Below, one piece after another: positions 1 to 64,000 of a DNA stretch of 64,000 nt; within the stretch, counting starts at the first letter, position 1; every line of letters starts with the position of its first letter. The position numbers and the translations under genes were made by a program. Where the stretch lies: positions 118,371-182,370 of the forward strand of contig SLTJ01000032.1 of the NCBI GenBank assembly GCA_004347685.1, in the 5' to 3' direction. Under the pieces are notes generated by a model. The model had not been told where the DNA came from, did not search any database, and saw only the letters and a list, made by a program, of their open reading frames with translations. Origin of the DNA: Clostridia bacterium (lineage in GTDB: Bacteria; Bacillota; DSM-521; Neomoorellales; SLTJ01).

Positions 1-779
1 TGGCTACATCGCCGACTGGCGCGGCGGTCCGGGACATGATCACCATCATGCAGCGCCGGTGCCCGCAGGTGGAGATTATTCTTTCTCCTTGCGCGGTCCA
101 GGGGCTGGAGGCCCCGGAACAGATCTGCGCGGCCATTGACCGCCTCTGCCGGTGGGGAGTGGACGTGATCATTGTCGGCCGTGGCGGCGGGTCCTGGGAG
201 GAACTGGCCGCCTTTAACGACGAGGCAGTGGTACGGACCGTGGCCGGAGCCGGCGTGCCGGTGGTGTCAGCAGTAGGGCACGAGACGGATTACACCCTGA
301 CCGATCTGGCGGCGGACGTACGGGCGCCGACCCCATCCGCGGCCGCCGAAATGGTGGTCCCGAACGTCAGTGAGGTACTGGTCGTTCTGCGGAACCTGGG
401 CGTGCGCCTGCAGGCGGCCATGGACCGGAATCTGGAGCAAAAACGGCTACGCCTGCAGCAGTTGGCCGCCTATCCGGTTCTGACCCGGCCGCAGCGTTAC
501 GTGGATGGCCTCAGGGAGGATGTGGACCGGGCCGGCCAGCAGCTTGGCGCCGCTATGCGGTTGTTTCTGGAAAGAAAACGGCAGGCCTGGACCCAAATGG
601 CCGGACAACTGGAGAGTTTAAACCCCCTGGCCGTATTGCGGCGGGGATACGCGGTATGTAAAAATGACAGGGGGGAGGTGATTACCGCCGCGGGTTCAAT
701 ACAGGAGGGCGAAGAGGTAGAGGTGCTCCTGCACCGGGGTAGGCTGGGTTGCCTGGTTCGTAGCAGGTATCAGCAGTAA
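1..779 (+). CDS. xseA: Exodeoxyribonuclease VII large subunit, 3' part (5' end upstream of window)
   Basis: Frame is open from base 3 (ATSPTGAAVRDMITIMQRR...), upstream of the first Met in the ORF track. Long helical C-terminal region, and xseB follows directly as in the conserved xseAB pair. Confidence 0.85.
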   Translation, partial: ATSPTGAAVRDMITIMQRRCPQVEIILSPCAVQGLEAPEQICAAIDRLCRWGVDVIIVGRGGGSWEELAAFNDEAVVRTVAGAGVPVVSAVGHETDYTLTDLAADVRAPTPSAAAEMVVPNVSEVLVVLRNLGVRLQAAMDRNLEQKRLRLQQLAAYPVLTRPQRYVDGLREDVDRAGQQLGAAMRLFLERKRQAWTQMAGQLESLNPLAVLRRGYAVCKNDRGEVITAAGSIQEGEEVEVLLHRGRLGCLVRSRYQQ

Positions 780-826
780 TCCGAACAAGAATGGGCATGG
801 CATACTTTTCCAAGGGAGGAAACAGA

Positions 827-1075
827 ATGGCAGGCACCTTGGGCTTTGAAAAGGCGATGGAAAGGCTGGAGTCTGTGGTTAAGACCTTAGAGGCCGGAAG
901 CCTCTCCCTGGAGGAAGCCTTGCGTTGCTATGAAGAAGGAGTCGGTCTGGTGCGTTTCTGCCATGCTCAGTTGGAGGCGGCGGAGGAGCGAGTAAAGATC
1001 TTGCTGGCTGACGAGGATAACAGCCTGAGTGTTAGCATTTTTGATTTGAAAGCGCGGGCGGAGGGCGGCGTTTGA
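827..1075 (+). CDS. xseB: Exodeoxyribonuclease VII small subunit
   Basis: MAGTLGFEKAMERLESVVKTLEAGSLSLEEALRCYEEGVGLVRFC is the typical XseB helical hairpin. GGAGGA RBS lies before the ATG at 827 (ORF track start 791 is probably too early). Confidence 0.85.
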   Translation: MAGTLGFEKAMERLESVVKTLEAGSLSLEEALRCYEEGVGLVRFCHAQLEAAEERVKILLADEDNSLSVSIFDLKARAEGGV

Positions 1076-1959
1076 GCTGGGATCTTTATCTGGCGGAAAA
1101 GGCCGCCCTGGTGGAGGCCGAACTTGACCGGCTGATCTCCCAAACAGCCTACCCGCCTGTCATTCACCAGGCCATGCGTTACAGCCTGCTGGGCGGCGGC
1201 AAGCGGTTGCGCCCGGCCCTGGCCCTGGCGGCGTCCGAGGCGGTGGCCGGCGAGGCGCATCGTGTCCTGCCCCTGGCCTGCGCCATTGAATTTATCCATA
1301 CCTATTCCCTTATTCATGATGACCTTCCGGTCATGGATAATGACGATTACCGCCGGGGCCGGTTGACGTTACATCGAGTCTATGGCGAAGGGATGGCCGT
1401 GCTGGCCGGAGATGCTCTGCTTACCGAGGCCTTCGCCATTTTGGCGGAGACGGCCGGGCAATGGCCAGATTTGCAGGCGAGGTACCTGGAGGCCATGGTC
1501 AGAGTAGCCCGGGCCAGCGGTCGTCAGGGGATGATAGGCGGGCAGGTTGTGGATCTGGAATCAGAGGAAAAGGAGTTCGGCGCCGAAACCCTGGAGTACA
1601 TCCATGCGCACAAGACCGGGGCGTTGATACAGGCGGCGGTATGGTGCGGGGCCTTGATCGGCGGCGCCAGCCGCACCCAGTTGGCCGCGATGGACGTTTA
1701 CGGCTGGCATTATGGCTTGGCGTTTCAGATAACTGATGATATACTTGACGTAGTCGGATCCCGCGACGAGATGGGAAAGGATATGGGGAGTGACAGGCGC
1801 AAACAGAAGGCCACTTACCCGGCTCTGTACGGGGTAGAACGCTCCGTGGACATGGCCGCCCGGGAAGTCGAGAAGGCGGTCGCGGCGCTGGAGGGCTGGG
1901 GTCCTCGAGCGGACCTCTTGCGGGAAGCGGCGCGATCCCTCGTGTACCGGCGGAGATAG
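1072..1959 (+). CDS. ispA: Farnesyl/geranyl diphosphate synthase (polyprenyl synthetase)
   Basis: Both Asp-rich motifs are present (LIHDDLPVMDNDDYRRG and FQITDDILD). Sits in the xseB-ispA-dxs synteny. Confidence 0.9.
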   Translation: MSWDLYLAEKAALVEAELDRLISQTAYPPVIHQAMRYSLLGGGKRLRPALALAASEAVAGEAHRVLPLACAIEFIHTYSLIHDDLPVMDNDDYRRGRLTLHRVYGEGMAVLAGDALLTEAFAILAETAGQWPDLQARYLEAMVRVARASGRQGMIGGQVVDLESEEKEFGAETLEYIHAHKTGALIQAAVWCGALIGGASRTQLAAMDVYGWHYGLAFQITDDILDVVGSRDEMGKDMGSDRRKQKATYPALYGVERSVDMAAREVEKAVAALEGWGPRADLLREAARSLVYRRR

Positions 1960-2058
1960 GCCCCCACCCTCTCACCTCTCTATGGCAGGGTCGGGGTTGA
2001 CAAGGGTCTTCAAGTGGTGAGCGCAAAGCGATGTTGACCTTAACGGGGTGAGCAAAAG

Positions 2059-2103
2059 AGCCAGGAGAACAAAGGCCGGTCGAGCTGGTTCTCGTGGCTT
2101 TTT
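2059..2103 (+). terminator. Rho-independent terminator after ispA
   Basis: AGCCAGGAGAAC ... GTTCTCGTGGCT stem (11 of 12 pairs) followed by TTTTT. Confidence 0.55.
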
Positions 2104-2130
2104 GCGTTTGTGGCCAATCTATGCTATAAT
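2102..2130 (+). promoter_or_regulatory. Sigma-A-like promoter of the OLE/oapA unit
   Basis: TTGCGT, 17 nt spacer, TATAAT (2125-2130). Confidence 0.5.
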
Positions 2131-2136
2131 AGACGT

Positions 2137-2730
2137 GTCGGGGGAGGGTGGCGCAGTATTCTAGTCAGCCAACCGGTCTTGAAGGCGGGCCTAAAAATCC
2201 GTCAAGGGCACAGCGATGAAGTTCCTGGTGCTGGCTACTGACGCCCAGTCAGGGGCTGGTGCTGGGAGTTAAGGCAGTGGGGCGATCTACAAGGGCATGT
2301 AGGCGTTGACCCTGCTGCCGTGGAGACCCGAGTGCGTGGCTTGCGCTACGGCTCGGGGCATAAACCTGCATGTCGGTACAAAGGGTGCTGGCTGCAGCGT
2401 AGCCTGCCTTGAGTGGTGCTGGTGGAAAGAGGTCCTCCGGGGCTTCACGGCCGTGAAGTCCGGGTTTGGCCTTAGAAACCAGTGCTGCAAAAGAGGCTAG
2501 GGATCGGCACAGGCTGTGGGGGAAAACCTCTAGACTGCTTGCCTGGGGCAAGACTTGCCGGGGATTAAAGTGTGGACTAAGTGGTAATCTAGCCCTGCCG
2601 GCGGCAACGCGGTAGAGTAACCTTTAAGGGGAAACCGCCTCTGCGGTGACGGGAGGTAGGTTACTGGGAAATCCTGCTAGACCTAAGCCGCAAAGTTTAC
2701 CCGGTGAGTTGCCACCCACCGTCAACATAA
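2137..2730 (+). ncRNA. ole: OLE (ornate, large, extremophilic) RNA, candidate
   Basis: About 590 nt of hairpin-rich sequence with only short, compositionally odd ORFs. It lies between ispA and a small multi-TM protein gene, followed by dxs-tlyA-nadK-argR-recN, which is the published OLE/oapA context. The ends are approximate and no covariance model was run. Confidence 0.75.
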
Positions 2731-2733
2731 AAG

Positions 2734-3333
2734 GTGATCTGTTCTTTGGCGAAAAACGGGCAACGCGCTCTGCGGCAAGGTATGCTTACGGGACTGGGGG
2801 CTTTTTTTTTAGCCCTGGTGGTAAACTTCGGCTCCCAGGGCCTTCTCAGCAGCCTGACCTCTATCATTCTGTCTTTCCTGCTTTTGTTGGTTATTATCCT
2901 GGTGGGAATCATATTCGACGTCGTGGGCGTGGCGACCACCGCGGCCAAAGAAGCGCCTTTCCATGCCCGAGCGGCCCGCAAACAGGTGGGGGCCAGGCAG
3001 GCCATCCAGCTTATCCGCCACGCCGACCGGGTAGCCAGTTTTTGTAATGATGTGGTGGGGGATGTGGCTGGTACCCTGAGCGGGGCCGTGGGAGCAGTGA
3101 TGGTAACTCGCCTGGTCGCGGGGGGAATGCCGGCCCCGGAACTGTGGTTGAGCACGGTAATGATAGCCGGAGTGGCGGCCCTGACCATCGGGGGCAAGGC
3201 TTTCGCCAAGGGGTTTGCCATTCGCGAGGCCGAGGCCATTGTTTACCGGGTGGGCTATGTGCTGGCCCTGGTTGAGGTCCACCTGGGATTGAGGTTATGG
3301 CAGGATAACCACAAGAGGGGAAGAAAGACTTGA
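2734..3333 (+). CDS. oapA: OLE-associated membrane protein
   Basis: 199 aa with about 4 predicted TM helices ([10 protein letters not shown]..., [17 protein letters not shown]..., [14 protein letters not shown]..., [15 protein letters not shown]). Lies directly downstream of the OLE-like RNA. Confidence 0.7.
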
Positions 3334-5279
3334 GCTACCTCGAACAGATCCACCAGCCAGGTGATGTCAAAGCCCTGTCAGACAAAGAATTGCAGATCCT
3401 AGCGGGGGAGATACGCGAGTTTCTGGTGAGTACCGTAAGTCGCACCGGGGGACACCTGGCGCCGAACCTGGGTGTGGTGGAGCTTACCCTGGCCCTGCAT
3501 ACGGTCCTCAACTCACCGGTAGACAAGATCATCTGGGATGTCGGCCACCAGGCCTACGTGCATAAGCTCATCACCGGACGGCGGGAGCAATTTGGCCGCC
3601 TGCGGCAGTTAAACGGGATCAGCGGCTTCCCCAAACGGGAAGAAAGTCCTCATGACGTATTTGATACCGGGCACAGCAGCACTTCGATCTCCGCCGCCCT
3701 GGGCCTGGCGGTGGCCCGGGACCTGGCGGGCGAAGATTATGAAGTGGTGGCGGTAATCGGTGACGGCGCCTTATCCGGCGGCATGGCGTACGAGGGGCTT
3801 AACCATGCTGGCCACGTGGGAACGCATTTTATTGTGGTTCTTAATGACAACGAAATGTCCATTGCCCAAAATGTGGGGGCCATGGCCAGTTACCTCAGCC
3901 GCTTGCGCACCGATCCCAAGTATTTCCGCCGCAAGGAAGAACTAGAGAGTTTCCTCCGCCGCCTGCCCAACATCGGCCCGCGGGTGGTACACCTGGCCGG
4001 CCGGATCAAGGATAGCTTCAAGTACCTGGTGCTACCCGGGGTGATTTTTGAGGAACTAGGCTTCACCTATCTGGGCCCCATTGACGGGCACAATATTACG
4101 GCCATGCAGGAGGTATTTGCGAGGTCGAAGCGCACCCCGGGGCCGGTCTTGGTCCACGTTCTCACCCGCAAGGGGAAGGGATATGAACCGGCAGAGGCCA
4201 ATCCGGATCTATTCCACGGCATCGGGCCCTTTGAAGTTACCTCAGGCCAACCCCTAGGACCGCCGGCAGGTGTGCCCAACTACACGCAGGTTTTCGGGCG
4301 GGCCCTGGCCAGGCTGGCTGAGGCTGATAGCCGGGTGGTGGCCATTACGGCGGCCATGCCGGACGGGACAGGGCTGAAGGAGTTCAGTCAGCGTTTCCCG
4401 CGCCGGTTTTTTGACGTCGGTATCGCCGAAGAACACGCGGTGACCCTGGCGGCCGGGATGGCCACCCAGGGGTTACGTCCGGTGGTGGCCATTTATTCTA
4501 CCTTTCTGCAGCGGGCCTTCGACCAGGTGCTCCACGATATCTGTCTGCAAAGGCTGCCAGTGACCCTGGCCATTGACCGGGCGGGCATTGTGGGGGATGA
4601 CGGGGAGACGCACCAGGGGCTATTTGACCTCACCTATTTGCGGTGCATTCCCAATATGACTGTCATGGTGCCCCGCGACGAAGACCGGCTGCAGCATATG
4701 CTGGCCGCCGCTTTACAAAATGAAGTCCCGGCCGCCATCCGTTACCCGCGTGGGCAGGGAGCAGGTGTCCCCTTGGCCGAGACCCCGCGACCGGTGCCCT
4801 GGGGCCAGGCGGAATTGCTGTTGGAGGGTGAGGACATAACCATTGTCGCGGTCGGGCCCCTGGTGTATGCGGCCCTGGAAGCCGCTGCCAGGCTGCGGGC
4901 GGAAGGTATCCGGGCCGCGGTGATAGATGCCTGCTTTGTCAAGCCTCTGGACCAGGAGCTGCTCCTGAGTTGGGCGGCAAAGACCGGGCGGGTACTGACC
5001 GTGGAGGAGAACGTCCTGGCCGGCGGTTTTGGCAGTGCCGTGCTGGAACTGCTGGCCCAAAACGGCTTGGCCATACCGGTCAACTGCCTCGGAGTTCCTG
5101 ATGTTTTCGTCAGGCACGGCAAGCCCGAGAGCCTGCGCCAGCAATTGGGGCTGAGCCCTGAGGGCATCGCGGCGCGAGTCAGGGCTTTGTTGGTAACCGA
5201 GCGGGAACAGCGGGTCATCGCTGCCCGGCCCGGCCGGACCGGCACCCGGGTGGCCGGCCATGCCCGCGCCAGCGGGTAG
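3330..5279 (+). CDS. dxs: 1-deoxy-D-xylulose-5-phosphate synthase
   Basis: 649 aa. N-terminus [30 protein letters not shown]...[21 protein letters not shown]-binding [15 protein letters not shown], transketolase-like C-terminal domains. Confidence 0.95.
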
Positions 5280-5288
5280 GAGACTCTG

Positions 5289-6104
5289 GTGACGGCCCGG
5301 CGCGTAAGAGTAGATAAGCTTCTGGTGCAACGGGGCCTGGTGGCCAGCCGGGAACAGGCCCAGACGGCGATCATGGCCGGTCTGGTTCGGGTCAACGGAA
5401 GCCCGGCCGTGAAAGCCGGGAGTTTGGTTGCGGAAGACGCGGAGGTGGAAGTGCGGGGAGCGGGGTGCCCCTACGTCAGCCGCGGCGGTCTCAAGCTGGC
5501 CAGGGCGATAGAGGCTTTCGGCCTGGATTTGCGGGACAAGACCGTCCTGGACGTGGGTGCATCTACCGGCGGGTTTACCGATTGTTGCCTGCAAATGGGG
5601 GCCAGGCTGGTGCTGGCGCTGGACGTGGGCTACGGGCAATTGGCCTGGAAGCTGCGACAGGACCCGCGGGTCAGGGTACTGGAACGGACCAACGCGCGTT
5701 ACCTGACGCCGGAACTCGTCGGACAAGAGGGCGATCTGGCTGTGATTGACGTTTCATTCATTTCCCTGACTCTGATTCTCCCGGCCGTAATCCCCTGTCT
5801 GAGGCAAGGCGGCCAGGTGGTGGCCCTCATCAAGCCCCAGTTTGAAGCCGGCCGGGAGAAGGTTGGGAAACGGGGCGTGGTGAAAGACCCGGACGTTCAC
5901 CGGGAGGTAATCGCCAGGGTGATGGCCTGCGGCCGGGCACAGGGCCTGGCGCCCAAGGGCCTTACCTTTTCGCCCCTTCTGGGACCGGAGGGCAATATAG
6001 AATACCTTTATTGGGGCGGGCCGGCTCCCGGGGAGGTAGATGACAGTATGGTGCCGGAGGTCGTGGCGCAGGCCCACGCTCAGCTCTTGAAGGGAGAAGC
6101 ATGA
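5289..6104 (+). CDS. tlyA: TlyA-family rRNA 2'-O-methyltransferase (S4 + FtsJ-like domains)
   Basis: RVDKLLVQRGLVASREQAQTAIMAGLVRVNG (S4 domain) and VLDVGASTGGFTDCCLQMGA (SAM-binding motif). Confidence 0.9.
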   Translation: MTARRVRVDKLLVQRGLVASREQAQTAIMAGLVRVNGSPAVKAGSLVAEDAEVEVRGAGCPYVSRGGLKLARAIEAFGLDLRDKTVLDVGASTGGFTDCCLQMGARLVLALDVGYGQLAWKLRQDPRVRVLERTNARYLTPELVGQEGDLAVIDVSFISLTLILPAVIPCLRQGGQVVALIKPQFEAGREKVGKRGVVKDPDVHREVIARVMACGRAQGLAPKGLTFSPLLGPEGNIEYLYWGGPAPGEVDDSMVPEVVAQAHAQLLKGEA

Positions 6105-6955
6105 AAGCTATCGGCATTGTGGCGAACCTCCAGAAGGAGAAATCCTATCACCTGCTCCAGGACATTGTCGGGTGGCTCCAGGCCCGGAGGGTGGAGGTAT
6201 TCTTGCCGGCCGAAAAGGCGCGGTCCGTAGGGCTGGTTTCCCTGGCAGTGGGAGAGGCTGAACTCCCGAGCCGGGTTGACTGCATCTTAGTCCTGGGCGG
6301 GGACGGGACCTTGCTGGACGCTGCCCGCCTGGCCTCAGCCGCGGGCACGCCCTTGCTGGGGGTGAATCTGGGGCAATTGGGCTTTCTGGCTGAACTGGAG
6401 CCGGATGATGTTTTTGCCGGTCTGGAGCGGTTGCTGGAGGGCCGGTACCGTTTGGAAGAACGCTCGATGCTCACCAGCGAGCTGGCGCGGCAAGGCCAGG
6501 TAAAGACCTCGGTTACCGCGCTTAACGATGTGGTCATAGCTAAGGGTGCCTTTTCCCGGATGCTGGAACTCGAGACCTTGGTCGGCGGAGTGTATGTGAC
6601 CACCTACCTGGCCGACGGCCTCATCATAGCTTCGCCTACCGGGTCCACAGCCTATTCCCTGGCCGCGGGCGGGCCCTTGGTGGCCCCGGAGGTGGAGGCC
6701 ATAATCCTCACCCCTATCTGCCCGCATACCTTTTATGTCCGCCCTCTGGTTATCCCGGCCGACGAAACCGTACAGGTTACCCTCTCCACGGCTGCCGGCG
6801 CGGAGGTGATGCTGACCGTGGACGGCCAGGTCGGCTATAACCTCTGCCAGGGCGATGTTATCCGCATTGGTCGGGCCGGGGTACCGGCCAGGCTGGTCCG
6901 GTTCGGGGAACAGGACTTTTATTCCACTTTGCGGCGGAAGTTGTTTGGAGGGTAA
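6101..6955 (+). CDS. nadK: NAD kinase
   Basis: GGDGTLL motif, NDVVI motif, TGSTAYSLAAGGP motif. Confidence 0.9.
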   Translation: MKAIGIVANLQKEKSYHLLQDIVGWLQARRVEVFLPAEKARSVGLVSLAVGEAELPSRVDCILVLGGDGTLLDAARLASAAGTPLLGVNLGQLGFLAELEPDDVFAGLERLLEGRYRLEERSMLTSELARQGQVKTSVTALNDVVIAKGAFSRMLELETLVGGVYVTTYLADGLIIASPTGSTAYSLAAGGPLVAPEVEAIILTPICPHTFYVRPLVIPADETVQVTLSTAAGAEVMLTVDGQVGYNLCQGDVIRIGRAGVPARLVRFGEQDFYSTLRRKLFGG

Positions 6956-6960
6956 ACGTT

Positions 6961-7413
6961 GTGAAGGGTGCCAGGCGGCGGGCAATTGTGGACATAATTG
7001 CAATCCAGGCCATCCAGACTCAAGCTCAACTTACGGCTGAGTTGAACAGGCGAGGTTTTGACGTTACCCAGGCCACCGTATCCCGTGATGTTAAAGATCT
7101 GGGGCTGGTCAAAGTACCGGCGGAGGGCGGCATTTACCGCTATGCCCTTCCCGAAGGCGGCCACGGCCCAGACCCCTACGACCGTCTGACCAAGCTTTTC
7201 GCCGATTCCGTAGTCAGCCTGGATTGGAGTTTGAACCTGATCGTTATCCGTACCTTGCCGGGCACAGCCCATGCGGTGGCTTCTTGCCTGGATCATGTCC
7301 GCCTCGCCGGGGTAATCGGTACGGTTGCCGGAGACGACACGATCTTGGTGGTGGTAAAGCCCAGGTCAAGGGTGCGCCTGATCCTCAATGAGTTACAGAG
7401 GCTCCTTCCGTAG
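6961..7413 (+). CDS. argR: Arginine repressor
   Basis: 150 aa. Winged-helix N-terminus ...TQAQLTAELNRRGFDVTQATVSRDVKDLGLVKVP and C-terminal GTVAGDDTILVV oligomerisation motif. Confidence 0.9.
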   Translation: MKGARRRAIVDIIAIQAIQTQAQLTAELNRRGFDVTQATVSRDVKDLGLVKVPAEGGIYRYALPEGGHGPDPYDRLTKLFADSVVSLDWSLNLIVIRTLPGTAHAVASCLDHVRLAGVIGTVAGDDTILVVVKPRSRVRLILNELQRLLP

Positions 7414-7435
7414 GAAGACCGTTTGGGGTGGGAGT

Positions 7436-9136
7436 ATGCTGGTTTCGCTGTACCTGGAAAACTTCGTTATCATTGATTGTCTGACGGTTGAGCCTTCACC
7501 GGGGTTGACGGTGCTGACCGGAGAAACCGGGGCTGGGAAATCCATCATCGTCGAGGCCGTGGGTCTGTTGCTGGGGGAGCGGGCCGCCGCCGATTACGTG
7601 CGGGCAGGGACTGATCGGGCACTCATCGAAGGCTATTTTCAGTGCCAGGCAGGGGAGCCGGTGGTAGAGGCCTGTAACGAGCTGGGGATAGCCCTGGAGG
7701 AAGATAATACCCTGCTGCTGTCGCGGGAGATTGCCGCCTCTGGTCGCAGCACCTGCCGGATCAACGGCCGGACGGTTACGCTGGGTATGTACCAGCAGGT
7801 AGGCCGGAACCTGGTGGATATTCACGGGCAGCATGAACAGCAATCCCTTTTTTCCCTGCCACGGCAGCTCCAGGTGTTGGACAGCATGGGCGGAGCCGGG
7901 TTAATGGCCGTACGCCAGCGAGTTTATGCCGCCTACCACCGGCAAAAGACCATTGCCGAACAATTGCAGGCCCGGGAGGAGACGGCTGCCGGCCGGCAGC
8001 ACGACCTGGAGGTGATGGCGGCCTGGGTGGAAGAAATAGACCGGGCGGGGGTGGCGGCCGGGGAGAAAGAGAGTTTGGAACAGGAGCGGCAGATCCTCCG
8101 GTCCATGGATAGGCTGCTGGCCCGCAGCCGGGAGGCCCTGGCTTCACTCCAGGGTGACGGCACCCGCGCGGGTGCCTGTGAGCAACTGGCCGGCGCTGTA
8201 GCTGGCCTGGAGGAAGTAGCCAGGATTGATGCCGGCCAGGCCGGTTTGGTACAGCAATTGCAGGAGGCGCTGTATCAGGTGGAAGATGCGGCCCAGGAAT
8301 TGCAGCGCCGGGTGCGCGGCCTGGATTTTGATCCCCGCCGCCTGGAACAGGTGGAAGAAAGGCTGGATCTCATCCACCGCCTGGAACGAAAGCACGGCCG
8401 GGAGTTGGACGAGATTCTCCAGTGGCGGGAGGAGGCGGTCCGGCAACTCGACGACTGGCGGGAGGAGGCTACCGGGCAGCAGGAACTGGAAAAGGAGTTG
8501 CAGCAGACCCGGGCCGTGTACCAAGAAGCAGCGGAGACTTTAACCAGCCTGCGGGACGAGACGGCCCGGCGGTTGGCAGAGGCGGTCCAGGCCAATCTGG
8601 CCGACCTGGGGATGAAGGAAGCGCAGTTTGTGATCTGGCGAAGGCCGCGCCCTGGTTTTCACCCCTTGGGGAATGAAGACGTGGAATTCATGCTGGCGGC
8701 TAATGTGGGCGAGCCGCCCCGCCCCTTGGCCCGGGTGGGCTCCGGCGGCGAGGTATCCCGGGTGATGCTGGCCTTGAAGGTGTGCCTGGCCGGAGTGGAC
8801 AATATCTCCACGCTTATTTTCGACGAAATTGACGCCGGTATCGGCGGGCAGACAGTGCAGGCGGTGGCCGCTAAACTGGCGCAGCTGGCCCGGGTGCACC
8901 AGGTTCTGTGCGTTACCCATTCGCCCCACATTGCCAGCTTCGCCCACCGCCATTATACCGTTGCCAAGCAGACCAGCAGCCAGCGAACGCTGGCGCGAGT
9001 GCAGCTTCTGGAGGGAGAGGAGAGGGTGCGAGAGGTGGCCCGGATGTTGTCCGGCACCGAGACCTCAGTATCCCTGGAGCATGCCGCGGAGTTACTGCGC
9101 CGGGCGCGGGACCTGGTACCGGGCCAGCCGGGATAA
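7436..9136 (+). CDS. recN: DNA repair protein RecN
   Basis: MLVSLYLENFVIID...LTGETGAGKSIIVEA (Walker A), long coiled coil, C-terminal LIFDEIDAGIGG. RBS lies before the ATG at 7436 (ORF track start 7388 overlaps argR). Confidence 0.9.
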   Translation: MLVSLYLENFVIIDCLTVEPSPGLTVLTGETGAGKSIIVEAVGLLLGERAAADYVRAGTDRALIEGYFQCQAGEPVVEACNELGIALEEDNTLLLSREIAASGRSTCRINGRTVTLGMYQQVGRNLVDIHGQHEQQSLFSLPRQLQVLDSMGGAGLMAVRQRVYAAYHRQKTIAEQLQAREETAAGRQHDLEVMAAWVEEIDRAGVAAGEKESLEQERQILRSMDRLLARSREALASLQGDGTRAGACEQLAGAVAGLEEVARIDAGQAGLVQQLQEALYQVEDAAQELQRRVRGLDFDPRRLEQVEERLDLIHRLERKHGRELDEILQWREEAVRQLDDWREEATGQQELEKELQQTRAVYQEAAETLTSLRDETARRLAEAVQANLADLGMKEAQFVIWRRPRPGFHPLGNEDVEFMLAANVGEPPRPLARVGSGGEVSRVMLALKVCLAGVDNISTLIFDEIDAGIGGQTVQAVAAKLAQLARVHQVLCVTHSPHIASFAHRHYTVAKQTSSQRTLARVQLLEGEERVREVARMLSGTETSVSLEHAAELLRRARDLVPGQPG

Positions 9137-9146
9137 AAACCGGCGG

Positions 9147-9413
9147 CTACGAGTCTCCGCCTCTGGAGTTCCTGCCTCGGGCTGCTGTCTTGTCCAGGTG
9201 GTAGAGGCCCCTAGAAGGGATGTTTTCGGCGGCCAGCAGACGCCTCACTGTTTCTTCCCAGGATGAATGAAATTTGATGGCCATGCCGCAGTCAGAAGTG
9301 AGGGCCCGGGGGGCCGGTACCAGGGTAAAGCTCACATGACCGGCCTGGAGAACTTTTTCTGCCTCCAGGAGATGGTGGATGGAAGCGAAGATCAGGTAGC
9401 ATCCTTCGGGCAC
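9147..9413 (-). CDS. DUF3343-like small protein
   Basis: 88 aa. LIFASIHHLLEAEKVLQ...LVPAPRALTSDCGMAI resembles the DUF3343 pattern, from memory and not searched. Confidence 0.5.
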   Translation of the reverse strand: MPEGCYLIFASIHHLLEAEKVLQAGHVSFTLVPAPRALTSDCGMAIKFHSSWEETVRRLLAAENIPSRGLYHLDKTAARGRNSRGGDS

Positions 9414-9615
9414 ACGGCAACCCTTCTTGGCTAAGAATACTTTTTCCTTCAGTAAGTATTCGTCATCCCGCCGCCCGGTCCTGGCCGGGCGGAATTAAAC
9501 TTCCTTATGAGCTCTTGGCAGTACATAAGGCGTCTTTATAGGCCACGGCGGGTTTGGCGCCCGGCCTTTTGGTGATACTAATCTCAGCCCGTTGGCTCAG
9601 GAGGGAGGAAGGTTA

Positions 9616-9777
9616 GTGGCTGAAGGAGAATGGCCGAATAACTCCGTGCGCAGTTTTAGGTGCGGCGAGTGCGGTTTCGTCTTTCCGGTAGACCAGGGAT
9701 CGCGGTGCCCGGTCTGCGGCCACGATTGCCGCACCGGTGGCTGTCGGACTATAGATGCCTCAGACGAGGACTACTAG
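9616..9777 (+). CDS. Small zinc-ribbon protein
   Basis: CGECG...CPVCGHDC double CxxC. GGAGGAAGG RBS before the GTG at 9616. Confidence 0.4.
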   Translation: MAEGEWPNNSVRSFRCGECGFVFPVDQGSRCPVCGHDCRTGGCRTIDASDEDY

Positions 9778-10409
9778 GCCCCGACTTCAGGGATGACCAG
9801 GACGATTTGCACCGGGTCGCCCTGGCGGTAACGGTGCCGTGAATCCCACTGCACCAGGTCGCGGATCAAGGGCTCCTGGGTCAGGAGTTGCCAGGCCCGT
9901 CCCAGGGCCAGGATAAAATCCTGGCGTAGGGGCCATTTGTCCTTTACCAGGGGGCAGACGTAAGGAAGAGGCATGGTCTCCCAGATAAGGGTAAGAGTGC
10001 CGCCGGGCAAATAGTGGGGAGCCAGGGGAAAGGTGCGGCACTGCATGGGACGCTGGGGCCGGGGACAGGTAGAAGTGCAGTGGACGAAGAATACCGGGCC
10101 GTGCCAGCTTGAAGGAAAATCGTAATGCTCCGCCCGCTGCTCCTCCCAGACCAGCCAGTCTTCGTGGCCGGTGAACATGGTTTCCTCGCCAGGAAGAAGG
10201 TAAATGCCCAGTTGCCGGCTCTCCGGGCTTTCCAAGGTACAGCACGCTTTGTGGCACAGTTCGCCGCAATCCCCGGCCAGGGGAGAAGCATCGGCCAGTA
10301 AGGCATAGACCTGGCGGTAAAATTCGCGCCCGGCTATTGGTTTGTGCGGTCCCATAGCTCCCTTCCCGCCTTCCTTCCAGCGAATTTTGGCTACGTTTCC
10401 CGCTTCCAT
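9774..10409 (-). CDS. YkgJ/UPF0153-like Cys-rich (Fe-S/Zn) protein
   Basis: CGELCHKACC and CTSTCPRPQRPMQC clusters. The true start is probably Met19 (10355). Confidence 0.5.
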   Translation of the reverse strand: MEAGNVAKIRWKEGGKGAMGPHKPIAGREFYRQVYALLADASPLAGDCGELCHKACCTLESPESRQLGIYLLPGEETMFTGHEDWLVWEEQRAEHYDFPSSWHGPVFFVHCTSTCPRPQRPMQCRTFPLAPHYLPGGTLTLIWETMPLPYVCPLVKDKWPLRQDFILALGRAWQLLTQEPLIRDLVQWDSRHRYRQGDPVQIVLVIPEVGA

Positions 10410-10459
10410 GTGCTATAATTGCCCTCGAAAACACCTACAGGTCGGAGGACAGGCTGGCA

Positions 10460-11473
10460 ATGTTATCTTTGTCTGGGCTGCGCCGGCTGGCGCAGCAGGC
10501 CGGACTGGAAGTAGTGGGAGCCACCAGTGCCGCCCCCCTGGTCGAAACCCGGGCCTTGTTGGCTGCCAGGCAGGCCAGGGGACTGGTTACGCCGTGGGTG
10601 ACGGCGGATCTTGAGGCCCGTTGTCATCCAGAAAGCGTGCTGCTGGGGGCCCGCAGCGTGATTATGGCCGCGCTACCTTATTACCACCCGGTCGGGTTTC
10701 CGGCAGGCGGACCGCGCGGGCGTATTGCCCGCTGCGCCTGGGGAATAGACTATCATCCGGTTTTAAGGGAACGGCTGCAGCTTTTGGCCCGACTTCTGCA
10801 GCGGGAACTGGGCCGGTTGGATTTCTCCATCCAGGTGGACAACGGTCCGCTGGTGGAGCGGGCCCTGGCGGTCCGAGCCGGCCTGGGTTTTGTTGGCAAG
10901 AACTGTTCCTTGATAGTCCCTGGGTATGGGTCCTGGGTTTTCCTGGGCGCAATGGTGATAGACGTGGAGGTAGAGGAAGCGCTACCCGGGGTACCAGCCT
11001 GCGGACAGTGTGAGCGTTGCGTCCGGGCCTGTCCCACCGGGGCCCTGGAAACGCCATACCTTGTTGACCCCGGTCGCTGTCTTTCCTATATTACCCAGAA
11101 GGGGGGAGAAGTACCGGCAGAATTCCGGGGTGCCCTGGCCGATCGGGTTTACGGCTGTGACACCTGCCAGGAGGTATGCCGGTATAACCTGGAAGCCAGC
11201 GGCAGCCAGGTGAAGGAATTCACCCCGGCAGGGGATAGCCACGCACCTTTGCTGGCCGAGGTAATCTCCCTGGACAGGGCGGCCTTTACCCGTCGCTTCG
11301 GTACCTCCTCCCTCGCCTGGCGGGGGCCAAACATCCTGGCCCGCAATGCGGTGATAGCCCTAGGCAACAGCCATCACCCGGAGGCGGTGAAGCTCCTCAG
11401 TCGCGTCGCGCAGGCGCACCCCAGCGCCATGGTCCGTTCCCACGCTACCCAGGCCCTGGCAGGCCGCCGGTAA
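10460..11473 (+). CDS. queG: Epoxyqueuosine reductase
   Basis: Two 4Fe-4S motifs (CGQCERCVRACP, CDTCQEVCRYN), cobalamin-domain-like N-terminus and a HEAT-like C-terminus (NAVIALGNSHHPEAVKLL). Confidence 0.8.
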   Translation: MLSLSGLRRLAQQAGLEVVGATSAAPLVETRALLAARQARGLVTPWVTADLEARCHPESVLLGARSVIMAALPYYHPVGFPAGGPRGRIARCAWGIDYHPVLRERLQLLARLLQRELGRLDFSIQVDNGPLVERALAVRAGLGFVGKNCSLIVPGYGSWVFLGAMVIDVEVEEALPGVPACGQCERCVRACPTGALETPYLVDPGRCLSYITQKGGEVPAEFRGALADRVYGCDTCQEVCRYNLEASGSQVKEFTPAGDSHAPLLAEVISLDRAAFTRRFGTSSLAWRGPNILARNAVIALGNSHHPEAVKLLSRVAQAHPSAMVRSHATQALAGRR

Positions 11474-11649
11474 AACTGCGCCTGGCCCAGCGTTGCTATT
11501 CACCGTAATTAATTGTGTTTTTGCGTACTTAGCCGGGCCAGAAGTCAGAAATCCATGAAAAACGAGCAGCAACTGGCGCCCTGTTCCGTATCTACCAGCC
11601 TGGCCCCTACCCCGGTACCGCCTCGGGCCCGGCCCGGTGTCCCCGGGGC

Positions 11650-12402
11650 TCAGCGGGCGCCGCCGAAACCCAGGAGGAACTTGAAGGCTTCCGGGTTTTC
11701 GACAAAGGCCTGGTACAGGCCCCTGCTCTTGACCACCTCGGTCGGCTGGGCCATACTGGGGGCCGCCATCATCTTCAGCCCTACCGAGTTGTGATAGTTG
11801 GGGTTGCGGATGAACTCGGTCTTGCCTTTCTCCCCGGCCACGCAGTAGTACGCGGCCCCCTTCTTGTCCCGGAAGGGCTCATACAGAGACTTGAACTGGC
11901 TTTCCACCAGGTTGGCCATGACCAGGCATTCTTCGCCGGGGTTCACCGTTACATGGCCGTACCCTGAGGGGACGAAAACCTTGTCCCCTTTCTTGGCGGC
12001 CACGGCAATTATTTCCTCAACGTCACCGCTGCGGGAATCTTTTTGCAGCAGGTACAGGGCTTCACCGCTCAGGACTTCGTAGTATTCGGTATAAGTATCT
12101 TCAGAATCGGGAACAGCGGGATGAAAGTGACCCACTGTCTTGGTGTACTCGCGGCCAAACAAACCCGGCAGGATGACGGTAAGGTCATAGCGGAGGCCAT
12201 GTTCGGCAAAGAGTTCCATGTCTGCGCCGTGGCCGACCCCGCGATACATATAGTATACCGGTCGTTCATCCAGGGGAATCGGCTCGTAAAGAACGGTGGC
12301 CATATCTGTCAAGCGCCGGACATCTGGCCCAGGGTGCGAGATTCCCTCGGCAAAAACCAGTTGGCCTCCCTCGCCTAACTGGATTTCTTTTCCCCAAAGC
12401 AT
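11650..12402 (-). CDS. Cupin-type glucose-6-phosphate isomerase family protein
   Basis: Cupin metal motif TVGHFHP...EYYEVLSGEA...GYGHVTVNPG. Resembles archaeal-type PGI, from memory. Confidence 0.55.
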   Translation of the reverse strand: MLWGKEIQLGEGGQLVFAEGISHPGPDVRRLTDMATVLYEPIPLDERPVYYMYRGVGHGADMELFAEHGLRYDLTVILPGLFGREYTKTVGHFHPAVPDSEDTYTEYYEVLSGEALYLLQKDSRSGDVEEIIAVAAKKGDKVFVPSGYGHVTVNPGEECLVMANLVESQFKSLYEPFRDKKGAAYYCVAGEKGKTEFIRNPNYHNSVGLKMMAAPSMAQPTEVVKSRGLYQAFVENPEAFKFLLGFGGAR

Positions 12403-12593
12403 TCCATCGGCCCCCCCTATTCTTGTCGCCCTAATTATACCTTTCCTGGCCGGAAAATCAAACCCTTTTTAGCATTGGATTTGCCAGATATATTTATACC
12501 CGGCCGCAGGTGGTGAGGGTGAGGTGGCTTCTGTTTGTCACCTGCCTGCATATAATTTAATGAAAGTCACTTACTCCTGGGGTGAGAAGACCT

Positions 12594-13462
12594 ATGGTAG
12601 ATTTCCTGAAACGGCTGGATGAGTTCCGCAGGCAGGAGGAGAGCGAGGCCTGGCAAGGCACCTTTGCCGAGTACCTGGATATGGTGGTGGAAAGGCCACG
12701 GGTCGCCAGGACGGCGCATGCTCGCATTTATGATATGATCGTGGCCGCCGGAGTGGAAGAAAAGGACGGTCAGAGAAGATACGAGTTTTTCTCCCGGGAA
12801 ATCTTTGGGTTGGAAAAGACCCTGCAGCGGCTGGTCGAGGAATATTTTCATTCCGCGGCCCGGCGCCTGGATGTACGCAAGCGCATTCTTCTGTTGATGG
12901 GGCCGGTAAGCGGAGGCAAGTCAACTATCGTGAACATGCTCAAAAGGGGGCTCGAGCGCTATTCCCGTACCGAGGAAGGGGCCATGTACGCCATCGCCGG
13001 CTGCCCCATGCATGAAGACCCCCTACACCTGATACCGCGGGAACTACGTCCGGAGTTCGCCGAGAAATACGGTATTGTCATCGAAGGCAGCCTCTGCCCG
13101 GTATGCAGGTTAATGGTGGAGGAAAAGTACCGTAACCGGGTGGAGCAGGTGCCGGTGAAACGCATCTTCCTTTCTGAGGAAAACCGGGTGGGCATTGGCA
13201 CCTTCAGCCCCTCTGATCCCAAGTCCCAGGACATCGCCGACCTGACAGGCAGCGTGGACTTCTCCACCATTGCCGAATATGGCTCGGAATCTGATCCCCG
13301 CGCCTACCGGTTTGACGGCGAGCTCAACAAGGCCAACCGGGGGCTGATGGAATTCCAAGAAATGCTCAAGTGCGACGAAAAATTTCTCTACAACCTCCTC
13401 AGCCTTTCCCAGGAAGGGAATTTTAAGGCAGGCCGCTTCGCCCTGATTTCGGCGGATGAAAT
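12594..13462 (+). CDS. prkA: PrkA serine protein kinase, 5' segment (gene interrupted by ICE)
   Basis: MVDFLKRLDEFRRQEE..., Walker A LLLMGPVSGGKST, ...EMLKCDEKFLYNLLSLSQEGNFKAGRFALISADE. After 13460 the ORF reads into unrelated element sequence and stops at 13643. Confidence 0.9.
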
Positions 13463-13632
13463 GACTGTTGCTTCATTGTGCCAAAAACCTCATGCTTGTT
13501 TTAGAGGGCTTATCTTCCTGATTATACCACACTTAGGAAGCGGTAAGGGCCATTTTTTGATGCGGGTCTTCCCCAAGGGGCCGGGTCGTGCTCCGTCCCT
13601 TCGTGCCCCCCTGCTCCGGAGAAGCAACAAGC

Positions 13633-13944
13633 AACAGCGGTAAGAACCAGGAGCAGCTCAGGCCATACCTGGTTTTTTGTGTCTGGCCCCCTACCCCTCC
13701 CCTGGGAGGGGTTTTTGGTATGGAAGCGACGCCTCGGCGTCGCCAGTCAAAGCCTGCCGGCCCCGGCCTGATTATACCGGCGCGGGCACCCCGGTCCGGC
13801 AAGGGTAAAGGCCGTGAGCATATCCTCCCTGCGGTCCGGTATCCCTCCCGGCCCCTCCCTTACGGTCGGCCCTTGCCGGCCCGCCCGCGCAAGGCCTTGC
13901 TCCCAAGGCCGGCAGGCCAAGTTCAAGAGAGGGGGAGCAAGCCA
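13633..13944 (+). repeat. Multi-hairpin module, copy A (paralog of 35879-36196)
   Basis: About 310 nt. The core is near-identical to the region upstream of radC. Contains terminator-like AACCAGG..CCTGGTT+T-run, CCCTCC/GGAGGG and GCGACGCC/GGCGTCGC hairpins, a TGaTTATAC box and a long stem. Confidence 0.8.
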
Positions 13945-14181
13945 ATGGCGCAAAGGGTACTCAATGACCACCAGTTGGCGGTGAACCGCCGGGAGGGAGC
14001 AAAAGGGGGAGGAAGCGGCGTAATGGTTCTCCAGGGCAGGCATGGAAAGATCATTATCGACGAGCCGGTGATCAAACAGCCAACGAGGGAGGACATTGAG
14101 GGTGTCTACAGGGTGCTGGTGGAGTGCTTGTTGAACCAGCACAGGAGGGAACAGATGGCGCAAGAAGTAAAGGTGAACTAG
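13945..14181 (+). CDS. Small hypothetical protein (paralog of 62632-62853)
   Basis: GAGGGGGAG RBS + ATG. The core LQGRHGKIIIDEPVIKQPTREDIEGVYRVLVECL is near-identical to the right-end ORF. Confidence 0.55.
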   Translation: MAQRVLNDHQLAVNRREGAKGGGSGVMVLQGRHGKIIIDEPVIKQPTREDIEGVYRVLVECLLNQHRREQMAQEVKVN

Positions 14182-14207
14182 TCCGGCAAACCAAGCCGGC
14201 ATAGGTC

Positions 14208-14237
14208 GTGCCAAGTCCGCAAGACGGGCTTGGCACG
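14208..14237 (+). repeat. 30-nt hairpin repeat (left copy)
   Basis: GTGCCAAGTCCGCAAGACGGGCTTGGCACG. The same sequence with 1 mismatch occurs at 15338-15367. Confidence 0.8.
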
Positions 14238-14402
14238 ATCACTATTCAAGGGCCGAGATTGGGGATGATCTGGAAAAGAGGAAAAGGAAGAAAATGGCTT
14301 TACTGAAGGCCTTCGGTTGAAGGGCCTTTTTCTTCTCTGCCCGAAATGGTATAATATGACTGAAGGAGGAGACGGGAGAGTTCATTCCATTGGAGGAACA
14401 AA

Positions 14403-14588
14403 ATGAACGATGCCAGCATTTGCCCGAGCTCTGGAGGGAATTTAGAGGATAGAAGCATCCAGATTGACTTTCGCCACCAGGGCCGCTTAATTGTGGTGGA
14501 AGGCATCCCAGCTCAAGTCTGCAAAGACTGTGGGGAGCAGGTGGTATCCGCCAGCACATCGAAGGATATTGACGCTTTGCTATGGTAA
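14403..14588 (+). CDS. YgiT-type zinc-finger protein (MqsA N-domain-like)
   Basis: CPSSGG...VCKDCGEQV zinc ribbon. TGGTATAAT extended -10 about 45 nt upstream. Confidence 0.6.
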   Translation: MNDASICPSSGGNLEDRSIQIDFRHQGRLIVVEGIPAQVCKDCGEQVVSASTSKDIDALLW

Positions 14589-14613
14589 CTTAGGAAAGGG
14601 AGGAGTGAGCAGG

Positions 14614-15009
14614 GTGACGGAAGAAAGGCTGAGAGAAAGGCTGGAAAACTATAAAAAGGCCTTGAAACGTCTTGAGGAAGCTCTGGGTAAAAAACCAGAT
14701 CCGTATATTTACGACTCAGTCATAAAAAGGTTTGAGTTCACCTACGAACTGGCGTGGAAACTAATGAAGGCATTGATCGAATACCAGGGCGGGGAGAGTG
14801 TGTCGTTTCCGAGGGGCATTTTCAAAGAGGCTTATGCCAGGGGGCTGATCAAGGACGGAGAAGTGTGGCTGGGTATGTTAGAAGACCGGAACTTGACGAG
14901 TCACACTTATGATGAGGCCAGCGCCAAGAAAATCTATCAACGCGTGAAAGACCTTTATGCTGTACACCTGGCCCTGCTGGCCCAAATTGTGGAAAGGGAA
15001 TTGGAATAG
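14614..15009 (+). CDS. HI0074-family nucleotidyltransferase substrate-binding (HEPN) protein
   Basis: LENYKKALKRLEEAL...RFEFTYELAWKLMK...RNLTSHTYDE (HEPN Rx4-6H). AAAGGGAGGAG RBS before the GTG at 14614. Confidence 0.75.
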   Translation: MTEERLRERLENYKKALKRLEEALGKKPDPYIYDSVIKRFEFTYELAWKLMKALIEYQGGESVSFPRGIFKEAYARGLIKDGEVWLGMLEDRNLTSHTYDEASAKKIYQRVKDLYAVHLALLAQIVERELE

Positions 15010-15011
15010 TG

Positions 15012-15338
15012 ATGTTTGGCCTGAAACAGGATACTTTGGCGGCAATCAGGCTGGTATTGCAGCGCTACGCGCAGGTGGAACGGGCCGTCATTTTCGGTTC
15101 CCGGGCCAGGGGGGATTTTATGCCTAATTCCGATATTGACCTTGCCGTTTACTGCGATAACGAGCTGCCCCGCGGACTATATCTCGACCTGGATGAAGCG
15201 GTGGGAATTTATAAAGTGGATGTTGTAAATCCAAACCAAGTGCGGAATCAAAAATTGCGCCGCAGAATTGCGGAGCAGGGCGTGGAGATTTACGTTCGAC
15301 CTACTGGCCAGGTACTCGAACACGAGGTGAAGCATTAG
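15012..15338 (+). CDS. Minimal nucleotidyltransferase (MNT) partner of HEPN
   Basis: IFGSRARGDFMPNSDIDLAV motif. Start overlaps the HEPN stop. Confidence 0.8.
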   Translation: MFGLKQDTLAAIRLVLQRYAQVERAVIFGSRARGDFMPNSDIDLAVYCDNELPRGLYLDLDEAVGIYKVDVVNPNQVRNQKLRRRIAEQGVEIYVRPTGQVLEHEVKH

Positions 15339-15367
15339 TGCCAAGTCCGCAAGACTGGCTTGGCACG
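15338..15367 (+). repeat. 30-nt hairpin repeat (right copy)
   Basis: GTGCCAAGTCCGCAAGACTGGCTTGGCACG, immediately after the MNT stop codon. Confidence 0.8.
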
Positions 15368-15427
15368 TTGGCTATCCAGGGGTTCCCTTGGCCGGGGGAT
15401 GGGGGCGAGAAAGTAGACAATGGCGTA

Positions 15428-17020
15428 TTATGGCAGGATCAGAGAACTAAAGCGCGGGACTACCCTTAGATCGTATCGCCCCTTGCCGGTTTTGGTAAGT
15501 TCCACCCGGTCAATGATAGACGACAGGATCTTGTTTTTTTCCGTCTTATCGGTTGCCTTCCTGTAAACCTCTAGGGCGCTTTTCACATCGGACTTGAAGG
15601 CGATGATGGCGCGCTCGACCTCCTGACTTTCCTGGTTCTTCTCCAGGGGTATGATTTTATCCAGGCTGGCCAGTTCTTGCTCTATTTCCTTCTTGCGCCT
15701 GAGAAAGTCCTCGTCACTGTAAATGCCGGCCTCGTACTTGTCAAAAATAAAGTCGAGCCTTCGTTGAAGGTCTTTTCTCTTCTTCTCGACCATCGTGGCT
15801 ACGTCCAAGGGGTTTTCCGCCTTCCTGGTGGTTTGCTGGTATTCTTTTTCGTAGATTGCTTTGAGCTCTCCGTTGTCCAGGGTTCCCAGGTGCGCCAGGG
15901 CGAGCAAAATGTCCCGTTCCACGTCGCGGTACTTGACGAAGGTACAACCGTCAGTATTGCACCACAGGAATTCTTTTTTGTAGACGCTTACCGAGCCGTC
16001 CTTTTTTCTGTAGTGCTGCGTAGAGTACTGGCGGATCATCCGGCGGCCACACTTCGTGCAAATGACCAGCCCCGCCAACTCACAGGGGGAGAAATCCAGC
16101 TTCGTATGGGGCAGGCGCCGGCTGTTTAGTTTATTCTGGGCCAAGTTCCACACCTCTCTCGTGATGATAGGTTCGTGGGCATTTTCTACCACAATCCAGT
16201 CTTCTTCCGGCCGGGGGTAGTATTTGTTGCCAATCCTTTTCCGGGTACGGTACTTGACCGTGCCGATATAGGCCACGTTCTCAATGACCCTTTGTACCGT
16301 TAAGTAGGACCAGCCACCTTTACCGTTTCTGGGGCTCGGTATGCCTAAGCGGTTCAGGTAGCCGGCGATGGCGCGGAAGGCCACGTCCTTGACGTTTCCA
16401 TCCGCCTGCTCCATGCCGTAGACGTACAGGTCAAAAATCATGCGCACGATGTTAGCTTCTTCCTCTACAATTTCTAGCCTGGTGGTCTTGCTGTTCAAGG
16501 AGTAGCCATAAGGGGTGGCACCCACCACCCAGCGCCCCTCGTGGGCCAGGTTCAGTTTGGAGGAAAGCATCCTTTCGCGGATCATCTCAAACTCTTCCCT
16601 GGCGAAGAAAAGCTCGAACCGGATTTGCCTGGCGTCGGAAGGGTTTTCTATGTCGTAAAGCTTGTAGGGCGTAATAATGTAAATCCGCTTTTCCTTGATG
16701 AGGTCGAAGATCTCCCCCATATCCGAGTAGGAACCGCGGCCCAGGCGGGCGATCTCCTTGACGGCGATGGCGTTATACCTTCCCTCCCGCAACCACTTTA
16801 GAACTTCCTGGAAGACTGGCCTGGTTTCGATCTTGTCCCCAGAACCTATTTCTTCGGCCATATCGTAAGGAATGGAAATGTCGTCAAGGACCTTGGTCAT
16901 AATCTTCTTTTGCGTGGACAGGGTATCCTCCCCTGTTCGCCGTTCCCGCTCAATATCCTGTCTAGAACGGCGAAGGTAACAGATGATCTTCTGGACATTG
17001 GCGTAATCGCTTTTGGTCAT
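15428..17020 (-). CDS. Large serine recombinase (integrase of the element)
   Basis: 530 aa. N-terminal resolvase domain (ICYLRRSRQD catalytic Ser context, GSGDKIETRP), recombinase domain, Cys-rich zinc ribbon (CTKCGRRM...CNTDGC) and coiled-coil C-terminus. Confidence 0.9.
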   Translation of the reverse strand: MTKSDYANVQKIICYLRRSRQDIERERRTGEDTLSTQKKIMTKVLDDISIPYDMAEEIGSGDKIETRPVFQEVLKWLREGRYNAIAVKEIARLGRGSYSDMGEIFDLIKEKRIYIITPYKLYDIENPSDARQIRFELFFAREEFEMIRERMLSSKLNLAHEGRWVVGATPYGYSLNSKTTRLEIVEEEANIVRMIFDLYVYGMEQADGNVKDVAFRAIAGYLNRLGIPSPRNGKGGWSYLTVQRVIENVAYIGTVKYRTRKRIGNKYYPRPEEDWIVVENAHEPIITREVWNLAQNKLNSRRLPHTKLDFSPCELAGLVICTKCGRRMIRQYSTQHYRKKDGSVSVYKKEFLWCNTDGCTFVKYRDVERDILLALAHLGTLDNGELKAIYEKEYQQTTRKAENPLDVATMVEKKRKDLQRRLDFIFDKYEAGIYSDEDFLRRKKEIEQELASLDKIIPLEKNQESQEVERAIIAFKSDVKSALEVYRKATDKTEKNKILSSIIDRVELTKTGKGRYDLRVVPRFSSLILP

Positions 17021-17060
17021 CCTGGCACCACCCTTTGGTGTGTCTATTTAGTATGGGAGT

Positions 17061-17089
17061 ATTATATTAATCCAACCCAAAACTGTCAA
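17061..17089 (-). promoter_or_regulatory. Consensus sigma-A promoter of the recombinase gene
   Basis: Minus strand reads TTGACA, 17 nt spacer, TATAAT, followed by an AAAGGGTGGTG RBS and the ATG. Confidence 0.6.
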
Positions 17090-17144
17090 GCTATTCCAGA
17101 CCCCTTTCGATGGTTTAGAATTGAAGAGTTCTGGAGGTGGGCAA

Positions 17145-17507
17145 GTGAACCACGTCTCTTTGATTGGCAGGTTGGCTGGCGATCCCTGCTTACGTTACAC
17201 CGCGAAGGGAACCGCTGTCACCGGGTTCGTGCTGGCAGTGGAGAGGCTACTTCAACCCGACGACCAAGCGGACAGGGCGGTGGAGTTTATCAAGGTGGTG
17301 ACCTTCGGCAAGGTGGGGGAGGCCTGCTCGGGGCACCTTTATAAAGGGCGCCGGGTCGCAGTTGAGGGATCCCTGCGGACCGCAAGGTGGCAGGGAGAAG
17401 ATGGACGGGTGCGGCAGCGGGTGGAGGTTGTGGCTCGGTTAGTGGAGTTCCTGGACGGGAAGCGCAAAAATGACCAGGGTAATGAAGAAAATGAGGCTGC
17501 CGGTTGA
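17145..17507 (+). CDS. ssb: Single-stranded DNA-binding protein
   Basis: VNHVSLIGRLAGDPCLRYTAKGTAVTGFVLAV...VTFGKVGEACSGHLYKGRRVAVEGSLRTARWQ OB-fold pattern. GGAGGTGG RBS. Confidence 0.85.
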   Translation: MNHVSLIGRLAGDPCLRYTAKGTAVTGFVLAVERLLQPDDQADRAVEFIKVVTFGKVGEACSGHLYKGRRVAVEGSLRTARWQGEDGRVRQRVEVVARLVEFLDGKRKNDQGNEENEAAG

Positions 17508-17649
17508 GAATGGGTATTTTCTATGGTATAATCTTACAAGACGGGCTGGTAGTGCCACGGAATCGCCATGATTCTGGGGCAAACCATAAAGATTGACCTG
17601 GAATTCCCTTCCCGGCGGCAGGGACAGCCCGTGTACTCCCGATAGGGCT

Positions 17650-18159
17650 TTGCCGGGGACCGGAGGGGGTGAGATTACGGCAAAAGCATCTATCTATCTG
17701 GAAACAACCATCCCCAGTTACTTGGCAGCCTTCCCGAGCCGCGATATTGTAGTAGCTGCCCACCAACAGATTACGCATGACTGGTGGGTACATGAGCGAC
17801 ACCGGTTCGAGCTGTTTATTTCAGAGACTGTATTGGCGGAGTGTCAATTGGGTGATCCGGAGGCTGCTCAACGCCGGTTGTCTTATTTATCCGGGTTACC
17901 GGTTCTCTCGATGGACGATAGCGTGCTTAAGTTGGCCAAAGTGTACCTGGAGGCCTTATCCATACCTGCCCGGTCCGGACTTGATGCCTTGCACCTGGCC
18001 TGTGCCGTGAGCCATGAAATAGATTACGTGCTAACCTGGAACTGTAAGCATTTGGCACACGGGGAAATTCGCCGGGCTTTACAAAAAATAAATCTCCAAA
18101 AGGGGTTGTTTATCCCCGCCATCGTTACCCCTGAGGAGCTTATGGAAAGGAGTGAGTAA
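17650..18159 (+). CDS. PIN-domain protein (VapC-like toxin candidate)
   Basis: IYLETT..., ISETVLAEC, GLDALHLACAV, VLTWNCKHL acidic/terminal motifs. The start is uncertain (TTG 17650 or nearby). Confidence 0.5.
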   Translation: MPGTGGGEITAKASIYLETTIPSYLAAFPSRDIVVAAHQQITHDWWVHERHRFELFISETVLAECQLGDPEAAQRRLSYLSGLPVLSMDDSVLKLAKVYLEALSIPARSGLDALHLACAVSHEIDYVLTWNCKHLAHGEIRRALQKINLQKGLFIPAIVTPEELMERSE

Positions 18160-18337
18160 GGTGTGGGAAGACCCTATCGTTTCCGAGGTGCGACGCCTGC
18201 GCGAGCAAATGTTAAAAGAAGCAGGGAGCCTGGAAAATCTGGTCAAGAAGTTACGAGAGAGCGAGAAGAGACATGCTAATCTACTTGTGACTAGAGGATT
18301 GGCCCGGGAGCGCAAGGTTCAACCCAGTGGTCATTGA
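18152..18337 (+). CDS. Small hypothetical protein (possible partner of the PIN protein)
   Basis: 61 aa, helical and charged. Start overlaps the PIN stop. Confidence 0.35.
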   Translation: MSKVWEDPIVSEVRRLREQMLKEAGSLENLVKKLRESEKRHANLLVTRGLARERKVQPSGH

Positions 18338-18510
18338 AAAGAAATCGCTATCAAGCCTTTAACACCCCAGAAAACAAAGGGGGTAGTTAGGGATCTTGAG
18401 GCCCTACCCCAGAAAGGTAGGCTTGTTTAGTCCGGCCCGAGGACCCTTCACTAACACGGTGGAGGGCTTTTTTATTGCCCAAAAACGTTACCTGGAGGTG
18501 CTGAAAAGAA

Positions 18511-18906
18511 GTGCGCAACCGCTACCTGCGCCTGGCCGTCTCCCTGGCGGCGGCCCTGGCGGTAAGTTTTTTCCTGGTAGCCTCCACGGGCGAAAAGCCA
18601 ACGGTGTGCCGGCCCGTGGTGGTGGTGACCAAGGTGGAGAGACTACTTCAACCCGACGACCAAGCGGACAGGGCGGTGGGGTTTATCAAGGTGGTGACCT
18701 TCGGCAAGGTGGGGGAGGCCTGCTCGGAGCACCTTTATAAAGGGCGCCGGGTCGCAGTTGAGGGATCCCTGCGGACCGCAAGGTGGCAGGGAGAAGATGG
18801 ACGGGTCCGCCAGAGGGTGGAGGTGGTGGCCCGGTCAGTGGAGTTCCTGGACGGGAAGCGCAAGGGCGACCAGAATGATGCCGAAGGAGATGAGGCAGCC
18901 GGTTGA
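18511..18906 (+). pseudogene. Chimeric cpaB'-'ssb recombination scar
   Basis: The first 41 codons are identical to cpaB (20153...). From 18634 the sequence matches the 3' two-thirds of ssb (17240-17507). The upstream 18443-18510 duplicates 20083-20152. Confidence 0.75.
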
Positions 18907-18967
18907 GGATGGGCATTTTTTATGGTATGATCTTTCTAAAGCCTGGTAGTGCCAAGGAGACAATAAA

Positions 18968-19603
18968 GTGCTGGACCAAACCATAAGGATTGATCTCGAG
19001 TTACCAAGGGAACTGTTCGTCAAAGGCCGAGAATCATCTCAACGGGCAAAAATGGAGGCACTGAAAAGGCTCGCGGCAACCTTTTACGCAGATGGGAGCT
19101 TATCCCTGGGCAAGGCGGCAGAACTGGCCAAGGTATCCAAGCAAGAAATCGCGGATTTTCTAGCAACGTGTAACATTCCCTTGAACTATGATGTCAACGA
19201 GTTGGAGGATGATTTAGCTACCATTGCTGCAATGTGGCCTACGATGTTCAATAATGTGCTGGGGGTGAACTGTGACGTGACTGCGATCAGCAGCAAGGAC
19301 CTGACAATCGCCAGGAAAGTGAAACAAAGCCTCACTGAAAAAATCCCACTGTATGAGGTTCGGCTATTCGGTTCGCGGGCGCGGGGGCAGGCCAGTGCCG
19401 ATTCGGACCTTGATCTATACCTGGAAACCGGGCCTCTCTCTCGCGAGCAAAGGCGATTGATAAGCGAGGTGGCCTGGGAAATTGGTTTCGCTAATGACGT
19501 GGTTATTTCTCCGTTGGTTGTTTCTCAGGGTGAGGCCAGTAATGGTGCGTTTTCCGTTTCCACGCTTTGTAGAGCAATTAAGGCTGAAGGGATTTCGGTA
19601 TGA
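18968..19603 (+). CDS. UPF0175 antitoxin-like domain fused to MNT nucleotidyltransferase
   Basis: N-terminal part SLSLGKAAELAKVSKQEIADFLATCNIPLNYDVNELEDDL (UPF0175-like). C-terminal part RLFGSRARGQASADSDLDLY (MNT). No stop codon between them. Confidence 0.6.
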   Translation: MLDQTIRIDLELPRELFVKGRESSQRAKMEALKRLAATFYADGSLSLGKAAELAKVSKQEIADFLATCNIPLNYDVNELEDDLATIAAMWPTMFNNVLGVNCDVTAISSKDLTIARKVKQSLTEKIPLYEVRLFGSRARGQASADSDLDLYLETGPLSREQRRLISEVAWEIGFANDVVISPLVVSQGEASNGAFSVSTLCRAIKAEGISV

Positions 19604-27956: not shown

Positions 27957-29081
27957 ATGATGATACGGCGCAAGGCCGCCAGGCCCTGGCTCTTAGTAAC
28001 GGGCCTGATGGCGCTTCTGCTCCTGGCCGTACCCCCAGGGGCCCTGGCGGCGGACACCAAGCTGGGTAACTATGAGGAAGCGCCCTACCGGGACGTGGTA
28101 AACATTTATACCGTTGACTTTGGCGAGGGCCTATCAAGGACCTATGTAGAAATACCTCGCGAATACGTTTTTTCCCCGGACAAGCTCCACCGCACCGTGA
28201 CCATCAACGGCCGCGAATGGGAGGACCTGATAATTGTTTCGCGGTATAAAAGCGGGTCTTACCTGGTCTTCGATATGTTTGAACAAAAGAGGTCACGGGC
28301 TGATTGGTTTTTTGAAAACCTGAACACCAAATGGGACCCTCAGGTTAGCGAGGAGCAGCGGGAGCGCTCCGTCCAAAATGCCTACCGGGCGGCCTTAGAA
28401 GATACAATTACCGACTTCCTGGGCAAGTATTGGGAATACCCCTTCGGTCGTGGTGGCGGTGAGCCCATCGAGCCCATCGTTTCCATCAATGGCCGGCCCT
28501 GGCAGGAAACCGCGTGGAAGGACTACATCACTACCCACATCCGGCAAAACCTGTATCCTTCTGATCCCCTTCTGACCAACAAACAATATTGGGAGGTATT
28601 CCTTAACCCAGCGTATAACGGGCGGGCAAAAGAGGTCATCGAGGCCATGGAGGAGCAACAGATCGCCATTCCAACTGCTGACCAGACCGTCGCGGCGGGG
28701 AGCCAGGTGGTCCTCACCCTGGGCAAGAAAGAGGTTATCACCTACCGGGACGGCAGGGCCGACATCCGCACCCTGGACGTGGCCCCCGAAGCCCCTGAGG
28801 GAGTAACCATGATACCCTTGCGGGGAGTGCTGGACTTCTTCGGGGCCAATTTGAACTATGACGGCCCCTCCCGGACCGTAACGGTGCTGGACGGGGACAC
28901 CAGGGTGGAACTGAGGATAGGGAAGGATATCGCTCTGGTCAACGGCCAGCAGGCGCCGCTCTTGCGGTCGGCGGAGGTCAAGGACGGCCGCACCCTCATC
29001 CCCCTCAGGTTTGTGGCGGAAGGACTCGGCTACCAGGTCACCTGGGTGGCGGAAACGCAACAGGTTATTATCAGGAAGTAG
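27957..29081 (+). CDS. Secreted protein with C-terminal copper-amine-oxidase-N-like (stalk) domain
   Basis: Signal peptide MMIRRKAARPWLLVTGLMALLLLAVPPGALA. C-terminus MIPLRGVLDFFGANLNYD...TLIPLRFVAEGLGYQVTW is typical of clostridial CuAO-N domain proteins. Confidence 0.7.
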   Translation: MMIRRKAARPWLLVTGLMALLLLAVPPGALAADTKLGNYEEAPYRDVVNIYTVDFGEGLSRTYVEIPREYVFSPDKLHRTVTINGREWEDLIIVSRYKSGSYLVFDMFEQKRSRADWFFENLNTKWDPQVSEEQRERSVQNAYRAALEDTITDFLGKYWEYPFGRGGGEPIEPIVSINGRPWQETAWKDYITTHIRQNLYPSDPLLTNKQYWEVFLNPAYNGRAKEVIEAMEEQQIAIPTADQTVAAGSQVVLTLGKKEVITYRDGRADIRTLDVAPEAPEGVTMIPLRGVLDFFGANLNYDGPSRTVTVLDGDTRVELRIGKDIALVNGQQAPLLRSAEVKDGRTLIPLRFVAEGLGYQVTWVAETQQVIIRK

Positions 29082-29184
29082 CGAAGGACAAACATACCAG
29101 GGGCTTGAACCAAGGGCTTTCCTAAGAGCAGGGCTCTTTCTGGAGGGCCCTTTTTTCATGCTTTCGTGAAGGGAGGTTTGACTG

Positions 29185-32100
29185 ATGAACAGGCGGAAAT
29201 GGGCGACTACCGTCTTATCGGTACTAATGGTGCTGTTGAACCTTTGGCCGGCCGGCACGGCTCGGGCGGCCTACCTCAATGACCCAAAAGACCTGGGGAG
29301 TCTCAGCAAAGGGCAGGCCATCACCAGAAACGACCCGGAAAAAGGTACGGAAACCGTCAAGTTTGACGCCTACTGGACCATCATCGTAGACGGCCAGACG
29401 GTGGGGGAGGATTTGACCATCACCGAGCCCGGGAAAACGGCCGGGAATATCAACTACATTGCCCGCAGCCAGGCGCAGCAGTGGGTGAACGCTTTCAATG
29501 GTTCCTGGAGCTACGCCGAAAACAAAATCCGCTGGGCCACACTGACTGCTAACGGTAAGTCTTCTTCTCGCGTTCATATCCGCCCCCTGGCCGAACTAAG
29601 CGGGGCCTACGTGGAGAAGTACGACTACACCCAGAAAAAGGTTTGGGTTCTCACCACCCCTTGGCCCTCCGGGAACATCCCGGACCTACGGGGAGTGGTG
29701 GCCGGCCAGCCCCAGACCTTCTGGGTAGAGGCCTATGCTTCGACCCCTGATGTTCAGGGGTTGAAATATAAGTTTTTAGTGGACGGTACCCCCGTCATCG
29801 ATAATGGTAGTGCACCCTCAAATTACGCCGGCTTCTACGTTTCCTACACCTTCCCTTCTGCCGGGAGCTACACCATGCGCCTGGAGGTGACGGACATGGT
29901 GGGCCGCACCACCCCCATCACCAAGACCGTGTCCGTGGCCCCGGCTCCCCAGCCTCCCCCGGCCCCACCGGCTCCACCGCCGGCGGGCCAGCCTGTGGCC
30001 GACTTCGACCTGCCGCCCTTCGGCGAGGTGGGCCAGAACGTCCAGGTGGCAAACAGGTCCCGGGCCAGCGAGGGCTTCTGGCTGGTACACAGCGAGTGGA
30101 CGGTAACTCCCCGGACCTACACGGGCAGCCTGGGCATGGCCGGCGGCACCCTGGTCTTTAACCGGCCCGGGACCTACACCGTCAAGCTCCAGGTTTGGGA
30201 CAACCAGAACAACACCTCCACCGCCACTAAGAGCATTTCCATCTCGGAAAGCGCCCCGCCGCCTCCACCACCGCCCCCGCCCCAGCCGGAGAACATTCCG
30301 CCCGTGGCCCGTTTCGACATGGTGGCTCAGGCCTCGCCGGGACTGAGCGTGCCGGTCACGAACCGCTCCTACGACCCGGACGGCGACATCGTGGCGGTGG
30401 ACTGGGACGTATCCCCTGGGGCCAACGCCAATCTGGGCGATACCGGCGGAAGCATCGTTTTCAACCAGCCAGGCACATATACCGTTGCTCTCACGGTGGA
30501 GGATGACCGGGGGGCCAGCGATTCCGTCACCCAGACCATCCGCATCACCAACGAGCCGCCAGTGGCGCGCATCTCCGCCCCCAACACCGTGTTCCAGGGG
30601 GATGAGGTGGAGATCACCAGCAACTCCTACGACCCCGACGGGGAGATCGCCGGGTACGCCTGGAGCGTCAGCCCCGCCGGCATGGTGGGCACCCTTACCG
30701 GCGAGGGCGGCAGCGTCTACTTCGACGAGCCTGGCACCTACACGGTGCGGCTTACCGTGGAGGACCGGTTTGGCCGGAGCGATACGGCGACAAAGACCGT
30801 CGAGGTCAAGCCGGCGGTACCTACGGCCTTTTTCCGCTGGAGCGGGACGCCCAAGCAGAACCGCAAGCTGGTCTTTGATGCCTCGGAAAGCTACGGCTCC
30901 GCCCGTTACCCCGTGGACTTCAGCCAGAACCGGTGGGAGTTCCTCCCGCCGGCGGGGGTGAGCCCGGAGGCGGTGAAGATCGTTTCCTCGCCAGATCTGA
31001 AGACCAGGCAGGTCCTCTTCAAGGAGCCGGGGGACTACCGGGTGCGCCTGGCGGTGAAGAACAGCAAGGGCACCAGCTCGGAGTGGTACGAGCAGGTGCT
31101 CACCGTTTACCCGGACCAGCCGCCGGTGGCCGACTTTTACACCCTCCGGACCGTCACCCGCGACCCGGACAACAACAACCGGGCGGCCATCACCCTGATG
31201 GACCGCTCCCATTCGCCCGACGGGGACGTAATTACCAAGCGGGTGTGGCAGTACCGCTACGACAGCGACAACGACGGCAGCTTCACGGACGAATCCTGGG
31301 TCGCCCTGGACAGCGGTAACAACCCCACCCCCACCCTTTACACCGGCCAGGTGGGGAAGTACGAGTTCATGCTCTCCGTGGAGGAAGGCTTCGGCCAGGA
31401 AACCATCCCGGAATTCCTCACCCCGGCGGACAAGAGGGGTGCCGACACCGTCACCAAGCCCCTGGACGAGAGATCCGTGGAGGTCATCAACGTCCCGCCG
31501 GTGGTCAACTTCGATGTCATCAAGAAGAAAAAGGCGGATATCCTTTTGGTCACCGGCGAGCTGGATAACAAGGACGCCAAGTACGGGAGCTTTCAAAACA
31601 ACCTGGCCGGCTTCCGGAACACCCTCTCCGCCAGCAGCATTGACGCCAACATGATCCAGGCGGACGCCGTGGGCAACATGGAGGTAGCGGCCCAGGAAGA
31701 CGCCAGCTACCTCTACTACTACATCGGGGGCACCGTGGAACCCAAGTACGTGGTCAAGGTAAACAAAGCGGGAAGCAACATGGGTGGGATGGTGATTTAC
31801 CGGCGCGAGGCCGCCACGGGGAACCTTGTCGAGATCCTAAACCTCGGCACCTATGATATAGACTTGCGGGAGAGTTACGGCGGCTATGTGGACGGCCACA
31901 GCTTCAGCATCGGTTCGTCTTTTGTTTCCGGCGGCGCCATCCAGACCCACTTCAGTTGCGGGCACATGGATATCTACCGCACGGTAACGGTGGCCGCGGA
32001 CGGCACCATCACCATCGCCTACAGCGGCTCTTCGGGTTACTACTCCTACCAGGACTGGACGTATTCCGGGGGAGAACTGGGGGTTATCTCCGGCAACCGG

Positions 32101-34359
32101 ACGGTGCAGGTCAACGACGGGCACCGCTTCAAGACCTGGGGTCCCGCTGGGGGGAGCTATGCCTACCAGTTCAAGCTGAACTACGCCCCAAAGCTGCAGG
32201 ACGTGGCCACCATCCTGGCGGAGAAAAGCGTTTCCTTCCGGGAAGACGCCCGCCCGTATATCGTCTACTTCGGCGACAACACCTTTGAGGACTTCGGCAA
32301 CGAGGGTGCCTTGGCTTCCTTCCAGCAGCAGGTGGTGGCCAGGGGCGGGCGGGTCATCGGCCTGGGCAGCACGCCAAACCAGCCCCAGCTTCAGACCCTC
32401 ATTTCTCAAGCCGGGGCCGGGACCTTCGTGCTGAACGGCACGGATATGGCCGCGCCCATGCAAAGCGCCGCCAACTGGATCGTCCAGGACATGGCCACCG
32501 ACGGCGGCCTCCTGGAGCAGTACGTGCTGTTGGGCGACGAGGTGGTGTACCAGACCTACTACGAGGACCCCGAAGGGGATCCCAAGTGGGCAGAAAGGTG
32601 GATTTACGACCACGACCCGTACTGGTTTAAGAACAGCCTGGGCCAGGCGAGTTTTGCCGGCCAGCACCTGCCCGGCCCGGTAACCCGGTTTGACAAGGTG
32701 GGCAAGTACCGCGTCCAGTTCCAGGCCCGCGATAATCCCAAGCCGGACAACCGTTTCGATGAGTACCGCCTGTGGTCCCACATGCCCCTGGACGACCTGG
32801 TGCTCTATATCCACCGCCGGCCCCTGGCCCTCTACGCCCTGCAGCTACGGTCCAGCGGCAGCGGTTACGATGTGACGGTGCAGGATGAGTCCTACGACCC
32901 CGACCACCAGGGGGAAGCCGGGAACGGCCTTAGGGCCAGGGAGTGGCGCTGGAAGGAAGCCACGGCCGCCACCTGGAATACCGGCCTCCCGTCCAGTCTG
33001 CCGGTGGGCAGGACCTACCTGTTCTCTCTGCAGGTACAGGACATTGACGGACCGGGCGGGGTGGGGGTGTGGTCCCTGCCCACGGTGCGGGTGGTCAGCA
33101 CCGCCTCCCTGAACATGCCGCCGGTGGCACAGTTCACTGTGAATCCCAACCCCCTGCCCTTGGGCAAGATACTCACCTACAACGACTTAAGCTACGACCC
33201 CAACGGCGACGCTATCGTCCAGCGCCAATGGCGGGTGAAGAAGCTCCCCGCGGGTTCCTGGGTGGACTACGGCGGAACCCCGCCGGTAAACTTCACCGCC
33301 CTGGGCCTGGGGGACTACCGGATCGAGCTGAAGGTCAGGGACCAGCGCGGGGCCTGGTCCGAGCCTTACTACCAGGTCCTCACGGTCATCCCGGACAACA
33401 ACGCTCCCGTGGCCCGCTTCACGGTCAGCCCTAACCCCCTGCCCCTGGACGTACCGGTGGCCTATAACGATACCTCCTGGGACCCGGACGGCGACCCCAT
33501 CGTGGCCCGGGAGTGGCAGTGGCAGAAAAACGGCGGGGCGTGGGTGAACGGCCAGCCGCTGGACTTTACGGCTCTGGGTACCGGCAGCTACACCATCCGC
33601 CTGCGGGTCAAGGACCAGCCGGCCTTGAGCCAGATGACGCCTTTGTGGTCCGAGTGGTACAGCCAGAGCCTGACGGTGGTGGCGGGGAACCAGAAGCCCG
33701 TGGCCCGGTTTACCGTCACCCCTAACCCGGCGGTCACGGACGAGCCCGTAACCTATGACGACACTTCTTACGACCCCGAGGGGGCCGGGATCGCCGAACG
33801 GGTCTGGCAGGTAACCGATACGGCCGGCCGGGTGCTGGGCGAGTACCATAACCAGCTCCCGCCGCGGGTGTTTGCCAATACCGGCTGGGGGGACGGGGGC
33901 GCCGGCACCTACCGCATCGGCCTCCGGGTGCGGGACAACTCCCCCAACGGCGTCTCGCCGGCCCTGTGGTCCGACTGGACCTGGCAGACCCTGACGGTGG
34001 TGATGCCCCTTTCCGGCTCCGGGGAGATCAGCCCCAACCCGGCCCTCTCCGGCTTCCGGGTGCGCGTCACCATTTGGACCAGCGGCTATGCGGAGGAGGT
34101 CAGGGTGAAGTTCCCCGACGATGCCTTCTTCCGGGGCGACGAGATAACCTTGGTCCCCGACCACCCCGCCAGCAGCAAGGAGAACACCTGGCGGGGCGCC
34201 TACCTGACGGACGCCAAGACCCCGGACGGGCCGTACACCGTCATGGCTACAATCCGGCGTAGGTCTGTGGCGCCGCAGACCGTGACGGTGCCCTTGACGC
34301 TGGTTATCCGGGGGGACATCTACGACCAGATCAGGGTGCGCATACGAGACAGCCGCTAG
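29185..34359 (+). CDS. Giant secreted multi-PKD-domain surface protein (putative adhesin)
   Basis: Signal peptide. At least 8 repeats of the PPVA(R/D)F...N.SYDPDG.I..W...GTYTV.L.V.D PKD pattern. Two poly-Pro linkers and a ~350-aa non-PKD central region. Confidence 0.85.
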   Translation: MNRRKWATTVLSVLMVLLNLWPAGTARAAYLNDPKDLGSLSKGQAITRNDPEKGTETVKFDAYWTIIVDGQTVGEDLTITEPGKTAGNINYIARSQAQQWVNAFNGSWSYAENKIRWATLTANGKSSSRVHIRPLAELSGAYVEKYDYTQKKVWVLTTPWPSGNIPDLRGVVAGQPQTFWVEAYASTPDVQGLKYKFLVDGTPVIDNGSAPSNYAGFYVSYTFPSAGSYTMRLEVTDMVGRTTPITKTVSVAPAPQPPPAPPAPPPAGQPVADFDLPPFGEVGQNVQVANRSRASEGFWLVHSEWTVTPRTYTGSLGMAGGTLVFNRPGTYTVKLQVWDNQNNTSTATKSISISESAPPPPPPPPPQPENIPPVARFDMVAQASPGLSVPVTNRSYDPDGDIVAVDWDVSPGANANLGDTGGSIVFNQPGTYTVALTVEDDRGASDSVTQTIRITNEPPVARISAPNTVFQGDEVEITSNSYDPDGEIAGYAWSVSPAGMVGTLTGEGGSVYFDEPGTYTVRLTVEDRFGRSDTATKTVEVKPAVPTAFFRWSGTPKQNRKLVFDASESYGSARYPVDFSQNRWEFLPPAGVSPEAVKIVSSPDLKTRQVLFKEPGDYRVRLAVKNSKGTSSEWYEQVLTVYPDQPPVADFYTLRTVTRDPDNNNRAAITLMDRSHSPDGDVITKRVWQYRYDSDNDGSFTDESWVALDSGNNPTPTLYTGQVGKYEFMLSVEEGFGQETIPEFLTPADKRGADTVTKPLDERSVEVINVPPVVNFDVIKKKKADILLVTGELDNKDAKYGSFQNNLAGFRNTLSASSIDANMIQADAVGNMEVAAQEDASYLYYYIGGTVEPKYVVKVNKAGSNMGGMVIYRREAATGNLVEILNLGTYDIDLRESYGGYVDGHSFSIGSSFVSGGAIQTHFSCGHMDIYRTVTVAADGTITIAYSGSSGYYSYQDWTYSGGELGVISGNRTVQVNDGHRFKTWGPAGGSYAYQFKLNYAPKLQDVATILAEKSVSFREDARPYIVYFGDNTFEDFGNEGALASFQQQVVARGGRVIGLGSTPNQPQLQTLISQAGAGTFVLNGTDMAAPMQSAANWIVQDMATDGGLLEQYVLLGDEVVYQTYYEDPEGDPKWAERWIYDHDPYWFKNSLGQASFAGQHLPGPVTRFDKVGKYRVQFQARDNPKPDNRFDEYRLWSHMPLDDLVLYIHRRPLALYALQLRSSGSGYDVTVQDESYDPDHQGEAGNGLRAREWRWKEATAATWNTGLPSSLPVGRTYLFSLQVQDIDGPGGVGVWSLPTVRVVSTASLNMPPVAQFTVNPNPLPLGKILTYNDLSYDPNGDAIVQRQWRVKKLPAGSWVDYGGTPPVNFTALGLGDYRIELKVRDQRGAWSEPYYQVLTVIPDNNAPVARFTVSPNPLPLDVPVAYNDTSWDPDGDPIVAREWQWQKNGGAWVNGQPLDFTALGTGSYTIRLRVKDQPALSQMTPLWSEWYSQSLTVVAGNQKPVARFTVTPNPAVTDEPVTYDDTSYDPEGAGIAERVWQVTDTAGRVLGEYHNQLPPRVFANTGWGDGGAGTYRIGLRVRDNSPNGVSPALWSDWTWQTLTVVMPLSGSGEISPNPALSGFRVRVTIWTSGYAEEVRVKFPDDAFFRGDEITLVPDHPASSKENTWRGAYLTDAKTPDGPYTVMATIRRRSVAPQTVTVPLTLVIRGDIYDQIRVRIRDSR

Positions 34360-34363
34360 AGCA

Positions 34364-34388
34364 GAAGGGGCCGGGCCACGGCCCCTTC
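34364..34388 (+). terminator. Hairpin after the PKD gene
   Basis: GAAGGGGCCG-GGCCA-CGGCCCCTTC perfect 10-bp stem. No T-run. Confidence 0.4.
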
Positions 34389-34471
34389 TCAGGCTGACAA
34401 AATCAACTGCTGCGGGTGACCCGTGTTTTTTTGGCAAAGGGCCGCCAGACCGAGAGGTGCGGTAAGGGAAA

Positions 34472-34720
34472 ATGGGACAGGAGAAGCAAGGCGGTGAGGC
34501 AGTGGAGGCGAGAGAAGGACTGCGCATTGGCGAGGCGGTCCAGCTCCATTTTGCGGGTAAGAAAAAGCCCTGCCGGCAGGGAGTGGTGGTGGGGCTTTAC
34601 GACAAGTTTTTCAACATCCACTTCGGCCACTACCAGGAGAGTTTCCTGTGGGTGGACCAGGTGTTCGGGGAGCTAAGGATAGTTCGGCTCGGAAAACGGT
34701 CAGCCTTCAGGGCCGGCTGA
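34472..34720 (+). CDS. Hypothetical protein
   Basis: 82-aa ORF in the same orientation as its neighbours. No recognisable motif. Confidence 0.3.
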   Translation: MGQEKQGGEAVEAREGLRIGEAVQLHFAGKKKPCRQGVVVGLYDKFFNIHFGHYQESFLWVDQVFGELRIVRLGKRSAFRAG

Positions 34721-34741
34721 GCCGGAAGGGAGGGATAAGCA

Positions 34742-35686
34742 TTGTCTATCATCGGGCAGGGAAGAAGCGCCGGCGGGTATGCTGTCATTCAGAACAGTAC
34801 CCTGGACGGGCTCTTGCAACACGGCGGGGTGGACCTGGCCGGCTTCTACTTAGCGCTAAAGCGCTTTATTGACCGCCGCCAGGGCCCCACCTCCAACCAG
34901 ACCATGGACTGGAGCATCAAGTATTTTTGCACCAAGTTCACCATGGGACAGCAACGCTTCTACCGGCTGGCGGAGAAGTTATGGCAGTTGGGGCTTTTGG
35001 ACGTGGAAAAGGTTATCTCCCCGGACGGGTGGCAAAACAAGTACCTGGTGCACGACTATCCCCCGTACCAGGGGCCGCTACGGCCTTTTCGCCAGGGGAG
35101 TTTTAAGTACCGGAAGGGTGAAGGGGCGACCTTTGGGGAAGATGAGGAACAGGGCAAAGAAGCCCCTGTGGCGGTAGCCGCGTTCGGGCAGGAAACCTGT
35201 GCGGAGGTGGCAGGCGCGGCGGGTGATGACGGCAGCCGGGAGGGAATAGCCGGAGCGGGTATACCCAAATCAGGTATACCCGAATCAGATATACCCAAAG
35301 CGGATATACCTGCTGCAGGTATACCCGCCGCGGATACGCTTAGAAAAGACAACGTGGCAGGAAAAGACAAGGATGAAGAAAAGGATAACGGGAAGGAGAA
35401 AGAAAAGGGTGGGAATCCGTCCGTCCGTCAGTCCGTCTATCACCACGAGCCACTTGGTCAAAGCAGAAGACCGACGGACGGACGGATTGATTTCGGCAAC
35501 CCCAGACAAGTAACGCAATACTACGCCCAAAAGTTTGGCGCCACGGAAAGGCAGGTGATGCTGGCCATATTGGCGGTGCAGGCTCAGCTCGACAAGGGGA
35601 CCGTAATCATGGACACCAAGGCCTACTTCGAGAAAACCCTGACCCAGCTCCTGCAGGAGGAGGACTTTCGCAAGCACTTTGTCTGA
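34742..35686 (+). CDS. Putative replication/organiser protein (wHTH N-terminus, DnaD-like C-terminus)
   Basis: N-terminal FYLALKRFIDRR...FYRLAEKLWQLGLLDVEKV resembles RepA_N-type wHTH. C-terminal QYYAQKFGATERQVMLAIL...AYFEKTL resembles DnaD-like repeats. The middle holds G/DIPxx pentapeptide repeats. Weak assignment. Confidence 0.4.
   Translation: MSIIGQGRSAGGYAVIQNSTLDGLLQHGGVDLAGFYLALKRFIDRRQGPTSNQTMDWSIKYFCTKFTMGQQRFYRLAEKLWQLGLLDVEKVISPDGWQNKYLVHDYPPYQGPLRPFRQGSFKYRKGEGATFGEDEEQGKEAPVAVAAFGQETCAEVAGAAGDDGSREGIAGAGIPKSGIPESDIPKADIPAAGIPAADTLRKDNVAGKDKDEEKDNGKEKEKGGNPSVRQSVYHHEPLGQSRRPTDGRIDFGNPRQVTQYYAQKFGATERQVMLAILAVQAQLDKGTVIMDTKAYFEKTLTQLLQEEDFRKHFV
35258..35340 (+). repeat. Iteron-like tandem repeats (5.5 x 15 bp)
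   Basis: GGTATACCC / GATATACCC cores at 35258, 35273, 35288, 35303, 35318 and 35333. GGTATACC is palindromic. Confidence 0.8.
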
Positions 35687-35735
35687 CGGCTTTCAGTTAG
35701 GCGTTGCTACCTCATGTTGAATACCGGAAACGGTG

Positions 35736-35769
35736 AAAACCAGTCGTAGGCAGCTACCACTGGTTTTTT
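35736..35769 (+). terminator. Rho-independent terminator
   Basis: AAAACCAGTCGTAGG-CAG-CTACCACTGGTTTTTT. Confidence 0.6.
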
Positions 35770-35878
35770 GATTAAAAGGGTGGTGGCAGCCCGTAGGGTC
35801 CCTCGTTCCCTACCGGCTGTCACCGGATCGGGCACCGTGCGGCGCAGGCAAAGCCCTGCCCCGCACCGTGCCAGCGTT

Positions 35879-36196
35879 AACAGCGGTGCGAACCAGGAGC
35901 GCCAGGAGCGCACCTGGTTCTTTTTCAGAAAGCCCCCTCCCCCGCCCCTCCCCGGGGAGGGCTGGGAAACGGAAGCGACGCCGGCGGGCGTCGCCAGTCA
36001 AAGCCTGCCGGCCCGGCCTGATTATACCGGCGCGGGCACCCCGGTCCGGCCAGGGTAAAGGCCGTGAGCATATCCTCCCTGCGGTCCGGTATCCCTCCCG
36101 GCCCCTCCCTTACGGTCGGCCCTGGCCGGCCCGCCCGCGCCAGGGCCTTGCTTCCAAGGCCGGCAGGCCAAGTTCAAAAGGGAGGGGGAGCGGGCC
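35879..36196 (+). repeat. Multi-hairpin module, copy B (upstream of radC)
   Basis: Paralog of 13633-13944. It differs from copy A by paired (compensatory) substitutions in a long stem (see findings). Confidence 0.8.
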
Positions 36197-36685
36197 ATGG
36201 TGCAAGGGACACTGTGGGGCGGGGACGAGACGGTGGAGGAAAGGAGGAAGCGGGTGCAGGTGGTCAGGGTGGAGATGGTCAAGGAGCGCACGGCCGCCTT
36301 CGTCACCAACCGGGTGCACAACTCGCGGGACGCGGCCGCCATCCTGGCCGACTTCCTGGCCGGGGCGGACCGGGAGCACCTGGTGGTGCTCTGCCTGGAC
36401 AGCAAAAACAAGGTGAACGCCCTCAACGTGGCGGCGGTGGGGGTGCTGAACATGGCGCCGGTGCATCCCCGCGAGGTGTTCAAGCCGGCCATCCTGGCCA
36501 ACGCGGCGGCCATCATCGTCGGCCACAACCACCCCAGCGGCGATCCCGCGCCCAGCCGGGAGGACGTGGAGATGGCCCGGCGCCTGGTGGAGGCCGGGCG
36601 GCTGTTGGGGATCGAGGTGCTGGACAGCCTGGTCCTCGGGGACAACGGCACGTTTGTCAGCTTCAAGGAGCAGGGGCTGCTTTAG
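36197..36685 (+). CDS. radC: RadC-like JAB-domain protein
   Basis: HNHPSGDPAPSREDVEMARRL JAMM motif. 162 aa. Confidence 0.85.
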   Translation: MVQGTLWGGDETVEERRKRVQVVRVEMVKERTAAFVTNRVHNSRDAAAILADFLAGADREHLVVLCLDSKNKVNALNVAAVGVLNMAPVHPREVFKPAILANAAAIIVGHNHPSGDPAPSREDVEMARRLVEAGRLLGIEVLDSLVLGDNGTFVSFKEQGLL

Positions 36686-36715
36686 GCAGCCCCTCCCGGA
36701 AAGGAGAGAAAGAAG

Positions 36716-37066
36716 ATGTGGTTCAAGGACGCCGAGCACGAGCGGTCTTTCGCGGAACTGCGGGAGAAGGCCGGGGCCAGGCCCGGCGAGCGGGAGTACC
36801 TGGCGGCCCTCTACGTCCTGGCCGCCCTGGACAAGCCGGTGGCCAAATACGTCCAGCCCCGCCGGGTGGCCTTCACCGCGCTTTTTAAGGCCGCCGGGCC
36901 GTGGAGCAGCGGGGAAAAGGCCCTGGTCCGCCTGGCGGCCACCCTGTTCAACGGCGAGGCCTGGAAGGTGGCGGTGCACGACGTTTTCTCCTGCCTGGAC
37001 CCGGCCAACTGCCAGGCGGCCCTGGAGGCACTGAAGATCCGCTATCAGAAGACCGCGTTGTTTTAG
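36716..37066 (+). CDS. Hypothetical protein
   Basis: 116 aa. AAGGAGAGAAAGAAG precedes the ATG. No recognisable motif. Confidence 0.4.
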   Translation: MWFKDAEHERSFAELREKAGARPGEREYLAALYVLAALDKPVAKYVQPRRVAFTALFKAAGPWSSGEKALVRLAATLFNGEAWKVAVHDVFSCLDPANCQAALEALKIRYQKTALF

Positions 37067-37122
37067 GGAGAGGGGGCCCGCTAAGCGGGCCCTTGACGCC
37101 ACCCCGGAAAGGAGGCCTGGCC

Positions 37123-38490
37123 GTGCCGCTGGTGTTATTGTTTTTCCTGTCCCTGGTGGCCTACTGGTTACTCCTGCGCTGGCTTACCCGGCGGCGGGTG
37201 CTCACCCTGCCCCGCGCCCTGGCGACCGCCGCCATTCTGGCCTTGGCCCTACTGGACTTCTTTCTCACCGCGCCCCTCTTCCTTCTGCCCAAGACCGTCT
37301 GGCCGCCGCTGGCGCCGGCGATGACCTGGCCGGAGGTGGTGGCCTACCTGGCTTCCCCGGCCCCGGGCGGGGGCAACCAGTGGTGGCAGCTTACCCTGGA
37401 CCTTTTCCGCACCCGGCCGCCGGGCTTCTGGCTGGCGCAGGTACCTTTTCTCCTGGCGGCTTTCCCCCTGGTCCGGTGGGCGTGGCGGGCCGGCTGGCCG
37501 GCTGGCGAGCCCCGTGCCGCCCGCACGGCCACCCACGGCAGCAGCCGCTGGCGCGGCCGGGCCGAACTGAAGACCACCCTGCGGGCCGTAAACTGCGGCC
37601 GGCCGCAGGAAAGCGGCGTGGTGGTGGGAGGGGCGGGGAACAGGGCCTGGCTCACCCGGCCGGAGGTGGGCAACCCCCACGTCCTCCTCATCGGGGCCAC
37701 CCGGAGCGGCAAGAGCCGGCGGGTCATCCTGCCCACCGTCTGGGTGCTGGGCCGGGCTGGAGAGTCCATGATCCTCACCGACCCCAAGGGAGAACTCTAC
37801 GCCCACGCCGCCGGCTGGCTGCAAAGTCAGGGCTACCAGGTGGTGCTCCTGGATCTCCTCGCCCCGGGCCGGGGCAACCGCTGGAACCCCCTCGCCGCCG
37901 TAGCCCAGGCCTGGACCGCCGGCGAGGGCGAGGAGGCGGCGCGCCTGGCCTGGGAGATCGGCCACATCCTGGCCTATAGCGAGGGGCCGGGCACGGACCC
38001 CATCTGGCCCCAGGCAGAGGAATCCCTTATCGCCGCCCTCTGCCTGGCGGTGGCCGTGGAGGCCCCGCCGGAGGCGCGGCACATGGCTACAGCCTTTCGC
38101 CTGCTCACGGAACTGGGCCACGGGGGCGGGGAAGCCCTGGACGCTTGGTTCGCGGGGCTACCGCCGGACCACCCGGCGCGGCTGGCCTACGGCACGGCGG
38201 CTTTAAGCGAGAGCCGCACCCGCTCCAGCATCTACACCGGCACGGCGGCCCACTTGAGGCTCTGGGGGGACCCCGGGGTGGCCTGGCTGGGCGCCGCCTC
38301 CGACCACGACCCGGCCGCAGCGGGGTTAAAGCCCACGGCCGTCTTCCTCCTGATGCCGGACGAAGCCGGGGCGAGAAGGCCCATCGCCAGCCTCTACGTC
38401 AACCAGGCTTACGGCGCCCTGGCCCGGGTGGCCAGGGCCAACGGCGGAAAACTTCCCGTGCCGGTCTGGTTCCTTTTGGACGAGTTCGGC
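37123..38490 (+). CDS. Type IV coupling protein (VirD4/TraG family), exon 1
   Basis: Two N-terminal TM helices, Walker A IGATRSGKSRRVILP, ends ...VWFLLDEFG (Walker B) exactly at the intron 5' GTGCG. GGAAAGGAGG RBS before the GTG at 37123. Confidence 0.85.
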
Positions 38491-41007
38491 GTGCGCCCGC
38501 AAGCGTGCTGAAAAGCATCGCGTGGGTCTTTCTGAAATCTGCCTTTGGCAAGGCAGTGGGCTCGATATGGAATTGCCCATCATCACCCGGCTTATCCGAA
38601 AGGGAAACCAGACGGGGAGTGCAGCATGCCGGGAAAGGCGCAAGTCAGCCAACCACCAGGCTGCGACTGAGCGTCGAGATGAAAAGTCCTGTATGAGGAT
38701 AAAGGCTTGATTGCCTGAACGATAGCCAGAGGGGTTTTATCGTCAACCACGGCGGAAAGATGGTTACAAACGCCGTGTGGCAGTGGGGTTGCGTACAGTT
38801 GCCTAAGTGCGCATACCACCATATCCCCTGCCTCCCAGCCGCAATAAGCGGAAAATGGCGAAAGTCGTATCCGACAACAGGACGCGCCGCGTTCAGACTG
38901 ACCTAAACGGGGATGACCTAAACCGGAGTGCTTGCATCCGCAAGCTATGGAAATTGTTCCCGAAAATCCGGTATGGTCACGGAGCCCTCGTAGTAGTCCG
39001 AGGTGGGGAAAGCCCGCCACATGGCGAAGGAGGGCAGTTTACTCTCCACTACAACGAAGGAAAGGTGCGTGAGGCATCATGAGAAGTCCCCAAGTTGTAC
39101 TGGAAAATCTACAGAAGCAGTCCTTGAAAAAGGACTACCGGTTCGAGCGTTTGTACCGGAATCTCTACAACCCTGACTTTTACCTGCTGGCATACCAAAA
39201 CCTGTACGCCAACAAAGGAGCCATGACCCCCGGCGTGGACGGACTAACGCTGGACGGCGTGGGTATGAAGCGCATCGAATCCCTGATTCAATCGCTCCAA
39301 GACCACAGCTACCAGCCACAACCGGCCCGCAGGCGGTACATCCCCAAGAAAAGCGGGAAAGGCCAGCGGCCACTGGGGATTCCATCGGCAAACGACAAAC
39401 TGGTGCAAGAAGTCGTGCGCATGCTGCTGGAAAGTATCTACGAGCCGACTTTCTCGAAATTCTCCCACGGGTTCAGGCCGAACAGGAGCTGTCACACGGC
39501 ACTCGCCCAGGTGCAGAACAACTTCACGGGAGTTAAATGGTTTGTGGAGGGCGACATTAAAGCCTATTTTGATACCATCGACCACCACACGCTTGTGGGC
39601 ATCCTGCGCAGGCGCATCAAGGACGAATCCTTGATCGCCTTGATCTGGAAGTTCCTCAAAGCGGGATACATGGAGGACTGGCAATACAACGCAACCTATA
39701 GCGGCACGCCGCAGGGTTCGGGAATCAGTCCCCTCCTCGCCAACCTCTACCTCCATGAGTTGGACATGTACATGGAAGAGTACAAAAAGCAGTTCGACAA
39801 GGGCGACGAGCGCGCAGTGGGTAAGGACTATGGGCGCACCCATAGGACCCATCAGTACTGGAAGGAAAAGTACGACGCCCTGTGGCACACCATGACAGAG
39901 GAAGAAAGGAAGGCGGCCCAAAGAGAAATCAAAGCCCTGCGCAAGCAGTTCCAACAATACCCTGCCAAAGACCCCATGGATGAAAACTACCGCAGAATCC
40001 AATACGTGCGGTATGCGGACGATTTTCTGATAGGAGTAATCGGCAGCAGGGCAGACGCGGAGAAAGTTAAGGCCGATATTGGCCGGTTCCTCTCCGAAAA
40101 GCTGAAGCTCGCCATGTCCCAGGAAAAGACGCTGATTACCCACGGACAGGACAAGGCACGTTTCCTGGGATACGACATCTCCATATGCCAGGACACGGCC
40201 ACAAAGCGGACATCCAGAGGGCAATCCCGCGTGTACACCTACCGTGTTAAGCTGTTCGTCCCCAAAGAAAAGTGGGTCGGAAAGCTGCTGGAATATGGTG
40301 TACTTAAAATCAAGACGGACGAGCACGGCAGGGAAAAGTGGAAACCGCTGCAAAGAGACGACTTCATGGGATTGGAGCCTCGCGAAATCGTATCCATGTA
40401 CAACGCGCAAATCCGGGGCATGTACAACTACTACCGGCTAGCAAATAACGTCTCGGTGCTGAACAAGTTTTACTACGTCATGGAGTACAGCATGTACAAG
40501 ACCTTTGCAGGCAAATTCAGCACCACTGTTGGAAAGGCCAAGACCAAGTACACGCGCGACGGCGTATTTGGCGTGGAATACATGACCAAGGCCGGCCCCC
40601 GGAAGGTCACCTTCTATAAGGGCGGATTCTCTCGTGTAACAGCGCCGCTGGGGGCTGGCGTGGACTGCAAGCCGGAGTACGTGGTCAACCACCAGCCCAA
40701 GGAGCTATTCTTCCGCATAAAGGCCGCCAAATGCGAGCTTTGCGGCAAGGAACACACGCCGGTCAATGTGCATCAGGTAGAGCGCCTGAAAGACCTGTCC
40801 GGCAACCTTCCTTGGGAATGTGTCATGCTGAAAAAGCGCCGAAAGACACTGGTCGTCTGCGAGGAATGCCACCAATCCATTCATTTAACTCTGTAGATTA
40901 CGAGTAAATGGAGAGCCGTATACATCGAGAGGTGTACGTACGGTTCGGGGGCGAGCATCCGGAAACCTGCCGCAGCAATGTGGCAAGGCGCTGGATGCTT
41001 AGCCTAC
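38491..41007 (+). mobile_element. Group II intron (2517 nt) with RT/maturase/HNH ORF
   Basis: 5' GTGCGCC. Domain V GAGCCGTATACATCGAGAGGTGTACGTACGGTTC at 40912-40945. 3' ...GCCTAC. The flanking exons join in frame (LLDEFG|NVGKLPAM). Confidence 0.9.
39079..40896 (+). CDS. Group II intron-encoded reverse transcriptase/maturase with HNH endonuclease domain
   Basis: RT motifs (GTPQGSGISPLLANLYL, RYADDFLIG), X/maturase region, C-terminal CELCG...CEECHQSIH. Confidence 0.95.
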   Translation: MRSPQVVLENLQKQSLKKDYRFERLYRNLYNPDFYLLAYQNLYANKGAMTPGVDGLTLDGVGMKRIESLIQSLQDHSYQPQPARRRYIPKKSGKGQRPLGIPSANDKLVQEVVRMLLESIYEPTFSKFSHGFRPNRSCHTALAQVQNNFTGVKWFVEGDIKAYFDTIDHHTLVGILRRRIKDESLIALIWKFLKAGYMEDWQYNATYSGTPQGSGISPLLANLYLHELDMYMEEYKKQFDKGDERAVGKDYGRTHRTHQYWKEKYDALWHTMTEEERKAAQREIKALRKQFQQYPAKDPMDENYRRIQYVRYADDFLIGVIGSRADAEKVKADIGRFLSEKLKLAMSQEKTLITHGQDKARFLGYDISICQDTATKRTSRGQSRVYTYRVKLFVPKEKWVGKLLEYGVLKIKTDEHGREKWKPLQRDDFMGLEPREIVSMYNAQIRGMYNYYRLANNVSVLNKFYYVMEYSMYKTFAGKFSTTVGKAKTKYTRDGVFGVEYMTKAGPRKVTFYKGGFSRVTAPLGAGVDCKPEYVVNHQPKELFFRIKAAKCELCGKEHTPVNVHQVERLKDLSGNLPWECVMLKKRRKTLVVCEECHQSIHLTL

Positions 41008-41583
41008 AACGTGGGGAAGCTCCCGGCCATGGCGGAAAAGCTCACCGTGGCCGCCGGCCGGAACATCCGCTTCCTCCTGGCGGTACAGTCCCTGGCCCAG
41101 GTGGCCCACGTCTACGGGGAAAAGGCGGCGGAAATCCTCCTCGGCAACTGCGACACCTGGCTCTACCTGCGGGCGGCCGACAACGAAACCGCCCGGGCCA
41201 TCAGCCAGAAGGCGGGGACGTACACGGTAAAGACGGTTTCCGTACAGCGACGGCCGGGCCTGGCCGCGGGCGGGACGGAAGGAGCGGCCGGCCGGCCGCT
41301 TTTGACGCCCGACGAGGTTTTGCGCTGGCCCGCCGGCCAGGCTTTACTCCTCCAGGCCGGTCAGTACCCGGCTCGCCTGCCTTTGCCAGACCTCTCCACT
41401 TGGCGGGAGGCCAACGCGGCCTTCGCCACCGCCCCGGCACCAGAAGGGCAGACCCCCCGCGCCGGGCCGGTCCCCACCTGGGTGCCCCGGCCGGAGTCCG
41501 GGATGGTTGTTTCTTCCGCCGGCCAGCGGCAGGCCGGGCGGGAAAGGGACGGCCAGGACATCTTCGGCCGCCGCGGGAGGTGA
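41008..41583 (+). CDS. Type IV coupling protein, exon 2
   Basis: NVGKLPAMAEKLTVAAGRNIRFLLAVQSLAQVAHVYGE...NCDTWLYLRAADNETA is the conserved VirD4/TraG C-terminal region, in frame with exon 1. Confidence 0.85.
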   Translation, partial: NVGKLPAMAEKLTVAAGRNIRFLLAVQSLAQVAHVYGEKAAEILLGNCDTWLYLRAADNETARAISQKAGTYTVKTVSVQRRPGLAAGGTEGAAGRPLLTPDEVLRWPAGQALLLQAGQYPARLPLPDLSTWREANAAFATAPAPEGQTPRAGPVPTWVPRPESGMVVSSAGQRQAGRERDGQDIFGRRGR

Positions 41584-41638
41584 GGACCAGGGAGCAATCC
41601 CCTTTTCGTGTTAACCTTTTCCGGGAGGAGGTGAACCC

Positions 41639-41878
41639 ATGCCCGCCTTCGTCAACCAACTGATCAGCTTTCTCCAGTCGGCCCTGACCTGGGTGGTGGC
41701 CCTGGCCATCCCGGCCACGGCCCTTACTGCCGGCTACCACGCCCTGATGCGGGCCACGGCCCAGGACGAGATGACGGCCCTGCAGCACTCCCGGGCGCTG
41801 AAAAACGCCCTCGTCTACGGCGTGGTGGTCATCCTGGCCGGCAGCATCACCAACGCTGTGCTGGGCGCTTTCCGCTAA
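41639..41878 (+). CDS. Small two-TM membrane protein (possible VirB2/TrbC-like or accessory T4SS component)
   Basis: 79 aa with two hydrophobic helices. Lies between the T4CP and VirB6-like genes. Confidence 0.4.
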   Translation: MPAFVNQLISFLQSALTWVVALAIPATALTAGYHALMRATAQDEMTALQHSRALKNALVYGVVVILAGSITNAVLGAFR

Positions 41879-41958
41879 GGGGAAGTCCCGGGGAAGGAGG
41901 TGGGGGCTCTTACCCCCTCCTGCCCGGGGCCGGGTTTCCACGGAAGGAGGGAGAGAGG

Positions 41959-42819
41959 ATGCTGGAAACCCTGCAGAACGCGGCCACCCAGATGCTGACC
42001 GCCTTCTTGCTCAACTACATCAGCGCCCTGCTGGCGCCCCTGGAGTGGGCGCTCAGGATGTTCGCCCAGGCGGGGGCGCTGCGGGACCTGACCTCCCAGC
42101 CCTGGGCGCAGAACCTCATCGCCGGGACGCAGGGCATCGCCGCCGCCCTCCTGGCCCTGCGGGTGGCCTGGGAGGCGCTGCAGATGGCCACACTCAGGGC
42201 GGAAGGGGCGCCCACGGACCCCGGGGCGCTCCTCAAGCGCACGGTGATGGCCGGGGCGGCCATCTTCACCGGCCCGTGGGTGGCCCGGCAGATGCTCGTC
42301 TTCGGCAACGCCCTGGCCGCCGCCGTGGCCCAGGCCGGCCTGGGCGTGGGCCTGGAGCAGTTGGACCTGGCTTCGCTCGTGGCCTACGCCGCAGACCCCT
42401 TTCGCCTGCTGGTGCTCCTTTTGCCGGCGGTGGTCCTGGGCTTACTCATCTTTTTCCAGGCCATGATCCGCACCGTGGAGATCACCCTGGCCGCCATCAT
42501 CTCGCCCCTGGCGGCCCTGGGGTATGTTTCCGGCGGCGGGATGGCCGATGTCTGGTGGCGGGAGGTGGTGGTTTTAAGCACCGCCCAGGCGGTGCAGATG
42601 CTCCTCCTCTACCTGGCCACCGTCTTTTTCGCCACGCCCACCCAGTGGGACAGCAGCCAGTTCACCCTGGGGCCCTTTCTCTTCGTGGCCACCCTCTGGG
42701 TGGCCTGGCGGACGCCGCACATCCTGCGCAACTACGCCTATTCCTCGGGGGTGAGCAGTGGTATGAGCAGCGTGGGCCAGGTGGCCATGTGGCGGGTGAT
42801 GGCCCGCCTGCCGTTTTAA
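41959..42819 (+). CDS. VirB6/TrbL-like polytopic T4SS membrane protein
   Basis: 286 aa with at least 6 TM helices. Positioned before the VirB3-like and VirB4 genes. Confidence 0.55.
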   Translation: MLETLQNAATQMLTAFLLNYISALLAPLEWALRMFAQAGALRDLTSQPWAQNLIAGTQGIAAALLALRVAWEALQMATLRAEGAPTDPGALLKRTVMAGAAIFTGPWVARQMLVFGNALAAAVAQAGLGVGLEQLDLASLVAYAADPFRLLVLLLPAVVLGLLIFFQAMIRTVEITLAAIISPLAALGYVSGGGMADVWWREVVVLSTAQAVQMLLLYLATVFFATPTQWDSSQFTLGPFLFVATLWVAWRTPHILRNYAYSSGVSSGMSSVGQVAMWRVMARLPF

Positions 42820-42831
42820 GCAAGGAGGTGC

Positions 42832-43152
42832 TTGAACATGCCCGAGTATTTGGTGCCGCGGGCGGTGCGCTCGCGTATGGAGGTCTTTCCCGGCTTCGGC
42901 CTGGTGGAGATCCTGGCGGTGGCCGCCGGCGGGGCCGTGGGCGCGGTCCTGCAGCTCATCCCGGCGGCCCTGCCCTTGACCCCGGCCCCCCAGCTCTTCG
43001 CCCGCTTCTTCGCCTTTACCCTGCCCCTGGGGGTATCCTACGTCCTGGTGCGCCAGGACCTGGGCGGCCACAGCCTCTGGGGCCAGCTCCAAGCCTTCCG
43101 CCGCTGGGCCAACCATCCGCGCATCTACTACTACCGGCGAGGTGATGTCTGA
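42832..43152 (+). CDS. PrgI/VirB3-like small membrane protein
   Basis: 106 aa. ...FPGFGLVEILAVAAGGAVGAVL hydrophobic hairpin immediately upstream of VirB4. Confidence 0.5.
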   Translation: MNMPEYLVPRAVRSRMEVFPGFGLVEILAVAAGGAVGAVLQLIPAALPLTPAPQLFARFFAFTLPLGVSYVLVRQDLGGHSLWGQLQAFRRWANHPRIYYYRRGDV

Positions 43153-43820
43153 TGCCACAGGCATGGTCCAAGGTGCGACTCCAGAAACCCTCCGGCCGTA
43201 ACCCAGCGGCCGGGCCTGGGGAAAAGAACACGGTGCAGCAGTGGCTGCCCCTGCGGGACATTGCCGGAGGCTGCCTGGTGCTGGCCGGCGGGAGCGTGGT
43301 GGCCGTGGTGCGGGTGGAGCCATCACCCTTCACCCTCCTCTCCGCGGGGGAACGGGCCAGGAGGATCGCCGCCCTGCACGAGGCCATCCAGGCCCTGCCC
43401 GGCCCGGCCCAGGTCTGCGCCATCCCCCGCCCCATCGACCTGGACGCTTACCTGGCGGAACTGGAAGCGAGGCTGGCGGAAACAGACGGCAGCCGGCGGG
43501 CGGTCCTGCGCGGCTACGCGCGCTACGTGCGCGGCCTGGTGGCCGGCGCCGCGGCCATGGAACGGCGCTTTTACGTCCTCCTGCCGGGGGACGGCCGCAA
43601 GAAGGGCGGCCGGGAGGAAACCCTGCAGCGCGCCGGGGAGCTGGTGGCGGCCCTGGCCCGGGCGGACCTGGCGGCGCACCTATGCGGCGACCAGGAAATC
43701 CTGGACCTCTTGTTCTGCTTCTTCCACCCGGCCCAGGCGGCCTTGGAGCGGGCGGAGTTCCCGGCGGCGGCACCCCTTTACCTGACGGCTGGGGAGGTGG
43801 GCGACCATGGCCCTGCTTGA
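43152..43820 (+). CDS. VirB4-like conjugation ATPase, N-terminal piece
   Basis: VQQWLPLRDIAGGCLVLAGGSVVAVVRVEPSPFTLLSAGE matches the N-terminal domain of Firmicutes VirB4 (PrgJ/CD1110-type). Ends 14 nt after the next ORF's ATG. Confidence 0.7.
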   Translation: MPQAWSKVRLQKPSGRNPAAGPGEKNTVQQWLPLRDIAGGCLVLAGGSVVAVVRVEPSPFTLLSAGERARRIAALHEAIQALPGPAQVCAIPRPIDLDAYLAELEARLAETDGSRRAVLRGYARYVRGLVAGAAAMERRFYVLLPGDGRKKGGREETLQRAGELVAALARADLAAHLCGDQEILDLLFCFFHPAQAALERAEFPAAAPLYLTAGEVGDHGPA

Positions 43821-45546
43821 CCTCCTGGCGCCGCCGGCCCTGGGCTTCCAGCCCCGCCACCTGGTATTCGGCGACCAGGTGGCCCGGGTGCTGGCCGTCC
43901 TGGACTACCCGCCCCGGGTGGGGCAGGCCTGGCTGGCGCGGCTGGCCAACCTGCCCGGGGTGTCTTTAAGCCTGCACCTGGTCCCCACCGACCCGGTGGA
44001 CCTCCTCCAGGCCCTGAACAAGAGCGTGCAGGAGTATACCAGCCGCCTGGCGGCCGGGGGCAGCGCCCTGGCCCAGTCCCGCTGGCAGCAGTCCCTGGAG
44101 GAAGGATGCCAAACTGCTCCTGAAGAGGTGGACCAGGAGGCGCAGAAGGTCTACCGGGTGGCGGTGATCCTCCTGGTGCTGGCGCCGGACGAGGAGGAGT
44201 TGAACCGCCGCTCCCGGCAGGTGGAGGCGACCTGCGCCGCCGCCGGGATGCGGGCCCGGGCGGCCGTCTACCGCCAGGAGGATGGCCTCAAGGCGGCGGG
44301 GCCGTGGGGCCTCCTGCCGCCGGAGATGGCCGGCCTGGCGGCCCGGGAGATGCCGGCGGAAACCATCGCCGCCGCCTACCCCTGGGTGGCCGGGGGTTTG
44401 AACCACGGCCGGGGCGTGGTCTGGGGCCGGGATACAGGTGGCGGCCTGCTCCTGGCCGACCGCTGGCAGCCGCCGGAGGGCTCCGGCATCACCAACCCCA
44501 ACCTGAACATCCTGGGCACCTCTGGCGGCGGCAAGTCCTTCGCCGCCAAGGTCCTGCTCCTGCGGGAATACGCCCTGGGGGCGCGGGTGCTGGTCCTGGA
44601 CCCAGAGCGGGAGTACCGGGGCCTCTGTCGGGCTTTAGGGGGGAGCTGGGTGAACGCCGCCGGCGGCAGCGGCCGCATCAACCCCCTGCAGGTGCCGGAC
44701 ACGCCGGACGCCGACGAGGAGGACGAGGAGGCCGGGGGTACGGCGCGCGGGCCTTTAAGCGCCCACCTGCAGCGGGTGAAGACCTTTTTCCAGCTCTACC
44801 TGCCGGGCCTGGATGACCTGGAGCGGGCCGTCCTGGACGAGGCGGTGCTCGCCGCCTACCGGGAATACGGCGTGGACTGGCAGACCGACCCGGCTACCGT
44901 CAAGATTTGGCCCACGGTGGCCGATGTCTACCGCCACGTGCAAGGGGCGGGGGCGGAAAGGCTGGCCATCTTGCTCAAGGGTGCGGCGGAGGGCGCGGAG
45001 AGCGCCTTGTGGGCCGGCCAGACGAGCCTGCCGCCGGCGGGGGAGTTCACGGTGCTGGACATCCGGGAGCTGACGGATGCCAGCGATGCCGTGCGCCGGG
45101 CGCAGTACTTCAACATCCTGGGCTATGCCTGGGACCTGGTGCGGGAGGGGCAGGCCAGGCAAAGGCGCACCGTGCTGGTGGTGGACGAGGCCTGGCTGTT
45201 GGCCGATCCCCAGACCCCCCAGGCCATGGGCTTTTTACGCAACGTGGCCAAGCGCATCCGCAAGTACCTGGGGAGCCTGACCATCATCACCCAGAACGTG
45301 GTGGACTTCCTGAGCCCCGAGCTGGCCCGCCTGGGCGAGCCGGTCATCAACAACGCCAGCTTCAAGCTCTTGATGCGCCAGGAATCCCGCGACCTGGAGG
45401 CTTTGCGAGAACTCTTACGGCTTTCGGAGGCGGAGGTTGACCTCCTGGCCGGGGCCAGGCGGGGCGAAGGGCTCTTGCTGGCCGGCAACCAGCGGGTGCA
45501 CCTGCGGGTGGAGGCTGCGCCCCACGAACTGGAGGTGATCGGCTGA
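43807..45546 (+). CDS. VirB4-like conjugation ATPase, C-terminal piece
   Basis: Walker A ILGTSGGGKSFAAK, Walker B VLVVDEAWLL. GGAGGTG RBS 6 nt before the ATG. Confidence 0.85.
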   Translation: MALLDLLAPPALGFQPRHLVFGDQVARVLAVLDYPPRVGQAWLARLANLPGVSLSLHLVPTDPVDLLQALNKSVQEYTSRLAAGGSALAQSRWQQSLEEGCQTAPEEVDQEAQKVYRVAVILLVLAPDEEELNRRSRQVEATCAAAGMRARAAVYRQEDGLKAAGPWGLLPPEMAGLAAREMPAETIAAAYPWVAGGLNHGRGVVWGRDTGGGLLLADRWQPPEGSGITNPNLNILGTSGGGKSFAAKVLLLREYALGARVLVLDPEREYRGLCRALGGSWVNAAGGSGRINPLQVPDTPDADEEDEEAGGTARGPLSAHLQRVKTFFQLYLPGLDDLERAVLDEAVLAAYREYGVDWQTDPATVKIWPTVADVYRHVQGAGAERLAILLKGAAEGAESALWAGQTSLPPAGEFTVLDIRELTDASDAVRRAQYFNILGYAWDLVREGQARQRRTVLVVDEAWLLADPQTPQAMGFLRNVAKRIRKYLGSLTIITQNVVDFLSPELARLGEPVINNASFKLLMRQESRDLEALRELLRLSEAEVDLLAGARRGEGLLLAGNQRVHLRVEAAPHELEVIG

Positions 45547-46493
45547 TGCCGGCCTGGCTGGTGAAGCTGGGATGGGTTGCCGGTAGATTGTTCCTGGGGG
45601 ACGACCTGGGGAAGAAGCTCCTCCAGGCCCTGGCGGTCCTGGCCGGGCTCATCCTCGCCCTGGTCTTATTCCTCCCTGCCCTGGTGACCTGGATCCCCCT
45701 GGCCACGGTGGAGAAGATCAACGACTTTTTCGCCGCCGCCGAACAGGCCTCCGCCACCACCCGTACCCCGGACGACCCGGAGGGCATTACCATCCCTTGG
45801 GAAGAGGTGACGGCGGCCTGGGCGGTGCTTTACGACCAGGACTTCAGCGCCGCCAGCGTAGGTGCCATCAGCGACCTGGCCGGGGAGTGGGCCGAGCGCC
45901 ACGAGCGGGTGGAGGTACACAGCGACGGCCAGGGGAACACTTGGACGGAAACCCACGTCTGGTATACCCGGCGGGATTTCCAGGAGGTGATGGAGCGGCT
46001 GGGGTTCACCAGGGAGCAAAGGGAGCAGGCGCGGCGCTACCTGGAGGCCCTGCGGGAAGGGGGCCTCAGGCCGCCGGCCGGCTGGCGGGCCCGCCCCGGC
46101 CCCGGCTGGGCCTGGCCCGTTCCGGGGTACGATAGCGCGGCGGCCATCAGCAGTCCCTACGGGCTGCGGGTCCATCCCATCACCAAGAGGCCGCAGCTTC
46201 ACCTGGGAGTGGACATCGCCGCGCCAGAGGGGACACCGGTGGTAGCCGCCCGGGCGGGCACGGTGATGGGCACGGGGACGGACGAGGAGCTGGGGCGTTA
46301 CGTGGTTATCGAAGGGGGTGGCTTTGAAGCCCGCTACGGCCACTTAAGCGTTATCGGTGTGCGGCAGGGGGAGAGGGTAGAGGTGGGCCAGGGTATCGGC
46401 CGGGTGGGGAACACCGGTCTTTCCACCGGGCCGCACCTGGACTTCCGGGTGCGCTTTGGCGGGTGGTGGCAGAACCCGCTGCAGTATTTCTGA
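45546..46493 (+). CDS. Membrane-anchored M23 peptidase (T4SS cell-wall hydrolase)
   Basis: N-terminal TM. C-terminal SPYGLRVHPITKRPQLHLGVDIAAPEGTPV...GNTGLSTGPHLDFRV (HxxxD / HxH M23 motifs). Confidence 0.85.
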   Translation: MPAWLVKLGWVAGRLFLGDDLGKKLLQALAVLAGLILALVLFLPALVTWIPLATVEKINDFFAAAEQASATTRTPDDPEGITIPWEEVTAAWAVLYDQDFSAASVGAISDLAGEWAERHERVEVHSDGQGNTWTETHVWYTRRDFQEVMERLGFTREQREQARRYLEALREGGLRPPAGWRARPGPGWAWPVPGYDSAAAISSPYGLRVHPITKRPQLHLGVDIAAPEGTPVVAARAGTVMGTGTDEELGRYVVIEGGGFEARYGHLSVIGVRQGERVEVGQGIGRVGNTGLSTGPHLDFRVRFGGWWQNPLQYF

Positions 46494-46587
46494 AAGTTGA
46501 GGGAAGCCTTGCCAGGGGTAGTTGTGATATAATAACGGCAGGTAGTTGTACGCGAAAATAAGGGACAAACAGGGAGACCTTGTATTA

Positions 46588-46770
46588 ATGGGTATGAACA
46601 GCAACCTGGAACGGCTCAAGGCGGAACTGGCCTCCTTGCCCAGAGAAGAGGCGGCGGAGTTACTGGCCTACATTCAAAGCAGGCTTGACCTGGAAGTGCG
46701 CGATTGGTTAGCCGCTGGGAGACGCTTCATTGAACAAAACAAGGGCGCCTTGAAGGACCTGGCCAAGTGA
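46588..46770 (+). CDS. Small hypothetical protein (addiction-module-component-like helix)
   Basis: LERLKAELASLPREEAAELLAYIQSRLD pattern. Weak assignment. Confidence 0.3.
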   Translation: MGMNSNLERLKAELASLPREEAAELLAYIQSRLDLEVRDWLAAGRRFIEQNKGALKDLAK

Positions 46771-46845
46771 AGTATCCCGGACGGAGGTCGTTATAGCCCA
46801 TACTGCCAGGCAGATCGTAATCGTATAGGAGGGAGGTGTTGAAGT

Positions 46846-47841
46846 GTGCCCAGCGGAAAGCTGTTGCGGCAAATCGTAAAGATCGGGGCGGAATCAAATA
46901 ACGAGGAGTTTTTCCGCCTGGTTGAAGCGCTAATCATGGAAGAAAGAACGAAAAAGCACCACCTGCTGGCCAATGACCTTGAGAGAATACTTTATGGAGA
47001 GCGGGCACCCGGGGTGCGGCCGCAGCGGCGTTTCTCTCACGATGTGCCGAAGGATAAGGAACGGGGTCTATCCCTATTGGAGGTTCGGGAGCCGGTCAGA
47101 GACTTGGGCGATATTGTGCTTTCCGATGAAAATCGCTCCATCTTAGAAGAAGTTCTTTTGGAGCAATCCCGCGCTGAAGTGCTGGCGTCTTATGGGTTGA
47201 GGCCAATCAGCCGCCTTCTCTTCTGCGGGCCACCAGGATGCGGCAAAACCTTGGCGGCAGAGGTCCTTGCCAGTGAGCTATGTTTAGAACTCGTAGTTAT
47301 CCGGTTTGATGCTGTCATTTCTTCGTTTCTCGGAGAAACGGCGGCCAACCTGAGGCGCGTGTTTGATTTCCTGGAGAGCGGGCACTTTGTGGCGCTTTTC
47401 GATGAGTTTGACGCCATTGGCAAAGAGAGGGAAGACACCGGGGACCACGGGGAACTCAAGAGGGTAGTTAACTCGTTTCTCCAGATGATGGATAGTTATC
47501 GCGGCAAGAGCCTTATGATAGCAGCCACCAACCATGAGCGGCTACTGGATAAAGCCTTGTGGCGGCGTTTCGATGAAGTGATGGTGTTTGAAAAACCCAA
47601 CCTGGAGCAGATCCGGAACCTTTTAACGGTTAAGCTGCGTGGAGTGCGTTATGAATTACCCATAGAAGACCCTGCTTTCCTGAACCTATTCAAGGGCTTC
47701 ACCCATGCCGATATTGAACGGATTATAATCAAAGCCATCAAAACCATGGCCCTGAAAGGCAGGGAATTCCTGACGCCCGAAATCCTAGAGGAGGCCAGGA
47801 AACGCGAGGAGAGCAGGCTTCATCTGATGGCAAGGCTCTGA
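46846..47841 (+). CDS. AAA+ ATPase (IetA-like)
   Basis: Walker A CGPPGCGKTLAAE, Walker B ALFDEFDAIG, second region of homology. AGGAGGGAGG RBS. Confidence 0.8.
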   Translation: MPSGKLLRQIVKIGAESNNEEFFRLVEALIMEERTKKHHLLANDLERILYGERAPGVRPQRRFSHDVPKDKERGLSLLEVREPVRDLGDIVLSDENRSILEEVLLEQSRAEVLASYGLRPISRLLFCGPPGCGKTLAAEVLASELCLELVVIRFDAVISSFLGETAANLRRVFDFLESGHFVALFDEFDAIGKEREDTGDHGELKRVVNSFLQMMDSYRGKSLMIAATNHERLLDKALWRRFDEVMVFEKPNLEQIRNLLTVKLRGVRYELPIEDPAFLNLFKGFTHADIERIIIKAIKTMALKGREFLTPEILEEARKREESRLHLMARL

Positions 47842-47863
47842 GTTTCAAGATGGGGGGAGCAGC

Positions 47864-50173
47864 ATGAATCTCTATGATCACTTGCCATTTTCGCGATTAG
47901 AACCGATTAATCAGCGCCGTGTACGACCTGGGTTCTCGACCACCACTCCCCCTTCTGACCCGAAGGCCTTTGCCGCAGACGTTTCCGGACAGCTCTCTCG
48001 GGCTGTCGAAGAAGCGAGAAAAGAAATTCCGGGGTTTGACCCCCGGCTGTTGTTAAAGGTTCGTGCCCTAGGAATAAGTCCGAGCGATTTGGAGGCCATC
48101 GAGGGTTTAACGGTTATCAGCCAGGAAGGCAAGGACCTGCTTGTTCTGTTTGCTAAGGAAGAAGGCCTGAACGAGTTCAAGAATAGGTTGGATCAAATAG
48201 CCCGTGGCGAAATCCCGACTCGCAAAGATGTTATGTACGCCGTTAAAGGCTGGGAAAACTGGAGCAAAGAGGATAGGATAGGGCCTGCCCTAAGGCGTCA
48301 TGGCATCCCTACCCAAGAGCCGTTCCGGGTGGATGTAGAACTGTGGGCGCTAGAAAGACGTGACGAACGAAGCTCCATGCTGGCGGCCTTTGAGGCGCGA
48401 TGCCGGGAGAATGGGCTAAAGCAACTTGACCGCCTTACTCAAGAAACGATCATCATGTACCGGCTGGAGGTGTCCCGGGCGGGACTGGAATTTCTCCTTT
48501 CTCACCGTGACGTGAGGATGGTTGACTTGCCGCCTCTTTACCAGCTCGAGGTAGGGCTTACCCATGTATCAGTACAAGACCTGCCAGAGGTACCTCCACC
48601 AGAGGCCAGCGCTCCCGGGATCACGGTGCTTGACAGCGGTTTGAACACCAATCATCCACTTTTAGGTCCCGCTGTGGGGGATGCACAGAGTTTCCTGCCC
48701 GGACTTGGACCGGAGGACGAAAACGGTCACGGGACAATGGTTGCTGGGCTGGCACTCTACGGTGATGTGGAACAGCAACTCCGCTCGGGGCGTTTTATAC
48801 CCGAGTTGCGTCTCTTTAGTGGACGAATAACCGATGCTTCAAACTATTCGCCCGGCTTTCTAGAAAACCGTCTGATCGAGGCCGTGGACTATTTTACAAA
48901 GGAATATGGCTGTAAAATATTCAACCTGTCCATTGGGGATGTCCAAAAGCCTTATACGGGAGGCCATGTCCGAGGACTTGCCGCCGTATTGGATACCCTG
49001 GTCAGGCAATATAACGTGCTTTTTGTTGTATCAGCAGGGAATTTTTGGAGAACCGAGGAATTCCCTCAGGATTGGAGGGGGCAATACCCAGACTACCTGT
49101 TTACTGACGAAGCTCGCATCATTGATCCCGCGCCCGCTCTAAATGTGTTGACGGTGGGGAGTTTGGCCAAGTATGAGCAGCCGCGTCTAGGACAGAGATT
49201 TCCCAATGACGTTAACTACCAGCCTGTTGCCAGGCGTGATCAGCCCTCACCGTTTACCCGTAGTGGTCCGGGGCCAGGTGATGCCATAAAGCCAGAGGTA
49301 GTGGAGTATGGAGGGAATTTTTCCGTAGACTTACGAACTCAGCCAAATAAACTCCTCCCTAACGACCTGTTAGGTGAACTGAGTACGTTTCATGAGTATA
49401 CCGGGGGCAGGCTTTTTGTTGTAGATGCTGGGACAAGCTTCGCTGCTCCAAAAGTGGCTCATCTTGCCGGAAGACTTTTGAAGCGTTACCCAGAGGCAGG
49501 GCCGAATTTGTTGCGGGCTCTCATTGTTGCGCATGCGGCTATTCCGGAGGCAACCCGGGAACTTCTTCAGGATGCCTCTAAGGAAATGAACCTGGTAGGG
49601 TATGGTAAACCGGATTGGGACAGTGTTATTTATTCGGTAGACTCCAGGGTGACCCTGTACTGTCAGGAGAAGATTAGTGGCCAGACGCATCACTTTTACG
49701 AGATACCCCTTCCGGAGGACTTTTTTGGAGGTAGGGCGAGGCGAAAGCGTTATATTACGGTGGCCCTGGCGCACATACCTCTGGTCCGCAGGACGCGCAT
49801 TGAATATAAGGGTAGTAGTATCAATTTTCGGGTTGTAAGGGCACGATACTTGGATGACATCTTGCCGATCTTCCGTTACACCTCTAAGGAGGAAAGGGAG
49901 GCGCTGTTGCCAGAGGCGGGAAAGTTCAAGCCGACACCGAATGTTAGAAATAAGGGCACTGTACAGGCGGCGACCTGGCAAATTAAGCAGGTAGATAGCA
50001 GATGGGAAGACGGCCGCCTTTTTATTGTAGTTACCCGCGCCGTTGAGCCCTGGGCCGAGCAAATCTTTGACGAAGAAGATTACGCTTTGGTAGTAGTGCT
50101 GAAGGACGAATCTGAGCAGGTACGTTATTACACGCAGGTTCGGCAACTACTTCGTGCTCGGATTAGGGTCTAG
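47864..50173 (+). CDS. S8 (subtilisin-family) peptidase (IetS-like)
   Basis: Catalytic triad contexts VLDSGLN (Asp), HGTMVAGLA (His), GTSFAAPKVAHLAG (Ser). 769 aa with no signal peptide. Confidence 0.85.
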   Translation: MNLYDHLPFSRLEPINQRRVRPGFSTTTPPSDPKAFAADVSGQLSRAVEEARKEIPGFDPRLLLKVRALGISPSDLEAIEGLTVISQEGKDLLVLFAKEEGLNEFKNRLDQIARGEIPTRKDVMYAVKGWENWSKEDRIGPALRRHGIPTQEPFRVDVELWALERRDERSSMLAAFEARCRENGLKQLDRLTQETIIMYRLEVSRAGLEFLLSHRDVRMVDLPPLYQLEVGLTHVSVQDLPEVPPPEASAPGITVLDSGLNTNHPLLGPAVGDAQSFLPGLGPEDENGHGTMVAGLALYGDVEQQLRSGRFIPELRLFSGRITDASNYSPGFLENRLIEAVDYFTKEYGCKIFNLSIGDVQKPYTGGHVRGLAAVLDTLVRQYNVLFVVSAGNFWRTEEFPQDWRGQYPDYLFTDEARIIDPAPALNVLTVGSLAKYEQPRLGQRFPNDVNYQPVARRDQPSPFTRSGPGPGDAIKPEVVEYGGNFSVDLRTQPNKLLPNDLLGELSTFHEYTGGRLFVVDAGTSFAAPKVAHLAGRLLKRYPEAGPNLLRALIVAHAAIPEATRELLQDASKEMNLVGYGKPDWDSVIYSVDSRVTLYCQEKISGQTHHFYEIPLPEDFFGGRARRKRYITVALAHIPLVRRTRIEYKGSSINFRVVRARYLDDILPIFRYTSKEEREALLPEAGKFKPTPNVRNKGTVQAATWQIKQVDSRWEDGRLFIVVTRAVEPWAEQIFDEEDYALVVVLKDESEQVRYYTQVRQLLRARIRV

Positions 50174-50222
50174 ATCTAGACTTATAATTACTCTAACCAA
50201 AATAAAAGCGATACCTATTCTG

Positions 50223-50256
50223 AAGGCCACTTCCTTTTTCAGGGGGTGGCCTTTTT
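50223..50256 (+). terminator. Rho-independent terminator after the protease gene
   Basis: AAGGCCAC...GTGGCCTT stem followed by a T-run. Confidence 0.6.
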
Positions 50257-50296
50257 GCGTGCCGTTACCGGAATTAAGAACCAGGAGGGTGGAAAC

Positions 50297-51499
50297 ATGA
50301 GCGCTTATGCCATTGTGGGGCGGGAAGCGGCCCAGGCCGTGGCCGCCTGCCTGCGCCAAAGGGGGATGGCCGAGGCCCCGGTGTGGCTCGCTGGCCGCGG
50401 CCAGGGGGCGACGGCCCTGGAGGAAGCCGCCCGGGTGCCGGCCGACATTCTCCTGCTGGACGTGGAAACCGGCCCCGGCCTGGGGCCGGCAGTGCTGCGT
50501 TACCGCCTGGCTCGGCCCCAGACGCGGATCGTGCTCCTGGCTGCGGGAAAGGTGCCGGGGGACGCCGAGGTGGCCGCGGTGGTGCAGGCGGGGGTCTACG
50601 ACGTGGTCACCGACCTGGAGAGCCTGGGCATGGTCCTGGACCGGCCGCCGGGCGACCTGGCGGCAGCCGCCCTCTGGCTGGACCCGTCCTTGGCCTTCGG
50701 GACCTCCCGCCGGGAACAGGTGCGGGAACGGGTCATCGAGCGCCGGGTGGCGGTGACCCAGCGGCCGGTATTAATTGTCGTGGCCGGTGTGGCCCCCGGG
50801 GTAGGCACCACCACCGTGGCCTGTACCCTGGCCGGCTACCTGGCCCGCCAGGGGCACCGGACAGTTCTGGTGGAAGCGGGAGAATGCCTCAGCCTGGGCC
50901 TCATCGCCAACATGGACCTGGGGCCGGACCCGGTGGGGTGGCTGCCCAACCTGGAGGTGTGCGCCGACCCCGCACCGCGCAACCTGGTGCGGGGGAGAAA
51001 GCACGCCTACGTGGTGGCCGACCTGGGCGCTTACCCTCGCGCCGAGCTGGCCCGCCTGGACGCCGACCTGGTGCTGGTGGTGCTGCCCCAGGCCCACCGC
51101 CTCCAGCGGGCGGTGACGTGGCTAAGGGGTGCCAACCTCCCGCCGGGCGCCCCGGCGGGGATGCGCTACGTGGTGACGGCGGCAGGGGAAGCCGGCCGCC
51201 GCGTGGCCGCGGCCTGGGAGGCCCTCTGTGCCGAAATGGCGGCGGTCCAGGGGCAAGGGGCAAAGGTGGATGTCCACCTGCTGCCGGTCACCGGCCACCA
51301 CCTGACCTGGCCGCCGGGTTACCGCCAGGGAGGCGAGGAACTGGCCAGGGCCTGCGCCGGGATCCTGGCGGAAGTCCTGCCCGACCTGCCCAGGCGGCGC
51401 GGTTGGCCCTGGCACCTGCTGGGGAAGCGGAAGGAACCAGGCCGGACGGGAGCTACTACCTCCGGGGGGAAGCGGGCGTCCGCGGGTGCGCCCCGGTAG
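50297..51499 (+). CDS. TadZ/CpaE-like protein (receiver-like N-domain + ParA/MinD ATPase)
   Basis: N-terminal receiver-like fold (ADILLLDVE...RIVLLA). P-loop VVAGVAPGVGTTTVACTLAGYLA. ATG at 50297 follows GGAGGGTGG. Confidence 0.55.
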   Translation: MSAYAIVGREAAQAVAACLRQRGMAEAPVWLAGRGQGATALEEAARVPADILLLDVETGPGLGPAVLRYRLARPQTRIVLLAAGKVPGDAEVAAVVQAGVYDVVTDLESLGMVLDRPPGDLAAAALWLDPSLAFGTSRREQVRERVIERRVAVTQRPVLIVVAGVAPGVGTTTVACTLAGYLARQGHRTVLVEAGECLSLGLIANMDLGPDPVGWLPNLEVCADPAPRNLVRGRKHAYVVADLGAYPRAELARLDADLVLVVLPQAHRLQRAVTWLRGANLPPGAPAGMRYVVTAAGEAGRRVAAAWEALCAEMAAVQGQGAKVDVHLLPVTGHHLTWPPGYRQGGEELARACAGILAEVLPDLPRRRGWPWHLLGKRKEPGRTGATTSGGKRASAGAPR

Positions 51500-51640
51500 C
51501 CATGTAATGCAGGATAAGAGAGGCACAACCCAGCGCAGGCAAAGCCTGCGCGTGCTTGATTCATAAGGGTTTCCCCGTGTGCCGAACCGTGTGCCACGGC
51601 CATTCTACCCTGAGCGCGCCACGTGGATACAGAAGTGAAG
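51500..51640 (+). promoter_or_regulatory. Candidate oriT / relaxosome region
   Basis: Inverted repeat GCGCAGGC-AAA-GCCTGCGC (51533-51551) and direct repeat CCGTGTGCC x2 (51575, 51587), just upstream of the RHH + relaxase genes. No nic site identified. Confidence 0.35.
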
Positions 51641-51665
51641 TTTGGTCAGGAAAGGCGGTGAGGTA

Positions 51666-52073
51666 ATGAGCGAAACCAGGGTAACCAAGAGACGGGTGGC
51701 GGTGATGGTGGACACGCCGGTTTTCGCCCGGCTGTGGGCCGAGGCCCAGGCCGAGGGAGTATCGGTGGCCGAGGTGGTAAGAAGGATCATTGACGAGCGC
51801 ATCCGGGGCGACTCCGCCCGCCTGGGTGTCCCGGTGGTGGAGGATGCCGTGCGGCGGGTCATGGAGCCCCATGTGGACCGGCTGGCGGGGATGCTGGCCC
51901 ACGCTGGCGTCGCCGCCGGCACTGCGGCCTGGCTGGCCCGGGCGCTGGTGAATCTCCTCACCCAGGTGGACCCCGACGAGGCCTGGGAGCAGGCGGTGGC
52001 CCGGGCCAAAACGGGTTTGCGCCGCAGCCTGAAGGCGGCGGAGGAGGACGAGGATGAAGAAGACCGGGACTAA
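51666..52073 (+). CDS. Ribbon-helix-helix relaxosome accessory protein (candidate)
   Basis: KRRVAVMVDTPVFARLWAEAQAEGVSVAEVVRRIIDE RHH pattern. Overlaps the relaxase start. Confidence 0.55.
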   Translation: MSETRVTKRRVAVMVDTPVFARLWAEAQAEGVSVAEVVRRIIDERIRGDSARLGVPVVEDAVRRVMEPHVDRLAGMLAHAGVAAGTAAWLARALVNLLTQVDPDEAWEQAVARAKTGLRRSLKAAEEDEDEEDRD

Positions 52074-53376
52074 GGCGCCACCCTTTTTGAAAATCAAGCA
52101 CAGCGAGCAGGCCCAAAAGGACGCCGCCCACGTCCGCTACATCGGTTCCCGCCCGGGGGTGGAAAAAGTCCTGGTGCAAGACGATCTGGCTGCCGACGCG
52201 GCGCACATCGAGTACGCCGGGGCGCGGCCCCGCAGCACCGGCCTGTTCGGGCCGGATCCTGAGCATCCGCCCCTTTTGGCCGCGGCTATGAAGGAAGTGG
52301 GCAACCGGTCCGGCGGCCCCTCCTGGCGGCTGGTCTTGAGCCTGCGGGAGGACGACGCCCGGGAGCTGGCGGTTAGCGGCCTGGCCGCCTGGCAGGACCT
52401 GACCAGGCGGTGCATGGCCCAGTTCGGCCAGGCCACGGGGATACGGCCGGAGCACCTGCGCTGGGTGGCCGCCCACCATCCCGAGCCCGGGCACCCCCAC
52501 GTGCACGTCATCGCCTGGCTGGCGGACGGCGCTCCCCGGCGGCGGGGCTTGCTCTCCAGCATGGAGCTGCGGGAAGTGCGCCGGGGAATGACCAGGGAGC
52601 TGTTTGGCCCCCTGCGCGCCCGCCTGGCGGCGGAGCGTACCCTGAACCGTAACACCATGCTGGACACCGTGCGCGAGGATGTGGCCCGGGCGGAGCGCCT
52701 CCTGCGGCGGGTGGAACTGGAGTTGCAGGCCCAGGAGCCGGTGGGCGAGAGGTTGCCGCCCCGCCTGGAAAGGGCGGACCTGGAGCTTCTCGCCCGCCAA
52801 CTGGAAGGCCTGGCGCAAAAGATGCCCGGGCACGGCCAGGCCAAGCTGGCCTACCTGCCGGCGGAGATCAAAGAGGAAGCCAGAGAGGTTGCCCGCTGGC
52901 TCCTGGAAAGGCCCCAGGTGGCCGGGGTGCTGGCCGGCTACGAAAAAGCCACCAGGGAACTGACCAGGCTCTATACCCGCCAGCCGGAGAAGGCTGAAGA
53001 AGCCTGGCGGAAGGCCTACGACGACCTGCGCGACCGGGTGGCCCAGGTGGTAGTCCGGTCGGCGGCGGAGCTGAACCGGACCTCCCGGCGGCCCGCTGCC
53101 ACTCAGGAGCGTAACGTGGAAGAGAGGCCAAAACCGCAGGTGCAGGACAGGGCGGAGCTGCCGGCGGGGGAAGCAGGCCGGACGCGGCAACCCCACTCAA
53201 GTAAGGGCATTGATTTAGCCCGCGTTACCTGGCGTTCCGCCTGGCGCACCCTGGAACGGGAGCGCCTGCGGGCCGAGGCCAGGGCGGAACTGGCCAGCCT
53301 GCGGGAGGTCGAGCGGGCCGAGGAACGGGCGCGGCGGGAGCGCGAGCGCCAGGGCGGGGGATTAGGAAGGTTATGA
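52054..53376 (+). CDS. Relaxase (MobL/MOBP-like)
   Basis: Repeated AHVRYIGSRPGVE / AHIEYAGARPRSTGLF motifs and the His cluster HHPEPGHPHVHV. Long helical C-terminus. Confidence 0.7.
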   Translation: MKKTGTKAPPFLKIKHSEQAQKDAAHVRYIGSRPGVEKVLVQDDLAADAAHIEYAGARPRSTGLFGPDPEHPPLLAAAMKEVGNRSGGPSWRLVLSLREDDARELAVSGLAAWQDLTRRCMAQFGQATGIRPEHLRWVAAHHPEPGHPHVHVIAWLADGAPRRRGLLSSMELREVRRGMTRELFGPLRARLAAERTLNRNTMLDTVREDVARAERLLRRVELELQAQEPVGERLPPRLERADLELLARQLEGLAQKMPGHGQAKLAYLPAEIKEEAREVARWLLERPQVAGVLAGYEKATRELTRLYTRQPEKAEEAWRKAYDDLRDRVAQVVVRSAAELNRTSRRPAATQERNVEERPKPQVQDRAELPAGEAGRTRQPHSSKGIDLARVTWRSAWRTLERERLRAEARAELASLREVERAEERARRERERQGGGLGRL

Positions 53377-53404
53377 GGCAAAAAACAAAGGAGGTTTGAT
53401 CCGG

Positions 53405-54433
53405 ATGATTATCGCGGTGGACGTGGGCTACGGTTTCACCAAGGCCCTCAACGAGTACCAGCGGAGCGTAGTCTTTCCGTCCCTGGTGGCGCCGGGCCAG
53501 GACCGCTCCCTGGAAGGCATCTTTGGTGCGGGACAGTCCGGCCTGGACTGCCTGCACGTCAGGGTGAACGGCCAGGAGTTCTTCGTGGGTGAGTTGGCCT
53601 GGAGGGGAGGGATGGGCGCCTCCTTCACCCTGGAGGCGTGGAAAATCGGTCACCAGAATACCCAGGTCTTGTTGGCCACGGCGGCGGCCCTGCTCTTGCC
53701 GGTGGGAGTTGCCACCATTCACCTGGCCACCGGGCTACCCTACGAGGACTACCGCCACCAGCGCCAGCCCATGGAAGAGATGCTCAAGGCCTTCCGGGCC
53801 GAGGTGGAATTCCTGGGTGGCCCCCTCACCGGGGAGGGTCGAACTGTGCGCTTTCATCAGATAACGGTATTCCCCCAGGCCGCCGGCGCCGTGTATGCTT
53901 CCCTGGATACCCAGACCCTGGCCCAGGTGGCCGGGAGCGGCAGGCTGATCAGCGTGGTGGACGTGGGTTACAAAACGACGGACGTGGTGACCTTTGAGGC
54001 CGGGCACACCTTCCGCCTGCGGCCGGACCTCTCCGGTACGGTGGACCAGGGGATCAGCGACCTGGAAAGGCGTTTGCTGGCTGTCTTTACCGAAAAAACA
54101 GGGCGGCGCCTGGACCCGGCCAGGGCGGGGCGGTTACTTGAGGAGGGCGGGATAGAGCTTGGGGGCAGGTTCCTGGACCTGCGCGAGGAAATCAGCCGGA
54201 CCAGGGAAGCTCTGGCGGGCTTAATCAGGGATAAGGTGCGAACTATATGGCGCGACCAGGGAGAGTTTATCTGGCGGGTGTACCTGGTGGGCGGCGGTTG
54301 CGTCTACCTGGCGGAGGCTCTACAGAACCTGCACCCGGCCATGCATTTGGTAGAGGATGCCCAATTCGCCAACGCTCGCGGTTTCCTGGCTGTGGCCCGG
54401 CGGCGGGAAAGGGGGCTGGCGGGCACAAGGTAG
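53405..54433 (+). CDS. ParM/StbA-like actin-family segregation ATPase
   Basis: IIAVDVGYGFTK (phosphate 1), VVDVGYKTTDV (phosphate 2), VYLVGGGC (adenosine). AAAGGAGG RBS. Confidence 0.8.
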   Translation: MIIAVDVGYGFTKALNEYQRSVVFPSLVAPGQDRSLEGIFGAGQSGLDCLHVRVNGQEFFVGELAWRGGMGASFTLEAWKIGHQNTQVLLATAAALLLPVGVATIHLATGLPYEDYRHQRQPMEEMLKAFRAEVEFLGGPLTGEGRTVRFHQITVFPQAAGAVYASLDTQTLAQVAGSGRLISVVDVGYKTTDVVTFEAGHTFRLRPDLSGTVDQGISDLERRLLAVFTEKTGRRLDPARAGRLLEEGGIELGGRFLDLREEISRTREALAGLIRDKVRTIWRDQGEFIWRVYLVGGGCVYLAEALQNLHPAMHLVEDAQFANARGFLAVARRRERGLAGTR

Positions 54434-54657
54434 ACCTTGATTTGTGTTGCGGCAGTAGCTCCTCAAGCCACGACCCTCCTTATAATTGGGTGTCCGGCAG
54501 GCTCACGCCTCTTACTATGCAGTCTCAGCGTCTGTTTTTCCGTTACCTGCCGGACAGTTTTTAGCGACAGAAAAAGCCGTCAGACCGGCGGCGTCCTCCA
54601 ACCCTTATCAGCTAGTGCGCTTGTTGATTCTACCCTTGTCGGACAGGAGGTGATCCC

Positions 54658-54945
54658 TTGGGGGGAAAGAAGTTTTCCCTGCGGCTTTGCCCGGAAACGG
54701 AAGCCATTCTCGCCAATGTGTCTCGGGAACGGCGGAGTGAGTACGTGCGGCAGGCCATCCTGTTTTACCATAACCAGGGTGCAGTGCTCAGGAGGATAGA
54801 GGAGAAGCTTGACCTGGTGATGGAGGGCCTGGGAGAGGGGTTTACTCTACCAGGGCCACCGGAGCGGAAACAGGGGACTATAGGAGGTGAACCAGCCATA
54901 GAGGCGTACCTCTTTTCGGGGCAGGAGGAGATATTTAATATCTAG
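54658..54945 (+). CDS. Ribbon-helix-helix protein (ParR-like adaptor candidate)
   Basis: KKFSLRLCPETEAILANVSRERRSEYVRQAILFY RHH pattern downstream of the parM-like gene. Confidence 0.5.
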   Translation: MGGKKFSLRLCPETEAILANVSRERRSEYVRQAILFYHNQGAVLRRIEEKLDLVMEGLGEGFTLPGPPERKQGTIGGEPAIEAYLFSGQEEIFNI

Positions 54946-55164
54946 GAGGAGGGGGGAGAGAAATCATGGGCACGTTACCTTTAATCCTTTGGGCCGGCCC
55001 TGGAAAAGCCCATAGTGATGATGAGGCCTTTTTGGGAGATTTTTGATGGAAACCAGCAGGAAAATCAAATAACGTGTCGAATAGCCATAACATGCTATTA
55101 ACCTTTTAGAGAAGGGCTGTATGATGAAAGGATTTCCAGGTACTAAAAGAACACTAGTTCAAAT

Positions 55165-55212
55165 GGGGGGGGGGGGGGGGTAATAATTGCTATAGATGTC
55201 ATTTAGTGGAAA
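55165..55212 (+). repeat. Poly-G tract (G16) + conserved 32-nt box, copy A
   Basis: G16 at 55165-55180, then TAATAATTGCTATAGATGTCATTTAGTGGAAA. Paralog at 59525-59569. Confidence 0.9.
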
Positions 55213-55332
55213 CAAATCCCCTCTACTTCCTCCTTCTCTTTTTTCTTCTTTTCCTTTGCCTCGCCCGAGGCAAAATCATTCTTTTCCTCCATAATTTCCC
55301 TAACACCAACAGCAAATTTACCTTCCCCGGGT

Positions 55333-55430
55333 ATCCTACGCTCAAGGCAAACCTGTCGAAAGGTAGGGACGCAGAGCCACGGGTTTTCGAGCCCCTTTTT
55401 CGGGGTATGATCGCCAGGCTGCTGCAGGAT
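55333..55430 (+). promoter_or_regulatory. c-di-GMP-I (GEMM-I) riboswitch #1
   Basis: ACGCUCAAGGCAAACCUGUCGAAAGGUAGGGACGCAGAGCCACGGGUU... matches the GEMM-I core (GGCAAACC..GAAAG..GGGACGCAAAGCC). P1 is ATCCT/AGGAT. Confidence 0.8.
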
Positions 55431-55739
55431 TCTTGCCTTTTAGCTGGTAGCTTTACCCGCTACCATGGGCAATAAGCTTTTGAAAGAAAGCTCCTGAAGG
55501 TAGCTTGCTTCAACCTGAGCGCATGGTTGGAAGTAGTCATCGAATGGCGGGCGGCCTTAAGCAACCCAGGCTTCTTATCTGTTGGGCGGTCCTATTTGTT
55601 GAGTGCATACCTGCCAGTGGATGCTACGCCCTACATCCCATAGGGGAAATGCCGAGCAGAGGTGGCAAGGCTAGTGACTGCCCATCACGAGTTCAGGAGA
55701 AAGCGCGCAGCGCTATTTGCTTGAAGGAGGAACAAAGAT

Positions 55740-55931
55740 TTGGTTGATGGTCCATTAACTCAGGAAGAGATCGAAGAACTAGTGGCTCTGATCAAGGAGG
55801 GCAAAGTTCTGGCACCCGCCGGGCGGGCTACGCTGGAAGGAGAAACTGGTGATAGCGATTCTTTGCAGGAGAAAATGGCTGACCGTTTTCCCAATAAGCT
55901 GGGTGCTGCCCAAATGTTAAAGGGCAGTTAA
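55740..55931 (+). CDS. Small hypothetical protein
   Basis: GAAGGAGG RBS before TTG. 63 aa, acidic. Confidence 0.35.
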   Translation: MVDGPLTQEEIEELVALIKEGKVLAPAGRATLEGETGDSDSLQEKMADRFPNKLGAAQMLKGS

Positions 55932-55954
55932 ATTCGACCTTATGAGGGAAGGAG

Positions 55955-56467
55955 GTGAGCAGTATGAAGAAGTGGGGGTTATTGGGCGCCTCCATAATCC
56001 TCGCTGCGGGCATGATGCTGTTCTTCTTCCAGGACAGCGAGGCGGGGGCAGCTACGGGAGGCGTCACCGCCCAGGCCAAAGTTAACCCCAACATCTCCGT
56101 GAGCGTCAGCCCCGCCAGCATAGTGCTTGAAGGGGTACCTGGTTCTACAGTTATCAGTACCAGCCCCGTAGTGGTCAACGTCAAGTCCAACGTGAACTAC
56201 AACTTGAGCGTCAAGGCGACCCAGGACCTAACGGATGCCAGTGTGAGCCCGGCCTTGACCCTCCCTATCAGCCGCTTGAGCTGGGCCCCGGCGGGAACAG
56301 GAACGTGGACGGCCTTTAGCCTGACGGACACAAGCATCGCTACCAATGAACCCAAGGCCGCTGGAACAGGGAAAGACTACAGTTTCGATTACCAGTTTGC
56401 CATTGACATCAATGACCCGGTAGGCACCTATTCCACGGATATTGTCTATACGGCCGTGGCCTACTAG
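55955..56467 (+). CDS. Secreted beta-rich protein (candidate surface/fibre subunit)
   Basis: Signal peptide MKKWGLLGASIILAAGMMLFFF...AGAA. Alternating beta-strand pattern with Ser/Thr/Val/Asn-rich composition, ends ...GTYSTDIVYTAVAY. Confidence 0.6.
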   Translation: MSSMKKWGLLGASIILAAGMMLFFFQDSEAGAATGGVTAQAKVNPNISVSVSPASIVLEGVPGSTVISTSPVVVNVKSNVNYNLSVKATQDLTDASVSPALTLPISRLSWAPAGTGTWTAFSLTDTSIATNEPKAAGTGKDYSFDYQFAIDINDPVGTYSTDIVYTAVAY

Positions 56468-56646
56468 TCCATGCAACTGGCGTACAGGGATTGCTATTCT
56501 GTCAGAGGGGCAAGCCGGGAAGCGAGGGGCAACAGTCCTGCAGCTAGTGGCTTGTGCTTCTCCGGCTTGCTTCCTTAGTCTGTCATTTGCTTGGCCGAAG
56601 GGTAACGCCTAGCTGATGTTACGGGTGGTGGGACGGAGGGCTGGCG

Positions 56647-58026
56647 TTGAAGAACCTGGAACGGAAAGCGCTTTTCTTTTTTCTCGGCTTATTTTTCGGG
56701 CTGCTGTTTACTCCAACGGCCTATGCGGAAGTAAGGCTGGGGCTTACGCCGGCCAAGGTAGAGTTGTCTTTGGCCGGAGGTGAAGGTGGCAGTGGAGAAA
56801 TAACCGTGGTCAACGAAGGCAGCGAGCCTTTGGAAGTAAGCTTCTACGTTCGTGACTATTACTTTGCCGACGACGGCAAGATCGTTTTTGCCGAGGGTCA
56901 GGAAAAAAGGTGGTCGGCCAGCAAGTGGCTTGAAGTGGGGCAAGTATCCGGCCGCATTTCCCCGGGCGCAAGTATCAGGCTTCCCTACCGGGTACGCGTG
57001 CCACTAGGTGCCGAGCCCGGCAGCCACTGGGCGGTCATCTTCGCCGAAGGCAGGGCGATAGGGAACAATACGCGCACCTCGCCCCTGGGGGTCCGGGTGG
57101 GGGCAGTGGTGCTGATCACTGTTCCCGGCGACGTGATTGCCAAGGGAGAAATACTCGACTTCCGCGTCCCTGCAGTTGGCTATAAGAAGGTTCCCGTCAC
57201 CTTCAAGTTCCGCAACAGCGGCAATGTCCATATCAACCTGCGCCCCCAGCTAGAGGTGTTCCACAAGGGTCAGGTTATTAACCGGACGCAGTTGGACGAG
57301 GTTGTTTCTTACCCGCAAACCGTCCGCGAGGTAAAGGGCTACCTGCAGCTTGGGAATATCTGGGGACTGCACGAGGCCGTGCTGAAAATCGAACAGGAGG
57401 GGGGTACTATGGTTTACCGGGCTCCATTTCTTTTGCTTCCCTGGCCGTGGATCCTGGGTGGCCTTCTTCTTCTCGCTTATCTTTTGGCCTGGCTTATCAT
57501 ACGCAGGAGAAGGAAACAGGCCAGCCCGAGACTTGACGAATACCCGGCTCCCGGCGAACTGGCCGTGGGGAGAGAAGCGGCTGCGGTCCGCCAAGCCCTG
57601 GGCATAAGCGCGGCCCTCCCGTTGCCAGCGCAGCGGCCTTCCTCCCGGTCCAGCCGGGCTGATTTTACCAAGACACTCAATATCTTGACGGAAACCGTCG
57701 AACAGCTACGGCAGGAAAACGCCCTGCTAAGGCGCAATCTGGAAGACCTCTCTAGCCAGGCGAGCAGCGAACGCTGGGAAAAGGTGGTGGCAGAAAGCCT
57801 CATTGACGCCCAGACGGAAATTGAAAACGTCCGGGCTAAAGCCGCGGCCAGCATAGAGAGGGCCAACCGTGAGGCCCACAAGCAGATGGCCGAGATCGAA
57901 AACCGGTTTAGAGAAAAGTTCAAGGTATTGCTCAATGATTACAAGGCCACGCTCTCGGACGTAGAGAGGTTTTTGGGCAGGCTTGGTAGTGCGGGAGGAG
58001 CAGTAGATGAGGGCGGAGACAGTTAA
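56647..58026 (+). CDS. Membrane protein: Ig-like ectodomains + TM + DivIVA-like coiled-coil tail
   Basis: Signal peptide. Beta-sandwich-like ectodomain (GEITVVNEGSEPLEVSFYV...). TM segment LLLPWPWILGGLLLLAYLLAWLII + RRRRK. Cytoplasmic coiled coil (VEQLRQENALLRRNLEDL...). Confidence 0.6.
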   Translation: MKNLERKALFFFLGLFFGLLFTPTAYAEVRLGLTPAKVELSLAGGEGGSGEITVVNEGSEPLEVSFYVRDYYFADDGKIVFAEGQEKRWSASKWLEVGQVSGRISPGASIRLPYRVRVPLGAEPGSHWAVIFAEGRAIGNNTRTSPLGVRVGAVVLITVPGDVIAKGEILDFRVPAVGYKKVPVTFKFRNSGNVHINLRPQLEVFHKGQVINRTQLDEVVSYPQTVREVKGYLQLGNIWGLHEAVLKIEQEGGTMVYRAPFLLLPWPWILGGLLLLAYLLAWLIIRRRRKQASPRLDEYPAPGELAVGREAAAVRQALGISAALPLPAQRPSSRSSRADFTKTLNILTETVEQLRQENALLRRNLEDLSSQASSERWEKVVAESLIDAQTEIENVRAKAAASIERANREAHKQMAEIENRFREKFKVLLNDYKATLSDVERFLGRLGSAGGAVDEGGDS

Positions 58027-58483
58027 TCCTTTCATTGAAGAGATGGTGAAGGTTTTCCAAGAGGAACTGGCCATAACCTGCCAAAAGAAAAGCGTTTCCC
58101 TCCAGCATGTCCCAGTAACCTGGCATGAGGTAAACGTGCTTATAGACATCAGGGGTGCGGCGGAAGCGGCGGTTATCTACAGTATGGAGGAAGATACGGC
58201 CTGTGCCCTGGCAGGGGCCTTTCATAAAGATAAGTCCTTCCAGGGCTACTGCTACGAAGTAGAAGATTCGGTCAAGGAGTTATTTAACATTGTCAGCGGG
58301 CAAGCCCTGAAAATACTGGAGAATAAAGGTTTAGCCTGTACCCTGCCGGGACCGCCGTCCGTCATTATAGGGCGCCTGCGCGCCGTCCCTGTAGTACGCC
58401 GCCCCCTGTTAGTGGTAATCTTGGATACGCCTGTTGGCTTGGTCCGGGTGAGCGTGTCAATGGTGGATAAGGCTGGCCGATAA
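58007..58483 (+). CDS. CheX/CheC-like domain protein
   Basis: VNPFIEEMVKVFQEEL...VNVLIDIRGAAEAAVIYSMEEDTACALAGAF...ELFNIVSGQA follows the CheX pattern. Confidence 0.65.
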   Translation: MRAETVNPFIEEMVKVFQEELAITCQKKSVSLQHVPVTWHEVNVLIDIRGAAEAAVIYSMEEDTACALAGAFHKDKSFQGYCYEVEDSVKELFNIVSGQALKILENKGLACTLPGPPSVIIGRLRAVPVVRRPLLVVILDTPVGLVRVSVSMVDKAGR

Positions 58484-58554
58484 ACTGTTTTCCTTCGCAC
58501 TTTCTGCTTACCCCCATGATCGTGGCACAATAGTAATCATTTAGGAAGGGGATC

Positions 58555-59178
58555 GTGTTGTCGAGCGTTAGTGCCTACGTGGAGGCCGATGAGAAGGAGC
58601 CACCGGTACATAGCGGAACGCCGGTAGATTTTGAAGCCATTTATTCTCATTACCTTAACCTGCTATACTGGATGACACACCGTTTCTGCAGTCCTGGATC
58701 ACCGGACTTTGAAGATTACCTTCAGGAAGCCGCTATTGCTCTGTGGGAAGCAACGCAGAGCTATGATCCCCATAAAGGTAACGCCAATGCCTTCATAGCT
58801 AACTGCGTGCGGTGCAGGCTAATAAACTATTTGAAGGCCGAGAGGCGCCGGCAGCCCACCATCTCCCTTGATGCCCAGCCGGACGATGCCAACGGACTAT
58901 ATGAAAGGTTAGGCCTTCCCAGCGCCAACGTGGAGGCCATAGTTATCGGGAGAGAAGAACGGAAAAACCTAATTGACAGCCTTACCCAACTAGAAAGGAA
59001 TTGTGCCCTTTTATTTGCCTGGGGTTTCTCCTACGATGAAGTAGCCAGGGTTTTGGGCATAACCACGAAATCCGTGGATAATGCCTTGCGTCGGGTACGG
59101 CTAAAGGGATGCCGCGCCTTTACTCCTCTAAATAAATTCCGGGGAGGGAGAAAGGATAAACTGGAGGCGAGTGTTTGA
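58555..59178 (+). CDS. Sigma-70-family (ECF-like) RNA polymerase sigma factor
   Basis: Region 2 (DYLQEAAIALWEATQSYDPHKGNANAFIANCVRCRLINYLK) and region 4 HTH (FSYDEVARVLGITTKSVDNALRRVRLK). Confidence 0.75.
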   Translation: MLSSVSAYVEADEKEPPVHSGTPVDFEAIYSHYLNLLYWMTHRFCSPGSPDFEDYLQEAAIALWEATQSYDPHKGNANAFIANCVRCRLINYLKAERRRQPTISLDAQPDDANGLYERLGLPSANVEAIVIGREERKNLIDSLTQLERNCALLFAWGFSYDEVARVLGITTKSVDNALRRVRLKGCRAFTPLNKFRGGRKDKLEASV

Positions 59179-59362
59179 CGCCCTGGAGGCGTATGACCGC
59201 TTGTTACAGGAAAACCGGGTAGTTGAGGCCCTCGAAATTCTTTACCAGGAGGCCGGAGCAGATAAGGTCACTGACGATGATTGGCGGGTAGCCCTGGCCC
59301 GTTTCCGTACCGTCTATGGCCGACCTCCCCTCTTCCCTGGGGAGCAAGACGGCGGCGAGTGA
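59171..59362 (+). CDS. Small hypothetical protein
   Basis: 63 aa. Start overlaps the sigma gene stop (possible anti-sigma or accessory protein, with no direct evidence). Confidence 0.3.
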   Translation: MFDALEAYDRLLQENRVVEALEILYQEAGADKVTDDDWRVALARFRTVYGRPPLFPGEQDGGE

Positions 59363-59524
59363 AATAACTCTTCCTTAAAACCAGGTTAGTCAACCTTTTC
59401 CCCTGGGTCTCGATAGCTTTTGGCAGGAGATTGGAATAAAATGTCGAAGAAACAAATTAAGCCATTAGAAAGGACTGGACACAGTGGCAAGGCCTGTCGA
59501 AAAGATGAACAATTGTTCAATTAT

Positions 59525-59569
59525 GGGGGGGGGGGGGTAACAATTGCTATAGATGCCATTTAGTGGAAA
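59525..59569 (+). repeat. Poly-G tract (G13) + conserved 32-nt box, copy B
   Basis: G13 at 59525-59537, then TAACAATTGCTATAGATGCCATTTAGTGGAAA (30 of 32 identical to copy A). Confidence 0.9.
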
Positions 59570-59679
59570 TATGTCTCTGCTGCTTTTTTCTCCCTCTCTG
59601 TGGCTTTGCCCGGTGTGGAAATACTCCTGCCCGCTGTCGTTCCCCTGACATTTTAACTGCAACTTCACTTTCTCCCAAT

Positions 59680-59775
59680 ATCCTACGCTCAAGGCAAACC
59701 TGTCGAAAGGCAGGGACGCAAAGCCATGGGTCTAAAGCCCCTTTTGGGGGTATGATCGCCAGGCTGCCGCAGGAT
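59680..59775 (+). promoter_or_regulatory. c-di-GMP-I (GEMM-I) riboswitch #2
   Basis: ACGCUCAAGGCAAACCUGUCGAAAGGCAGGGACGCAAAGCCAUGGGUCUAAAGCC... is a near-textbook match to the Vc2-type aptamer. Confidence 0.88.
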
Positions 59776-59791
59776 TGTTTCTGTTTGTATC

Positions 59792-59814
59792 GGCAGCTCA
59801 AGCTGCCATTTTTT
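59792..59814 (+). terminator. Expression-platform terminator of riboswitch #2
   Basis: GGCAGC-TCAA-GCTGCC + ATTTTTT. GCTGCC is also part of the aptamer 3' P1 region, allowing mutually exclusive folds. Confidence 0.65.
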
Positions 59815-59833
59815 GTTAAGAGGGAGTAAGAAG

Positions 59834-60562
59834 GTGGTAGATCTGTCAGCAGGTTTGTCAGGGGTTGAAAACCTTCGGACATTTATCGGGGCCATGCAGG
59901 AGTACGACCCCACATTACTTAGCCATAGCTTGGGGGTAACTAATATCGCTTGGCAGTTGGCTTCTTACCTAAAAGTGGAAAATGGCTTTCAAGTTCTGCT
60001 GCAGGGCGCCCTTCTCCATGATATAGGCAAGACCTTAATTGACCGGGCCATTTTACAAAAGCCTGGCCCGCTAAGCCCAGCGGAGCAAGAGATCATGAAG
60101 CGTCATCCAGTGGACGGCGCGCAAATGCTGGCCGAAAAAGGCTTTAGCAAGGAACTCCAGGTGGTAGTGCTCTATCACCACGAGCGTTGGGACGGCAAGG
60201 GTTACCTGGGCCTAGCCGGGAATGACATGCCGCTTAATGCTCAAATTGTTGCCCTGGCTGACGCCATAGACGCCATGTCCAGTGACCGCCCGTACCGGGA
60301 GGCTCTTCCGCCGCTCGCGGTTTACGATGAGATTGAGAAAGGTGCTGGCAGCCAGTTTTCTTCTGAATTGGTTGGCCGTCTTGCTCAGGCAGGCTTTTGG
60401 CCCACAGATGGTTTGGGGAAAGAAAGGGTGCTGCATCTCATTAATCGGGAGCGCCAGTGGCTCAATTTCTTGGCGGAGCAGTTTCACAGTCTGCGGCACC
60501 CCCTGGTCCAAATACAAAACAGGAGGCTGGATAAGTTGGTAACGGCATACTATGGGGAATAG
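59834..60562 (+). CDS. HD-GYP-type c-di-GMP phosphodiesterase (GYL variant)
   Basis: HSLGV...LLHDIGK...HHERWDGKGYLGL...ALADAIDAMSSDRPYR. GAGGGAG RBS before the GTG at 59834 (track start 59813 lies inside the terminator). Confidence 0.8.
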   Translation: MVDLSAGLSGVENLRTFIGAMQEYDPTLLSHSLGVTNIAWQLASYLKVENGFQVLLQGALLHDIGKTLIDRAILQKPGPLSPAEQEIMKRHPVDGAQMLAEKGFSKELQVVVLYHHERWDGKGYLGLAGNDMPLNAQIVALADAIDAMSSDRPYREALPPLAVYDEIEKGAGSQFSSELVGRLAQAGFWPTDGLGKERVLHLINRERQWLNFLAEQFHSLRHPLVQIQNRRLDKLVTAYYGE

Positions 60563-60832
60563 GATTGCGTAGTGCAGGAACCCGTCAATCACTTTTTTGA
60601 GGGGTGAGGCAGGCTGGACTACAGTCAGCCCGGCGTGACTGCGCCCTAGGCATCACTTCCCAGTCCTGGTTTAAGAGCAGTGATTAACATCTTACCCCCT
60701 GGGTCCCTACATAAGTGAATTGCCAGGGGTACAACGCCGGCCAGTTTCCAAATCATAATAGGGAGAGCAGCCGAATAGCCCTTTCCCGTGTCTGATCCAT
60801 TGTTTACTCGTGCCAGGGAGGTGGGCCAGATG

Positions 60833-60862
60833 TTGACGTATTCTTCCTAGACATGGTAAGAT
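60833..60862 (+). promoter_or_regulatory. Sigma-A-like promoter upstream of riboswitch #3
   Basis: TTGACG, 18 nt spacer, TAAGAT with TG at the extended -10 position. Confidence 0.5.
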
Positions 60863-60883
60863 ATGGTATATACGATCCAATAC

Positions 60884-60978
60884 CAGCGCTAAGGGTAAAC
60901 TTACCAAAAGGTGAGGACGCAGAGCCATAGGGTCTAAGGTGCTGGTGTGATGGCACTACGACAGCCTGGCCGCCGCTG
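60884..60978 (+). promoter_or_regulatory. c-di-GMP-I (GEMM-I) riboswitch #3
   Basis: CAGCGCUAAGGGUAAACUUACCAAAAGGUGAGGACGCAGAGCCAUAGGGUCUAAGG... P1 is CAGCG/CGCTG. More divergent than #1 and #2. Confidence 0.7.
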
Positions 60979-60989
60979 TAGGACGGTCT

Positions 60990-61019
60990 GACCTGCCCTT
61001 TCTCGCGGCAGGTCTTTTT
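60990..61019 (+). terminator. Expression-platform terminator of riboswitch #3
   Basis: GACCTGCC-(9 nt)-GGCAGGTC + TTTTT. Confidence 0.7.
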
Positions 61020-61124
61020 GTCTCTAGAAGGGCTGTTCTGTATTGCCGATAAACAGTGTCGGGGTTGGCGATAAAACTTCGGCGCTTCGCTCGGCGGCTT
61101 CCCCAAAAAGGAGGGCGGTGAGCC

Positions 61125-61370
61125 ATGCAGCGGAAGCCAAAACTGCGGGAATTGATCGTTAGAGTTAAAAACGGTGAGGAGGACGCCGTCCTTGAAGTGG
61201 TGCAGCGGTTCATTCCACTGGTCAGGAAGTACAGCCGTCGCATGGGCTATGACGAAGCCTGTTCCGACCTGGTCGTCTGGATTGTAAGCGCGGTCCACAG
61301 GTATGAACCGCGTACCACCTGGGGCCGGGACGAACTCCAGAAATATTTCGCGAGCAAACGGCATGACTAG
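61125..61370 (+). CDS. Small HTH protein (Tn916 orf8 / HTH_16-like)
   Basis: LRELIVRVKNGEEDAVLEVVQRFIPLVRKYSRR resembles the small conjugative-transposon HTH/sigma region-2-like proteins. AAAGGAGGG RBS. Confidence 0.55.
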   Translation: MQRKPKLRELIVRVKNGEEDAVLEVVQRFIPLVRKYSRRMGYDEACSDLVVWIVSAVHRYEPRTTWGRDELQKYFASKRHD

Positions 61371-61388
61371 GAAAAATTTTTTTTGGTA

Positions 61389-61424
61389 GGGGGTTGTCAA
61401 AATGCCCCCTACTTTCTCTTTATT
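61389..61424 (+). promoter_or_regulatory. Element-specific promoter-like box, copy 1
   Basis: GGGGGTTGTCAAAATGCCCCCTACTTTCTCTTTATT, part of a ~75-nt repeat shared with 62060-62135. Confidence 0.45.
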
Positions 61425-61514
61425 AAGTAGAGGGCAAGAAATGAAAACCGGGGGAGGTGAAAAAGATGGAACCCTACACCTGACGACGGTGAATACGACC
61501 TGGAAGAGGCTAGG

Positions 61515-61904
61515 GTGGTGGCCTGGTTCGTGACCGGCCTACGCCATGAAGCGCTCCGGTTGGCCAGGAAACACAGGCGACTGAAAGAGCGTGAGTTGCT
61601 CATCCTAAACGAACAATTGAAGAACGAGGCGGGAGGTGAGGCCATAGCCAGAATGCTCAGTACCGTTAACCCACCGCCGGACCTCCTTACCGAATTAGAG
61701 AACAAGCTGGTCCTCCAGGAAGCCCTCGCGTTGCTCACGCCGCTGCAGCAGAGGGTGGTCGTGGCAACGGTCCTGGAGGGTGTAACGGAACAAGAATTAG
61801 CCGGGGAAATGGGGGTGACCAAGCAGGCGGTAAACCGGATCAAAGAACGGGCTCTGGACAAGTTGCGAAAATATTTTGTCCTGGACAAGCCTCCCAGCAA
61901 GTAG
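61515..61904 (+). CDS. Small sigma-70 region-4 protein (Tn916 orf7-like)
   Basis: LTPLQQRVVVATVLEGVTEQELAGEMGVTKQAVNRIKERALDKLRKYF region 4 HTH. The start is ambiguous: the strong RBS+ATG at 61466 is in the -1 frame relative to this ORF and stops after 5 codons. Confidence 0.6.
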   Translation: MVAWFVTGLRHEALRLARKHRRLKERELLILNEQLKNEAGGEAIARMLSTVNPPPDLLTELENKLVLQEALALLTPLQQRVVVATVLEGVTEQELAGEMGVTKQAVNRIKERALDKLRKYFVLDKPPSK

Positions 61905-62077
61905 AGCCTAGTCCAGGACGGACAACCACAACCGCCCCGATCCGCAGGTAGTGGATTGCCGTTGATCATTGTACTCTATTCACGACTTGAAGTAAACCCG
62001 GAAGAGAATCCCTGTCACCGTGCCGGTAACTCTTCTCTACAAATTGCTGAACTAGCCTGGGTAAAAATTTTCCTTGA

Positions 62078-62113
62078 GGGGGTTGTCAAAATCCCCACTG
62101 CTTTCTCTTTATA
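62078..62113 (+). promoter_or_regulatory. Element-specific promoter-like box, copy 2
   Basis: GGGGGTTGTCAAAATCCCCACTGCTTTCTCTTTATA. Confidence 0.45.
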
Positions 62114-62117
62114 GGGT

Positions 62118-62551
62118 GAAGGGTCAAGAAGTGGGTCTTGTAGAACGGGTGCAACAAGTGTTCTTTGAGAATGTAACGCCGTTACCGCCCGGAGCGCCAG
62201 GCATTGCGGTGGCGGCGAGGCTTGGTGCCCGTGCTCACGCCGGTGTACCTGACCGTATCAGGCCGGAAGGTGGCACAAGGCTATAGTGCCACCACAAACG
62301 GTTGGATAAGGTTCGGGGAACCACCCTCCCTCCGGAGAGGGTCTGGGCGTGGAGTGAGCCCTGTCGGCCGCGGTAAAAAACGCGGTGGGAACCACAGGCG
62401 GGGTAGGCGCGCGCCAGCAGCGAGGCGCAAGCGGGTACCAAGGGCATTTGCCCAATAGGAGGCTGGGGGCCGGGCAACAGATCCAGCAAACTCGGAACCG
62501 GGGACTTCTTAAAGTAGAGCAAGAGCCGAGCCCCTGAAACGTTAGCAAACT
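62118..62551 (+). other. Hairpin-dense non-coding stretch (candidate ncRNA or single-strand origin)
   Basis: About 430 nt with no credible ORF. Local stems GGTGGCAC..GTGCCACC, CCCTC..GAGGG, CCGCG..CGCGG, GGGCA..TGCCC. Preceded by box copy 2. Confidence 0.35.
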
Positions 62552-62585
62552 GGGGTTGTCCAAAAATTCGACTTTATTTCATAGG
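62552..62585 (+). promoter_or_regulatory. Promoter-like box, copy 3 (divergent)
   Basis: GGGGTTGTCCAAAAATTCGACTTTATTTCATAGG, upstream of the small ORF 62632. Confidence 0.35.
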
Positions 62586-62631
62586 ACAAACCGCCGGGTG
62601 AATAGCATTAGCAGTAGAGGGGTGACGGCCC

Positions 62632-62853
62632 ATGCTCATTTTGCAAGGCAAGAACGGGCGGATCATCATAGACGAGCCGGTCATTAAAGAGCCCACGAGG
62701 GAGGATATTGAGGGCGTCTACAGGGTGCTGGTGGAGTGTTTGATTGCACAGGCACTGAGGGAACAAAATCAGGAGGCCGGTGGGAAAAAGGAGGCGGGGG
62801 AGAGGGATACAGAACCCAGTCAGCGAATTATTTCCACAGTACCATACGGGTAA
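62632..62853 (+). CDS. Small hypothetical protein (paralog of 13945-14181)
   Basis: MLILQGKNGRIIIDEPVIKEPTREDIEGVYRVLVECL... GAGGGGTG RBS. Lies 130 nt from attR. Confidence 0.55.
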   Translation: MLILQGKNGRIIIDEPVIKEPTREDIEGVYRVLVECLIAQALREQNQEAGGKKEAGERDTEPSQRIISTVPYG

Positions 62854-62986
62854 AGAGGCGGCAACTATAGCATTGGTTCTTCATATTATTACAGGTTTTA
62901 AGCGCGAGCTTTATAGTCAGGAAGAGACCACCATCGAGGTGGTTCTTTAAGCAAACGGTAATTGAACTAATGAGTATACAATCATT

Positions 62987-64000
62987 GAAATAATCGTAGC
63001 CCACACCAATGAGGCCGAGTACCGGGCCTTTATAAGCAACCCCAAAAACGAGGCCCTGCGCTCCCGCATCATCGTCATCCCGGTGCCCTACAACCTGAAG
63101 GTGAGCCAGGAAGTAAAGATCTACGAGAAGCTCATCCGCGAGGCGGATATTGACGTGCACGTGGCTCCTTACGCCCTGTGGACGGCAGCCATTTTTTCCG
63201 TGCTGACGCGCCTCAAGGAATCCAAGAAGCAGGGCATGGACTTGCTGAAGAAAATGAAGCTGTACGACGGCGAGGACGTAGAGGGGTTCAAGCAGAAGGA
63301 CGTGGCCGAGCTGCAGGCCGAGGCCGAAGGAGAGGGCATGAGCGGAATAGATCCTCGTTACGTGATAAACCGCATCTCCAGCGCCCTGATTACCAAGGAT
63401 ACGAAATGCATAAACGCCCTGGACATTCTGCGCGCCTTAAAGGATGGGCTGGACCAGCATCCCTCCATAACCAGGGAGGACCGGGAGAAATATTTTAACC
63501 TCCTGGCCTTGGCCCGCCAAGAGTACGACGAGGTGGCCAAGAAGGAAGTGCAGCGGGCCTTTGTTTACTCCTATGAGGAATCGGCCCGGACCTTGTTTGA
63601 GAATTACCTGGACAACGTGGAGGCCTTCTGCAATGGGGTGAAGGTCAAGGACCCCATCAGCGGCGAGGAACTGGAGCCGGACGAGAAACTCATGCGCTCC
63701 ATTGAGGAACAGATCGGGGTGGCGGAAAGCGCCAAGAAGGCTTTCCGCGAGGAAATCCTCATCCGCCTTTCTACCTATGCCCGCAAGGGCAAGCGTTTTG
63801 AGTACAGCTCACACGAACGGCTGCGCGAGGCCATTGAAAAAAAGCTATTTAGCGACCTGAAGGACGTGGTAAAAATAACCACTTCCAGCAAGACTCCCGA
63901 CCCCGAGCAGCTCAAGCGTCTCAATGCCGTGGTGGACCGGCTGGTATCCAGCCACGGGTATTGCCCTGTCTGTGCCAACGAACTTCTGAAATACACCGGA
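62987..64000 (+). CDS. prkA: PrkA serine protein kinase, 3' segment (continues beyond window)
   Basis: E-IIVAHTNEAEYRAFISNPKNEALRSRIIVIPVPYNLKVSQEVKIYEKLI... is open to the last base of the window. Absent from the ORF track because it has no stop codon in the window. Confidence 0.9.

Follow-up and report, generated by a model that had tools for sequence, protein, structure and literature searches.

Among the closest described counterparts of the locus studied here is SPbeta of B. subtilis, a phage that splits the mother-cell sporulation gene spsM within its coding sequence. Expression of its large serine recombinase (LSR) SprA is constitutive, driven by a sigma-A promoter, and the timing is set by the 58-aa recombination directionality factor (RDF) SprB, which is under sigma-E/K control (PMC5499854). 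Further intervening elements are gin (gerE, B. cereus), skin (sigK) and vfbin (spoVFB) (PMC5595907, PMC6957869); prkA was not found in the literature on these and other small elements. It was listed by TIGER (2020) as a candidate target of "regulated gene integrity", as a table entry only, without att, RDF or cargo analysis (PMC7192596). The prkA gene is sigma-E-dependent, and its loss reduces sporulation and leaves growth unaffected (PMC4415436). In addition, an engineered ICEBs1-SPbeta chimera, an ICE with the SprA/SprB unit, was shown to integrate in a sporulation gene (Suzuki et al. 2019, PMC6957869). We found no earlier report in the literature of a natural ICE as a sporulation-gene intervening element.

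In the window (the whole 64-kb stretch of DNA that was analysed) prkA is interrupted after Glu293 by a 49.5-kb conjugative element (Table 1). The preliminary description had read the split and its junctions to the base, and all of its sequence statements hold on re-check. The reading frame of the 5' fragment, which contains the Walker A motif GPVSGGKST and covers positions 2-275 of 358 of Pfam AAA_PrkA, continues through the junction as far as a stop at 13643 in the insert. Removal of 13463-62991 (49,529 bp) restores, as had been proposed, a prkA ORF of 630 codons without a stop. The joined PrkA is colinear across the junction with the intact 630-aa protein of Moorella/Neomoorella (81-83% identity over 99% of the length), and the junction-spanning peptide GRFALISADE|IIVAHTNEAE is the same in intact genes, which supports the claim that precise excision would rebuild prkA. 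As the source is a metagenome-assembled genome (MAG), and a Logan assembly covering this LSR region is interrupted within the 330-bp repeat, the contig might have wrongly joined an ICE to two prkA halves. However, junction codon and arm sequences are exactly as in more than 20 independent assemblies, isolate genomes included, and the GC content is equal inside and outside of the element (60.4% vs 60.6%), so that we regard such an artefact as very improbable.

The motif TGAAAT was found at both junctions, and the deduced attP (ACAATCATTGAAATGACTGTTGCTTCATTGT) indeed has the imperfect inverted arms ascribed to it, forming a quasi-palindrome of about 26+4+26 nt. When the 64 kb were scanned with an att-arm position matrix, built with the window's own arms included, the element ends scored 28.4 and 27.5 bits vs 11.1 for the next-best site. 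Together with the use of the same codon in more than 20 independent loci, these scores place the prkA junction far beyond chance. An intact predicted attP is carried by three unintegrated viral contigs (L061, L070, L097; 4-nt centre TGAA/TTCA/TTCG). The window's dyad centre T-GA-A agrees with these, and on this basis the crossover is placed at the GA of the Glu codon. Neither the exact attB nor the exact attP string was present in JGI metagenomes, nor did we find reads of attB or attP.

The 530-aa recombinase, described earlier as lying about 2 kb inside attL, is encoded 1,965 bp inward of it. It aligns over its full length with SprA of SPbeta (43% identity, E 3e-146), which bears out the suggested link to the known LSRs that split sporulation genes. 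Like sprA, it is preceded by a housekeeping-type promoter, in the window with the perfect consensus noted before. The two systems also share attP inverted arms flanking a central dinucleotide and, convergent with the LSR on attP, a small ORF (about 58-78 aa; rdf -> att <- int, as for sprB/sprA). They differ in the target (spsM Lys138 vs prkA Glu293), in the crossover dinucleotide (AA vs predicted GA), in the cargo (phage vs conjugative element) and in the two RDF-like copies of the window, whose resemblance to SprB is marginal. We consider it highly probable that the ICE was inserted reversibly in prkA by the LSR at the Glu293 site.

The preliminary description had regarded the locus as a new prkA intervening element. 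As a one-off this does not stand, since related LSRs use the same codon in many genera, splitting prkA in at least 17 species-representative genomes from Bacilli and Clostridia. A break at this codon beside an LSR homologue was seen in Calderihabitans, Desulfofundulus, Neomoorella/Moorella and a Thermoanaerobacteraceae MAG, in Paenibacillus, Terribacillus, Tumebacillus and Ferroacidibacillus, and likewise in prophage-like IMG/VR contigs. The prkA fragments present in those loci align over their full length without frameshift. Three of the loci (L011, L030, L032) have both prkA halves around elements of 2.9-4.3 kb, to all of which only the LSR and the small ORF are common. Selection on excision would be expected to leave such a pattern. 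L011 also has a HEPN/nucleotidyltransferase pair similar to that of the window. The prkA family includes in these three reduced members with few genes besides LSR and small ORF, in agreement with published descriptions of gin and other small elements (PMC5595907, PMC6957869), whereas the window holds the opposite extreme, 49.5 kb with a transfer apparatus. The TIGER islands Gym2.15 and Pth2.10 (GCF_000166075.1, GCF_000178395.2) are also serine-integrase islands that disrupt AAA_PrkA with proposed regulated integrity. They are smaller (10-15 kb), and their site, read from the published table at about position 122 of the AAA_PrkA HMM vs 275 in the window, apparently differs from ours.

Tad-pilus genes adjoin prkA-type LSRs in Neomoorella stamsii (L019), with the gene order of the window, and in Moorella mulderi, which suggests that this ICE type recurs. 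In a Desulfovirgula MAG the backbone is 93-97% identical to the window, whereas the window's PrkA shares only 77% identity with that of the cultured Desulfovirgula thermocuniculi. This looks like recent mobility, and if the ICE was acquired recently, its intact prkA halves say little on selection in the window's host. Furthermore, in the close relative L001 the LSR is truncated to 322 aa next to an intact prkA N-fragment, indicating that decay without reconstitution occurs.

Two copies of a sprB-like small ORF in the window are candidate RDFs. Copy R lies where SPbeta has sprB and where L011 and L007 have their small ORF; its homologue P0361 is 95% identical, and P0362 (77 aa), an orthologue of copy L, retains the N-terminal extension. 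An HMM of the family identified it in 11 loci, every one beside an LSR or an att end, and it is found in the minimal prkA elements too. For the L011 protein BLASTP gave 38% identity to SprB over 42 aa (E 0.004), and hhalign scored the small ORF against SprB with E 0.028. The HMM search does not recover SprB, and Pfam and PHROG yielded no matches; homology to SprB is marginal. The earlier caveat that, given the perfect sigma-A promoter of the recombinase, developmental control would have to work via some directionality factor is nevertheless largely resolved by this conserved ORF in the SprB position, the more so as sprA in SPbeta is likewise constitutive; a candidate now fills the gap. The upstream regions of the two copies differ. 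Copy L sits behind a duplicated conjugation-operon leader, the two repeats being 85.5% identical overall and near-identical in a core of about 200 nt, with a fold z-score of -3.5 and no Rfam match. With the B. subtilis consensus no sigma-E/K-type promoter was recognised upstream of either ORF.

Table 1. Features of the split prkA locus and the inserted element, in window coordinates
Feature	Position	Strand	Remarks
prkA 5' fragment	12594..13460	+	Residues 1-293, numbered from GTG at 12582; ATG at 12594; ends ...GRFALISADE
attL	13457..13486	+	Core TGAAAT 13457-13462; predicted crossover GA 13458-13459; element-side arm ATGACTGTTGCTTCATTGTGCCAAAA 13461-13486
Leader repeat copy 1, 330 bp	13633..13956	+	Ends at start codon of sprB-like copy L
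sprB-like ORF copy L, 78 aa	13945..14181	+	Conserved core from ATG at 14023; candidate RDF
HEPN-type (NTase_sub_bind) and nucleotidyltransferase pair	14491..15338	+	Toxin-antitoxin-like
LSR, SprA (YokA) family, 530 aa	15428..17020	-	Resolvase, Recombinase, Zn_ribbon_recom (Pfam)
Consensus sigma-70-type promoter	17061..17089	-	Upstream of LSR; TTGACA-17-TATAAT, 12/12 match
SSB, PIN-domain protein, UPF0175/nucleotidyltransferase and HEPN pair	17121..20022	+	
Tad/Flp-type pilus cluster	20153..26645	+	RcpC/CpaB, CpaE-like ATPase, CpaF, TadB-like, TadC-like, A24 prepilin peptidase, small ORFs
Surface protein, 1,724 aa	29185..34359	+	PKD/Ig-like repeats; also in sister element L058
RepA_N-type winged-helix protein, leader repeat copy 2, radC	34742..36685	+	34742-35686; 35879-36208, ending at start codon of radC; 36197-36685
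Type IV coupling protein (VirD4/TraG-like) exon 1	37123..38490	+	Ends ...FLLDEFG
Group II intron	38491..41007	+	Starts GTGCG; ORF 39079-40896, RT-maturase-HNH (RVT_1, Intron_maturas2, HNH); domain V/VI 40911-41007 (Rfam RF00029)
Coupling protein exon 2	41008..41583	+	NVGKLPAM...
Mating-pair formation genes	41959..46493	+	TrbL/VirB6-like, TraC-like, VirB4-family ATPase 43807-45546, M23 peptidoglycan hydrolase
AAA ATPase and S8 subtilase	46846..50173	+	ATPase IteA-like, below curated cut-off; possibly defence cargo
ParA-like ATPase, MobP3-family relaxase, actin-like ALP/ParM protein	50246..54433	+	Relaxase 52054-53376
Regulatory region	55336..61904	+	Riboswitches, sigma factors, HD-domain protein
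Three c-di-GMP-I riboswitches	55336-55426, 59684-59772, 60884-60977		Within regulatory region
ECF-type sigma factor	58555-59178		Within regulatory region
HD-domain protein	59813-60562		Within regulatory region
Sigma region-4 protein	61515-61904		Within regulatory region
sprB-like ORF copy R, 73 aa	62632..62853	+	Points toward attR
attR	62960..62991	+	Core TGAAAT 62986-62991; predicted crossover GA 62987-62988; element-side arm 62960-62985, reverse complement ATGATTGTATACTCATTAGTTCAATT
prkA 3' fragment	62990..64000	+	Residues 294-630; starts IIVAHTNEAEYRAF...; extends past window end

The insert is an ICE, as its relaxase (NF041499, 200.5 bits; cut-off 150), VirB4, TrbL, Tad-pilus cluster and coupling-protein gene confirm. 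It had been called complete, which is largely correct, with the qualification that the coupling-protein gene is intact only once the group II intron is removed. The intron-less allele of L058 connects window position 38490 to 41007/41008, and the spliced product aligns ungapped with the 647-aa L058 protein (96% identity). The element resembles a natural counterpart of the ICEBs1-SPbeta chimera, differing in that the latter is artificial and built on the ICEBs1 backbone, to which the MobP3 relaxase, VirB4 and Tad pilus of the window are unrelated, and in its target prkA.

A resident prkA unit (attL, sprB-like ORF, toxin-antitoxin pair, LSR) could instead have fused with a conjugative plasmid-like backbone, so that the ICE would be a recent chimera whose conjugation genes may be uncoordinated with the recombination unit. 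In favour of this, the similarity of the window to L001 stops at the LSR promoter, only the LSR module (~87% nt identity, window 17091-15412), a piece of copy L (~79%) and the prkA flank being shared, while L058 has only the conjugation backbone in common with the window. VirB4 relatives are encoded both on plasmids and at other loci, the PH28_bin88 MAG has prkA intact, and recombination units were swappable between elements in experiments (PMC6957869). Against a recent chimera, the window lacks both an internal att-like arm and a further recombinase, the duplicated leader binds an RDF copy to the transfer operon, indicating that the two modules are integrated, and Tad genes adjoin prkA-type LSRs in the two Moorella species. 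We consider this origin improbable; moreover, it concerns origin and not function, and is compatible with our preferred explanation.

A more serious alternative is a plain ICE insertion without developmental role, in which a conserved stretch of prkA just serves as a reliable landing site, prkA is inactive in carriers, and excision takes place only at transfer by the circuitry of the element. The element has its own regulators, and its three c-di-GMP riboswitches and sigma factors could govern excision without a link to sporulation; one RDF-like copy is tied to the conjugation-operon leader, a sporulation promoter was not recognised, and the backbone was apparently transferred recently. In B. 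subtilis prkA loss merely lowers sporulation efficiency (PMC4415436), so carriers could tolerate a dead prkA. However, the frameshift-free prkA fragments across many genera, even around elements with only LSR and small ORF and no transfer or phage genes, are difficult to account for if excision no longer has any importance for the host. Furthermore, all characterised LSR-made splits of sporulation genes are developmentally excised (PMC5499854, PMC6957869, PMC5595907), and the second RDF-like copy is retained in the ancestral position with another upstream region. We therefore judge a plain insertion possible but rather unlikely.

The reading that we prefer, by a modest margin over even odds, is an ICE placed in prkA by a SprA-family LSR and developmentally excised via a SprB-like protein. 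Integration would have been an attP x attB recombination event, with the crossover at the GA of the Glu293 codon. The LSR would be made constitutively from its sigma-70-type promoter and be unable to excise alone, excision needing the small SprB-like protein that the element encodes twice. From the radC/coupling-protein operon, copy L seems to have acquired its leader and start codon, and it would then be co-expressed with the transfer genes, driving excision for conjugation. Copy R, in the ancestral position by attR, is the candidate for excision in the mother cell at sporulation time, which would rebuild prkA as SprA/SprB rebuild spsM, with the integrated copy staying in the forespore. Both the developmental step and the separate roles of copies L and R are hypothetical, and for developmental regulation of excision from prkA we see the chances as about balanced. 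The element carries a recombinase and a candidate helper, the parts needed for cutting itself out and restoring prkA exactly.

The PrkA-like reading frame (GTG at 12582, ATG at 12594) runs to ...GRFALISADE, with the last codon ending at 13460, and then continues into unrelated sequence up to a stop at 13643. PrkA picks up again at 62990 (IIVAHTNEAEYRAF...) and continues past the edge of the window. TGAAAT is found at both junctions (13457-13462 and 62986-62991), and in silico removal of 13463-62991 (49,529 bp) gives a stop-free ORF of 630 codons. The joined protein is colinear with intact orthologues, showing 81-83% identity over 99% of its length to the intact 630-aa PrkA of Moorella/Neomoorella, and the peptide spanning the junction is identical in the intact genes of Neomoorella glycerini and one JGI metagenome contig. 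The preliminary description had placed the element inside the prkA coding sequence with junctions readable to the base and had proposed the alignment of both fragments to intact orthologues; the junctions, the restored ORF and the colinearity across the junction confirm this. Upstream of prkA the host flank carries a GPI-family gene in synteny with N. glycerini, where yhbH and spoVR come after prkA, and the GC content is equal within and outside the insert. The interruption at codon 293 corresponds to position 275 of 358 in Pfam AAA_PrkA, past the Walker A motif and directly ahead of the conserved IIVAHTN strand. From the general architecture of AAA+ proteins we infer that each half alone is non-functional. 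No other PrkA match in the database searches could be linked to the source MAG. The host flank also contains, between a polyprenyl synthetase gene and dxs, an OLE (ornate large extremophilic) RNA of full length (511.6 bits), consistent with an anaerobic and extremophilic member of the Bacillota.

The large serine recombinase (LSR) of the element aligns along its entire length, at 43% identity (E 3e-146), with SprA (YokA) of SPbeta, the B. subtilis prophage that splits spsM. LSR homologues were inspected in their genomic context, and a search in which each GTDB species was represented by a single genome yielded 43 loci. Using tBLASTn with PrkA and base-level mapping of the junctions, prkA fragments ending at the same Glu codon were detected beside LSR homologues of 40-69% identity, and at least 17 of these loci carry the same prkA break. 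The hosts include Calderihabitans maritimus, Desulfofundulus thermosubterraneus, Neomoorella stamsii, Moorella mulderi and a Thermoanaerobacteraceae MAG, and further Terribacillus aidingensis, several Paenibacillus species, Tumebacillus lipolyticus and Ferroacidibacillus organovorans. The identical break is present in nine prophage-like IMG/VR contigs. For three loci (L030, L011 and L032) both prkA halves lie within the fetched DNA, and the elements there are just 2.9-4.3 kb long. The LSR gene occurs in both orientations relative to prkA, and the cargo is varied, being phage-like in locus L009 and the IMG/VR contigs, metabolic in L007 and nearly absent from the minimal elements. In a rough neighbour-joining tree the LSRs using prkA are widely scattered, and the SprA/spsM group is nested among them.

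Relics of prkA (loci L003, L008, L020 and L021) and a truncated LSR in locus L001 indicate that decay also happens in the family. The relics are ~38 aa long (residues ~258-296, reading IYADE, not ISADE) and lie directly against the att arm next to LSR homologues, with the remaining prkA missing; in L003 a prophage has two LSR genes arranged tail to tail, with the relic between them. The truncated LSR, also seen in L002, is the closest relative of the window LSR (92% amino acid identity), stops at 322 aa with an internal deletion of ~150 bp and adjoins an intact N-terminal prkA fragment, so that L001 looks like a decaying family member.

The element-side sequences of all junctions align as one arm with an outward consensus of roughly GAWTGTATACTCATTATACCAAAA, and each element has two such arms, which form inverted repeats with 4 bases between them (TGAA in the window, TGAG in L011). 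The reconstructed attB contains GATTTCGGCGGATGAAATAATCGTAGCC and the reconstructed attP contains GTATACAATCATTGAAATGACTGTTGC. Three unintegrated viral contigs of IMG/VR (L061, L070 and L097) carry an intact attP right after the LSR stop codon, with two ~26-nt inverted arms and a 4-nt centre that occurs in both orientations relative to the LSR gene. They therefore independently confirm the attP joined from the window ends. As in SprA/SprB-type systems, a central dinucleotide is flanked by inverted repeats in attP, and there is a short identical attB core. Since the dyad axis falls on the GA within the Glu codon, GA is predicted as the 2-nt crossover (13458-13459 and 62987-62988); for SprA the crossover dinucleotide is AA (PMC5499854). 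A tandem array, or an internal att site hidden in the element, was ruled out: a position-matrix scan of the window gave no third att-like arm, and there is no second recombinase. The insert is therefore a single element.

The sole gene besides the LSR that is common to the three minimal elements is an ORF of 52-64 aa. The window harbors two copies, L and R, which have a 106-bp stretch of 86% identity in common. An HMM built from seven members revealed more copies beside the LSR in L001, L026, L028, L043 and L072, and phmmer against 1.84 billion representative proteins found just two close homologues, one of them a 77-aa orthologue that retains the N-terminal extension of copy L. In SPbeta, sprB (58 aa) and sprA lie at opposite prophage ends and point toward each other across the att site; in the window the small ORF and the LSR are arranged alike, and the small ORF agrees with sprB in size, position and orientation. 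From association and position the small ORF is a candidate recombination directionality factor (RDF). In sequence comparison with SprB, BLASTP gave an E value of 0.004 in a single comparison, at 38% identity across 42 aa, and hhalign E 0.028, the family HMM did not retrieve SprB, and the small ORF had no matches in Pfam and PHROGs. Assignment to the SprB family by profile was dropped after these marginal or negative hhalign and HMM results, and the ORF is labelled SprB-like by position.

The LSR promoter is a perfect TTGACA-17-TATAAT, from which the preliminary description had concluded that developmental control would need an RDF then missing. The promoter stands, but a candidate for the RDF is now at hand. 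In addition, sprA is likewise constitutive in SPbeta, where timing is achieved via sprB, which has two promoters, one for stress and one of the sigma-E/K type (PMC5499854). Upstream of all small ORFs, a search with the sigma-E/K consensus of B. subtilis gave nothing convincing in the window. A conserved CATAnGTT motif precedes the start codon by 22-23 nt in both L007 and L011.

Copy R is in the ancestral position, and its upstream region, which is unlike that of copy L, gave no Rfam matches at E <= 1 (61900-63000). A GC-rich leader of 330 bp precedes copy L and is repeated within the element and in L058, a Desulfovirgula MAG contig, with a nearly identical core of ~200 nt. The two leader copies of the window each end at a start codon, one at that of copy L and the other at that of radC, the first gene of the coupling-protein operon, and the first codons are common too. 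Compared with shuffled sequence the leader has a more stable fold (z = -3.5), and it belongs to no family in Rfam, with chance-level matches only for 35700-36300; it may be an undescribed cis-regulatory RNA. As the leader is shared by copy L and the radC operon, the simplest reading would be that copy L is co-regulated with the transfer genes. The 12-mer CCTGATTATACC, which is similar to the outer att arm (TCATTATACC), has three exact copies in the window (0.18 expected); two of them are part of the duplicated leader.

Gene content was assigned by Pfam and NCBIfam scans and RNAs by Rfam (see table). The element combines an integrase and bounding att sites with a relaxase of the MobP3 family (200.5 bits, cut-off 150), a coupling protein and a VirB4-family ATPase with mating-pair formation genes, and is thus an integrative and conjugative element (ICE). 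No oriT was identified in it. The earlier wording of a complete conjugative element is fair, with the coupling protein intact by way of intron splicing: its gene is interrupted by a group II intron directly after ...FLLDEFG (38490), with GTGCG as 5' end. Joining 38490 to 41008 gives a protein 96% identical, without gaps, to an uninterrupted 647-aa homologue in L058, and this intron-less allele (at L058 7201) pins down both intron ends.

Features of the window and of the comparison loci
Feature	Sequence	Position	Strand	Remarks
Large serine recombinase, 530 aa	window	15428-17020	-	Pfam
sprB-like copy L	window	13945-14181	+	78 aa, core from 14023, near attL
sprB-like copy R	window	62632-62853	+	73 aa, reads toward attR
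Leader repeat	window	13633-13956	+	5' of copy L
Leader repeat	window	35879-36208	+	5' of radC
Leader repeat	L058	4592-4923
12-mer, exact copies	window	13517, 13767, 36017	+
12-mer, one mismatch	window	12430, 26898
SSB and toxin-antitoxin-like pairs	window	within element		Pfam/NCBIfam
Tad/Flp pilus cluster, complete-looking	window	20153-26645		Pfam/NCBIfam
PKD-repeat surface protein, 1,724 aa	window	within element		Pfam/NCBIfam
RepA_N-type protein, RadC	window	within element		Pfam/NCBIfam
VirD4-type coupling protein, TrbL/VirB6-like, TraC-like, VirB4-family ATPase, M23 hydrolase	window	within element		Pfam/NCBIfam
ParA-like ATPase, MobP3-family relaxase, actin-like segregation protein	window	within element		Pfam/NCBIfam
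Two sigma-factor-like proteins, HD-domain protein	window	within element		Pfam/NCBIfam
Group II intron	window	38491-41007	+	in coupling-protein gene
Intron ORF, RT-maturase-HNH	window	39079-40896
Intron domain V	window	40911-41007		Rfam
AAA ATPase, then S8 subtilase	window	46846-50173	+
c-di-GMP-I riboswitches	window	55336-55426, 59684-59772, 60884-60977	+
OLE RNA	window	2132-2731	+	host flank
Intact attP	L061	4549-4620		centre TGAA
Intact attP	L070	7590-7661		centre TTCA
Intact attP	L097	2706-2777		centre TTCG
prkA relic	L003/L005	~11631-11744
prkA relic	L008/L012	~13314-13439
prkA relic	L020	~5906-6046
prkA relic	L021	~4055-4180
Truncated LSR	L001	7699-8667

The L058 contig shows 93-97% DNA identity to the window over 32888-38490 and 41007-46611, but the window PrkA is just 77% identical to that of the cultured Desulfovirgula thermocuniculi, the nearest comparison for that genus; therefore the backbone has probably moved recently between distant hosts. 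Related VirB4 proteins are present on a Neomoorella plasmid and at another locus in a MAG with intact prkA, which fits an exchange of recombination modules between backbones. In Neomoorella stamsii and Moorella mulderi, Tad-pilus genes follow the prkA-type LSR in the gene order of the window, and the ICE type therefore probably recurs in cultured species of the Moorella group.

The three c-di-GMP-I riboswitches of the element are located 5' of small ORFs, the HD-domain protein and a sigma region-4 protein, a placement which suggests control of its regulatory region by c-di-GMP. An AAA ATPase similar to the anti-phage ATPase IteA (227 bits, short of the curated cut-off, 510) precedes an S8 subtilase of 769 aa; the pair may be defence cargo.

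In B. subtilis prkA is sigma-E-dependent, and its deletion lowers sporulation frequency, with growth unaffected (PMC4415436). Elements of the sporulation-gene type sit in mother-cell genes (PMC6957869), a rule that prkA therefore fits. The window has these features of an intervening element: a gene that belongs to sporulation by the B. subtilis literature is split in its coding sequence, an LSR is encoded, and precise excision in silico restores the ORF. In JGI metagenomes neither the attB string (36 nt) nor the attP string (30 nt) had an exact match. One contig of a Desulfovirgula MAG (L013, DYEX01000059.1) ends exactly at the att-core Glu codon and crossover, straight after the element arm, a hint at an assembly-graph branch of integrated and excised (or empty) forms. 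Since the ICE looks recently acquired, the intact prkA halves are weak evidence for selection in the window host, and the case for regulated excision would rest on the prkA-LSR family as a whole and not on this host.

Two islands in prkA, Gym2 and Pth2, are presumably carried by Geobacillus sp. Y4.1MC1 and Parageobacillus thermoglucosidasius, respectively. [quoted passage not shown] The idea of regulated prkA integrity is thus not new. That the TIGER islands use the same site was ruled out by HMM coordinates, as their junction lies near AAA_PrkA position ~122, as read from the supplementary table (PMC7192596), in contrast to 275 in the window. In the searched literature no description was found of the site at codon 293, of how widely it is used, of the att structure, of the candidate RDF or of the ICE cargo. 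Intervening elements there are prophages, defective prophages and small non-prophage units, and the only ICE with a SprA/SprB unit is an engineered ICEBs1-SPbeta chimera (PMC6957869, PMC5595907, PMC10747680), of which the window element is a natural counterpart, with conjugative DNA as intervening element. The original interpretation is partly supported and becomes more specific: a SprA-family unit and an ICE at a widely used prkA site, with a plausible RDF.

If the shared leader or the second RDF paralogue were switched on in the mother cell, excision, prkA repair and expression of the transfer genes would coincide; the mother cell, about to lyse, would act as donor and the spore would retain the integrated copy. 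We consider it improbable, but worth stating, that this is a natural ICE with the lifestyle of an intervening element and the mother cell as conjugation donor, and that Glu293 of prkA is a major undescribed rearrangement hotspot in Bacilli and Clostridia. Carriers in culture include Neomoorella stamsii DSM 26217, Moorella mulderi DSM 14980, Desulfofundulus thermosubterraneus DSM 16057, Calderihabitans maritimus, Paenibacillus ottowii, Terribacillus aidingensis and Tumebacillus lipolyticus. Several carriers are cultured type strains, which makes the hypothesis directly testable, and the defined attP and attB together with the candidate RDF provide a new LSR system for genome engineering. So far, the programmed rebuilding of sporulation genes by LSR elements is established in a small number of cases, and the elements described were prophages or prophage remnants. 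Codon 293 of prkA is a widely used site in Bacilli and Clostridia for elements from ~3 kb to ~50 kb, and the two RDF-like copies offer a testable idea of how one recombinase may serve both horizontal transfer and development.

Follow-up and report, generated by a model that had tools for sequence, protein, structure and literature searches.

The closest described systems are the Frpo/ssi single-stranded-DNA promoters of IncF and IncI plasmids, which have been grouped into classes 1-3 (Masai and Arai 1997; PMC9849209, PMC11541004, PMC12672017). Early anti-defence expression from an incoming single strand has so far been demonstrated only for these enterobacterial IncF/IncI plasmids. On the F plasmid, where ssb is co-oriented with the tra genes, the transferred strand folds into a hairpin of 290 nt (z -5.2), from the base of which it is 56 nt to the ssb start codon, and the transcripts of the F plasmid Frpo are reported to prime complementary-strand synthesis. 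In the literature that we searched, no described ssDNA promoter of a Firmicute ICE was found.

Three further systems share single aspects with the locus studied here. The single-strand origins, or sso (ssoA, ssoT, ssoU and ssoW of rolling-circle plasmids, as well as sso1 of ICEBs1; PMC4595007) are orientation-specific folded ssDNA of Gram-positive mobile elements. In the Bacillus plasmid p576, a conjugative element of a Firmicute, the ardC leader contains inverted repeats that act in the RNA, and ardC is driven by a mapped, canonical and repressor-controlled duplex promoter, TTtACt-n14-TGnTATAAT (PMC6294495). In Proteobacteria, the Rfam radC RNA motif is a conserved structured element that precedes radC and other DNA-related genes of mobile elements.

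The window, by which we mean the whole 64-kb stretch of DNA analysed, is a piece of a Firmicute chromosome with 60% G+C in which an OLE RNA is present. A conjugative element (ICE) is inserted in prkA, the AAA domain of which breaks off near 13476. The element encodes a large serine recombinase, toxin-antitoxin pairs, a Tad-type pilus, a 1724-aa PKD-repeat surface protein, RadC, DUF6075, TrbL, a VirB4-like ATPase and a coupling protein whose gene is interrupted by a group II intron. Nearly all of its genes lie on the plus strand. A contig of a Desulfovirgula sp. MAG is syntenic with the element, with 93-98% identity, and is without the intron. Two copies of a structured module stand in this element, each immediately before a gene:

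13633..13944, minus strand (the proposed functional strand): copy A of the module, upstream of the 78-aa ORF
13945..14181, plus strand: 78-aa ORF near the left end of the ICE, proposed to be driven by copy A
35879..36196, minus strand (the proposed functional and transferred strand): copy B of the module, upstream of radC
36197..36685, plus strand: radC, with a RadC-like JAB domain (E 8e-40), proposed to be driven by copy B

No family match was found for the 78-aa ORF, which has a paralogue at 62632-62853. With moderate confidence, we propose that the modules are Frpo-like single-stranded-DNA promoters of a new architecture and serve as early-expression units of the ICE.

The duplication that the original prediction had noticed is borne out by alignment, positions 13633-13956 and 35879-36208 being 85.5% identical over 338 columns (E 6e-100), and no third copy was detected within the 64-kb window. 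All the components that it had listed, namely a terminator-like hairpin, two short GC hairpins, a GATTATAC box and a long stem, are present in both copies. The two GC hairpins (CCCCTCCC/GGGAGGGG and GCGACGCC/GGCGTCGC) have stems that are identical between the copies and loops that differ; they are optional parts, found in only a subset of the relatives described below. The compensatory double change in the long stem is exact, A13801:T13874 of copy A being replaced by C36051:G36124 in copy B, and the 72 nt that separate the two changed positions show no difference between the copies. Folding of both copies gave stabilities far beyond those of shuffled sequences, as RNA and as DNA and on either strand. 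The RNA folds of the two copies have z values of -3.8 and -2.9, and the DNA folds of copy B -4.6 on the minus strand and -3.9 on the plus strand. When 1064 windows of 180 nt were scanned, both hairpins came out within the top seven most structured stretches. An extra box at 13518-13528 was discarded, since it has only a 6-bp hairpin in surroundings that are otherwise unstructured (z +0.8).

From its 5' edge, copy B consists of a terminator, the variable GC hairpins, the long branched hairpin, an A-rich spacer and a Shine-Dalgarno sequence. Two occurrences of an operator-like palindrome, GCACCGTGC, are located just upstream of it. The parts of the module that matter for the argument, with those of copy A where they are cited, are the following:

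13645..13678, plus strand: intrinsic terminator of copy A, AACCAGG...CCTGGTT followed by a T run
35890..35925, plus strand: intrinsic terminator of copy B, GAACCAGG...CCTGGTTC followed by a T run
36003..36012: left arm of helix P1 of copy B, GCCTGCCGGC, pairing with 36159-36168
13771..13776, minus strand: -10 box TATAAT of copy A, with 5/6 bases unpaired in the predicted fold
36021..36026, minus strand: -10 box TATAAT of copy B (ATTATA on the plus strand), unpaired in the minus-strand DNA fold, between P1 and P2
36029..36055: left arm of P2 of copy B, made of GGCGCGGGC, a 5-nt loop ACCCC, GG, T and then CCGGCCAGGG
36056..36119: apical domain of copy B, nearly invariant over all three architectures
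36120..36141: right arm of P2 of copy B, made of CCCTGGCCGG, CC, C and GCCCGCGCC
36144..36161: P3 of copy B, a small branch hairpin GGCCTTG/CAAGGCC on the arm opposite the -10 box
13905..13918, plus strand: invariant AAGGCCGGCAGGCC of copy A, with the start codon 26 nt on
36156..36169, plus strand: invariant AAGGCCGGCAGGCC of copy B, formed by the 3' half of P3 and the right arm of P1, with the start codon 27 nt on

Relatives of the module were collected from contigs with RadC homologues and from pattern scans of a genome collection and of metagenomes. They amount to about 22 distinct copies, in related Tad/T4SS conjugative elements, where they precede radC, ardC (often both, as tandem units), a DUF4258 gene or small ORFs. 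The genome-collection scan, based on the left arm and the box, returned 11 matches, a single one of which is real (L009, the Desulfovirgula sp. contig). None of the other ten matched the module by blastn, and the two that were inspected (L014 and L015) turned out to be fortuitous, the surrounding sequence containing no module. The hairpin has no match by blastn among 72,556 plasmids, and none was found by the pattern scan in viral contigs. In L003, a module was sought upstream of ssb and none was found.

All copies possess a common apical core, GGGTAAAGGCCGTGAGCATA ... TATCCCTCCCGGCC ... CCCTTG, which is almost invariant and is mounted on three outer scaffolds that share no sequence:

class 1 (the two window copies included): outer stem GCCTGCCGGC/GCCGGCAGGC with a side hairpin GGCCTTG/CAAGGCC
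class 2: outer stem CTCCTCTGTT/AACAGAGGAG
class 3: outer stem CCGCCGCCCGACTTC/GAAGCCGGTCGGCGG

That the same apical domain is found on three different outer scaffolds suggests a modular and exchangeable part. In 17 class-1 copies, pairing in the five helices reaches 85% when read on the plus strand and 88% on the minus strand, against 32-55% in slid controls. Homologues show the covariation that was looked for, with 11 pairs changed on both sides, a number that 0/500 shuffles reach; the closing pair of P3, for example, changes from G:C to A:T in relatives. The comparison also favours another inner helix. The pairing of GGCCGTGAG with CTTACGGTC, which the original prediction had proposed, can form in both window copies but is not the pairing of the family, CTTACGGTC being available only in the closest relatives of the window, and was given up for GGCCGTGAG/CTCCCGGCC. 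In copy B, the apical domain accordingly reads as TAAA, GGCCGTGAG (P4) paired with CTCCCGGCC at 36095-36103, an ATA/TAT pairing and a variable tip. A co-ordinated G/C insertion and a change from G:C to A:T speak for the GGCCGTGAG/CTCCCGGCC helix, which is kept across 17 related copies. Some copies can form a plus-strand helix that has G.T pairs, and L018 shows one apparent compensation in it, which speaks against an ssDNA promoter on the minus strand.

The module stands at a fixed distance from its gene. Among about 20 listed class-1 copies, 24-31 nt separate the end of the invariant right arm AAGGCCGGCAGGCC from the start codon (in one of them, L025, the distance was taken from its downstream ATG), and the gap is filled by an A-rich spacer and a Shine-Dalgarno sequence.

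The second element kept throughout the family is a short box, ATTnTA on the plus strand and TAnAAT on the minus strand. Its minus-strand form is TATAAT in 15 copies, TACAAT in 2, TAAAAT in 2 and TAGAAT in 3, so that only position 3 of the consensus varies, and the box persists in all three architectures despite unrelated flanks. In the -10 hexamer recognised by sigma-70/sigma-A, the third position is the least constrained. An extended -10-like box had been proposed on the plus strand; the box is present in both copies, but the consensus fits much better on the minus strand, as TATAAT. The plus-strand reading (GATTAT) was rejected: its agreement over the classes is limited to 3-4/6 positions, it is not accompanied by a -35, and it does not account for the final A, which is conserved. 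The same GGTATAAT also serves ordinary promoters of the genome, where its orientation is that of the gene, as in TTGATT-16-TATAAT ahead of the GPI gene. Of 19 minus-strand DNA folds, about 14 leave the box wholly or largely unpaired, and the others pair it in part. It is located at the junction of P1, P2 and the side hairpin in class 1, and in a bubble of roughly 9x9 to 11x12 in classes 2 and 3 according to manual pairing. A -35-like element can be read on the minus strand within the left arm of P2, 20 nt upstream of the -10 (TGGCCG in copy B, TTGCCG in copy A). It is weak and is lost in some copies (TGGCCG, TGTCCC, TCTGCA), and in the folded strand the stretch between it and the -10 amounts to about 14 paired positions plus bulges, not 17.

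Promoter prediction on the duplex surroundings of the two window copies returned no canonical promoter for either strand, and our own scan of 15 class-1 modules found no canonical sigma-70-type promoter on either strand. The stem sequence of the terminator is kept in most class-1 copies, and in 15 of these no promoter was found between the conserved terminator and the hairpin. Two terminators precede radC, the second one being upstream of copy B, and the terminator of copy B would insulate radC from upstream transcription. With a conserved terminator at the 5' edge of every module, each gene would rely on the module that precedes it. The class-2 copies have a canonical TTGACT-17/18-TATAAT promoter between the hairpin and the gene, and an mRNA from that promoter would lack the hairpin.

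These observations bear directly on a plus-sense structured RNA, be it a 5' leader, a riboswitch, a thermosensor, an antitermination element or an ncRNA, which would be transcribed from upstream and would control the translation or stability of the radC/ardC mRNA. Such an RNA would fold well, as the z values of both copies indicate; the hairpin abuts the Shine-Dalgarno sequence, with which conserved CCUCC-like apical stretches could pair; the covariation is strand-neutral; one helix needs G.U pairs in a subset of copies; and long structured ardC leaders have been described for p576 (PMC6294495). The p576 leader differs in that the ICE modules are without a detected duplex promoter and have their -10 on the opposite strand. 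A plus-sense RNA would have to be transcribed through one or two terminators located immediately upstream, and it leaves the conserved box unexplained. Because all 15/15 class-1 copies lack a canonical promoter upstream of the hairpin and the class-2 promoter lies past the hairpin, the leader-RNA and ncRNA options of the original prediction are disfavoured, and we regard a plus-sense RNA as an unlikely account of the module. The link that had been drawn to the proteobacterial radC motif, which differs in phylum and architecture, was not recovered either, since this motif gave no match in a search with 4227 Rfam models, even at E up to 10. The best Rfam matches of either copy are to unrelated families (11-19 bits, E 0.6-9), none of them at the gathering score, and the plus-sense RNA is consequently left with no matching Rfam family.

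The substitutions in the stems were used to ask on which strand the structure is maintained. Uncompensated changes in P1 and P2a comprise 20 cells that are A.C on the plus strand, and hence G.T on the minus strand, against 3 that are G.T (G.U as RNA) on the plus strand. Likewise, the 'further pair types' number 22 on the minus strand, a value reached by 2/500 shuffles, and 18 on the plus strand, reached by 485/500 and thus no better than shuffles. This wobble asymmetry argues against a selected plus-sense RNA fold. As proof of selection it is weakened by an excess of G to A changes in unpaired columns, about 2.8 times as frequent per site as C to T (2.0 per G column versus 0.72 per C column), so that the asymmetry may reflect mutation bias. 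The bias itself would be compatible with cytosine deamination of a minus strand that is often single-stranded. Thermodynamic stability was set aside as a proof of strandedness: the minus strand is the more stable one in 19/19 copies (minus-strand DNA folds of -34 to -70 kcal/mol), but this is mostly compositional, shuffles of copy B already differing by about 5.7 kcal/mol between the strands.

The transfer functions of the element provide a separate indication of the strand concerned:

52054..53376, plus strand: relaxase gene (NCBIfam MobP3, E 4.9e-59; Pfam MobL, E 2.4e-7, a weak match)
51509..51558, minus strand: candidate oriT, with an imperfect inverted repeat at 51558-51526, a 9-nt spacer and TATCCTG/C at 51516-51509

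Judged from its profile matches, the relaxase is a MobP3-family HUH enzyme. The candidate oriT is intergenic, upstream of a possible RHH gene (51666-52073) and of the relaxase gene, and its layout is that of the IncP and Ti-plasmid nick regions, with ATCCTG/C and an inverted repeat 5' of the nick. The predicted nick would fall on the minus strand. The 8-nt nick motif occurs 10 times in the window against 6.2 expected, and only its position and the adjacent hairpin make the oriT copy special; the strand assignment is therefore an inferred one. Should it be correct, transfer would move the minus strand, and radC, ardC and the small ORFs would have this same strand as their template. [quoted passage not shown] The arrangement around ssb of the F plasmid agrees with this assignment as well. 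The modules lie about 15 kb and about 38 kb from the predicted nick, and not at the very leading end.

A minus-strand -10 could also operate in ordinary duplex DNA, as part of a weak leftward promoter (TTGnnn-19/21-TAnAAT) producing an antisense RNA, or the module could be a protein-binding or insulator palindrome or a cruciform. The class-2 minus-strand sequence TTGACG-19-TAAAAT approaches a usable promoter, and the operator-like palindromes just upstream of copy B (GCACCGTGC, twice) would suit a protein-binding site. In class-1 modules, however, 19-21 nt lie between TTGnnn and the -10 on the minus strand, a spacing outside the usual range and too long for a duplex promoter, and promoter prediction finds nothing around the window copies. 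A leftward transcript would be antisense to upstream genes that vary by locus (a 314-aa ORF, ardC, T4CP-like, CpaB-like or Toprim genes), when the position of the module is locked to the downstream gene. Moreover, 11 covarying pairs over a stem of about 40 bp are not expected of a protein operator. We therefore consider a duplex element very improbable.

The ssDNA promoter or priming signal that the original prediction had offered as one of several options is thus the one that we favour, on the strand opposite to the fold it had drawn and with a different inner helix. The -10 consensus, the predicted nick and the A.C changes that become G.T on the minus strand are the reasons for placing such a promoter on the minus strand. 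We infer the transferred strand, the binding of polymerase, the start site and an activity restricted to the single strand. Each module would be a self-contained early-expression unit, in which a plus-strand terminator blocks read-through and is followed by the ssDNA promoter. After nicking at the candidate oriT (about 51509), the minus strand would enter the recipient as ssDNA, or would be displaced in this form by rolling-circle replication, and the inverted repeat of 170-240 nt would fold into the long branched hairpin. At the hairpin base, TAnAAT would be left unpaired on the 3' arm, resembling the non-template -10 of an open promoter complex. The host sigma-A RNA polymerase would bind it and use the 5' arm as template. 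With the non-template -10 of the 3' arm facing the hairpin base and the template on the 5' arm, transcription would leave the base and proceed on the transferred strand.

The resulting plus-sense mRNA would begin in AAGGCCGGCAGGCC, at a distance of 24-31 nt from the start codon of whichever gene follows (radC, ardC or a small ORF), with the A-rich spacer and the Shine-Dalgarno sequence in between; the predicted start falls at about 36158-36162 in copy B and at about 13906-13910 in copy A. Synthesis of the complementary strand would remove the hairpin and stop expression. In the duplex form, the -10 faces away from the gene and TTGnnn is over-spaced (19-21 bp), conditions under which no further expression would be expected. 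These RNAs could in addition act as primers for the complementary strand, priming being a possible second function of the module.

Priming might also be its only function. The module would then be a single-strand origin without any mRNA role, the folded transferred strand recruiting RNA polymerase, host primase, PriA or a Toprim protein of the ICE. The sso of rolling-circle plasmids and of ICEBs1 are a precedent for such folded ssDNA; some of them are read as promoters by RNA polymerase, and more than one such origin is possible per ICE (PMC4595007). A protein might recognise the invariant apical domain, and the class-2 copies follow a DUF3991-Toprim gene. Conversely, the sso make short primers and are without coupling to a ribosome-binding site and a start codon, and a pure priming site would require neither the fixed spacing of 24-31 nt to the start codon in about 20 copies nor the link to early or anti-defence genes such as ardC and radC. 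By blastn, the plasmid collection gave no match, and no similarity to the known sso types of rolling-circle plasmids was found in it. ssoA carries conserved RSB and CS-6 elements, neither of which was seen in the ICE module. Priming alone appears rather unlikely to us, and overlaps with the ssDNA-promoter model because Frpo does both jobs.

With Frpo/ssi, the proposed ssDNA promoters of the ICE share a large hairpin (in the ICE, on the strand predicted to be transferred), immediately upstream of and co-oriented with early, anti-defence or SSB-type genes, the presence of several copies per element, an expected lack of duplex activity and a possible use in priming. The geometry around ssb of the F plasmid is the one that we propose for the ICE modules. 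A profile of the module finds nothing in the 50-68 kb leading region of F, at E up to 10 (nhmmer). Visual inspection of the F plasmid Frpo, meant to set its -35 and -10 beside those of the ICE module, gave no assignable boxes. The host is here the ICE of a thermophilic Firmicute, and the module carries a large apical domain, invariant and bearing two side hairpins, and is packaged with its own upstream terminator. Frpo-type hairpins are described as rebuilding a duplex -35/-10, whereas the -10 of the ICE module is mostly predicted to be unpaired and its -35-like element is weak, over-spaced and not always present. The two designs therefore differ, while location, size and logic match.

Further features count against the ssDNA-promoter model as it stands. 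In class 1, the P3 hairpin is on the template arm opposite the -10, where it may hinder a template that has to reach the active site. Furthermore, the apical domain is the most conserved part of the module and is without a role in the model. Its interpretation as a site for a protein, as a signal for primer hand-off or as a roadblock to replication of the kind that ssp2 forms on F (bioRxiv 10.64898/2026.01.09.698686) is speculation.

Taken to its fullest form, the proposal reads as follows: the folded transferred strand would be a ready-made open complex, with a single-stranded -10 at the foot of a thermostable hairpin, the apical domain may have a second function, such as extending the single-stranded state by blocking replication, or handing off a primer, and the modules would be the first such family in Gram-positive bacteria. 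We advance this combined version tentatively and rate it somewhat short of an even chance. Within the literature searched, the modules are a first candidate family of ssDNA promoters in Firmicute ICEs.

The candidate is defined at the level of sequence, with about 170 nt, one hexamer and one predicted start site. It also supplies a rule for searching other genomes, namely a -10 consensus opposite to the gene strand, unpaired at the base of a conserved hairpin whose end lies about 25 nt from the start codon. The incoming strand could probably switch on the radC/ardC anti-defence genes before being copied. If the model is true, these modules would be the first family of ssDNA promoters for Gram-positive conjugative elements, with a design unlike that of Frpo; a pre-melted -10 could then replace a reconstituted duplex promoter, which would broaden genome searches for promoters of this kind.

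Directly upstream of copy B of the module, the repeat with a long branched hairpin that precedes radC (35879-36196), lies a second conserved non-coding segment at window 35722-35872, which is also present upstream of the first module in four other contigs (L017, L018, L019 and L003). When the minus strand was scanned by folding, no other stretch of the window came out as strongly structured (z about -7.8). The segment contains the following elements:

Within 35722-35872: a terminator, AAAACCAGTCGTAG..CTACCACTGGTTTTTT
Within 35722-35872: a 17-bp hairpin, GGTGGCAGCCCGTAGGG/CCCTACCGGCTGCCACC, with T:A to C:G covariation

The palindrome GCACCGTGC occurs twice in the same segment, at a distance of about 22 nt, and the pair looks operator-like.

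The -10-like box at the base of the module hairpin (ATTnTA on the plus strand, TAnAAT on the minus strand) recurs in another hairpin:

13515-13541: 6-bp hairpin CTTCCT/AGGAAG, left border of the ICE

The loop of this hairpin holds the extended -10 TGGTATAAT on the minus strand, pointing outward from the ICE to the prkA stump, and this 11-mer has the same sequence as the module box. The 170 nt around it showed no further structure in the fold test (z +0.8). The prkA gene is truncated (12582-13643): its match to the PrkA AAA domain covers the profile only as far as position 280 of 358 and stops at about nt 13476, past which the ORF continues into ICE sequence. No ORF scanned in the window corresponded to the rest of prkA.

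At L005 3817-4006, a copy of the module has lost the apex and the right arm and its box has become GATAAT. Two Logan contigs, L001 and L002 (module at 1-48), end inside the module, as expected of a repeat that confuses assemblers. Some copies (L003 2535-2640, L025 8124-8230, and those of L020, L034 and L035) have an insertion of 50-60 nt at the apical tip, the variable end of the hairpin, which folds into a hairpin of its own. In L003 and L025 this insertion brings a second minus-strand TAnAAT (TAAAAT and TATAAT, respectively), adjoining GATTATACCGGG, which is similar to the main box region.

Canonical TATAAT boxes are also found only 0-2 nt ahead of a Shine-Dalgarno sequence (TATAATGGAGGTG..ATG; TATAATAAGGAGGG..ATG), at L021 14167-14200, L023 1136-1170 and window 26876-26922. 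Transcripts from these boxes would start within or past the ribosome-binding site.

Other features of the element and its host were located as follows:

39079-40896: RT/maturase/HNH ORF of a group II intron
40911-41007: group II intron domain V/VI (Rfam match)
51509-51558, minus strand: candidate oriT, an imperfect hairpin followed by TATCCTG/C
51666-52073: possible RHH gene (Pfam RHH_1, E 0.03)

The intron (38491-41006) interrupts the coupling-protein gene and is missing from the syntenic contigs L009 and L001, where 38490 is joined to 41007. The candidate oriT lies upstream of the possible RHH gene and the MobP3 relaxase gene. Three c-di-GMP-I riboswitch aptamers (55336-55426, 59684-59772 and 60884-60977), including one of the GGC variant, are located to the right of the conjugation genes. 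The 78-aa ORF behind copy A has a paralogue at 62632-62853 (75.6% identity over 45 aa), which lacks an upstream module; the family has no match in Pfam, NCBIfam or PHROG. The full-length OLE RNA at 2132-2731 (511.6 bits) marks the host as an anaerobic, extremophilic Firmicute.

Finally, in the unpaired columns of an alignment of 17 copies sharing the architecture of the window modules (A4, class 1), substitutions are asymmetric between the strands, with G to A on the plus strand at 2.0 per G column versus C to T at 0.72 per C column. This G to A excess is the pattern that cytosine deamination would give if the minus strand, the proposed transferred strand of the ICE, were often single-stranded.

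Follow-up and report, generated by a model that had tools for sequence, protein, structure and literature searches.

Why do two long runs of guanine stand at the head of two c-di-GMP riboswitch units in a Clostridia bacterium, and what would they do there? The question arises from a 64-kb stretch of DNA (64,000 nt, hereafter the window). An initial annotation of it had reported G16 at 55165-55180 and G13 at 59525-59537, each upstream of a riboswitch, and had called homopolymers of this length rare. The sequence read-out gave exactly these coordinates and the same unequal lengths (16 vs 13 Gs). We refer to the two promoters, with the leaders, riboswitches and genes behind them, as unit 1 and unit 2.

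55165-55180, plus strand: G16 tract, predicted promoter spacer of unit 1 (sequence read-out)
59525-59537, plus strand: G13 tract, within the predicted promoter spacer of unit 2 (sequence read-out)

We observed that these are the sole G runs longer than six in the window. Runs of 1, 2, 3, 4, 5 and 6 Gs occurred 7333, 4157, 1020, 303, 114 and 20 times, runs of 7-12 did not occur, and the longest C run was 7. A geometric model fitted to the window's own G-run length table (extension probability 0.373) predicted 0.09 runs of at least 13 and 0.005 runs of at least 16. Both tracts were extreme outliers in this distribution, in agreement with the claimed rarity.

The source is a metagenome-assembled genome (MAG), a setting in which long G runs could be sequencing or assembly artefacts such as dark-cycle poly-G. 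We regard an artefact as hardly credible here, because both tracts are contig-internal with unique sequence on either side, because both are present again in independent Logan contigs of run SRR7821207, which cross them unbroken, and because the isolate genome of Moorella mulderi (MiSeq, 188x) has a G run, G8, at the orthologous position. With a feature found in two paralogs, two assemblies and an isolate genome, the assembly artefact that the initial annotation had named as fatal to its reading is effectively refuted. Logan contig L003 was 100% identical to window 55334-59708 and read tract 2 as G13. Logan contig L004 was identical to window 51941-55361 save for T to G at 55181, and has G17 + AATAAT in place of the window's G16 + T + AATAAT. 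This was the 1 differing base in 7.8 kb between the MAG and the Logan contigs, which represent the same population, and its position is the 3' border of tract 1. The discordance, which an artefact would explain, is a T/G call with no change in length, perhaps an error of homopolymer sequencing. The length of tract 1 is known to within ~1 base. Hypermutability of G runs of 13-16 holds for every bacterium studied, and all three tracts (G16, G13 and G8) lie within the hypermutable range, from about 8-9 G/C upward.

The tracts are part of a larger conserved cassette. The 32-nt box that had been noted after each tract (TAAYAATTGCTATAGATGYCATTTAGTGGAAA) was present at both sites with 30/32 positions identical, and no further copy was found in the window with up to 3 mismatches allowed (chance expectation 0). 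The conserved block is larger than first described and begins 5' of the tract, at a GAAC-N4-GTTC palindrome. From 5' to 3', the cassette consists of this palindrome, an overlapping -35-like TTCAAW, G(n), a -10-like WAYAAT and the rest of the box. Its elements, and the motifs upstream of it, are the following.

55149-55160, plus strand: palindrome GAACACTAGTTC, firmicute LexA/Cheo-box type, overlapping the unit 1 -35-like hexamer
55158-55163, plus strand: -35-like TTCAAA of unit 1 (promoter scan, TTCAAA-18-AATAAT, 9/12 matches)
55182-55187, plus strand: -10-like AATAAT of unit 1, within the box (promoter scan)
55181-55212, plus strand: box copy 1, holding the predicted -10, start site and early transcribed region
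59507-59518, plus strand: palindrome GAACAATTGTTC, LexA/Cheo-box type, unit 2
59516-59521, plus strand: -35-like TTCAAT of unit 2, weak (3/6), from a relaxed scan, 17 nt before AACAAT at 59539
59538-59569, plus strand: box copy 2, including the -10-like AACAAT at 59539-59544
55098-55125, plus strand: alternative promoter-like site TTAACC-16-TATGAT, unit 1 only (promoter scan)
55075-55081, plus strand: TGTCGAA heptamer, ~90 nt 5' of tract 1, invariant in the alignment of units 1 and 2 and M. mulderi
59442-59448 and 59495-59501, plus strand: two TGTCGAA heptamers 5' of tract 2

Each tract fills a predicted spacer between -35 and -10, in support of its earlier placement in or next to a promoter. 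In unit 1 the spacer is T+G16+T (18 nt, promoter scan). In unit 2 it is TAT+G13+T (17 nt, TTCAAT-17-AACAAT), a promoter below the 9/12 threshold of the scan that was recovered by the relaxed scan. The -35-like hexamers are weak (4/6 in unit 1, 3/6 in unit 2) and are overlapped by the 3' half of the palindrome, and the -10-like hexamers have A2 and T6 in common in all three homologs (AATAAT, AACAAT and TACAAT). The palindrome-to-(-10) distance is 21 nt in unit 1 and 20 nt in unit 2. A tract between the core elements, the mark of simple-sequence-repeat promoters, was predicted from sequence in all three homologs.

Other readings of the promoter were discarded. An extended -10 within the box (TGCTATAGAT) does not end in the conserved T and has been lost from the M. 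mulderi box. A -35 at TTGCTA within the box has, by eye, no usable -10 16-18 nt 3' of it in unit 1 and M. mulderi, and no further feature supported, again by eye, ECF-type or sigma-54-type readings of GAAC or GG-N10-TTGC. The TGTCGAA heptamer, conserved ~90 nt 5' of the tract in all three homologs (in M. mulderi at about 8882 of its contig), occurs 10 times in the window against 4.2 expected, with two of the 10 inside aptamers. It is identical to the core of the Spo0A 0A box, and it may have a corresponding role.

The elements that follow the box were identified directly. The initial annotation had placed an aptamer 3' of each box, and Rfam detected a c-di-GMP-I aptamer there at 123 nt (unit 1) and 114 nt (unit 2), or 155 and 146 nt after the tract.

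55213-55335, plus strand: leader of unit 1, CT-rich, with 93% identity to M. mulderi and poor conservation vs unit 2
55336-55426, plus strand: c-di-GMP-I aptamer 1 (RF01051, 60.1 bits vs a gathering score of 35)
59684-59772, plus strand: c-di-GMP-I aptamer 2 (RF03167, GGC variant, 73.3 bits vs a gathering score of 59)
59792-59817, plus strand: terminator-like hairpin and T run, GGCAGCTCAAGCTGCC then ATTTTTTGTT
55740-59362, plus strand: operon predicted under unit 1, six ORFs with Pfam and NCBIfam matches, same order in M. mulderi
59834-60562, plus strand: HD-GYP-type HD-domain protein of unit 2, c-di-GMP phosphodiesterase family (Pfam HD_5 and HD; NCBIfam)

The aptamer of the M. mulderi ortholog scored 56.9 bits in Rfam. 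Aptamer 1 scored 57.1 bits on the c-di-GMP-I-GGC model RF03167 (at 55337-55427), compared to 60.1 on RF01051, and the ligand specificity of aptamers 2 and 1 may perhaps be non-standard. The hairpin at 59792-59817 is the likely expression platform of riboswitch 2. A 313-nt non-coding stretch (55427-55739), 94% identical to M. mulderi, separates aptamer 1 from the first gene and far exceeds the usual length of an expression platform. A search for weak Rfam matches across 54950-55960 found the aptamer alone.

The unit 1 operon begins and ends with ORFs of 63 aa. Between them lie four genes. The product of the first has 167 aa and an N-terminus like a signal peptide; that of the second has 459 aa, signal-like and transmembrane-like segments, and a C-terminus resembling DivIVA. 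The other two encode a CheX-like protein and a sigma-70 family factor with regions 2 and 4. AlphaFold2 modelled the 167-aa protein too poorly for a fold search (mean pLDDT 46). The window proteins are in the database as TDA67853.1 and TDA67858.1 (Clostridia bacterium D9V47, NCBI MAG), and the HD-GYP-type protein matched a database protein of 242 aa at 100% identity. Phase variation typically targets such genes as a secreted/membrane-protein operon with a sigma factor, or an HD-GYP phosphodiesterase. The interpretation first placed on the tracts was supported in part, by the predicted promoter location, the length differences and the type of cargo; its G-quadruplex alternative was not, as set out below. 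The initial annotation had missed the LexA-type palindrome, the assignment of the -35 and -10 and the presence of the -10 within the box.

In the reading that we prefer, and to which we give even confidence, the tracts are slippage-prone promoter spacers of the porA type, in series with a possible LexA operator and a riboswitch. Each tract would be the spacer of a sigma-A-type promoter that drives the long leader, the c-di-GMP-I riboswitch and the genes behind it. Slipped-strand mispairing at replication in a run of 13-16 Gs would yield daughter spacers at least 1 base longer or shorter. Such changes would move the promoter into or out of the 16-18 nt optimum and so produce heritable, reversible ON, weak or OFF states. 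c-di-GMP at the riboswitch would then gate elongation of the initiated transcripts, and a LexA-type repressor at the palindrome would perhaps add control of initiation. The cassette anatomy and spacing were read directly; we infer promoter use, slippage rates and the effect on expression from them. The runs would probably make expression of the secreted-protein operon and of the c-di-GMP-degrading enzyme randomly switchable. A -10 preceded by G could need little help from a -35, and tract length would then matter less.

Comparison of tract lengths in relatives had been proposed as a check, and one ortholog was retrieved. Window 54984-59199 was 93.3% identical to 8791-12990 of M. mulderi DSM 14980 (Moorella/Neomoorella) contig L005, with conserved gene order. 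Three homologous promoters could be compared: unit 1, unit 2 and the M. mulderi ortholog. The tract differed between unit 1 and M. mulderi (G16 vs G8) within flanks that are 94-95% identical, and was the largest non-coding indel between them (8 nt). The most diverged segment was the box (24/31 identical). This pattern was reversed between the MAG paralogs, where the box is 30/32 identical and the leaders have diverged with indels. Box and tract thus changed together in M. mulderi. At both box positions that separate the paralogs, M. mulderi matches unit 2; therefore, most of the box changes are specific to the M. mulderi lineage. Its substitutions turned TGCTAT into TACGAT. This -10-like hexamer stands 16 nt from the TTCAAA shared with unit 1, a distance that would suit the shorter G8 spacer. 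We estimate a roughly 5-10% chance that a 4/6 hexamer lies at the right distance in M. mulderi by coincidence. The G16, G13 and G8 promoters all keep a predicted hexamer spacing of 16-18 nt, which is suggestive, though not proof, of a selected spacing around an unstable tract, in a set of three sequences only and with 4/6 hexamers being common.

The same compensation bears on a less probable reading, in which the cassette is a shared promoter/operator module, the G run is a fixed spacer or protein-contact element, and regulators bind the box and the palindrome. Tract length would drift between genomes and be compensated, as M. mulderi seemingly did for its shorter tract, and switching would have no adaptive or regulatory role. 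The strong conservation of the box between the paralogs (30/32) would fit such a module, as would an imperfect palindrome seen directly in the box (TAGATG-Y-CATTTA), the near-constant palindrome-to-(-10) distance (21 vs 20 nt) and the passage of both Logan contigs across the tracts unbroken. We consider this reading unlikely on two counts. Runs of 13-16 Gs are hypermutable, so some switching is hard to avoid if the tract lies in a spacer. At least 13 Gs have been kept in two old paralogs when the rest of the 64 kb has none longer than G6, which argues that length itself is selected.

Tract length also bears on a DNA G-quadruplex on the non-template promoter strand that would modulate initiation or replication. 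G16 lies within the promoter region and suffices for an intramolecular three-tetrad quadruplex (15 G needed), but G13 and the orthologous G8 are too short for three tetrads, and the property is not conserved across the homologs. The G-quadruplex alternative of the initial annotation is therefore disfavoured, and we consider it quite improbable.

Reading frames through the tracts raise a further alternative, that each tract lies inside a short upstream ORF and that frameshifts switch translation of a leader peptide. An ORF through the tract ends at the box TAG in unit 2 (59442-59564, 40 codons) and in M. mulderi (L005 8931-9008, 25 codons), and that of unit 1 (55121-55183) ends at a TAA right after G16. 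The frames 5' of the tract differ between the paralogs, however, and most M. mulderi changes, like both inter-unit box differences, would alter the encoded amino acid in that frame. By our estimate, an open frame of 25-40 codons arises by chance in ~15-30% of cases. We found no sign of coding constraint in the short ORFs through the tracts in either unit or in M. mulderi, and we hold a leader peptide to be highly improbable.

The promoter-like site TTAACC-16-TATGAT of unit 1, ~40 nt upstream, would put the tract within the RNA if used. It is conserved in M. mulderi, there with an 18-nt spacer. A transcribed tract could act in the RNA leader by pairing with the CU-rich leader or by forming an RNA quadruplex, and a long hairpin enclosing the box could affect riboswitch folding, RNA stability or termination. 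Minimum free energy (MFE) folds paired the G16 of unit 1 with CCCCUCU...CCUCC and the G8 of M. mulderi with CCCCCC after the box, and the leader is CU-rich in 3/3 homologs by alignment. Base composition by itself, however, accounts for G:CU pairing, and unit 2 lacks both the upstream promoter-like site and a C run behind the box. The leaders folded no better than shuffled sequences (z = -0.9, +0.8 and -1.9), and leader RNA folds with and without the tract were indistinguishable from shuffled controls. Action at the RNA level seems improbable to us.

We return to the palindrome, which in the preferred reading would add a repressor to the slippage-prone spacer. Its arms are invariant across units 1 and 2 and M. 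mulderi, and the central 4 nt vary in the alignment. The Cheo-box core is exact in all three homologous promoters (GAACACTAGTTC, GAACAATTGTTC and, in M. mulderi, GAACATTAGTTC) and lies within the predicted promoter region. The window has 2 GAAC-N4-GTTC sites only, one for each tract-bearing unit. In Bacillus and clostridia, the LexA operator takes the form GAAC-N4-GTTC/T (PMC4234289). The core here is the same as in those firmicute operators, and so is its placement, in overlap with the -35-like hexamer. A relaxed search of 20 kb of M. mulderi DNA gave one further match, GAACAAATGTTT, directly 5' of a Y-family polymerase (IMS) gene. Y-family DNA polymerases are classic SOS genes, and this match fits the motif being a LexA box in this lineage. 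The palindromes are probably LexA-type operators, and it is from the motif that we infer LexA binding. We know of no LexA-regulated promoter with a hypermutable spacer or a downstream riboswitch.

The setting of the cassette differs between the two genomes. In M. mulderi, the 4.2-kb module (promoter cassette, riboswitch and six genes) has chromosomal gene neighbours. In the window, it follows a MobL-type relaxase (52054-53376), a ParM-like actin (53396-54433) and a plasmid-stability-like gene. These differing neighbourhoods suggest that the module moves between contexts. If so, the control cassette would travel with its genes between chromosomal and plasmid-/ICE-like contexts.

An extended version of the preferred reading is doubtful in our judgement. 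The cassette would be a portable three-input unit (LexA-type operator, hypermutable poly-G spacer and c-di-GMP riboswitch) that is duplicated on a plasmid-/ICE-like element and bet-hedges both cargoes. Its inputs would be DNA damage at the operator, a stochastic heritable ON/OFF state at the spacer and a second messenger at the riboswitch. The surface-structure/sigma-factor operon and the phosphodiesterase would be bet-hedged, and the mobile element would randomise the c-di-GMP state of its host.

Further copies were sought in other collections. A genome-collection scan with TTGCTATAGATGNCATTTAG, an over-strict pattern that misses the M. mulderi box, returned two chance matches only (Oceanospirillaceae and Bacteroides). 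A metagenome scan with ATAGNTGNCATTTAGTGNAAA returned 27 matches, all without a G run, palindrome or riboswitch, and several of them in NusG-like coding sequence. No match was found in viral-contig scans for the box, for the palindrome with a G run or for the 167-aa protein, in a distant blastn of unit 1 against a plasmid database, or in a protein search with a chimeric translation of spurious minus-strand ORFs across the tract. Contigs of close HD-GYP homologs and of homologs of the 167-aa protein yielded no extra promoters on inspection. These contigs carry unrelated upstream DNA or begin within the aptamer, in the latter case because assemblies break at the repeated riboswitch.

Such contig starts are a feature of short-read contigs of relatives, two of which begin within a c-di-GMP-I aptamer (L007 1-60 and L009 1-60); L003 also does (1-30). 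They imply that each genome of this lineage carries several riboswitch copies that are almost identical. Judging from these sequences, the riboswitch-HD-GYP arrangement is common to, and repeated in, the genomes of the HD-GYP relatives. The window itself has a third c-di-GMP-I aptamer (60884-60977, plus strand) with a promoter-like TTGACG-18-TAAGAT, a preceding TG and no poly-G tract. It precedes, on the plus strand, an HTH_16 protein (61125-61370) and a sigma-70 region-4 protein (61515-61904), within a region spanning 60833-61904. This pair resembles the Tn916 orf8/orf7 regulatory pair, and a regulator of a conjugative element may be under c-di-GMP control via the third aptamer.

Homopolymeric-spacer phase variation is textbook biology in host-adapted Gram-negative pathogens; Neisseria meningitidis opc, for example, has a poly-C tract in its promoter spacer. 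In meningococcal porA, a poly-G tract in the -35/-10 spacer sets the transcript level, and gain or loss of 1 base alters it (PMC3899988). The likeness of our cassette to porA and opc is a homopolymeric G/C tract between (here predicted) -35 and -10 elements, and a cargo of surface proteins, here likewise predicted. The differences are a longer tract (13-16 residues here vs about 9-14 there), a thermophilic Moorella-like Clostridia lineage as host, and a cassette, known from its sequence, that exists in two copies, each with an overlapping LexA-type palindrome and a riboswitch behind it. In Bordetella pertussis fim2/fim3, a poly-C tract between the BvgA site and the -10 sets activator-polymerase geometry through its length. 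A palindromic site likewise lies immediately 5' of the tract here, but it resembles a repressor (LexA) operator rather than an activator site and overlaps a -35-like hexamer.

Two Clostridioides difficile systems are similar in logic. In the flgB operon, the Cd1 c-di-GMP-I riboswitch and an invertible flagellar switch act in series in one leader (PMC5386303). Both systems would join a stochastic heritable switch, proposed in our case, to a class I c-di-GMP riboswitch in series. The flgB switch, however, is a 154-bp invertible element 3' of the riboswitch that acts post-initiation, whereas the candidate here is a simple-sequence repeat in the promoter, 5' of the riboswitch. No inverted repeats flanking either leader were found in the window, and the likeness to an invertible switch is one of logic only. 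C. difficile pdcB is a phase-variable c-di-GMP phosphodiesterase (PMC9286219). There, a c-di-GMP-degrading enzyme under phase variation makes the whole signalling state heterogeneous, which the HD-GYP phosphodiesterase of unit 2 would parallel; the switch of pdcB is site-specific inversion, and its enzyme family differs from the HD-GYP family of unit 2. By these analogies, the closest mechanistic precedent is porA, and the closest logical precedents are flgB and pdcB.

To our knowledge, homopolymeric-spacer phase variation is barely documented in free-living anaerobic Firmicutes. As far as they reached, our literature searches gave no account of it from Moorella-type thermophilic acetogens, or of its coupling in series to a c-di-GMP riboswitch. 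The feature would be of the homopolymeric-tract promoter kind, but the host is an unusual one, and so is the serial arrangement with a LexA-type site and a c-di-GMP riboswitch. If this is correct, promoter repeat-based phase variation of c-di-GMP signalling would be new for the thermophilic acetogen lineage, and these organisms would diversify surface structures and c-di-GMP turnover stochastically, atop ligand sensing. Moorella strains are under development as gas-fermentation chassis, and a hypermutable switch acting on a sigma-factor/surface operon and a phosphodiesterase would be a hidden source of heterogeneity in cultures, for example in aggregation or biofilm behaviour. M. mulderi DSM 14980 is culturable and the cassette is small.

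Other features of the window were recorded. Rfam detected a full-length OLE (ornate large extremophilic) RNA at 2132-2731 on the plus strand (511.6 bits), which fits an anaerobic, extremophile-type Firmicute host, and a match to a group II intron catalytic domain at 40911-41007, also on the plus strand (57.2 bits). A 47-nt direct repeat (61388-61434 and 62077-62123, 83% identical) consists of GGGGG-TTGTCAAAAT-CCCCC followed by a CT-rich stretch; it may represent a promoter or operator that recurs in the element. An iteron-like cluster of tandem repeats at 35246-35437, with periods of 15/30, 18 and 12 nt, may be a plasmid replication or partition site.

Follow-up and report, generated by a model that had tools for sequence, protein, structure and literature searches.

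A class-I c-di-GMP (GEMM-I) riboswitch placed before a gene for an HD-GYP-type, putatively c-di-GMP-degrading enzyme raises the questions of what the protein does, in which direction the RNA switches it, and which ligand the RNA senses. Such a locus lies on the + strand of the window (the whole 64-kb stretch of DNA analysed here), with the aptamer, which has helices P1, P1a and P1b in its Rfam match, at 59684-59772. Our overall reading, which we hold to be probable, is that of a canonical GEMM-I OFF switch that works by transcription termination and governs a monocistronic gene whose product is a small HD-GYP-family phosphodiesterase with no sensor domain.

The initial annotation had described the gene as cargo of an integrative and conjugative element. 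When positions 12582-13462 were joined to 62992-64000, an uninterrupted 630-aa ORF resulted, matching AAA_PrkA (2-356 of 358) and the PrkA C-terminal domain (1-255 of 255). The borders derived from this reconstituted prkA ORF delimit a 49.5-kb conjugative element (13463-62991) that interrupts prkA, with TGAAAT on both sides (13457-13462 and 62986-62991). It encodes a large serine recombinase (15431-17020, - strand), a T4CP (36901-38508), TrbL (41959-42816), a TraG/VirB4-like ATPase (43807-45543) and a MobL relaxase (52054-53373). With recombinase, relaxase, T4CP, VirB4-type ATPase and borders all in place, the description as element cargo holds, and the HD-GYP gene lies 2.4 kb inside the element, near its right end. 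A cmscan of the window returned two more c-di-GMP-I riboswitches, #1 at 55336-55426 and #3 at 60884-60977 (60.1 bits each), which makes the present aptamer #2 of three, as first counted. Two further transcription units of the element, both containing regulators, also follow c-di-GMP riboswitches.

The product of the gene is a 242-aa stand-alone HD-GYP-family protein (59834-60562, + strand). Its start codon is likely GTG 59834, 7 nt past a Shine-Dalgarno-like GAGGGAG read from the sequence at 59820-59826 (+ strand). The ORF runs to 60562 and has HHERWDGKGYLGL at aa 115-127, and its matches to Pfam HD_5 (E 2.7e-23) and HD (E 1.2e-22), together with an intact metal site, agree with the HD-GYP-type gene first recognized there. 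Sequence matches in the PDB were V-cGAP3, PA4781 and PmGH (E 1e-22 to 5e-20), and the AF2 model (pLDDT 94) gave PA4781, PmGH, DvhD and Bd1817 as top Foldseek matches (E 7e-10 to 1e-5). A protein labelled 'MAG: Clostridia bacterium' matches it with 100% identity. The sole indexed copy of the gene is a 1.3-kb unitig.

We then compared the active site with that of PmGH, whose shared metal ligands are H189, H221, D222, H250, H276, H277 and D305 (PMC4159591). In the alignment all seven shared ligands are present, as H31, H62, D63, H91, H115, H116 and D143. Also present are D25 and K66 (the catalytic Asp and Lys), Y124 (the GYP tyrosine), R152 and R155, with residue roles taken from PMC4159591 and bioRxiv 600031. 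The basic pair R152-P-Y-R155 fits the RxxK/R rule for recognition of c-di-GMP, RxxQ/N being found in cGAMP-selective enzymes (bioRxiv 600031). The strict signature HHExx(D/N)GxGYP is not matched: the protein reads HHERWDGKGY-L, in which His-His-Glu, Asp-Gly, Gly and Tyr are kept and Pro is deleted. The initial annotation had seen here a GYL variant of GYP; the proline is indeed missing, not through a point change but through a one-residue deletion conserved across the riboswitch-linked clade. In PmGH, the P286A mutant, a substitution and not a deletion, retains most activity (PMC4159591), and failure of the strict motif would not in itself exclude function. The eighth ligand, by which the trinuclear subgroup is recognised (E/D in the E/D-T-G motif), is absent, and T27 (in 'DPTLLSH') takes the place of PmGH E185; the protein therefore falls in the putatively binuclear subgroup, which includes Bd1817, an inactive protein that lacks the GYP tyrosine (PMC4159591). 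A clade-specific, confidently modelled two-helix extension (aa 195-241) forms the C-terminus. As judged from its sequence, the protein is a predicted phosphodiesterase.

Several of these features would also suit a protein that is not mainly a bulk c-di-GMP hydrolase. With the riboswitch as described, the gene product could be a pGpG-preferring second-step enzyme, or a c-di-GMP-binding 'trigger' or receptor whose C-terminal helices contact sigma/anti-sigma partners. The loss of the E185 equivalent and of the GYP proline points this way, as does the C-terminal extension itself. PA4781, the closest structural match, is described as bi-metallic in its PDB entry, and the top fold matches include the HD-GYP domain of DvhD, solved with c-di-GMP bound and treated in a paper on c-di-GMP receptor regulation. 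Genomic context adds to this, since the orthologues at loci L001 and L091 overlap a downstream HATPase_c_2 and STAS (and SpoIIE) partner-switching operon and the neighbouring units in the window encode sigma-factor-like proteins. OFF regulation by the supposed substrate would moreover be easier to explain for a signalling protein. However, the seven metal ligands, the catalytic D/K, the substrate-contacting Tyr and the RxxR are invariant or nearly so, which one would not expect of a purely non-catalytic receptor. We regard a main role other than bulk hydrolysis as unlikely, though worth keeping in mind, and continue with the predicted phosphodiesterase.

Deletion of the GYP proline is common to a small clade that is Pro-less throughout. 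The riboswitch lies directly upstream of the gene in six of the eight distinct Pro-less loci and in none of about 75 ordinary GYP-type loci, a control set that includes generic HD-GYP genes from GTDB representative genomes. Scanning those genomes with the clade alignment recovered generic HD-GYP genes at no more than 50% identity plus two new clade members, of which L072 has the riboswitch and L077 lacks it. A single-protein scan of JGI metagenome contigs returned only three relatives, at 40% identity. The riboswitch-gene cassette is a conserved unit in uncultured Clostridia.

How could the aptamer act on this gene? The initial annotation placed a terminator after the aptamer, and a terminator scan independently found it at 59792-59815 (+ strand; GGCAGC-UCAA-GCUGCC-AUUUUUUG). 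Its stem (59792-59797/59802-59807) has only 6 bp and is closed by a UCAA loop and followed by A and a U6 tract (59809-59814); the hairpin alone has a predicted energy of -11.2 kcal/mol. Aptamer and terminator are separated by 19 nt and share no nucleotide. It had also been noted that the hexamer of the terminator 3' arm recurs in the aptamer, and GCUGCC is found at 59764-59769, inside the aptamer 3' strand. From this, mutually exclusive folds had been proposed. The alternative pairing is real, but the competing pair is aptamer and antiterminator rather than aptamer and terminator. The 5' half of the antiterminator is GGCUGCCG (59762-59769, + strand), which also provides the 3' strand of P1b, the ligand pocket and P1; its 3' half is CGGCAGCU (59791-59798, + strand), which overlaps the terminator 5' arm.

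In unconstrained folds of 115- and 120-nt nascent transcripts this 8-bp antiterminator forms and the lower part of P1b is broken, and the same pairing appears in folds of the leader tail. When the aptamer was enforced as a constraint, the terminator hairpin formed. In the nearest-neighbour model, the antiterminator state reached -44.3 kcal/mol against -27.2 kcal/mol for the exact aptamer fold at 115 nt, and -48.0 against -36.0 kcal/mol at 132 nt. Since the antiterminator state is the more stable, termination would need ligand and tertiary energy. The unconstrained minimum of the full-length leader (-48.3 kcal/mol) contains the terminator and most of P1b. The switch must therefore be kinetic, and its sign is not provable from folding alone. 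The arrangement recurs in homologous leaders (L089, L091, L001 and L003), each with a separate terminator whose 5' arm is complementary to the aptamer 3' strand. The paralogous riboswitch #1 carries matched changes (GCUGCU / GGUAGC / GCUACC). Folding of nascent transcripts found no U tract after the hairpin of riboswitch #1 and no convincing antiterminator for riboswitch #3.

These folds indicate an OFF wiring, with the gene predicted to be repressed at high c-di-GMP. Without ligand, CGGCAGCU would capture the aptamer 3' strand during transcription of the leader; the antiterminator so formed would use up the terminator 5' arm, and RNA polymerase would continue into the gene. With c-di-GMP bound, 59762-59769 would be locked in P1b, the ligand pocket and P1, GGCAGC would be free to pair with the downstream GCUGCC, and transcription would end at the U6 tract.

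The same components could be imagined to work with the opposite sign, c-di-GMP turning the gene ON so that the degrader is induced when its substrate is high and negative-feedback homeostasis results. This would be the intuitive logic for a degrading enzyme, and many GEMM terminators overlap P2 and would be ON switches (Weinberg et al. 2007, PMC1950547). Moreover, the presence of the terminator in the unconstrained full-length minimum means that thermodynamics alone leave the sign unfixed. Here, however, the terminator hairpin (59792-59807) starts beyond the 19-nt gap and shares no nucleotide with the aptamer, so that a ligand-bound aptamer has no means of blocking it. The terminator 5' arm has only one strong competitor, the aptamer 3' strand, which the ligand sequesters, and the layout recurs in the four homologous leaders. 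We consider an ON switch improbable and retain the OFF switch.

We next considered what the aptamer binds. The initial annotation had called it close to textbook GEMM-I and had proposed a covariance-model scan. In the cmscan of the whole 64-kb window, the best Rfam model was RF03167 c-di-GMP-I-GGC (clan CL00126), with 73.3 bits (gathering score 59) and an E-value of 1.8e-15, computed for 64 kb x 4227 families. The match covers model positions 1-80 of 80 and is thus full length, which together with the E-value rules out a chance or decayed aptamer, and it was reproduced with a 300-nt slice. A match to RF01051 overlaps it with a lower score and was suppressed by clan competition. P1a is capped by a GAAA tetraloop of the GNRA type (59705-59708), and a tetraloop-receptor-like CUAAAG...UAUGA lies in P1b around the distal hairpin (consensus guCUAAgg...cuAuGac).

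By position in the covariance-model alignment, all three ligand-contact bases, which we take to be G20, A47 and C92 as in the Vc2 crystal structures, are present as G/A/C (all + strand). The G20 equivalent is G59693, directly 5' of the closing G-C/C-G pairs of P1a; the A47 equivalent is A59720; and the C92 equivalent is C59767, the C of the unpaired 'GC' that joins P1b to P1. In the Vc2 structure, C92 is paired to one of the guanines in the ligand. An A instead of G at position 20 is the mark of the cGAMP riboswitch (GEMM-Ib); this base is absent here, G59693 standing in its place. The 'GGC' in the name of RF03167 presumably refers to the three pocket bases, an assumption that draws on a comparison of the two printed consensus sequences. 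At the A47 column RF03167 has G (consensus GACGCGAAG), and this variant base is likewise absent.

The best score of the aptamer, 73.3 bits, is for RF03167 and not RF01051, and on this ground the RNA could be a specificity variant, of the c-di-GMP-I-GGC or the cGAMP (GEMM-Ib) type, instead of a c-di-GMP sensor. The clearest core difference between the two models is G versus A in GACGC[G/A]AAG, the consensus being GACGCGAAg for RF03167 and GACGCAAAg for RF01051. The window reads GACGCAAAG here; the RF03167 match line is blank at A59720, which fits RF01051. Because the column that separates the two consensus sequences carries the canonical base, we read the RNA as an ordinary c-di-GMP sensor. The canonical-looking aptamer of L025, also GACGCAAAG, is likewise drawn to RF03167, so a G+C-rich P1 and a short distal P1b evidently raise the score on this model as well. 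For the homologous leaders of L001, L003, L072, L089 and L091, RF01051 is in every case the best-scoring model (48-89 bits), and the G20 equivalent is G rather than the A of cGAMP aptamers. A specificity variant is thus highly improbable, GGC and cGAMP specificity both being ruled out by the diagnostic bases. The aptamer is of class I with canonical contact bases, and it is predicted to bind c-di-GMP.

Upstream of the aptamer, the leader (59500-59683, + strand) aligns as a paralogue of the leader of riboswitch #1 (55150-55335). The promoter presumably lies in this segment; a promoter scan of the + strand upstream of the aptamer found no sigma-70-like promoter. A poly-G scan located a G13 tract at 59525-59537. 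A promoter with -35 and -10 elements spaced by the poly-G was ruled out, since its spacer would be 29 nt.

If the predicted OFF logic holds, c-di-GMP represses its own degrader and the feedback is therefore positive. Above the switch threshold c-di-GMP would shut off the degrader; the enzyme would be made only when c-di-GMP is low and would then keep it low. Such a circuit would be a double-negative (positive-feedback) latch and not a homeostat. The initial annotation had suggested that the enzyme might reset or sharpen the signal sensed by the other two riboswitches; the predicted OFF logic would fit sharpening and not resetting. It is counter-intuitive for a degrader to be repressed while its substrate is abundant, and the main role of the protein may perhaps not be bulk turnover of c-di-GMP.

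If the riboswitch were its only regulatory input, the distinct Pro-less, sensor-less HD-GY(L) clade could act either as a bistable latch or as a trigger enzyme with a link to partner switching between sigma and anti-sigma factors. On the element, a latch could commit the host to low c-di-GMP, the riboswitch-gated sigma-factor units would be expressed, and host c-di-GMP would gate the activation, by excision or transfer, of an element that interrupts the sporulation gene prkA. We put this forward as a speculative and rather doubtful scenario.

Should both predictions, OFF regulation and enzymatic activity, prove right, the locus would be a compact natural circuit that lets a second messenger repress the enzyme degrading it by means of RNA only, and bistable c-di-GMP levels are therefore predicted. 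It also suggests how a stand-alone HD-GYP protein manages without a protein sensor domain, the riboswitch being the input. Because the conjugative element that carries it has two further c-di-GMP riboswitches before regulator-containing units, the cassette offers a testable case of a mobile element that would both read and rewrite the c-di-GMP state of its host. Knowledge of the riboswitch class itself is unchanged.

The pairing of GEMM-I with HD-GYP genes is already published: HD-GYP is one of the gene families for which Weinberg et al. 2007 (PMC1950547) list more than one case downstream of GEMM. The HD-GYP/GGDEF genes of that study likewise have a c-di-GMP-I aptamer in 5' regulatory position to an HD-GYP-domain gene. 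To our knowledge, it describes neither a Pro-deleted, stand-alone clade of about 240 aa with a C-terminal helical extension, nor a near-exclusive linkage of such a clade to the riboswitch or its carriage on a conjugative element.

With the RF01051 examples Vc2 (Vibrio cholerae) and Cd1 (upstream of flgB in Clostridioides difficile), the window aptamer shares the two-hairpin architecture, the GNRA tetraloop and receptor, and the contact bases; unlike that class, it has a slightly higher score with the sibling model RF03167, yet lacks the RF03167 variant base. Its gene encodes a putative c-di-GMP-metabolising enzyme and is not a motility, adhesion or competence gene. Class-I riboswitches of C. 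difficile down-regulate transcription (PMC9286219), and the window riboswitch likewise appears to be a transcription-termination OFF switch.

Among HD-GYP structures, PmGH (4MCW), PA4781 (4R8Z), V-cGAP3 (5Z7C), Bd1817 (3TM8) and DvhD (9RBZ) have the fold and the HD...H...HHExxDGxGY...D pattern in common with the window protein. The latter differs in having no N-terminal sensor domain (GAF, REC, DUF3391 or PAS), T in place of PmGH E185, and a deleted GYP Pro. Stand-alone HD-GYP proteins are said to be rare (bioRxiv 2021.11.05.467447). Finally, the VSP-2 island of V. cholerae is reported to carry a c-di-GMP phosphodiesterase (PMC12607878), and is likewise a horizontally acquired element that brings its own c-di-GMP-metabolising enzyme. 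By comparison, the window enzyme is itself placed under a c-di-GMP riboswitch, and its element is of the Firmicute conjugative type, with a large serine recombinase, and sits in prkA.

When all 64 kb of the window were scanned with the Rfam 15 covariance models, the forward strand gave a full-length match to a cyclic-di-GMP aptamer of class-I type at 59684-59772 (73.3 bits, E 1.8e-15; gathering score 59), and the match was recovered again on a 300-nt slice. The initial annotation had read a GEMM-I aptamer here and numbered it riboswitch #2; this label was accurate, as the scan placed two further c-di-GMP-I aptamers at 55336-55426 (riboswitch #1) and 60884-60977 (riboswitch #3), each scoring 60.1 bits. 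The ORF downstream of riboswitch #2 ends at 60562 and contains HHERWDGKGYLGL. A mechanical ORF listing begins it at a TTG within the U tract. GTG 59834, which is in frame 7 nt past GAGGGAG, is the plausible start, giving a 242-aa protein (59834-60562, +), and the identical database protein P0001 also begins at this position.

Database searches agreed with the earlier assignment of this gene to the HD-GYP type. Pfam matched HD_5 (E 2.7e-23) and HD (E 1.2e-22), and the top NCBIfam match was an HD-GYP-type response-regulator phosphodiesterase model, whose score fell far under the cut-off, as it should when only a domain matches. A sequence search recovered the HD-GYP proteins of solved structure V-cGAP3, PA4781, PmGH, DvhD, and Bd1817. 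Alignment to PmGH showed that the seven metal ligands common to all HD-GYPs are kept (H31, H62, D63, H91, H115, H116, and D143), that the essential PmGH pair D183/K225 corresponds to D25 and K66, and that the substrate-contacting tyrosine corresponds to Y124; the roles of these residues in PmGH are described in PMC4159591. T27 stands at PmGH E185, the eighth ligand, which puts the protein in a subgroup predicted to be binuclear (PMC4159591). The RxxK pair is RxxR (R152, R155). Among HD-GYPs, RxxK/R is the c-di-GMP type and RxxQ/N the cGAMP type (bioRxiv 600031); judged by its residues, the basic pair of the window protein is of the c-di-GMP type, not the cGAMP type. The "GYL variant" of the signature noted initially is present, but it results from loss of the proline by a one-residue deletion common to a clade (P0001-P0004, P0006, P0008, and the L072 protein). 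GYP is found in 37 of the 38 remaining aligned homologues, the exception being P0044, which has GYV without the deletion. In PmGH, the P286A substitution did not substantially lower activity (PMC4159591). A confident AlphaFold2 model built from a 44-sequence alignment (mean pLDDT 94, pTM 0.91) had PA4781, PmGH, DvhD, and Bd1817 as its top PDB matches, and ended in a pair of long C-terminal helices (195-217 and 223-241), both conserved within the clade.

The main rival explanation for the role of this protein is that it prefers pGpG, or that it has a trigger or receptor function. Its similarity to PA4781 and DvhD, the absence of an equivalent of PmGH E185, the clade-specific C-terminal helices, and, in two related loci, an orthologous gene that overlaps a HATPase_c_2/STAS/SpoIIE partner-switching operon leave such a role plausible.

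Aptamers were also found upstream of Pro-less HD-GYP genes in other genomes: L001 (P0002, 58% identity to the window protein; c-di-GMP-I, 66.9 bits), L003 (P0003, 56%; 48.2 bits), L089 (P0005, 66%; 69.7 bits), L091 (P0008, 40%; 88.9 bits), and L072, from a low-G+C Clostridia MAG (36%; 88.4 bits), with those of L001 and L003 truncated by contig ends. Six of the eight distinct Pro-less loci, window included, thus carry one, and no aptamer lies upstream in the other two (L088 and L077). A pattern scan of the normal-GYP loci examined gave no confirmed aptamer; its one match among them was in L025, where Rfam gave none on that strand. As controls we used three stand-alone GYP proteins matched in size: the genes of two lie 12-31 nt after a separate receiver-domain gene, and that of the third follows fur. 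The pairing of the riboswitch with the Pro-less HD-GYP gene is therefore conserved, and specifically so. In L001 (863-3167) and L091 (1108-2657), the HD-GY(L) orthologue under riboswitch control overlaps with the kinase-like HATPase_c_2 gene downstream of it; a STAS gene comes next and, in L001 only, a SpoIIE/PP2C phosphatase gene after that, an arrangement that constitutes a partner-switching module.

The top Rfam family for riboswitch #2 was RF03167 (c-di-GMP-I-GGC) rather than RF01051, the overlapping lower-scoring clan member having been suppressed. Within the conserved core, the two printed consensus sequences differ most clearly at GACGCGAAg in RF03167 and GACGCAAAg in RF01051; riboswitch #2 reads GACGCAAAG there, so that column mismatches RF03167. 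By alignment position, its pocket bases are G59693, A59720, and C59767, which we take to be the equivalents of G20, A47, and C92 of the Vibrio cholerae riboswitch Vc2, a set that is canonical for c-di-GMP. With A in place of G at the first pocket position (G20), cGAMP would be indicated, and the "GGC" of the RF03167 name presumably denotes the pocket triple. Further features of the aptamer are its GAAA tetraloop (59705-59708) and, in P1b, a receptor-like CUAAAG/UAUGA. The canonical-looking L025 aptamer was likewise drawn to RF03167, which outscores RF01051 on at least two aptamers in which the base is the canonical A and not the variant G (L025 4957-5034, minus strand, and window 59684-59772); a top match to RF03167 alone is therefore no evidence for the variant class. 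Membership of riboswitch #2 in the GGC class was rejected, given A59720 where the RF03167 consensus has G and RF01051 as best family for all five homologous leaders elsewhere (48-89 bits). Because its pocket bases are canonical, L025 is also pulled to RF03167, and its relatives match RF01051 best, we file riboswitch #2, on sequence grounds, as an ordinary c-di-GMP-I aptamer.

Both direct reading and an independent consensus terminator scan placed an intrinsic terminator, GGCAGC-UCAA-GCUGCC-AUUUUUUG, at 59792-59815. Its GCUGCC recurs within the aptamer at 59764-59769, as the initial annotation had described. Aptamer and terminator are separated by 19 nt and have no base in common. The aptamer 3' strand GGCUGCCG (59762-59769), 8 nt long, spans the base of P1b, both nucleotides of the pocket, and the initial pairs of P1, and is complementary to CGGCAGCU (59791-59798), which includes the terminator 5' arm. 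Unconstrained minimum-energy folds of 115-nt and 120-nt nascent transcripts formed this antiterminator and left lower P1b open; the tail alone also took up the antiterminator fold, at -18.3 kcal/mol, whereas the terminator hairpin reached -11.2. Enforcing the canonical pairs of the aptamer made the terminator hairpin appear. The nearest-neighbour model, whose energies leave out ligand and tertiary contacts, favoured the antiterminator state over the exact aptamer fold both at 115 nt (-44.3 versus -27.2 kcal/mol) and at 132 nt (-48.0 versus -36.0). Since the fully unconstrained minimum-energy fold of the 125-132-nt transcript already holds the terminator and most of P1b (-48.3 kcal/mol), the decision must be kinetic, and we infer its sign: the modelled layout would be that of a standard OFF riboswitch, with read-through by default and termination induced by ligand. 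The L089, L091, L001, and L003 leaders repeat this layout, with a separate terminator whose 5' arm is complementary to the aptamer 3' strand, and the paralogous riboswitch #1 leader carries matched changes (GCUGCU/GGUAGC/GCUACC).

Under this predicted logic, the leader would be read through and the enzyme made at low c-di-GMP, and transcription would end at 59809-59815 at high c-di-GMP. Should the protein hydrolyse c-di-GMP, the circuit would be double-negative and tend to lock a low-c-di-GMP state; of the two feedback options first offered, "sharpen" would then fit and "reset" would not. Stand-alone HD-GYPs are rare, most having N-terminal sensor domains (Galperin and Chou, bioRxiv 2021.11.05.467447), and the riboswitch plausibly takes the place of such a domain here.

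The only homopolymer G runs of at least 9 in the window (55165-55180, G16; 59525-59537, G13) occupy equivalent positions ~150-170 nt before riboswitches #1 and #2, in paralogous, highly similar leaders, and both are followed by ...TAAnAATTGCTATAGATGnCATTTAGTGGAAA. These regions could be slippage-prone promoter regions; no promoter was identified in the two leaders. Riboswitch #1 (55336-55480) has a GGUAGC...GCUACC hairpin without a U tract after it, and the first sizeable ORF is ~500 nt away. Its downstream unit (55955-59362) encodes 170-aa and 459-aa proteins whose N-termini are hydrophobic, the 459-aa one also having a DivIVA-like coiled coil. The unit further encodes a CheX-like protein, a complete sigma factor of the sigma-70/ECF type (58555-59178), and a protein of 63 aa. 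Riboswitch #3 (60884-61030) has a strong terminator, GACCUGCC...GGCAGGUC-U5, and no convincing antiterminator was found for it. The small ORFs after it, an 81-aa HTH_16 protein (61125-61370) and a 129-aa protein with sigma-70 region 4 only (61515-61904), point to the right end of the element and together have the appearance of a sigma-factor-like regulator that is split or comes in two pieces.

A PrkA AAA-domain ORF is broken off at ~13462, and the remainder of prkA, which is sporulation-associated in Bacillus, resumes in frame at 62992. Joining 12582-13462 to 62992-64000 gave an unbroken 630-aa ORF that matched AAA_PrkA over positions 2-356 of 358 (433.5 bits; by itself, the N-terminal part scored 311.1) and the C-terminal domain of PrkA over positions 1-255 of 255. 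Because joining the halves restores the ORF and TGAAAT occurs at both junctions (13457-13462 and 62986-62991), the element is a 49.5-kb insertion in prkA spanning ~13463-62991. Within these borders lie a large serine recombinase (15431-17020, -), Tad/Flp-type pilus genes (RcpC/CpaB-like, ParA/TadZ-like, T2SSE ATPase, and T2SSF; 20153-24677), a 1724-aa PKD/Ig-repeat surface protein (29185-34359), a type-IV coupling protein (36901-38508), TrbL (41959-42816), a VirB4/TraG-like ATPase (43807-45543), a MobL relaxase (52054-53373), and genes for an M23 peptidase and a ParM-like actin. At 2.4 kb from the right end and within the borders, the HD-GYP gene is carried by an ICE, as initially proposed. 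A group II intron directly follows the coupling-protein ORF (RT/maturase/HNH ORF 39079-40893 and Rfam Intron_gpII 40911-41007) and may interrupt that gene; the ORF past it (40908-41660) had no Pfam match. The host part of the contig, outside the element, carries an OLE (ornate large extremophilic) RNA (2132-2731, 511.6 bits), then an ORF for a small membrane protein that is CNNM-like (2734-3333) and dxs (3330-5279).

Together, these results confirm the original observation and support its interpretation with refinements. The pairing is of an already known kind, because HD-GYP, like GGDEF, is among the gene families found downstream of the GEMM motif in more than one instance (PMC1950547, the original GEMM paper), and class-I c-di-GMP riboswitches that lower transcription are established in C. 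difficile (PMC9286219). It would not surprise a riboswitch specialist, and the circuit is clean, conserved, and directly testable. What appears to be new is the Pro-less stand-alone clade with its tight riboswitch linkage, the predicted positive-feedback sign, and the carriage on a conjugative element with two further c-di-GMP riboswitches before regulator-containing units; a search for literature combining ICE, c-di-GMP, and riboswitch found nothing on point. Having a large serine recombinase, the element is similar to the "intervening elements" by which sporulation genes are split, but differs from them in carrying a full conjugation module.
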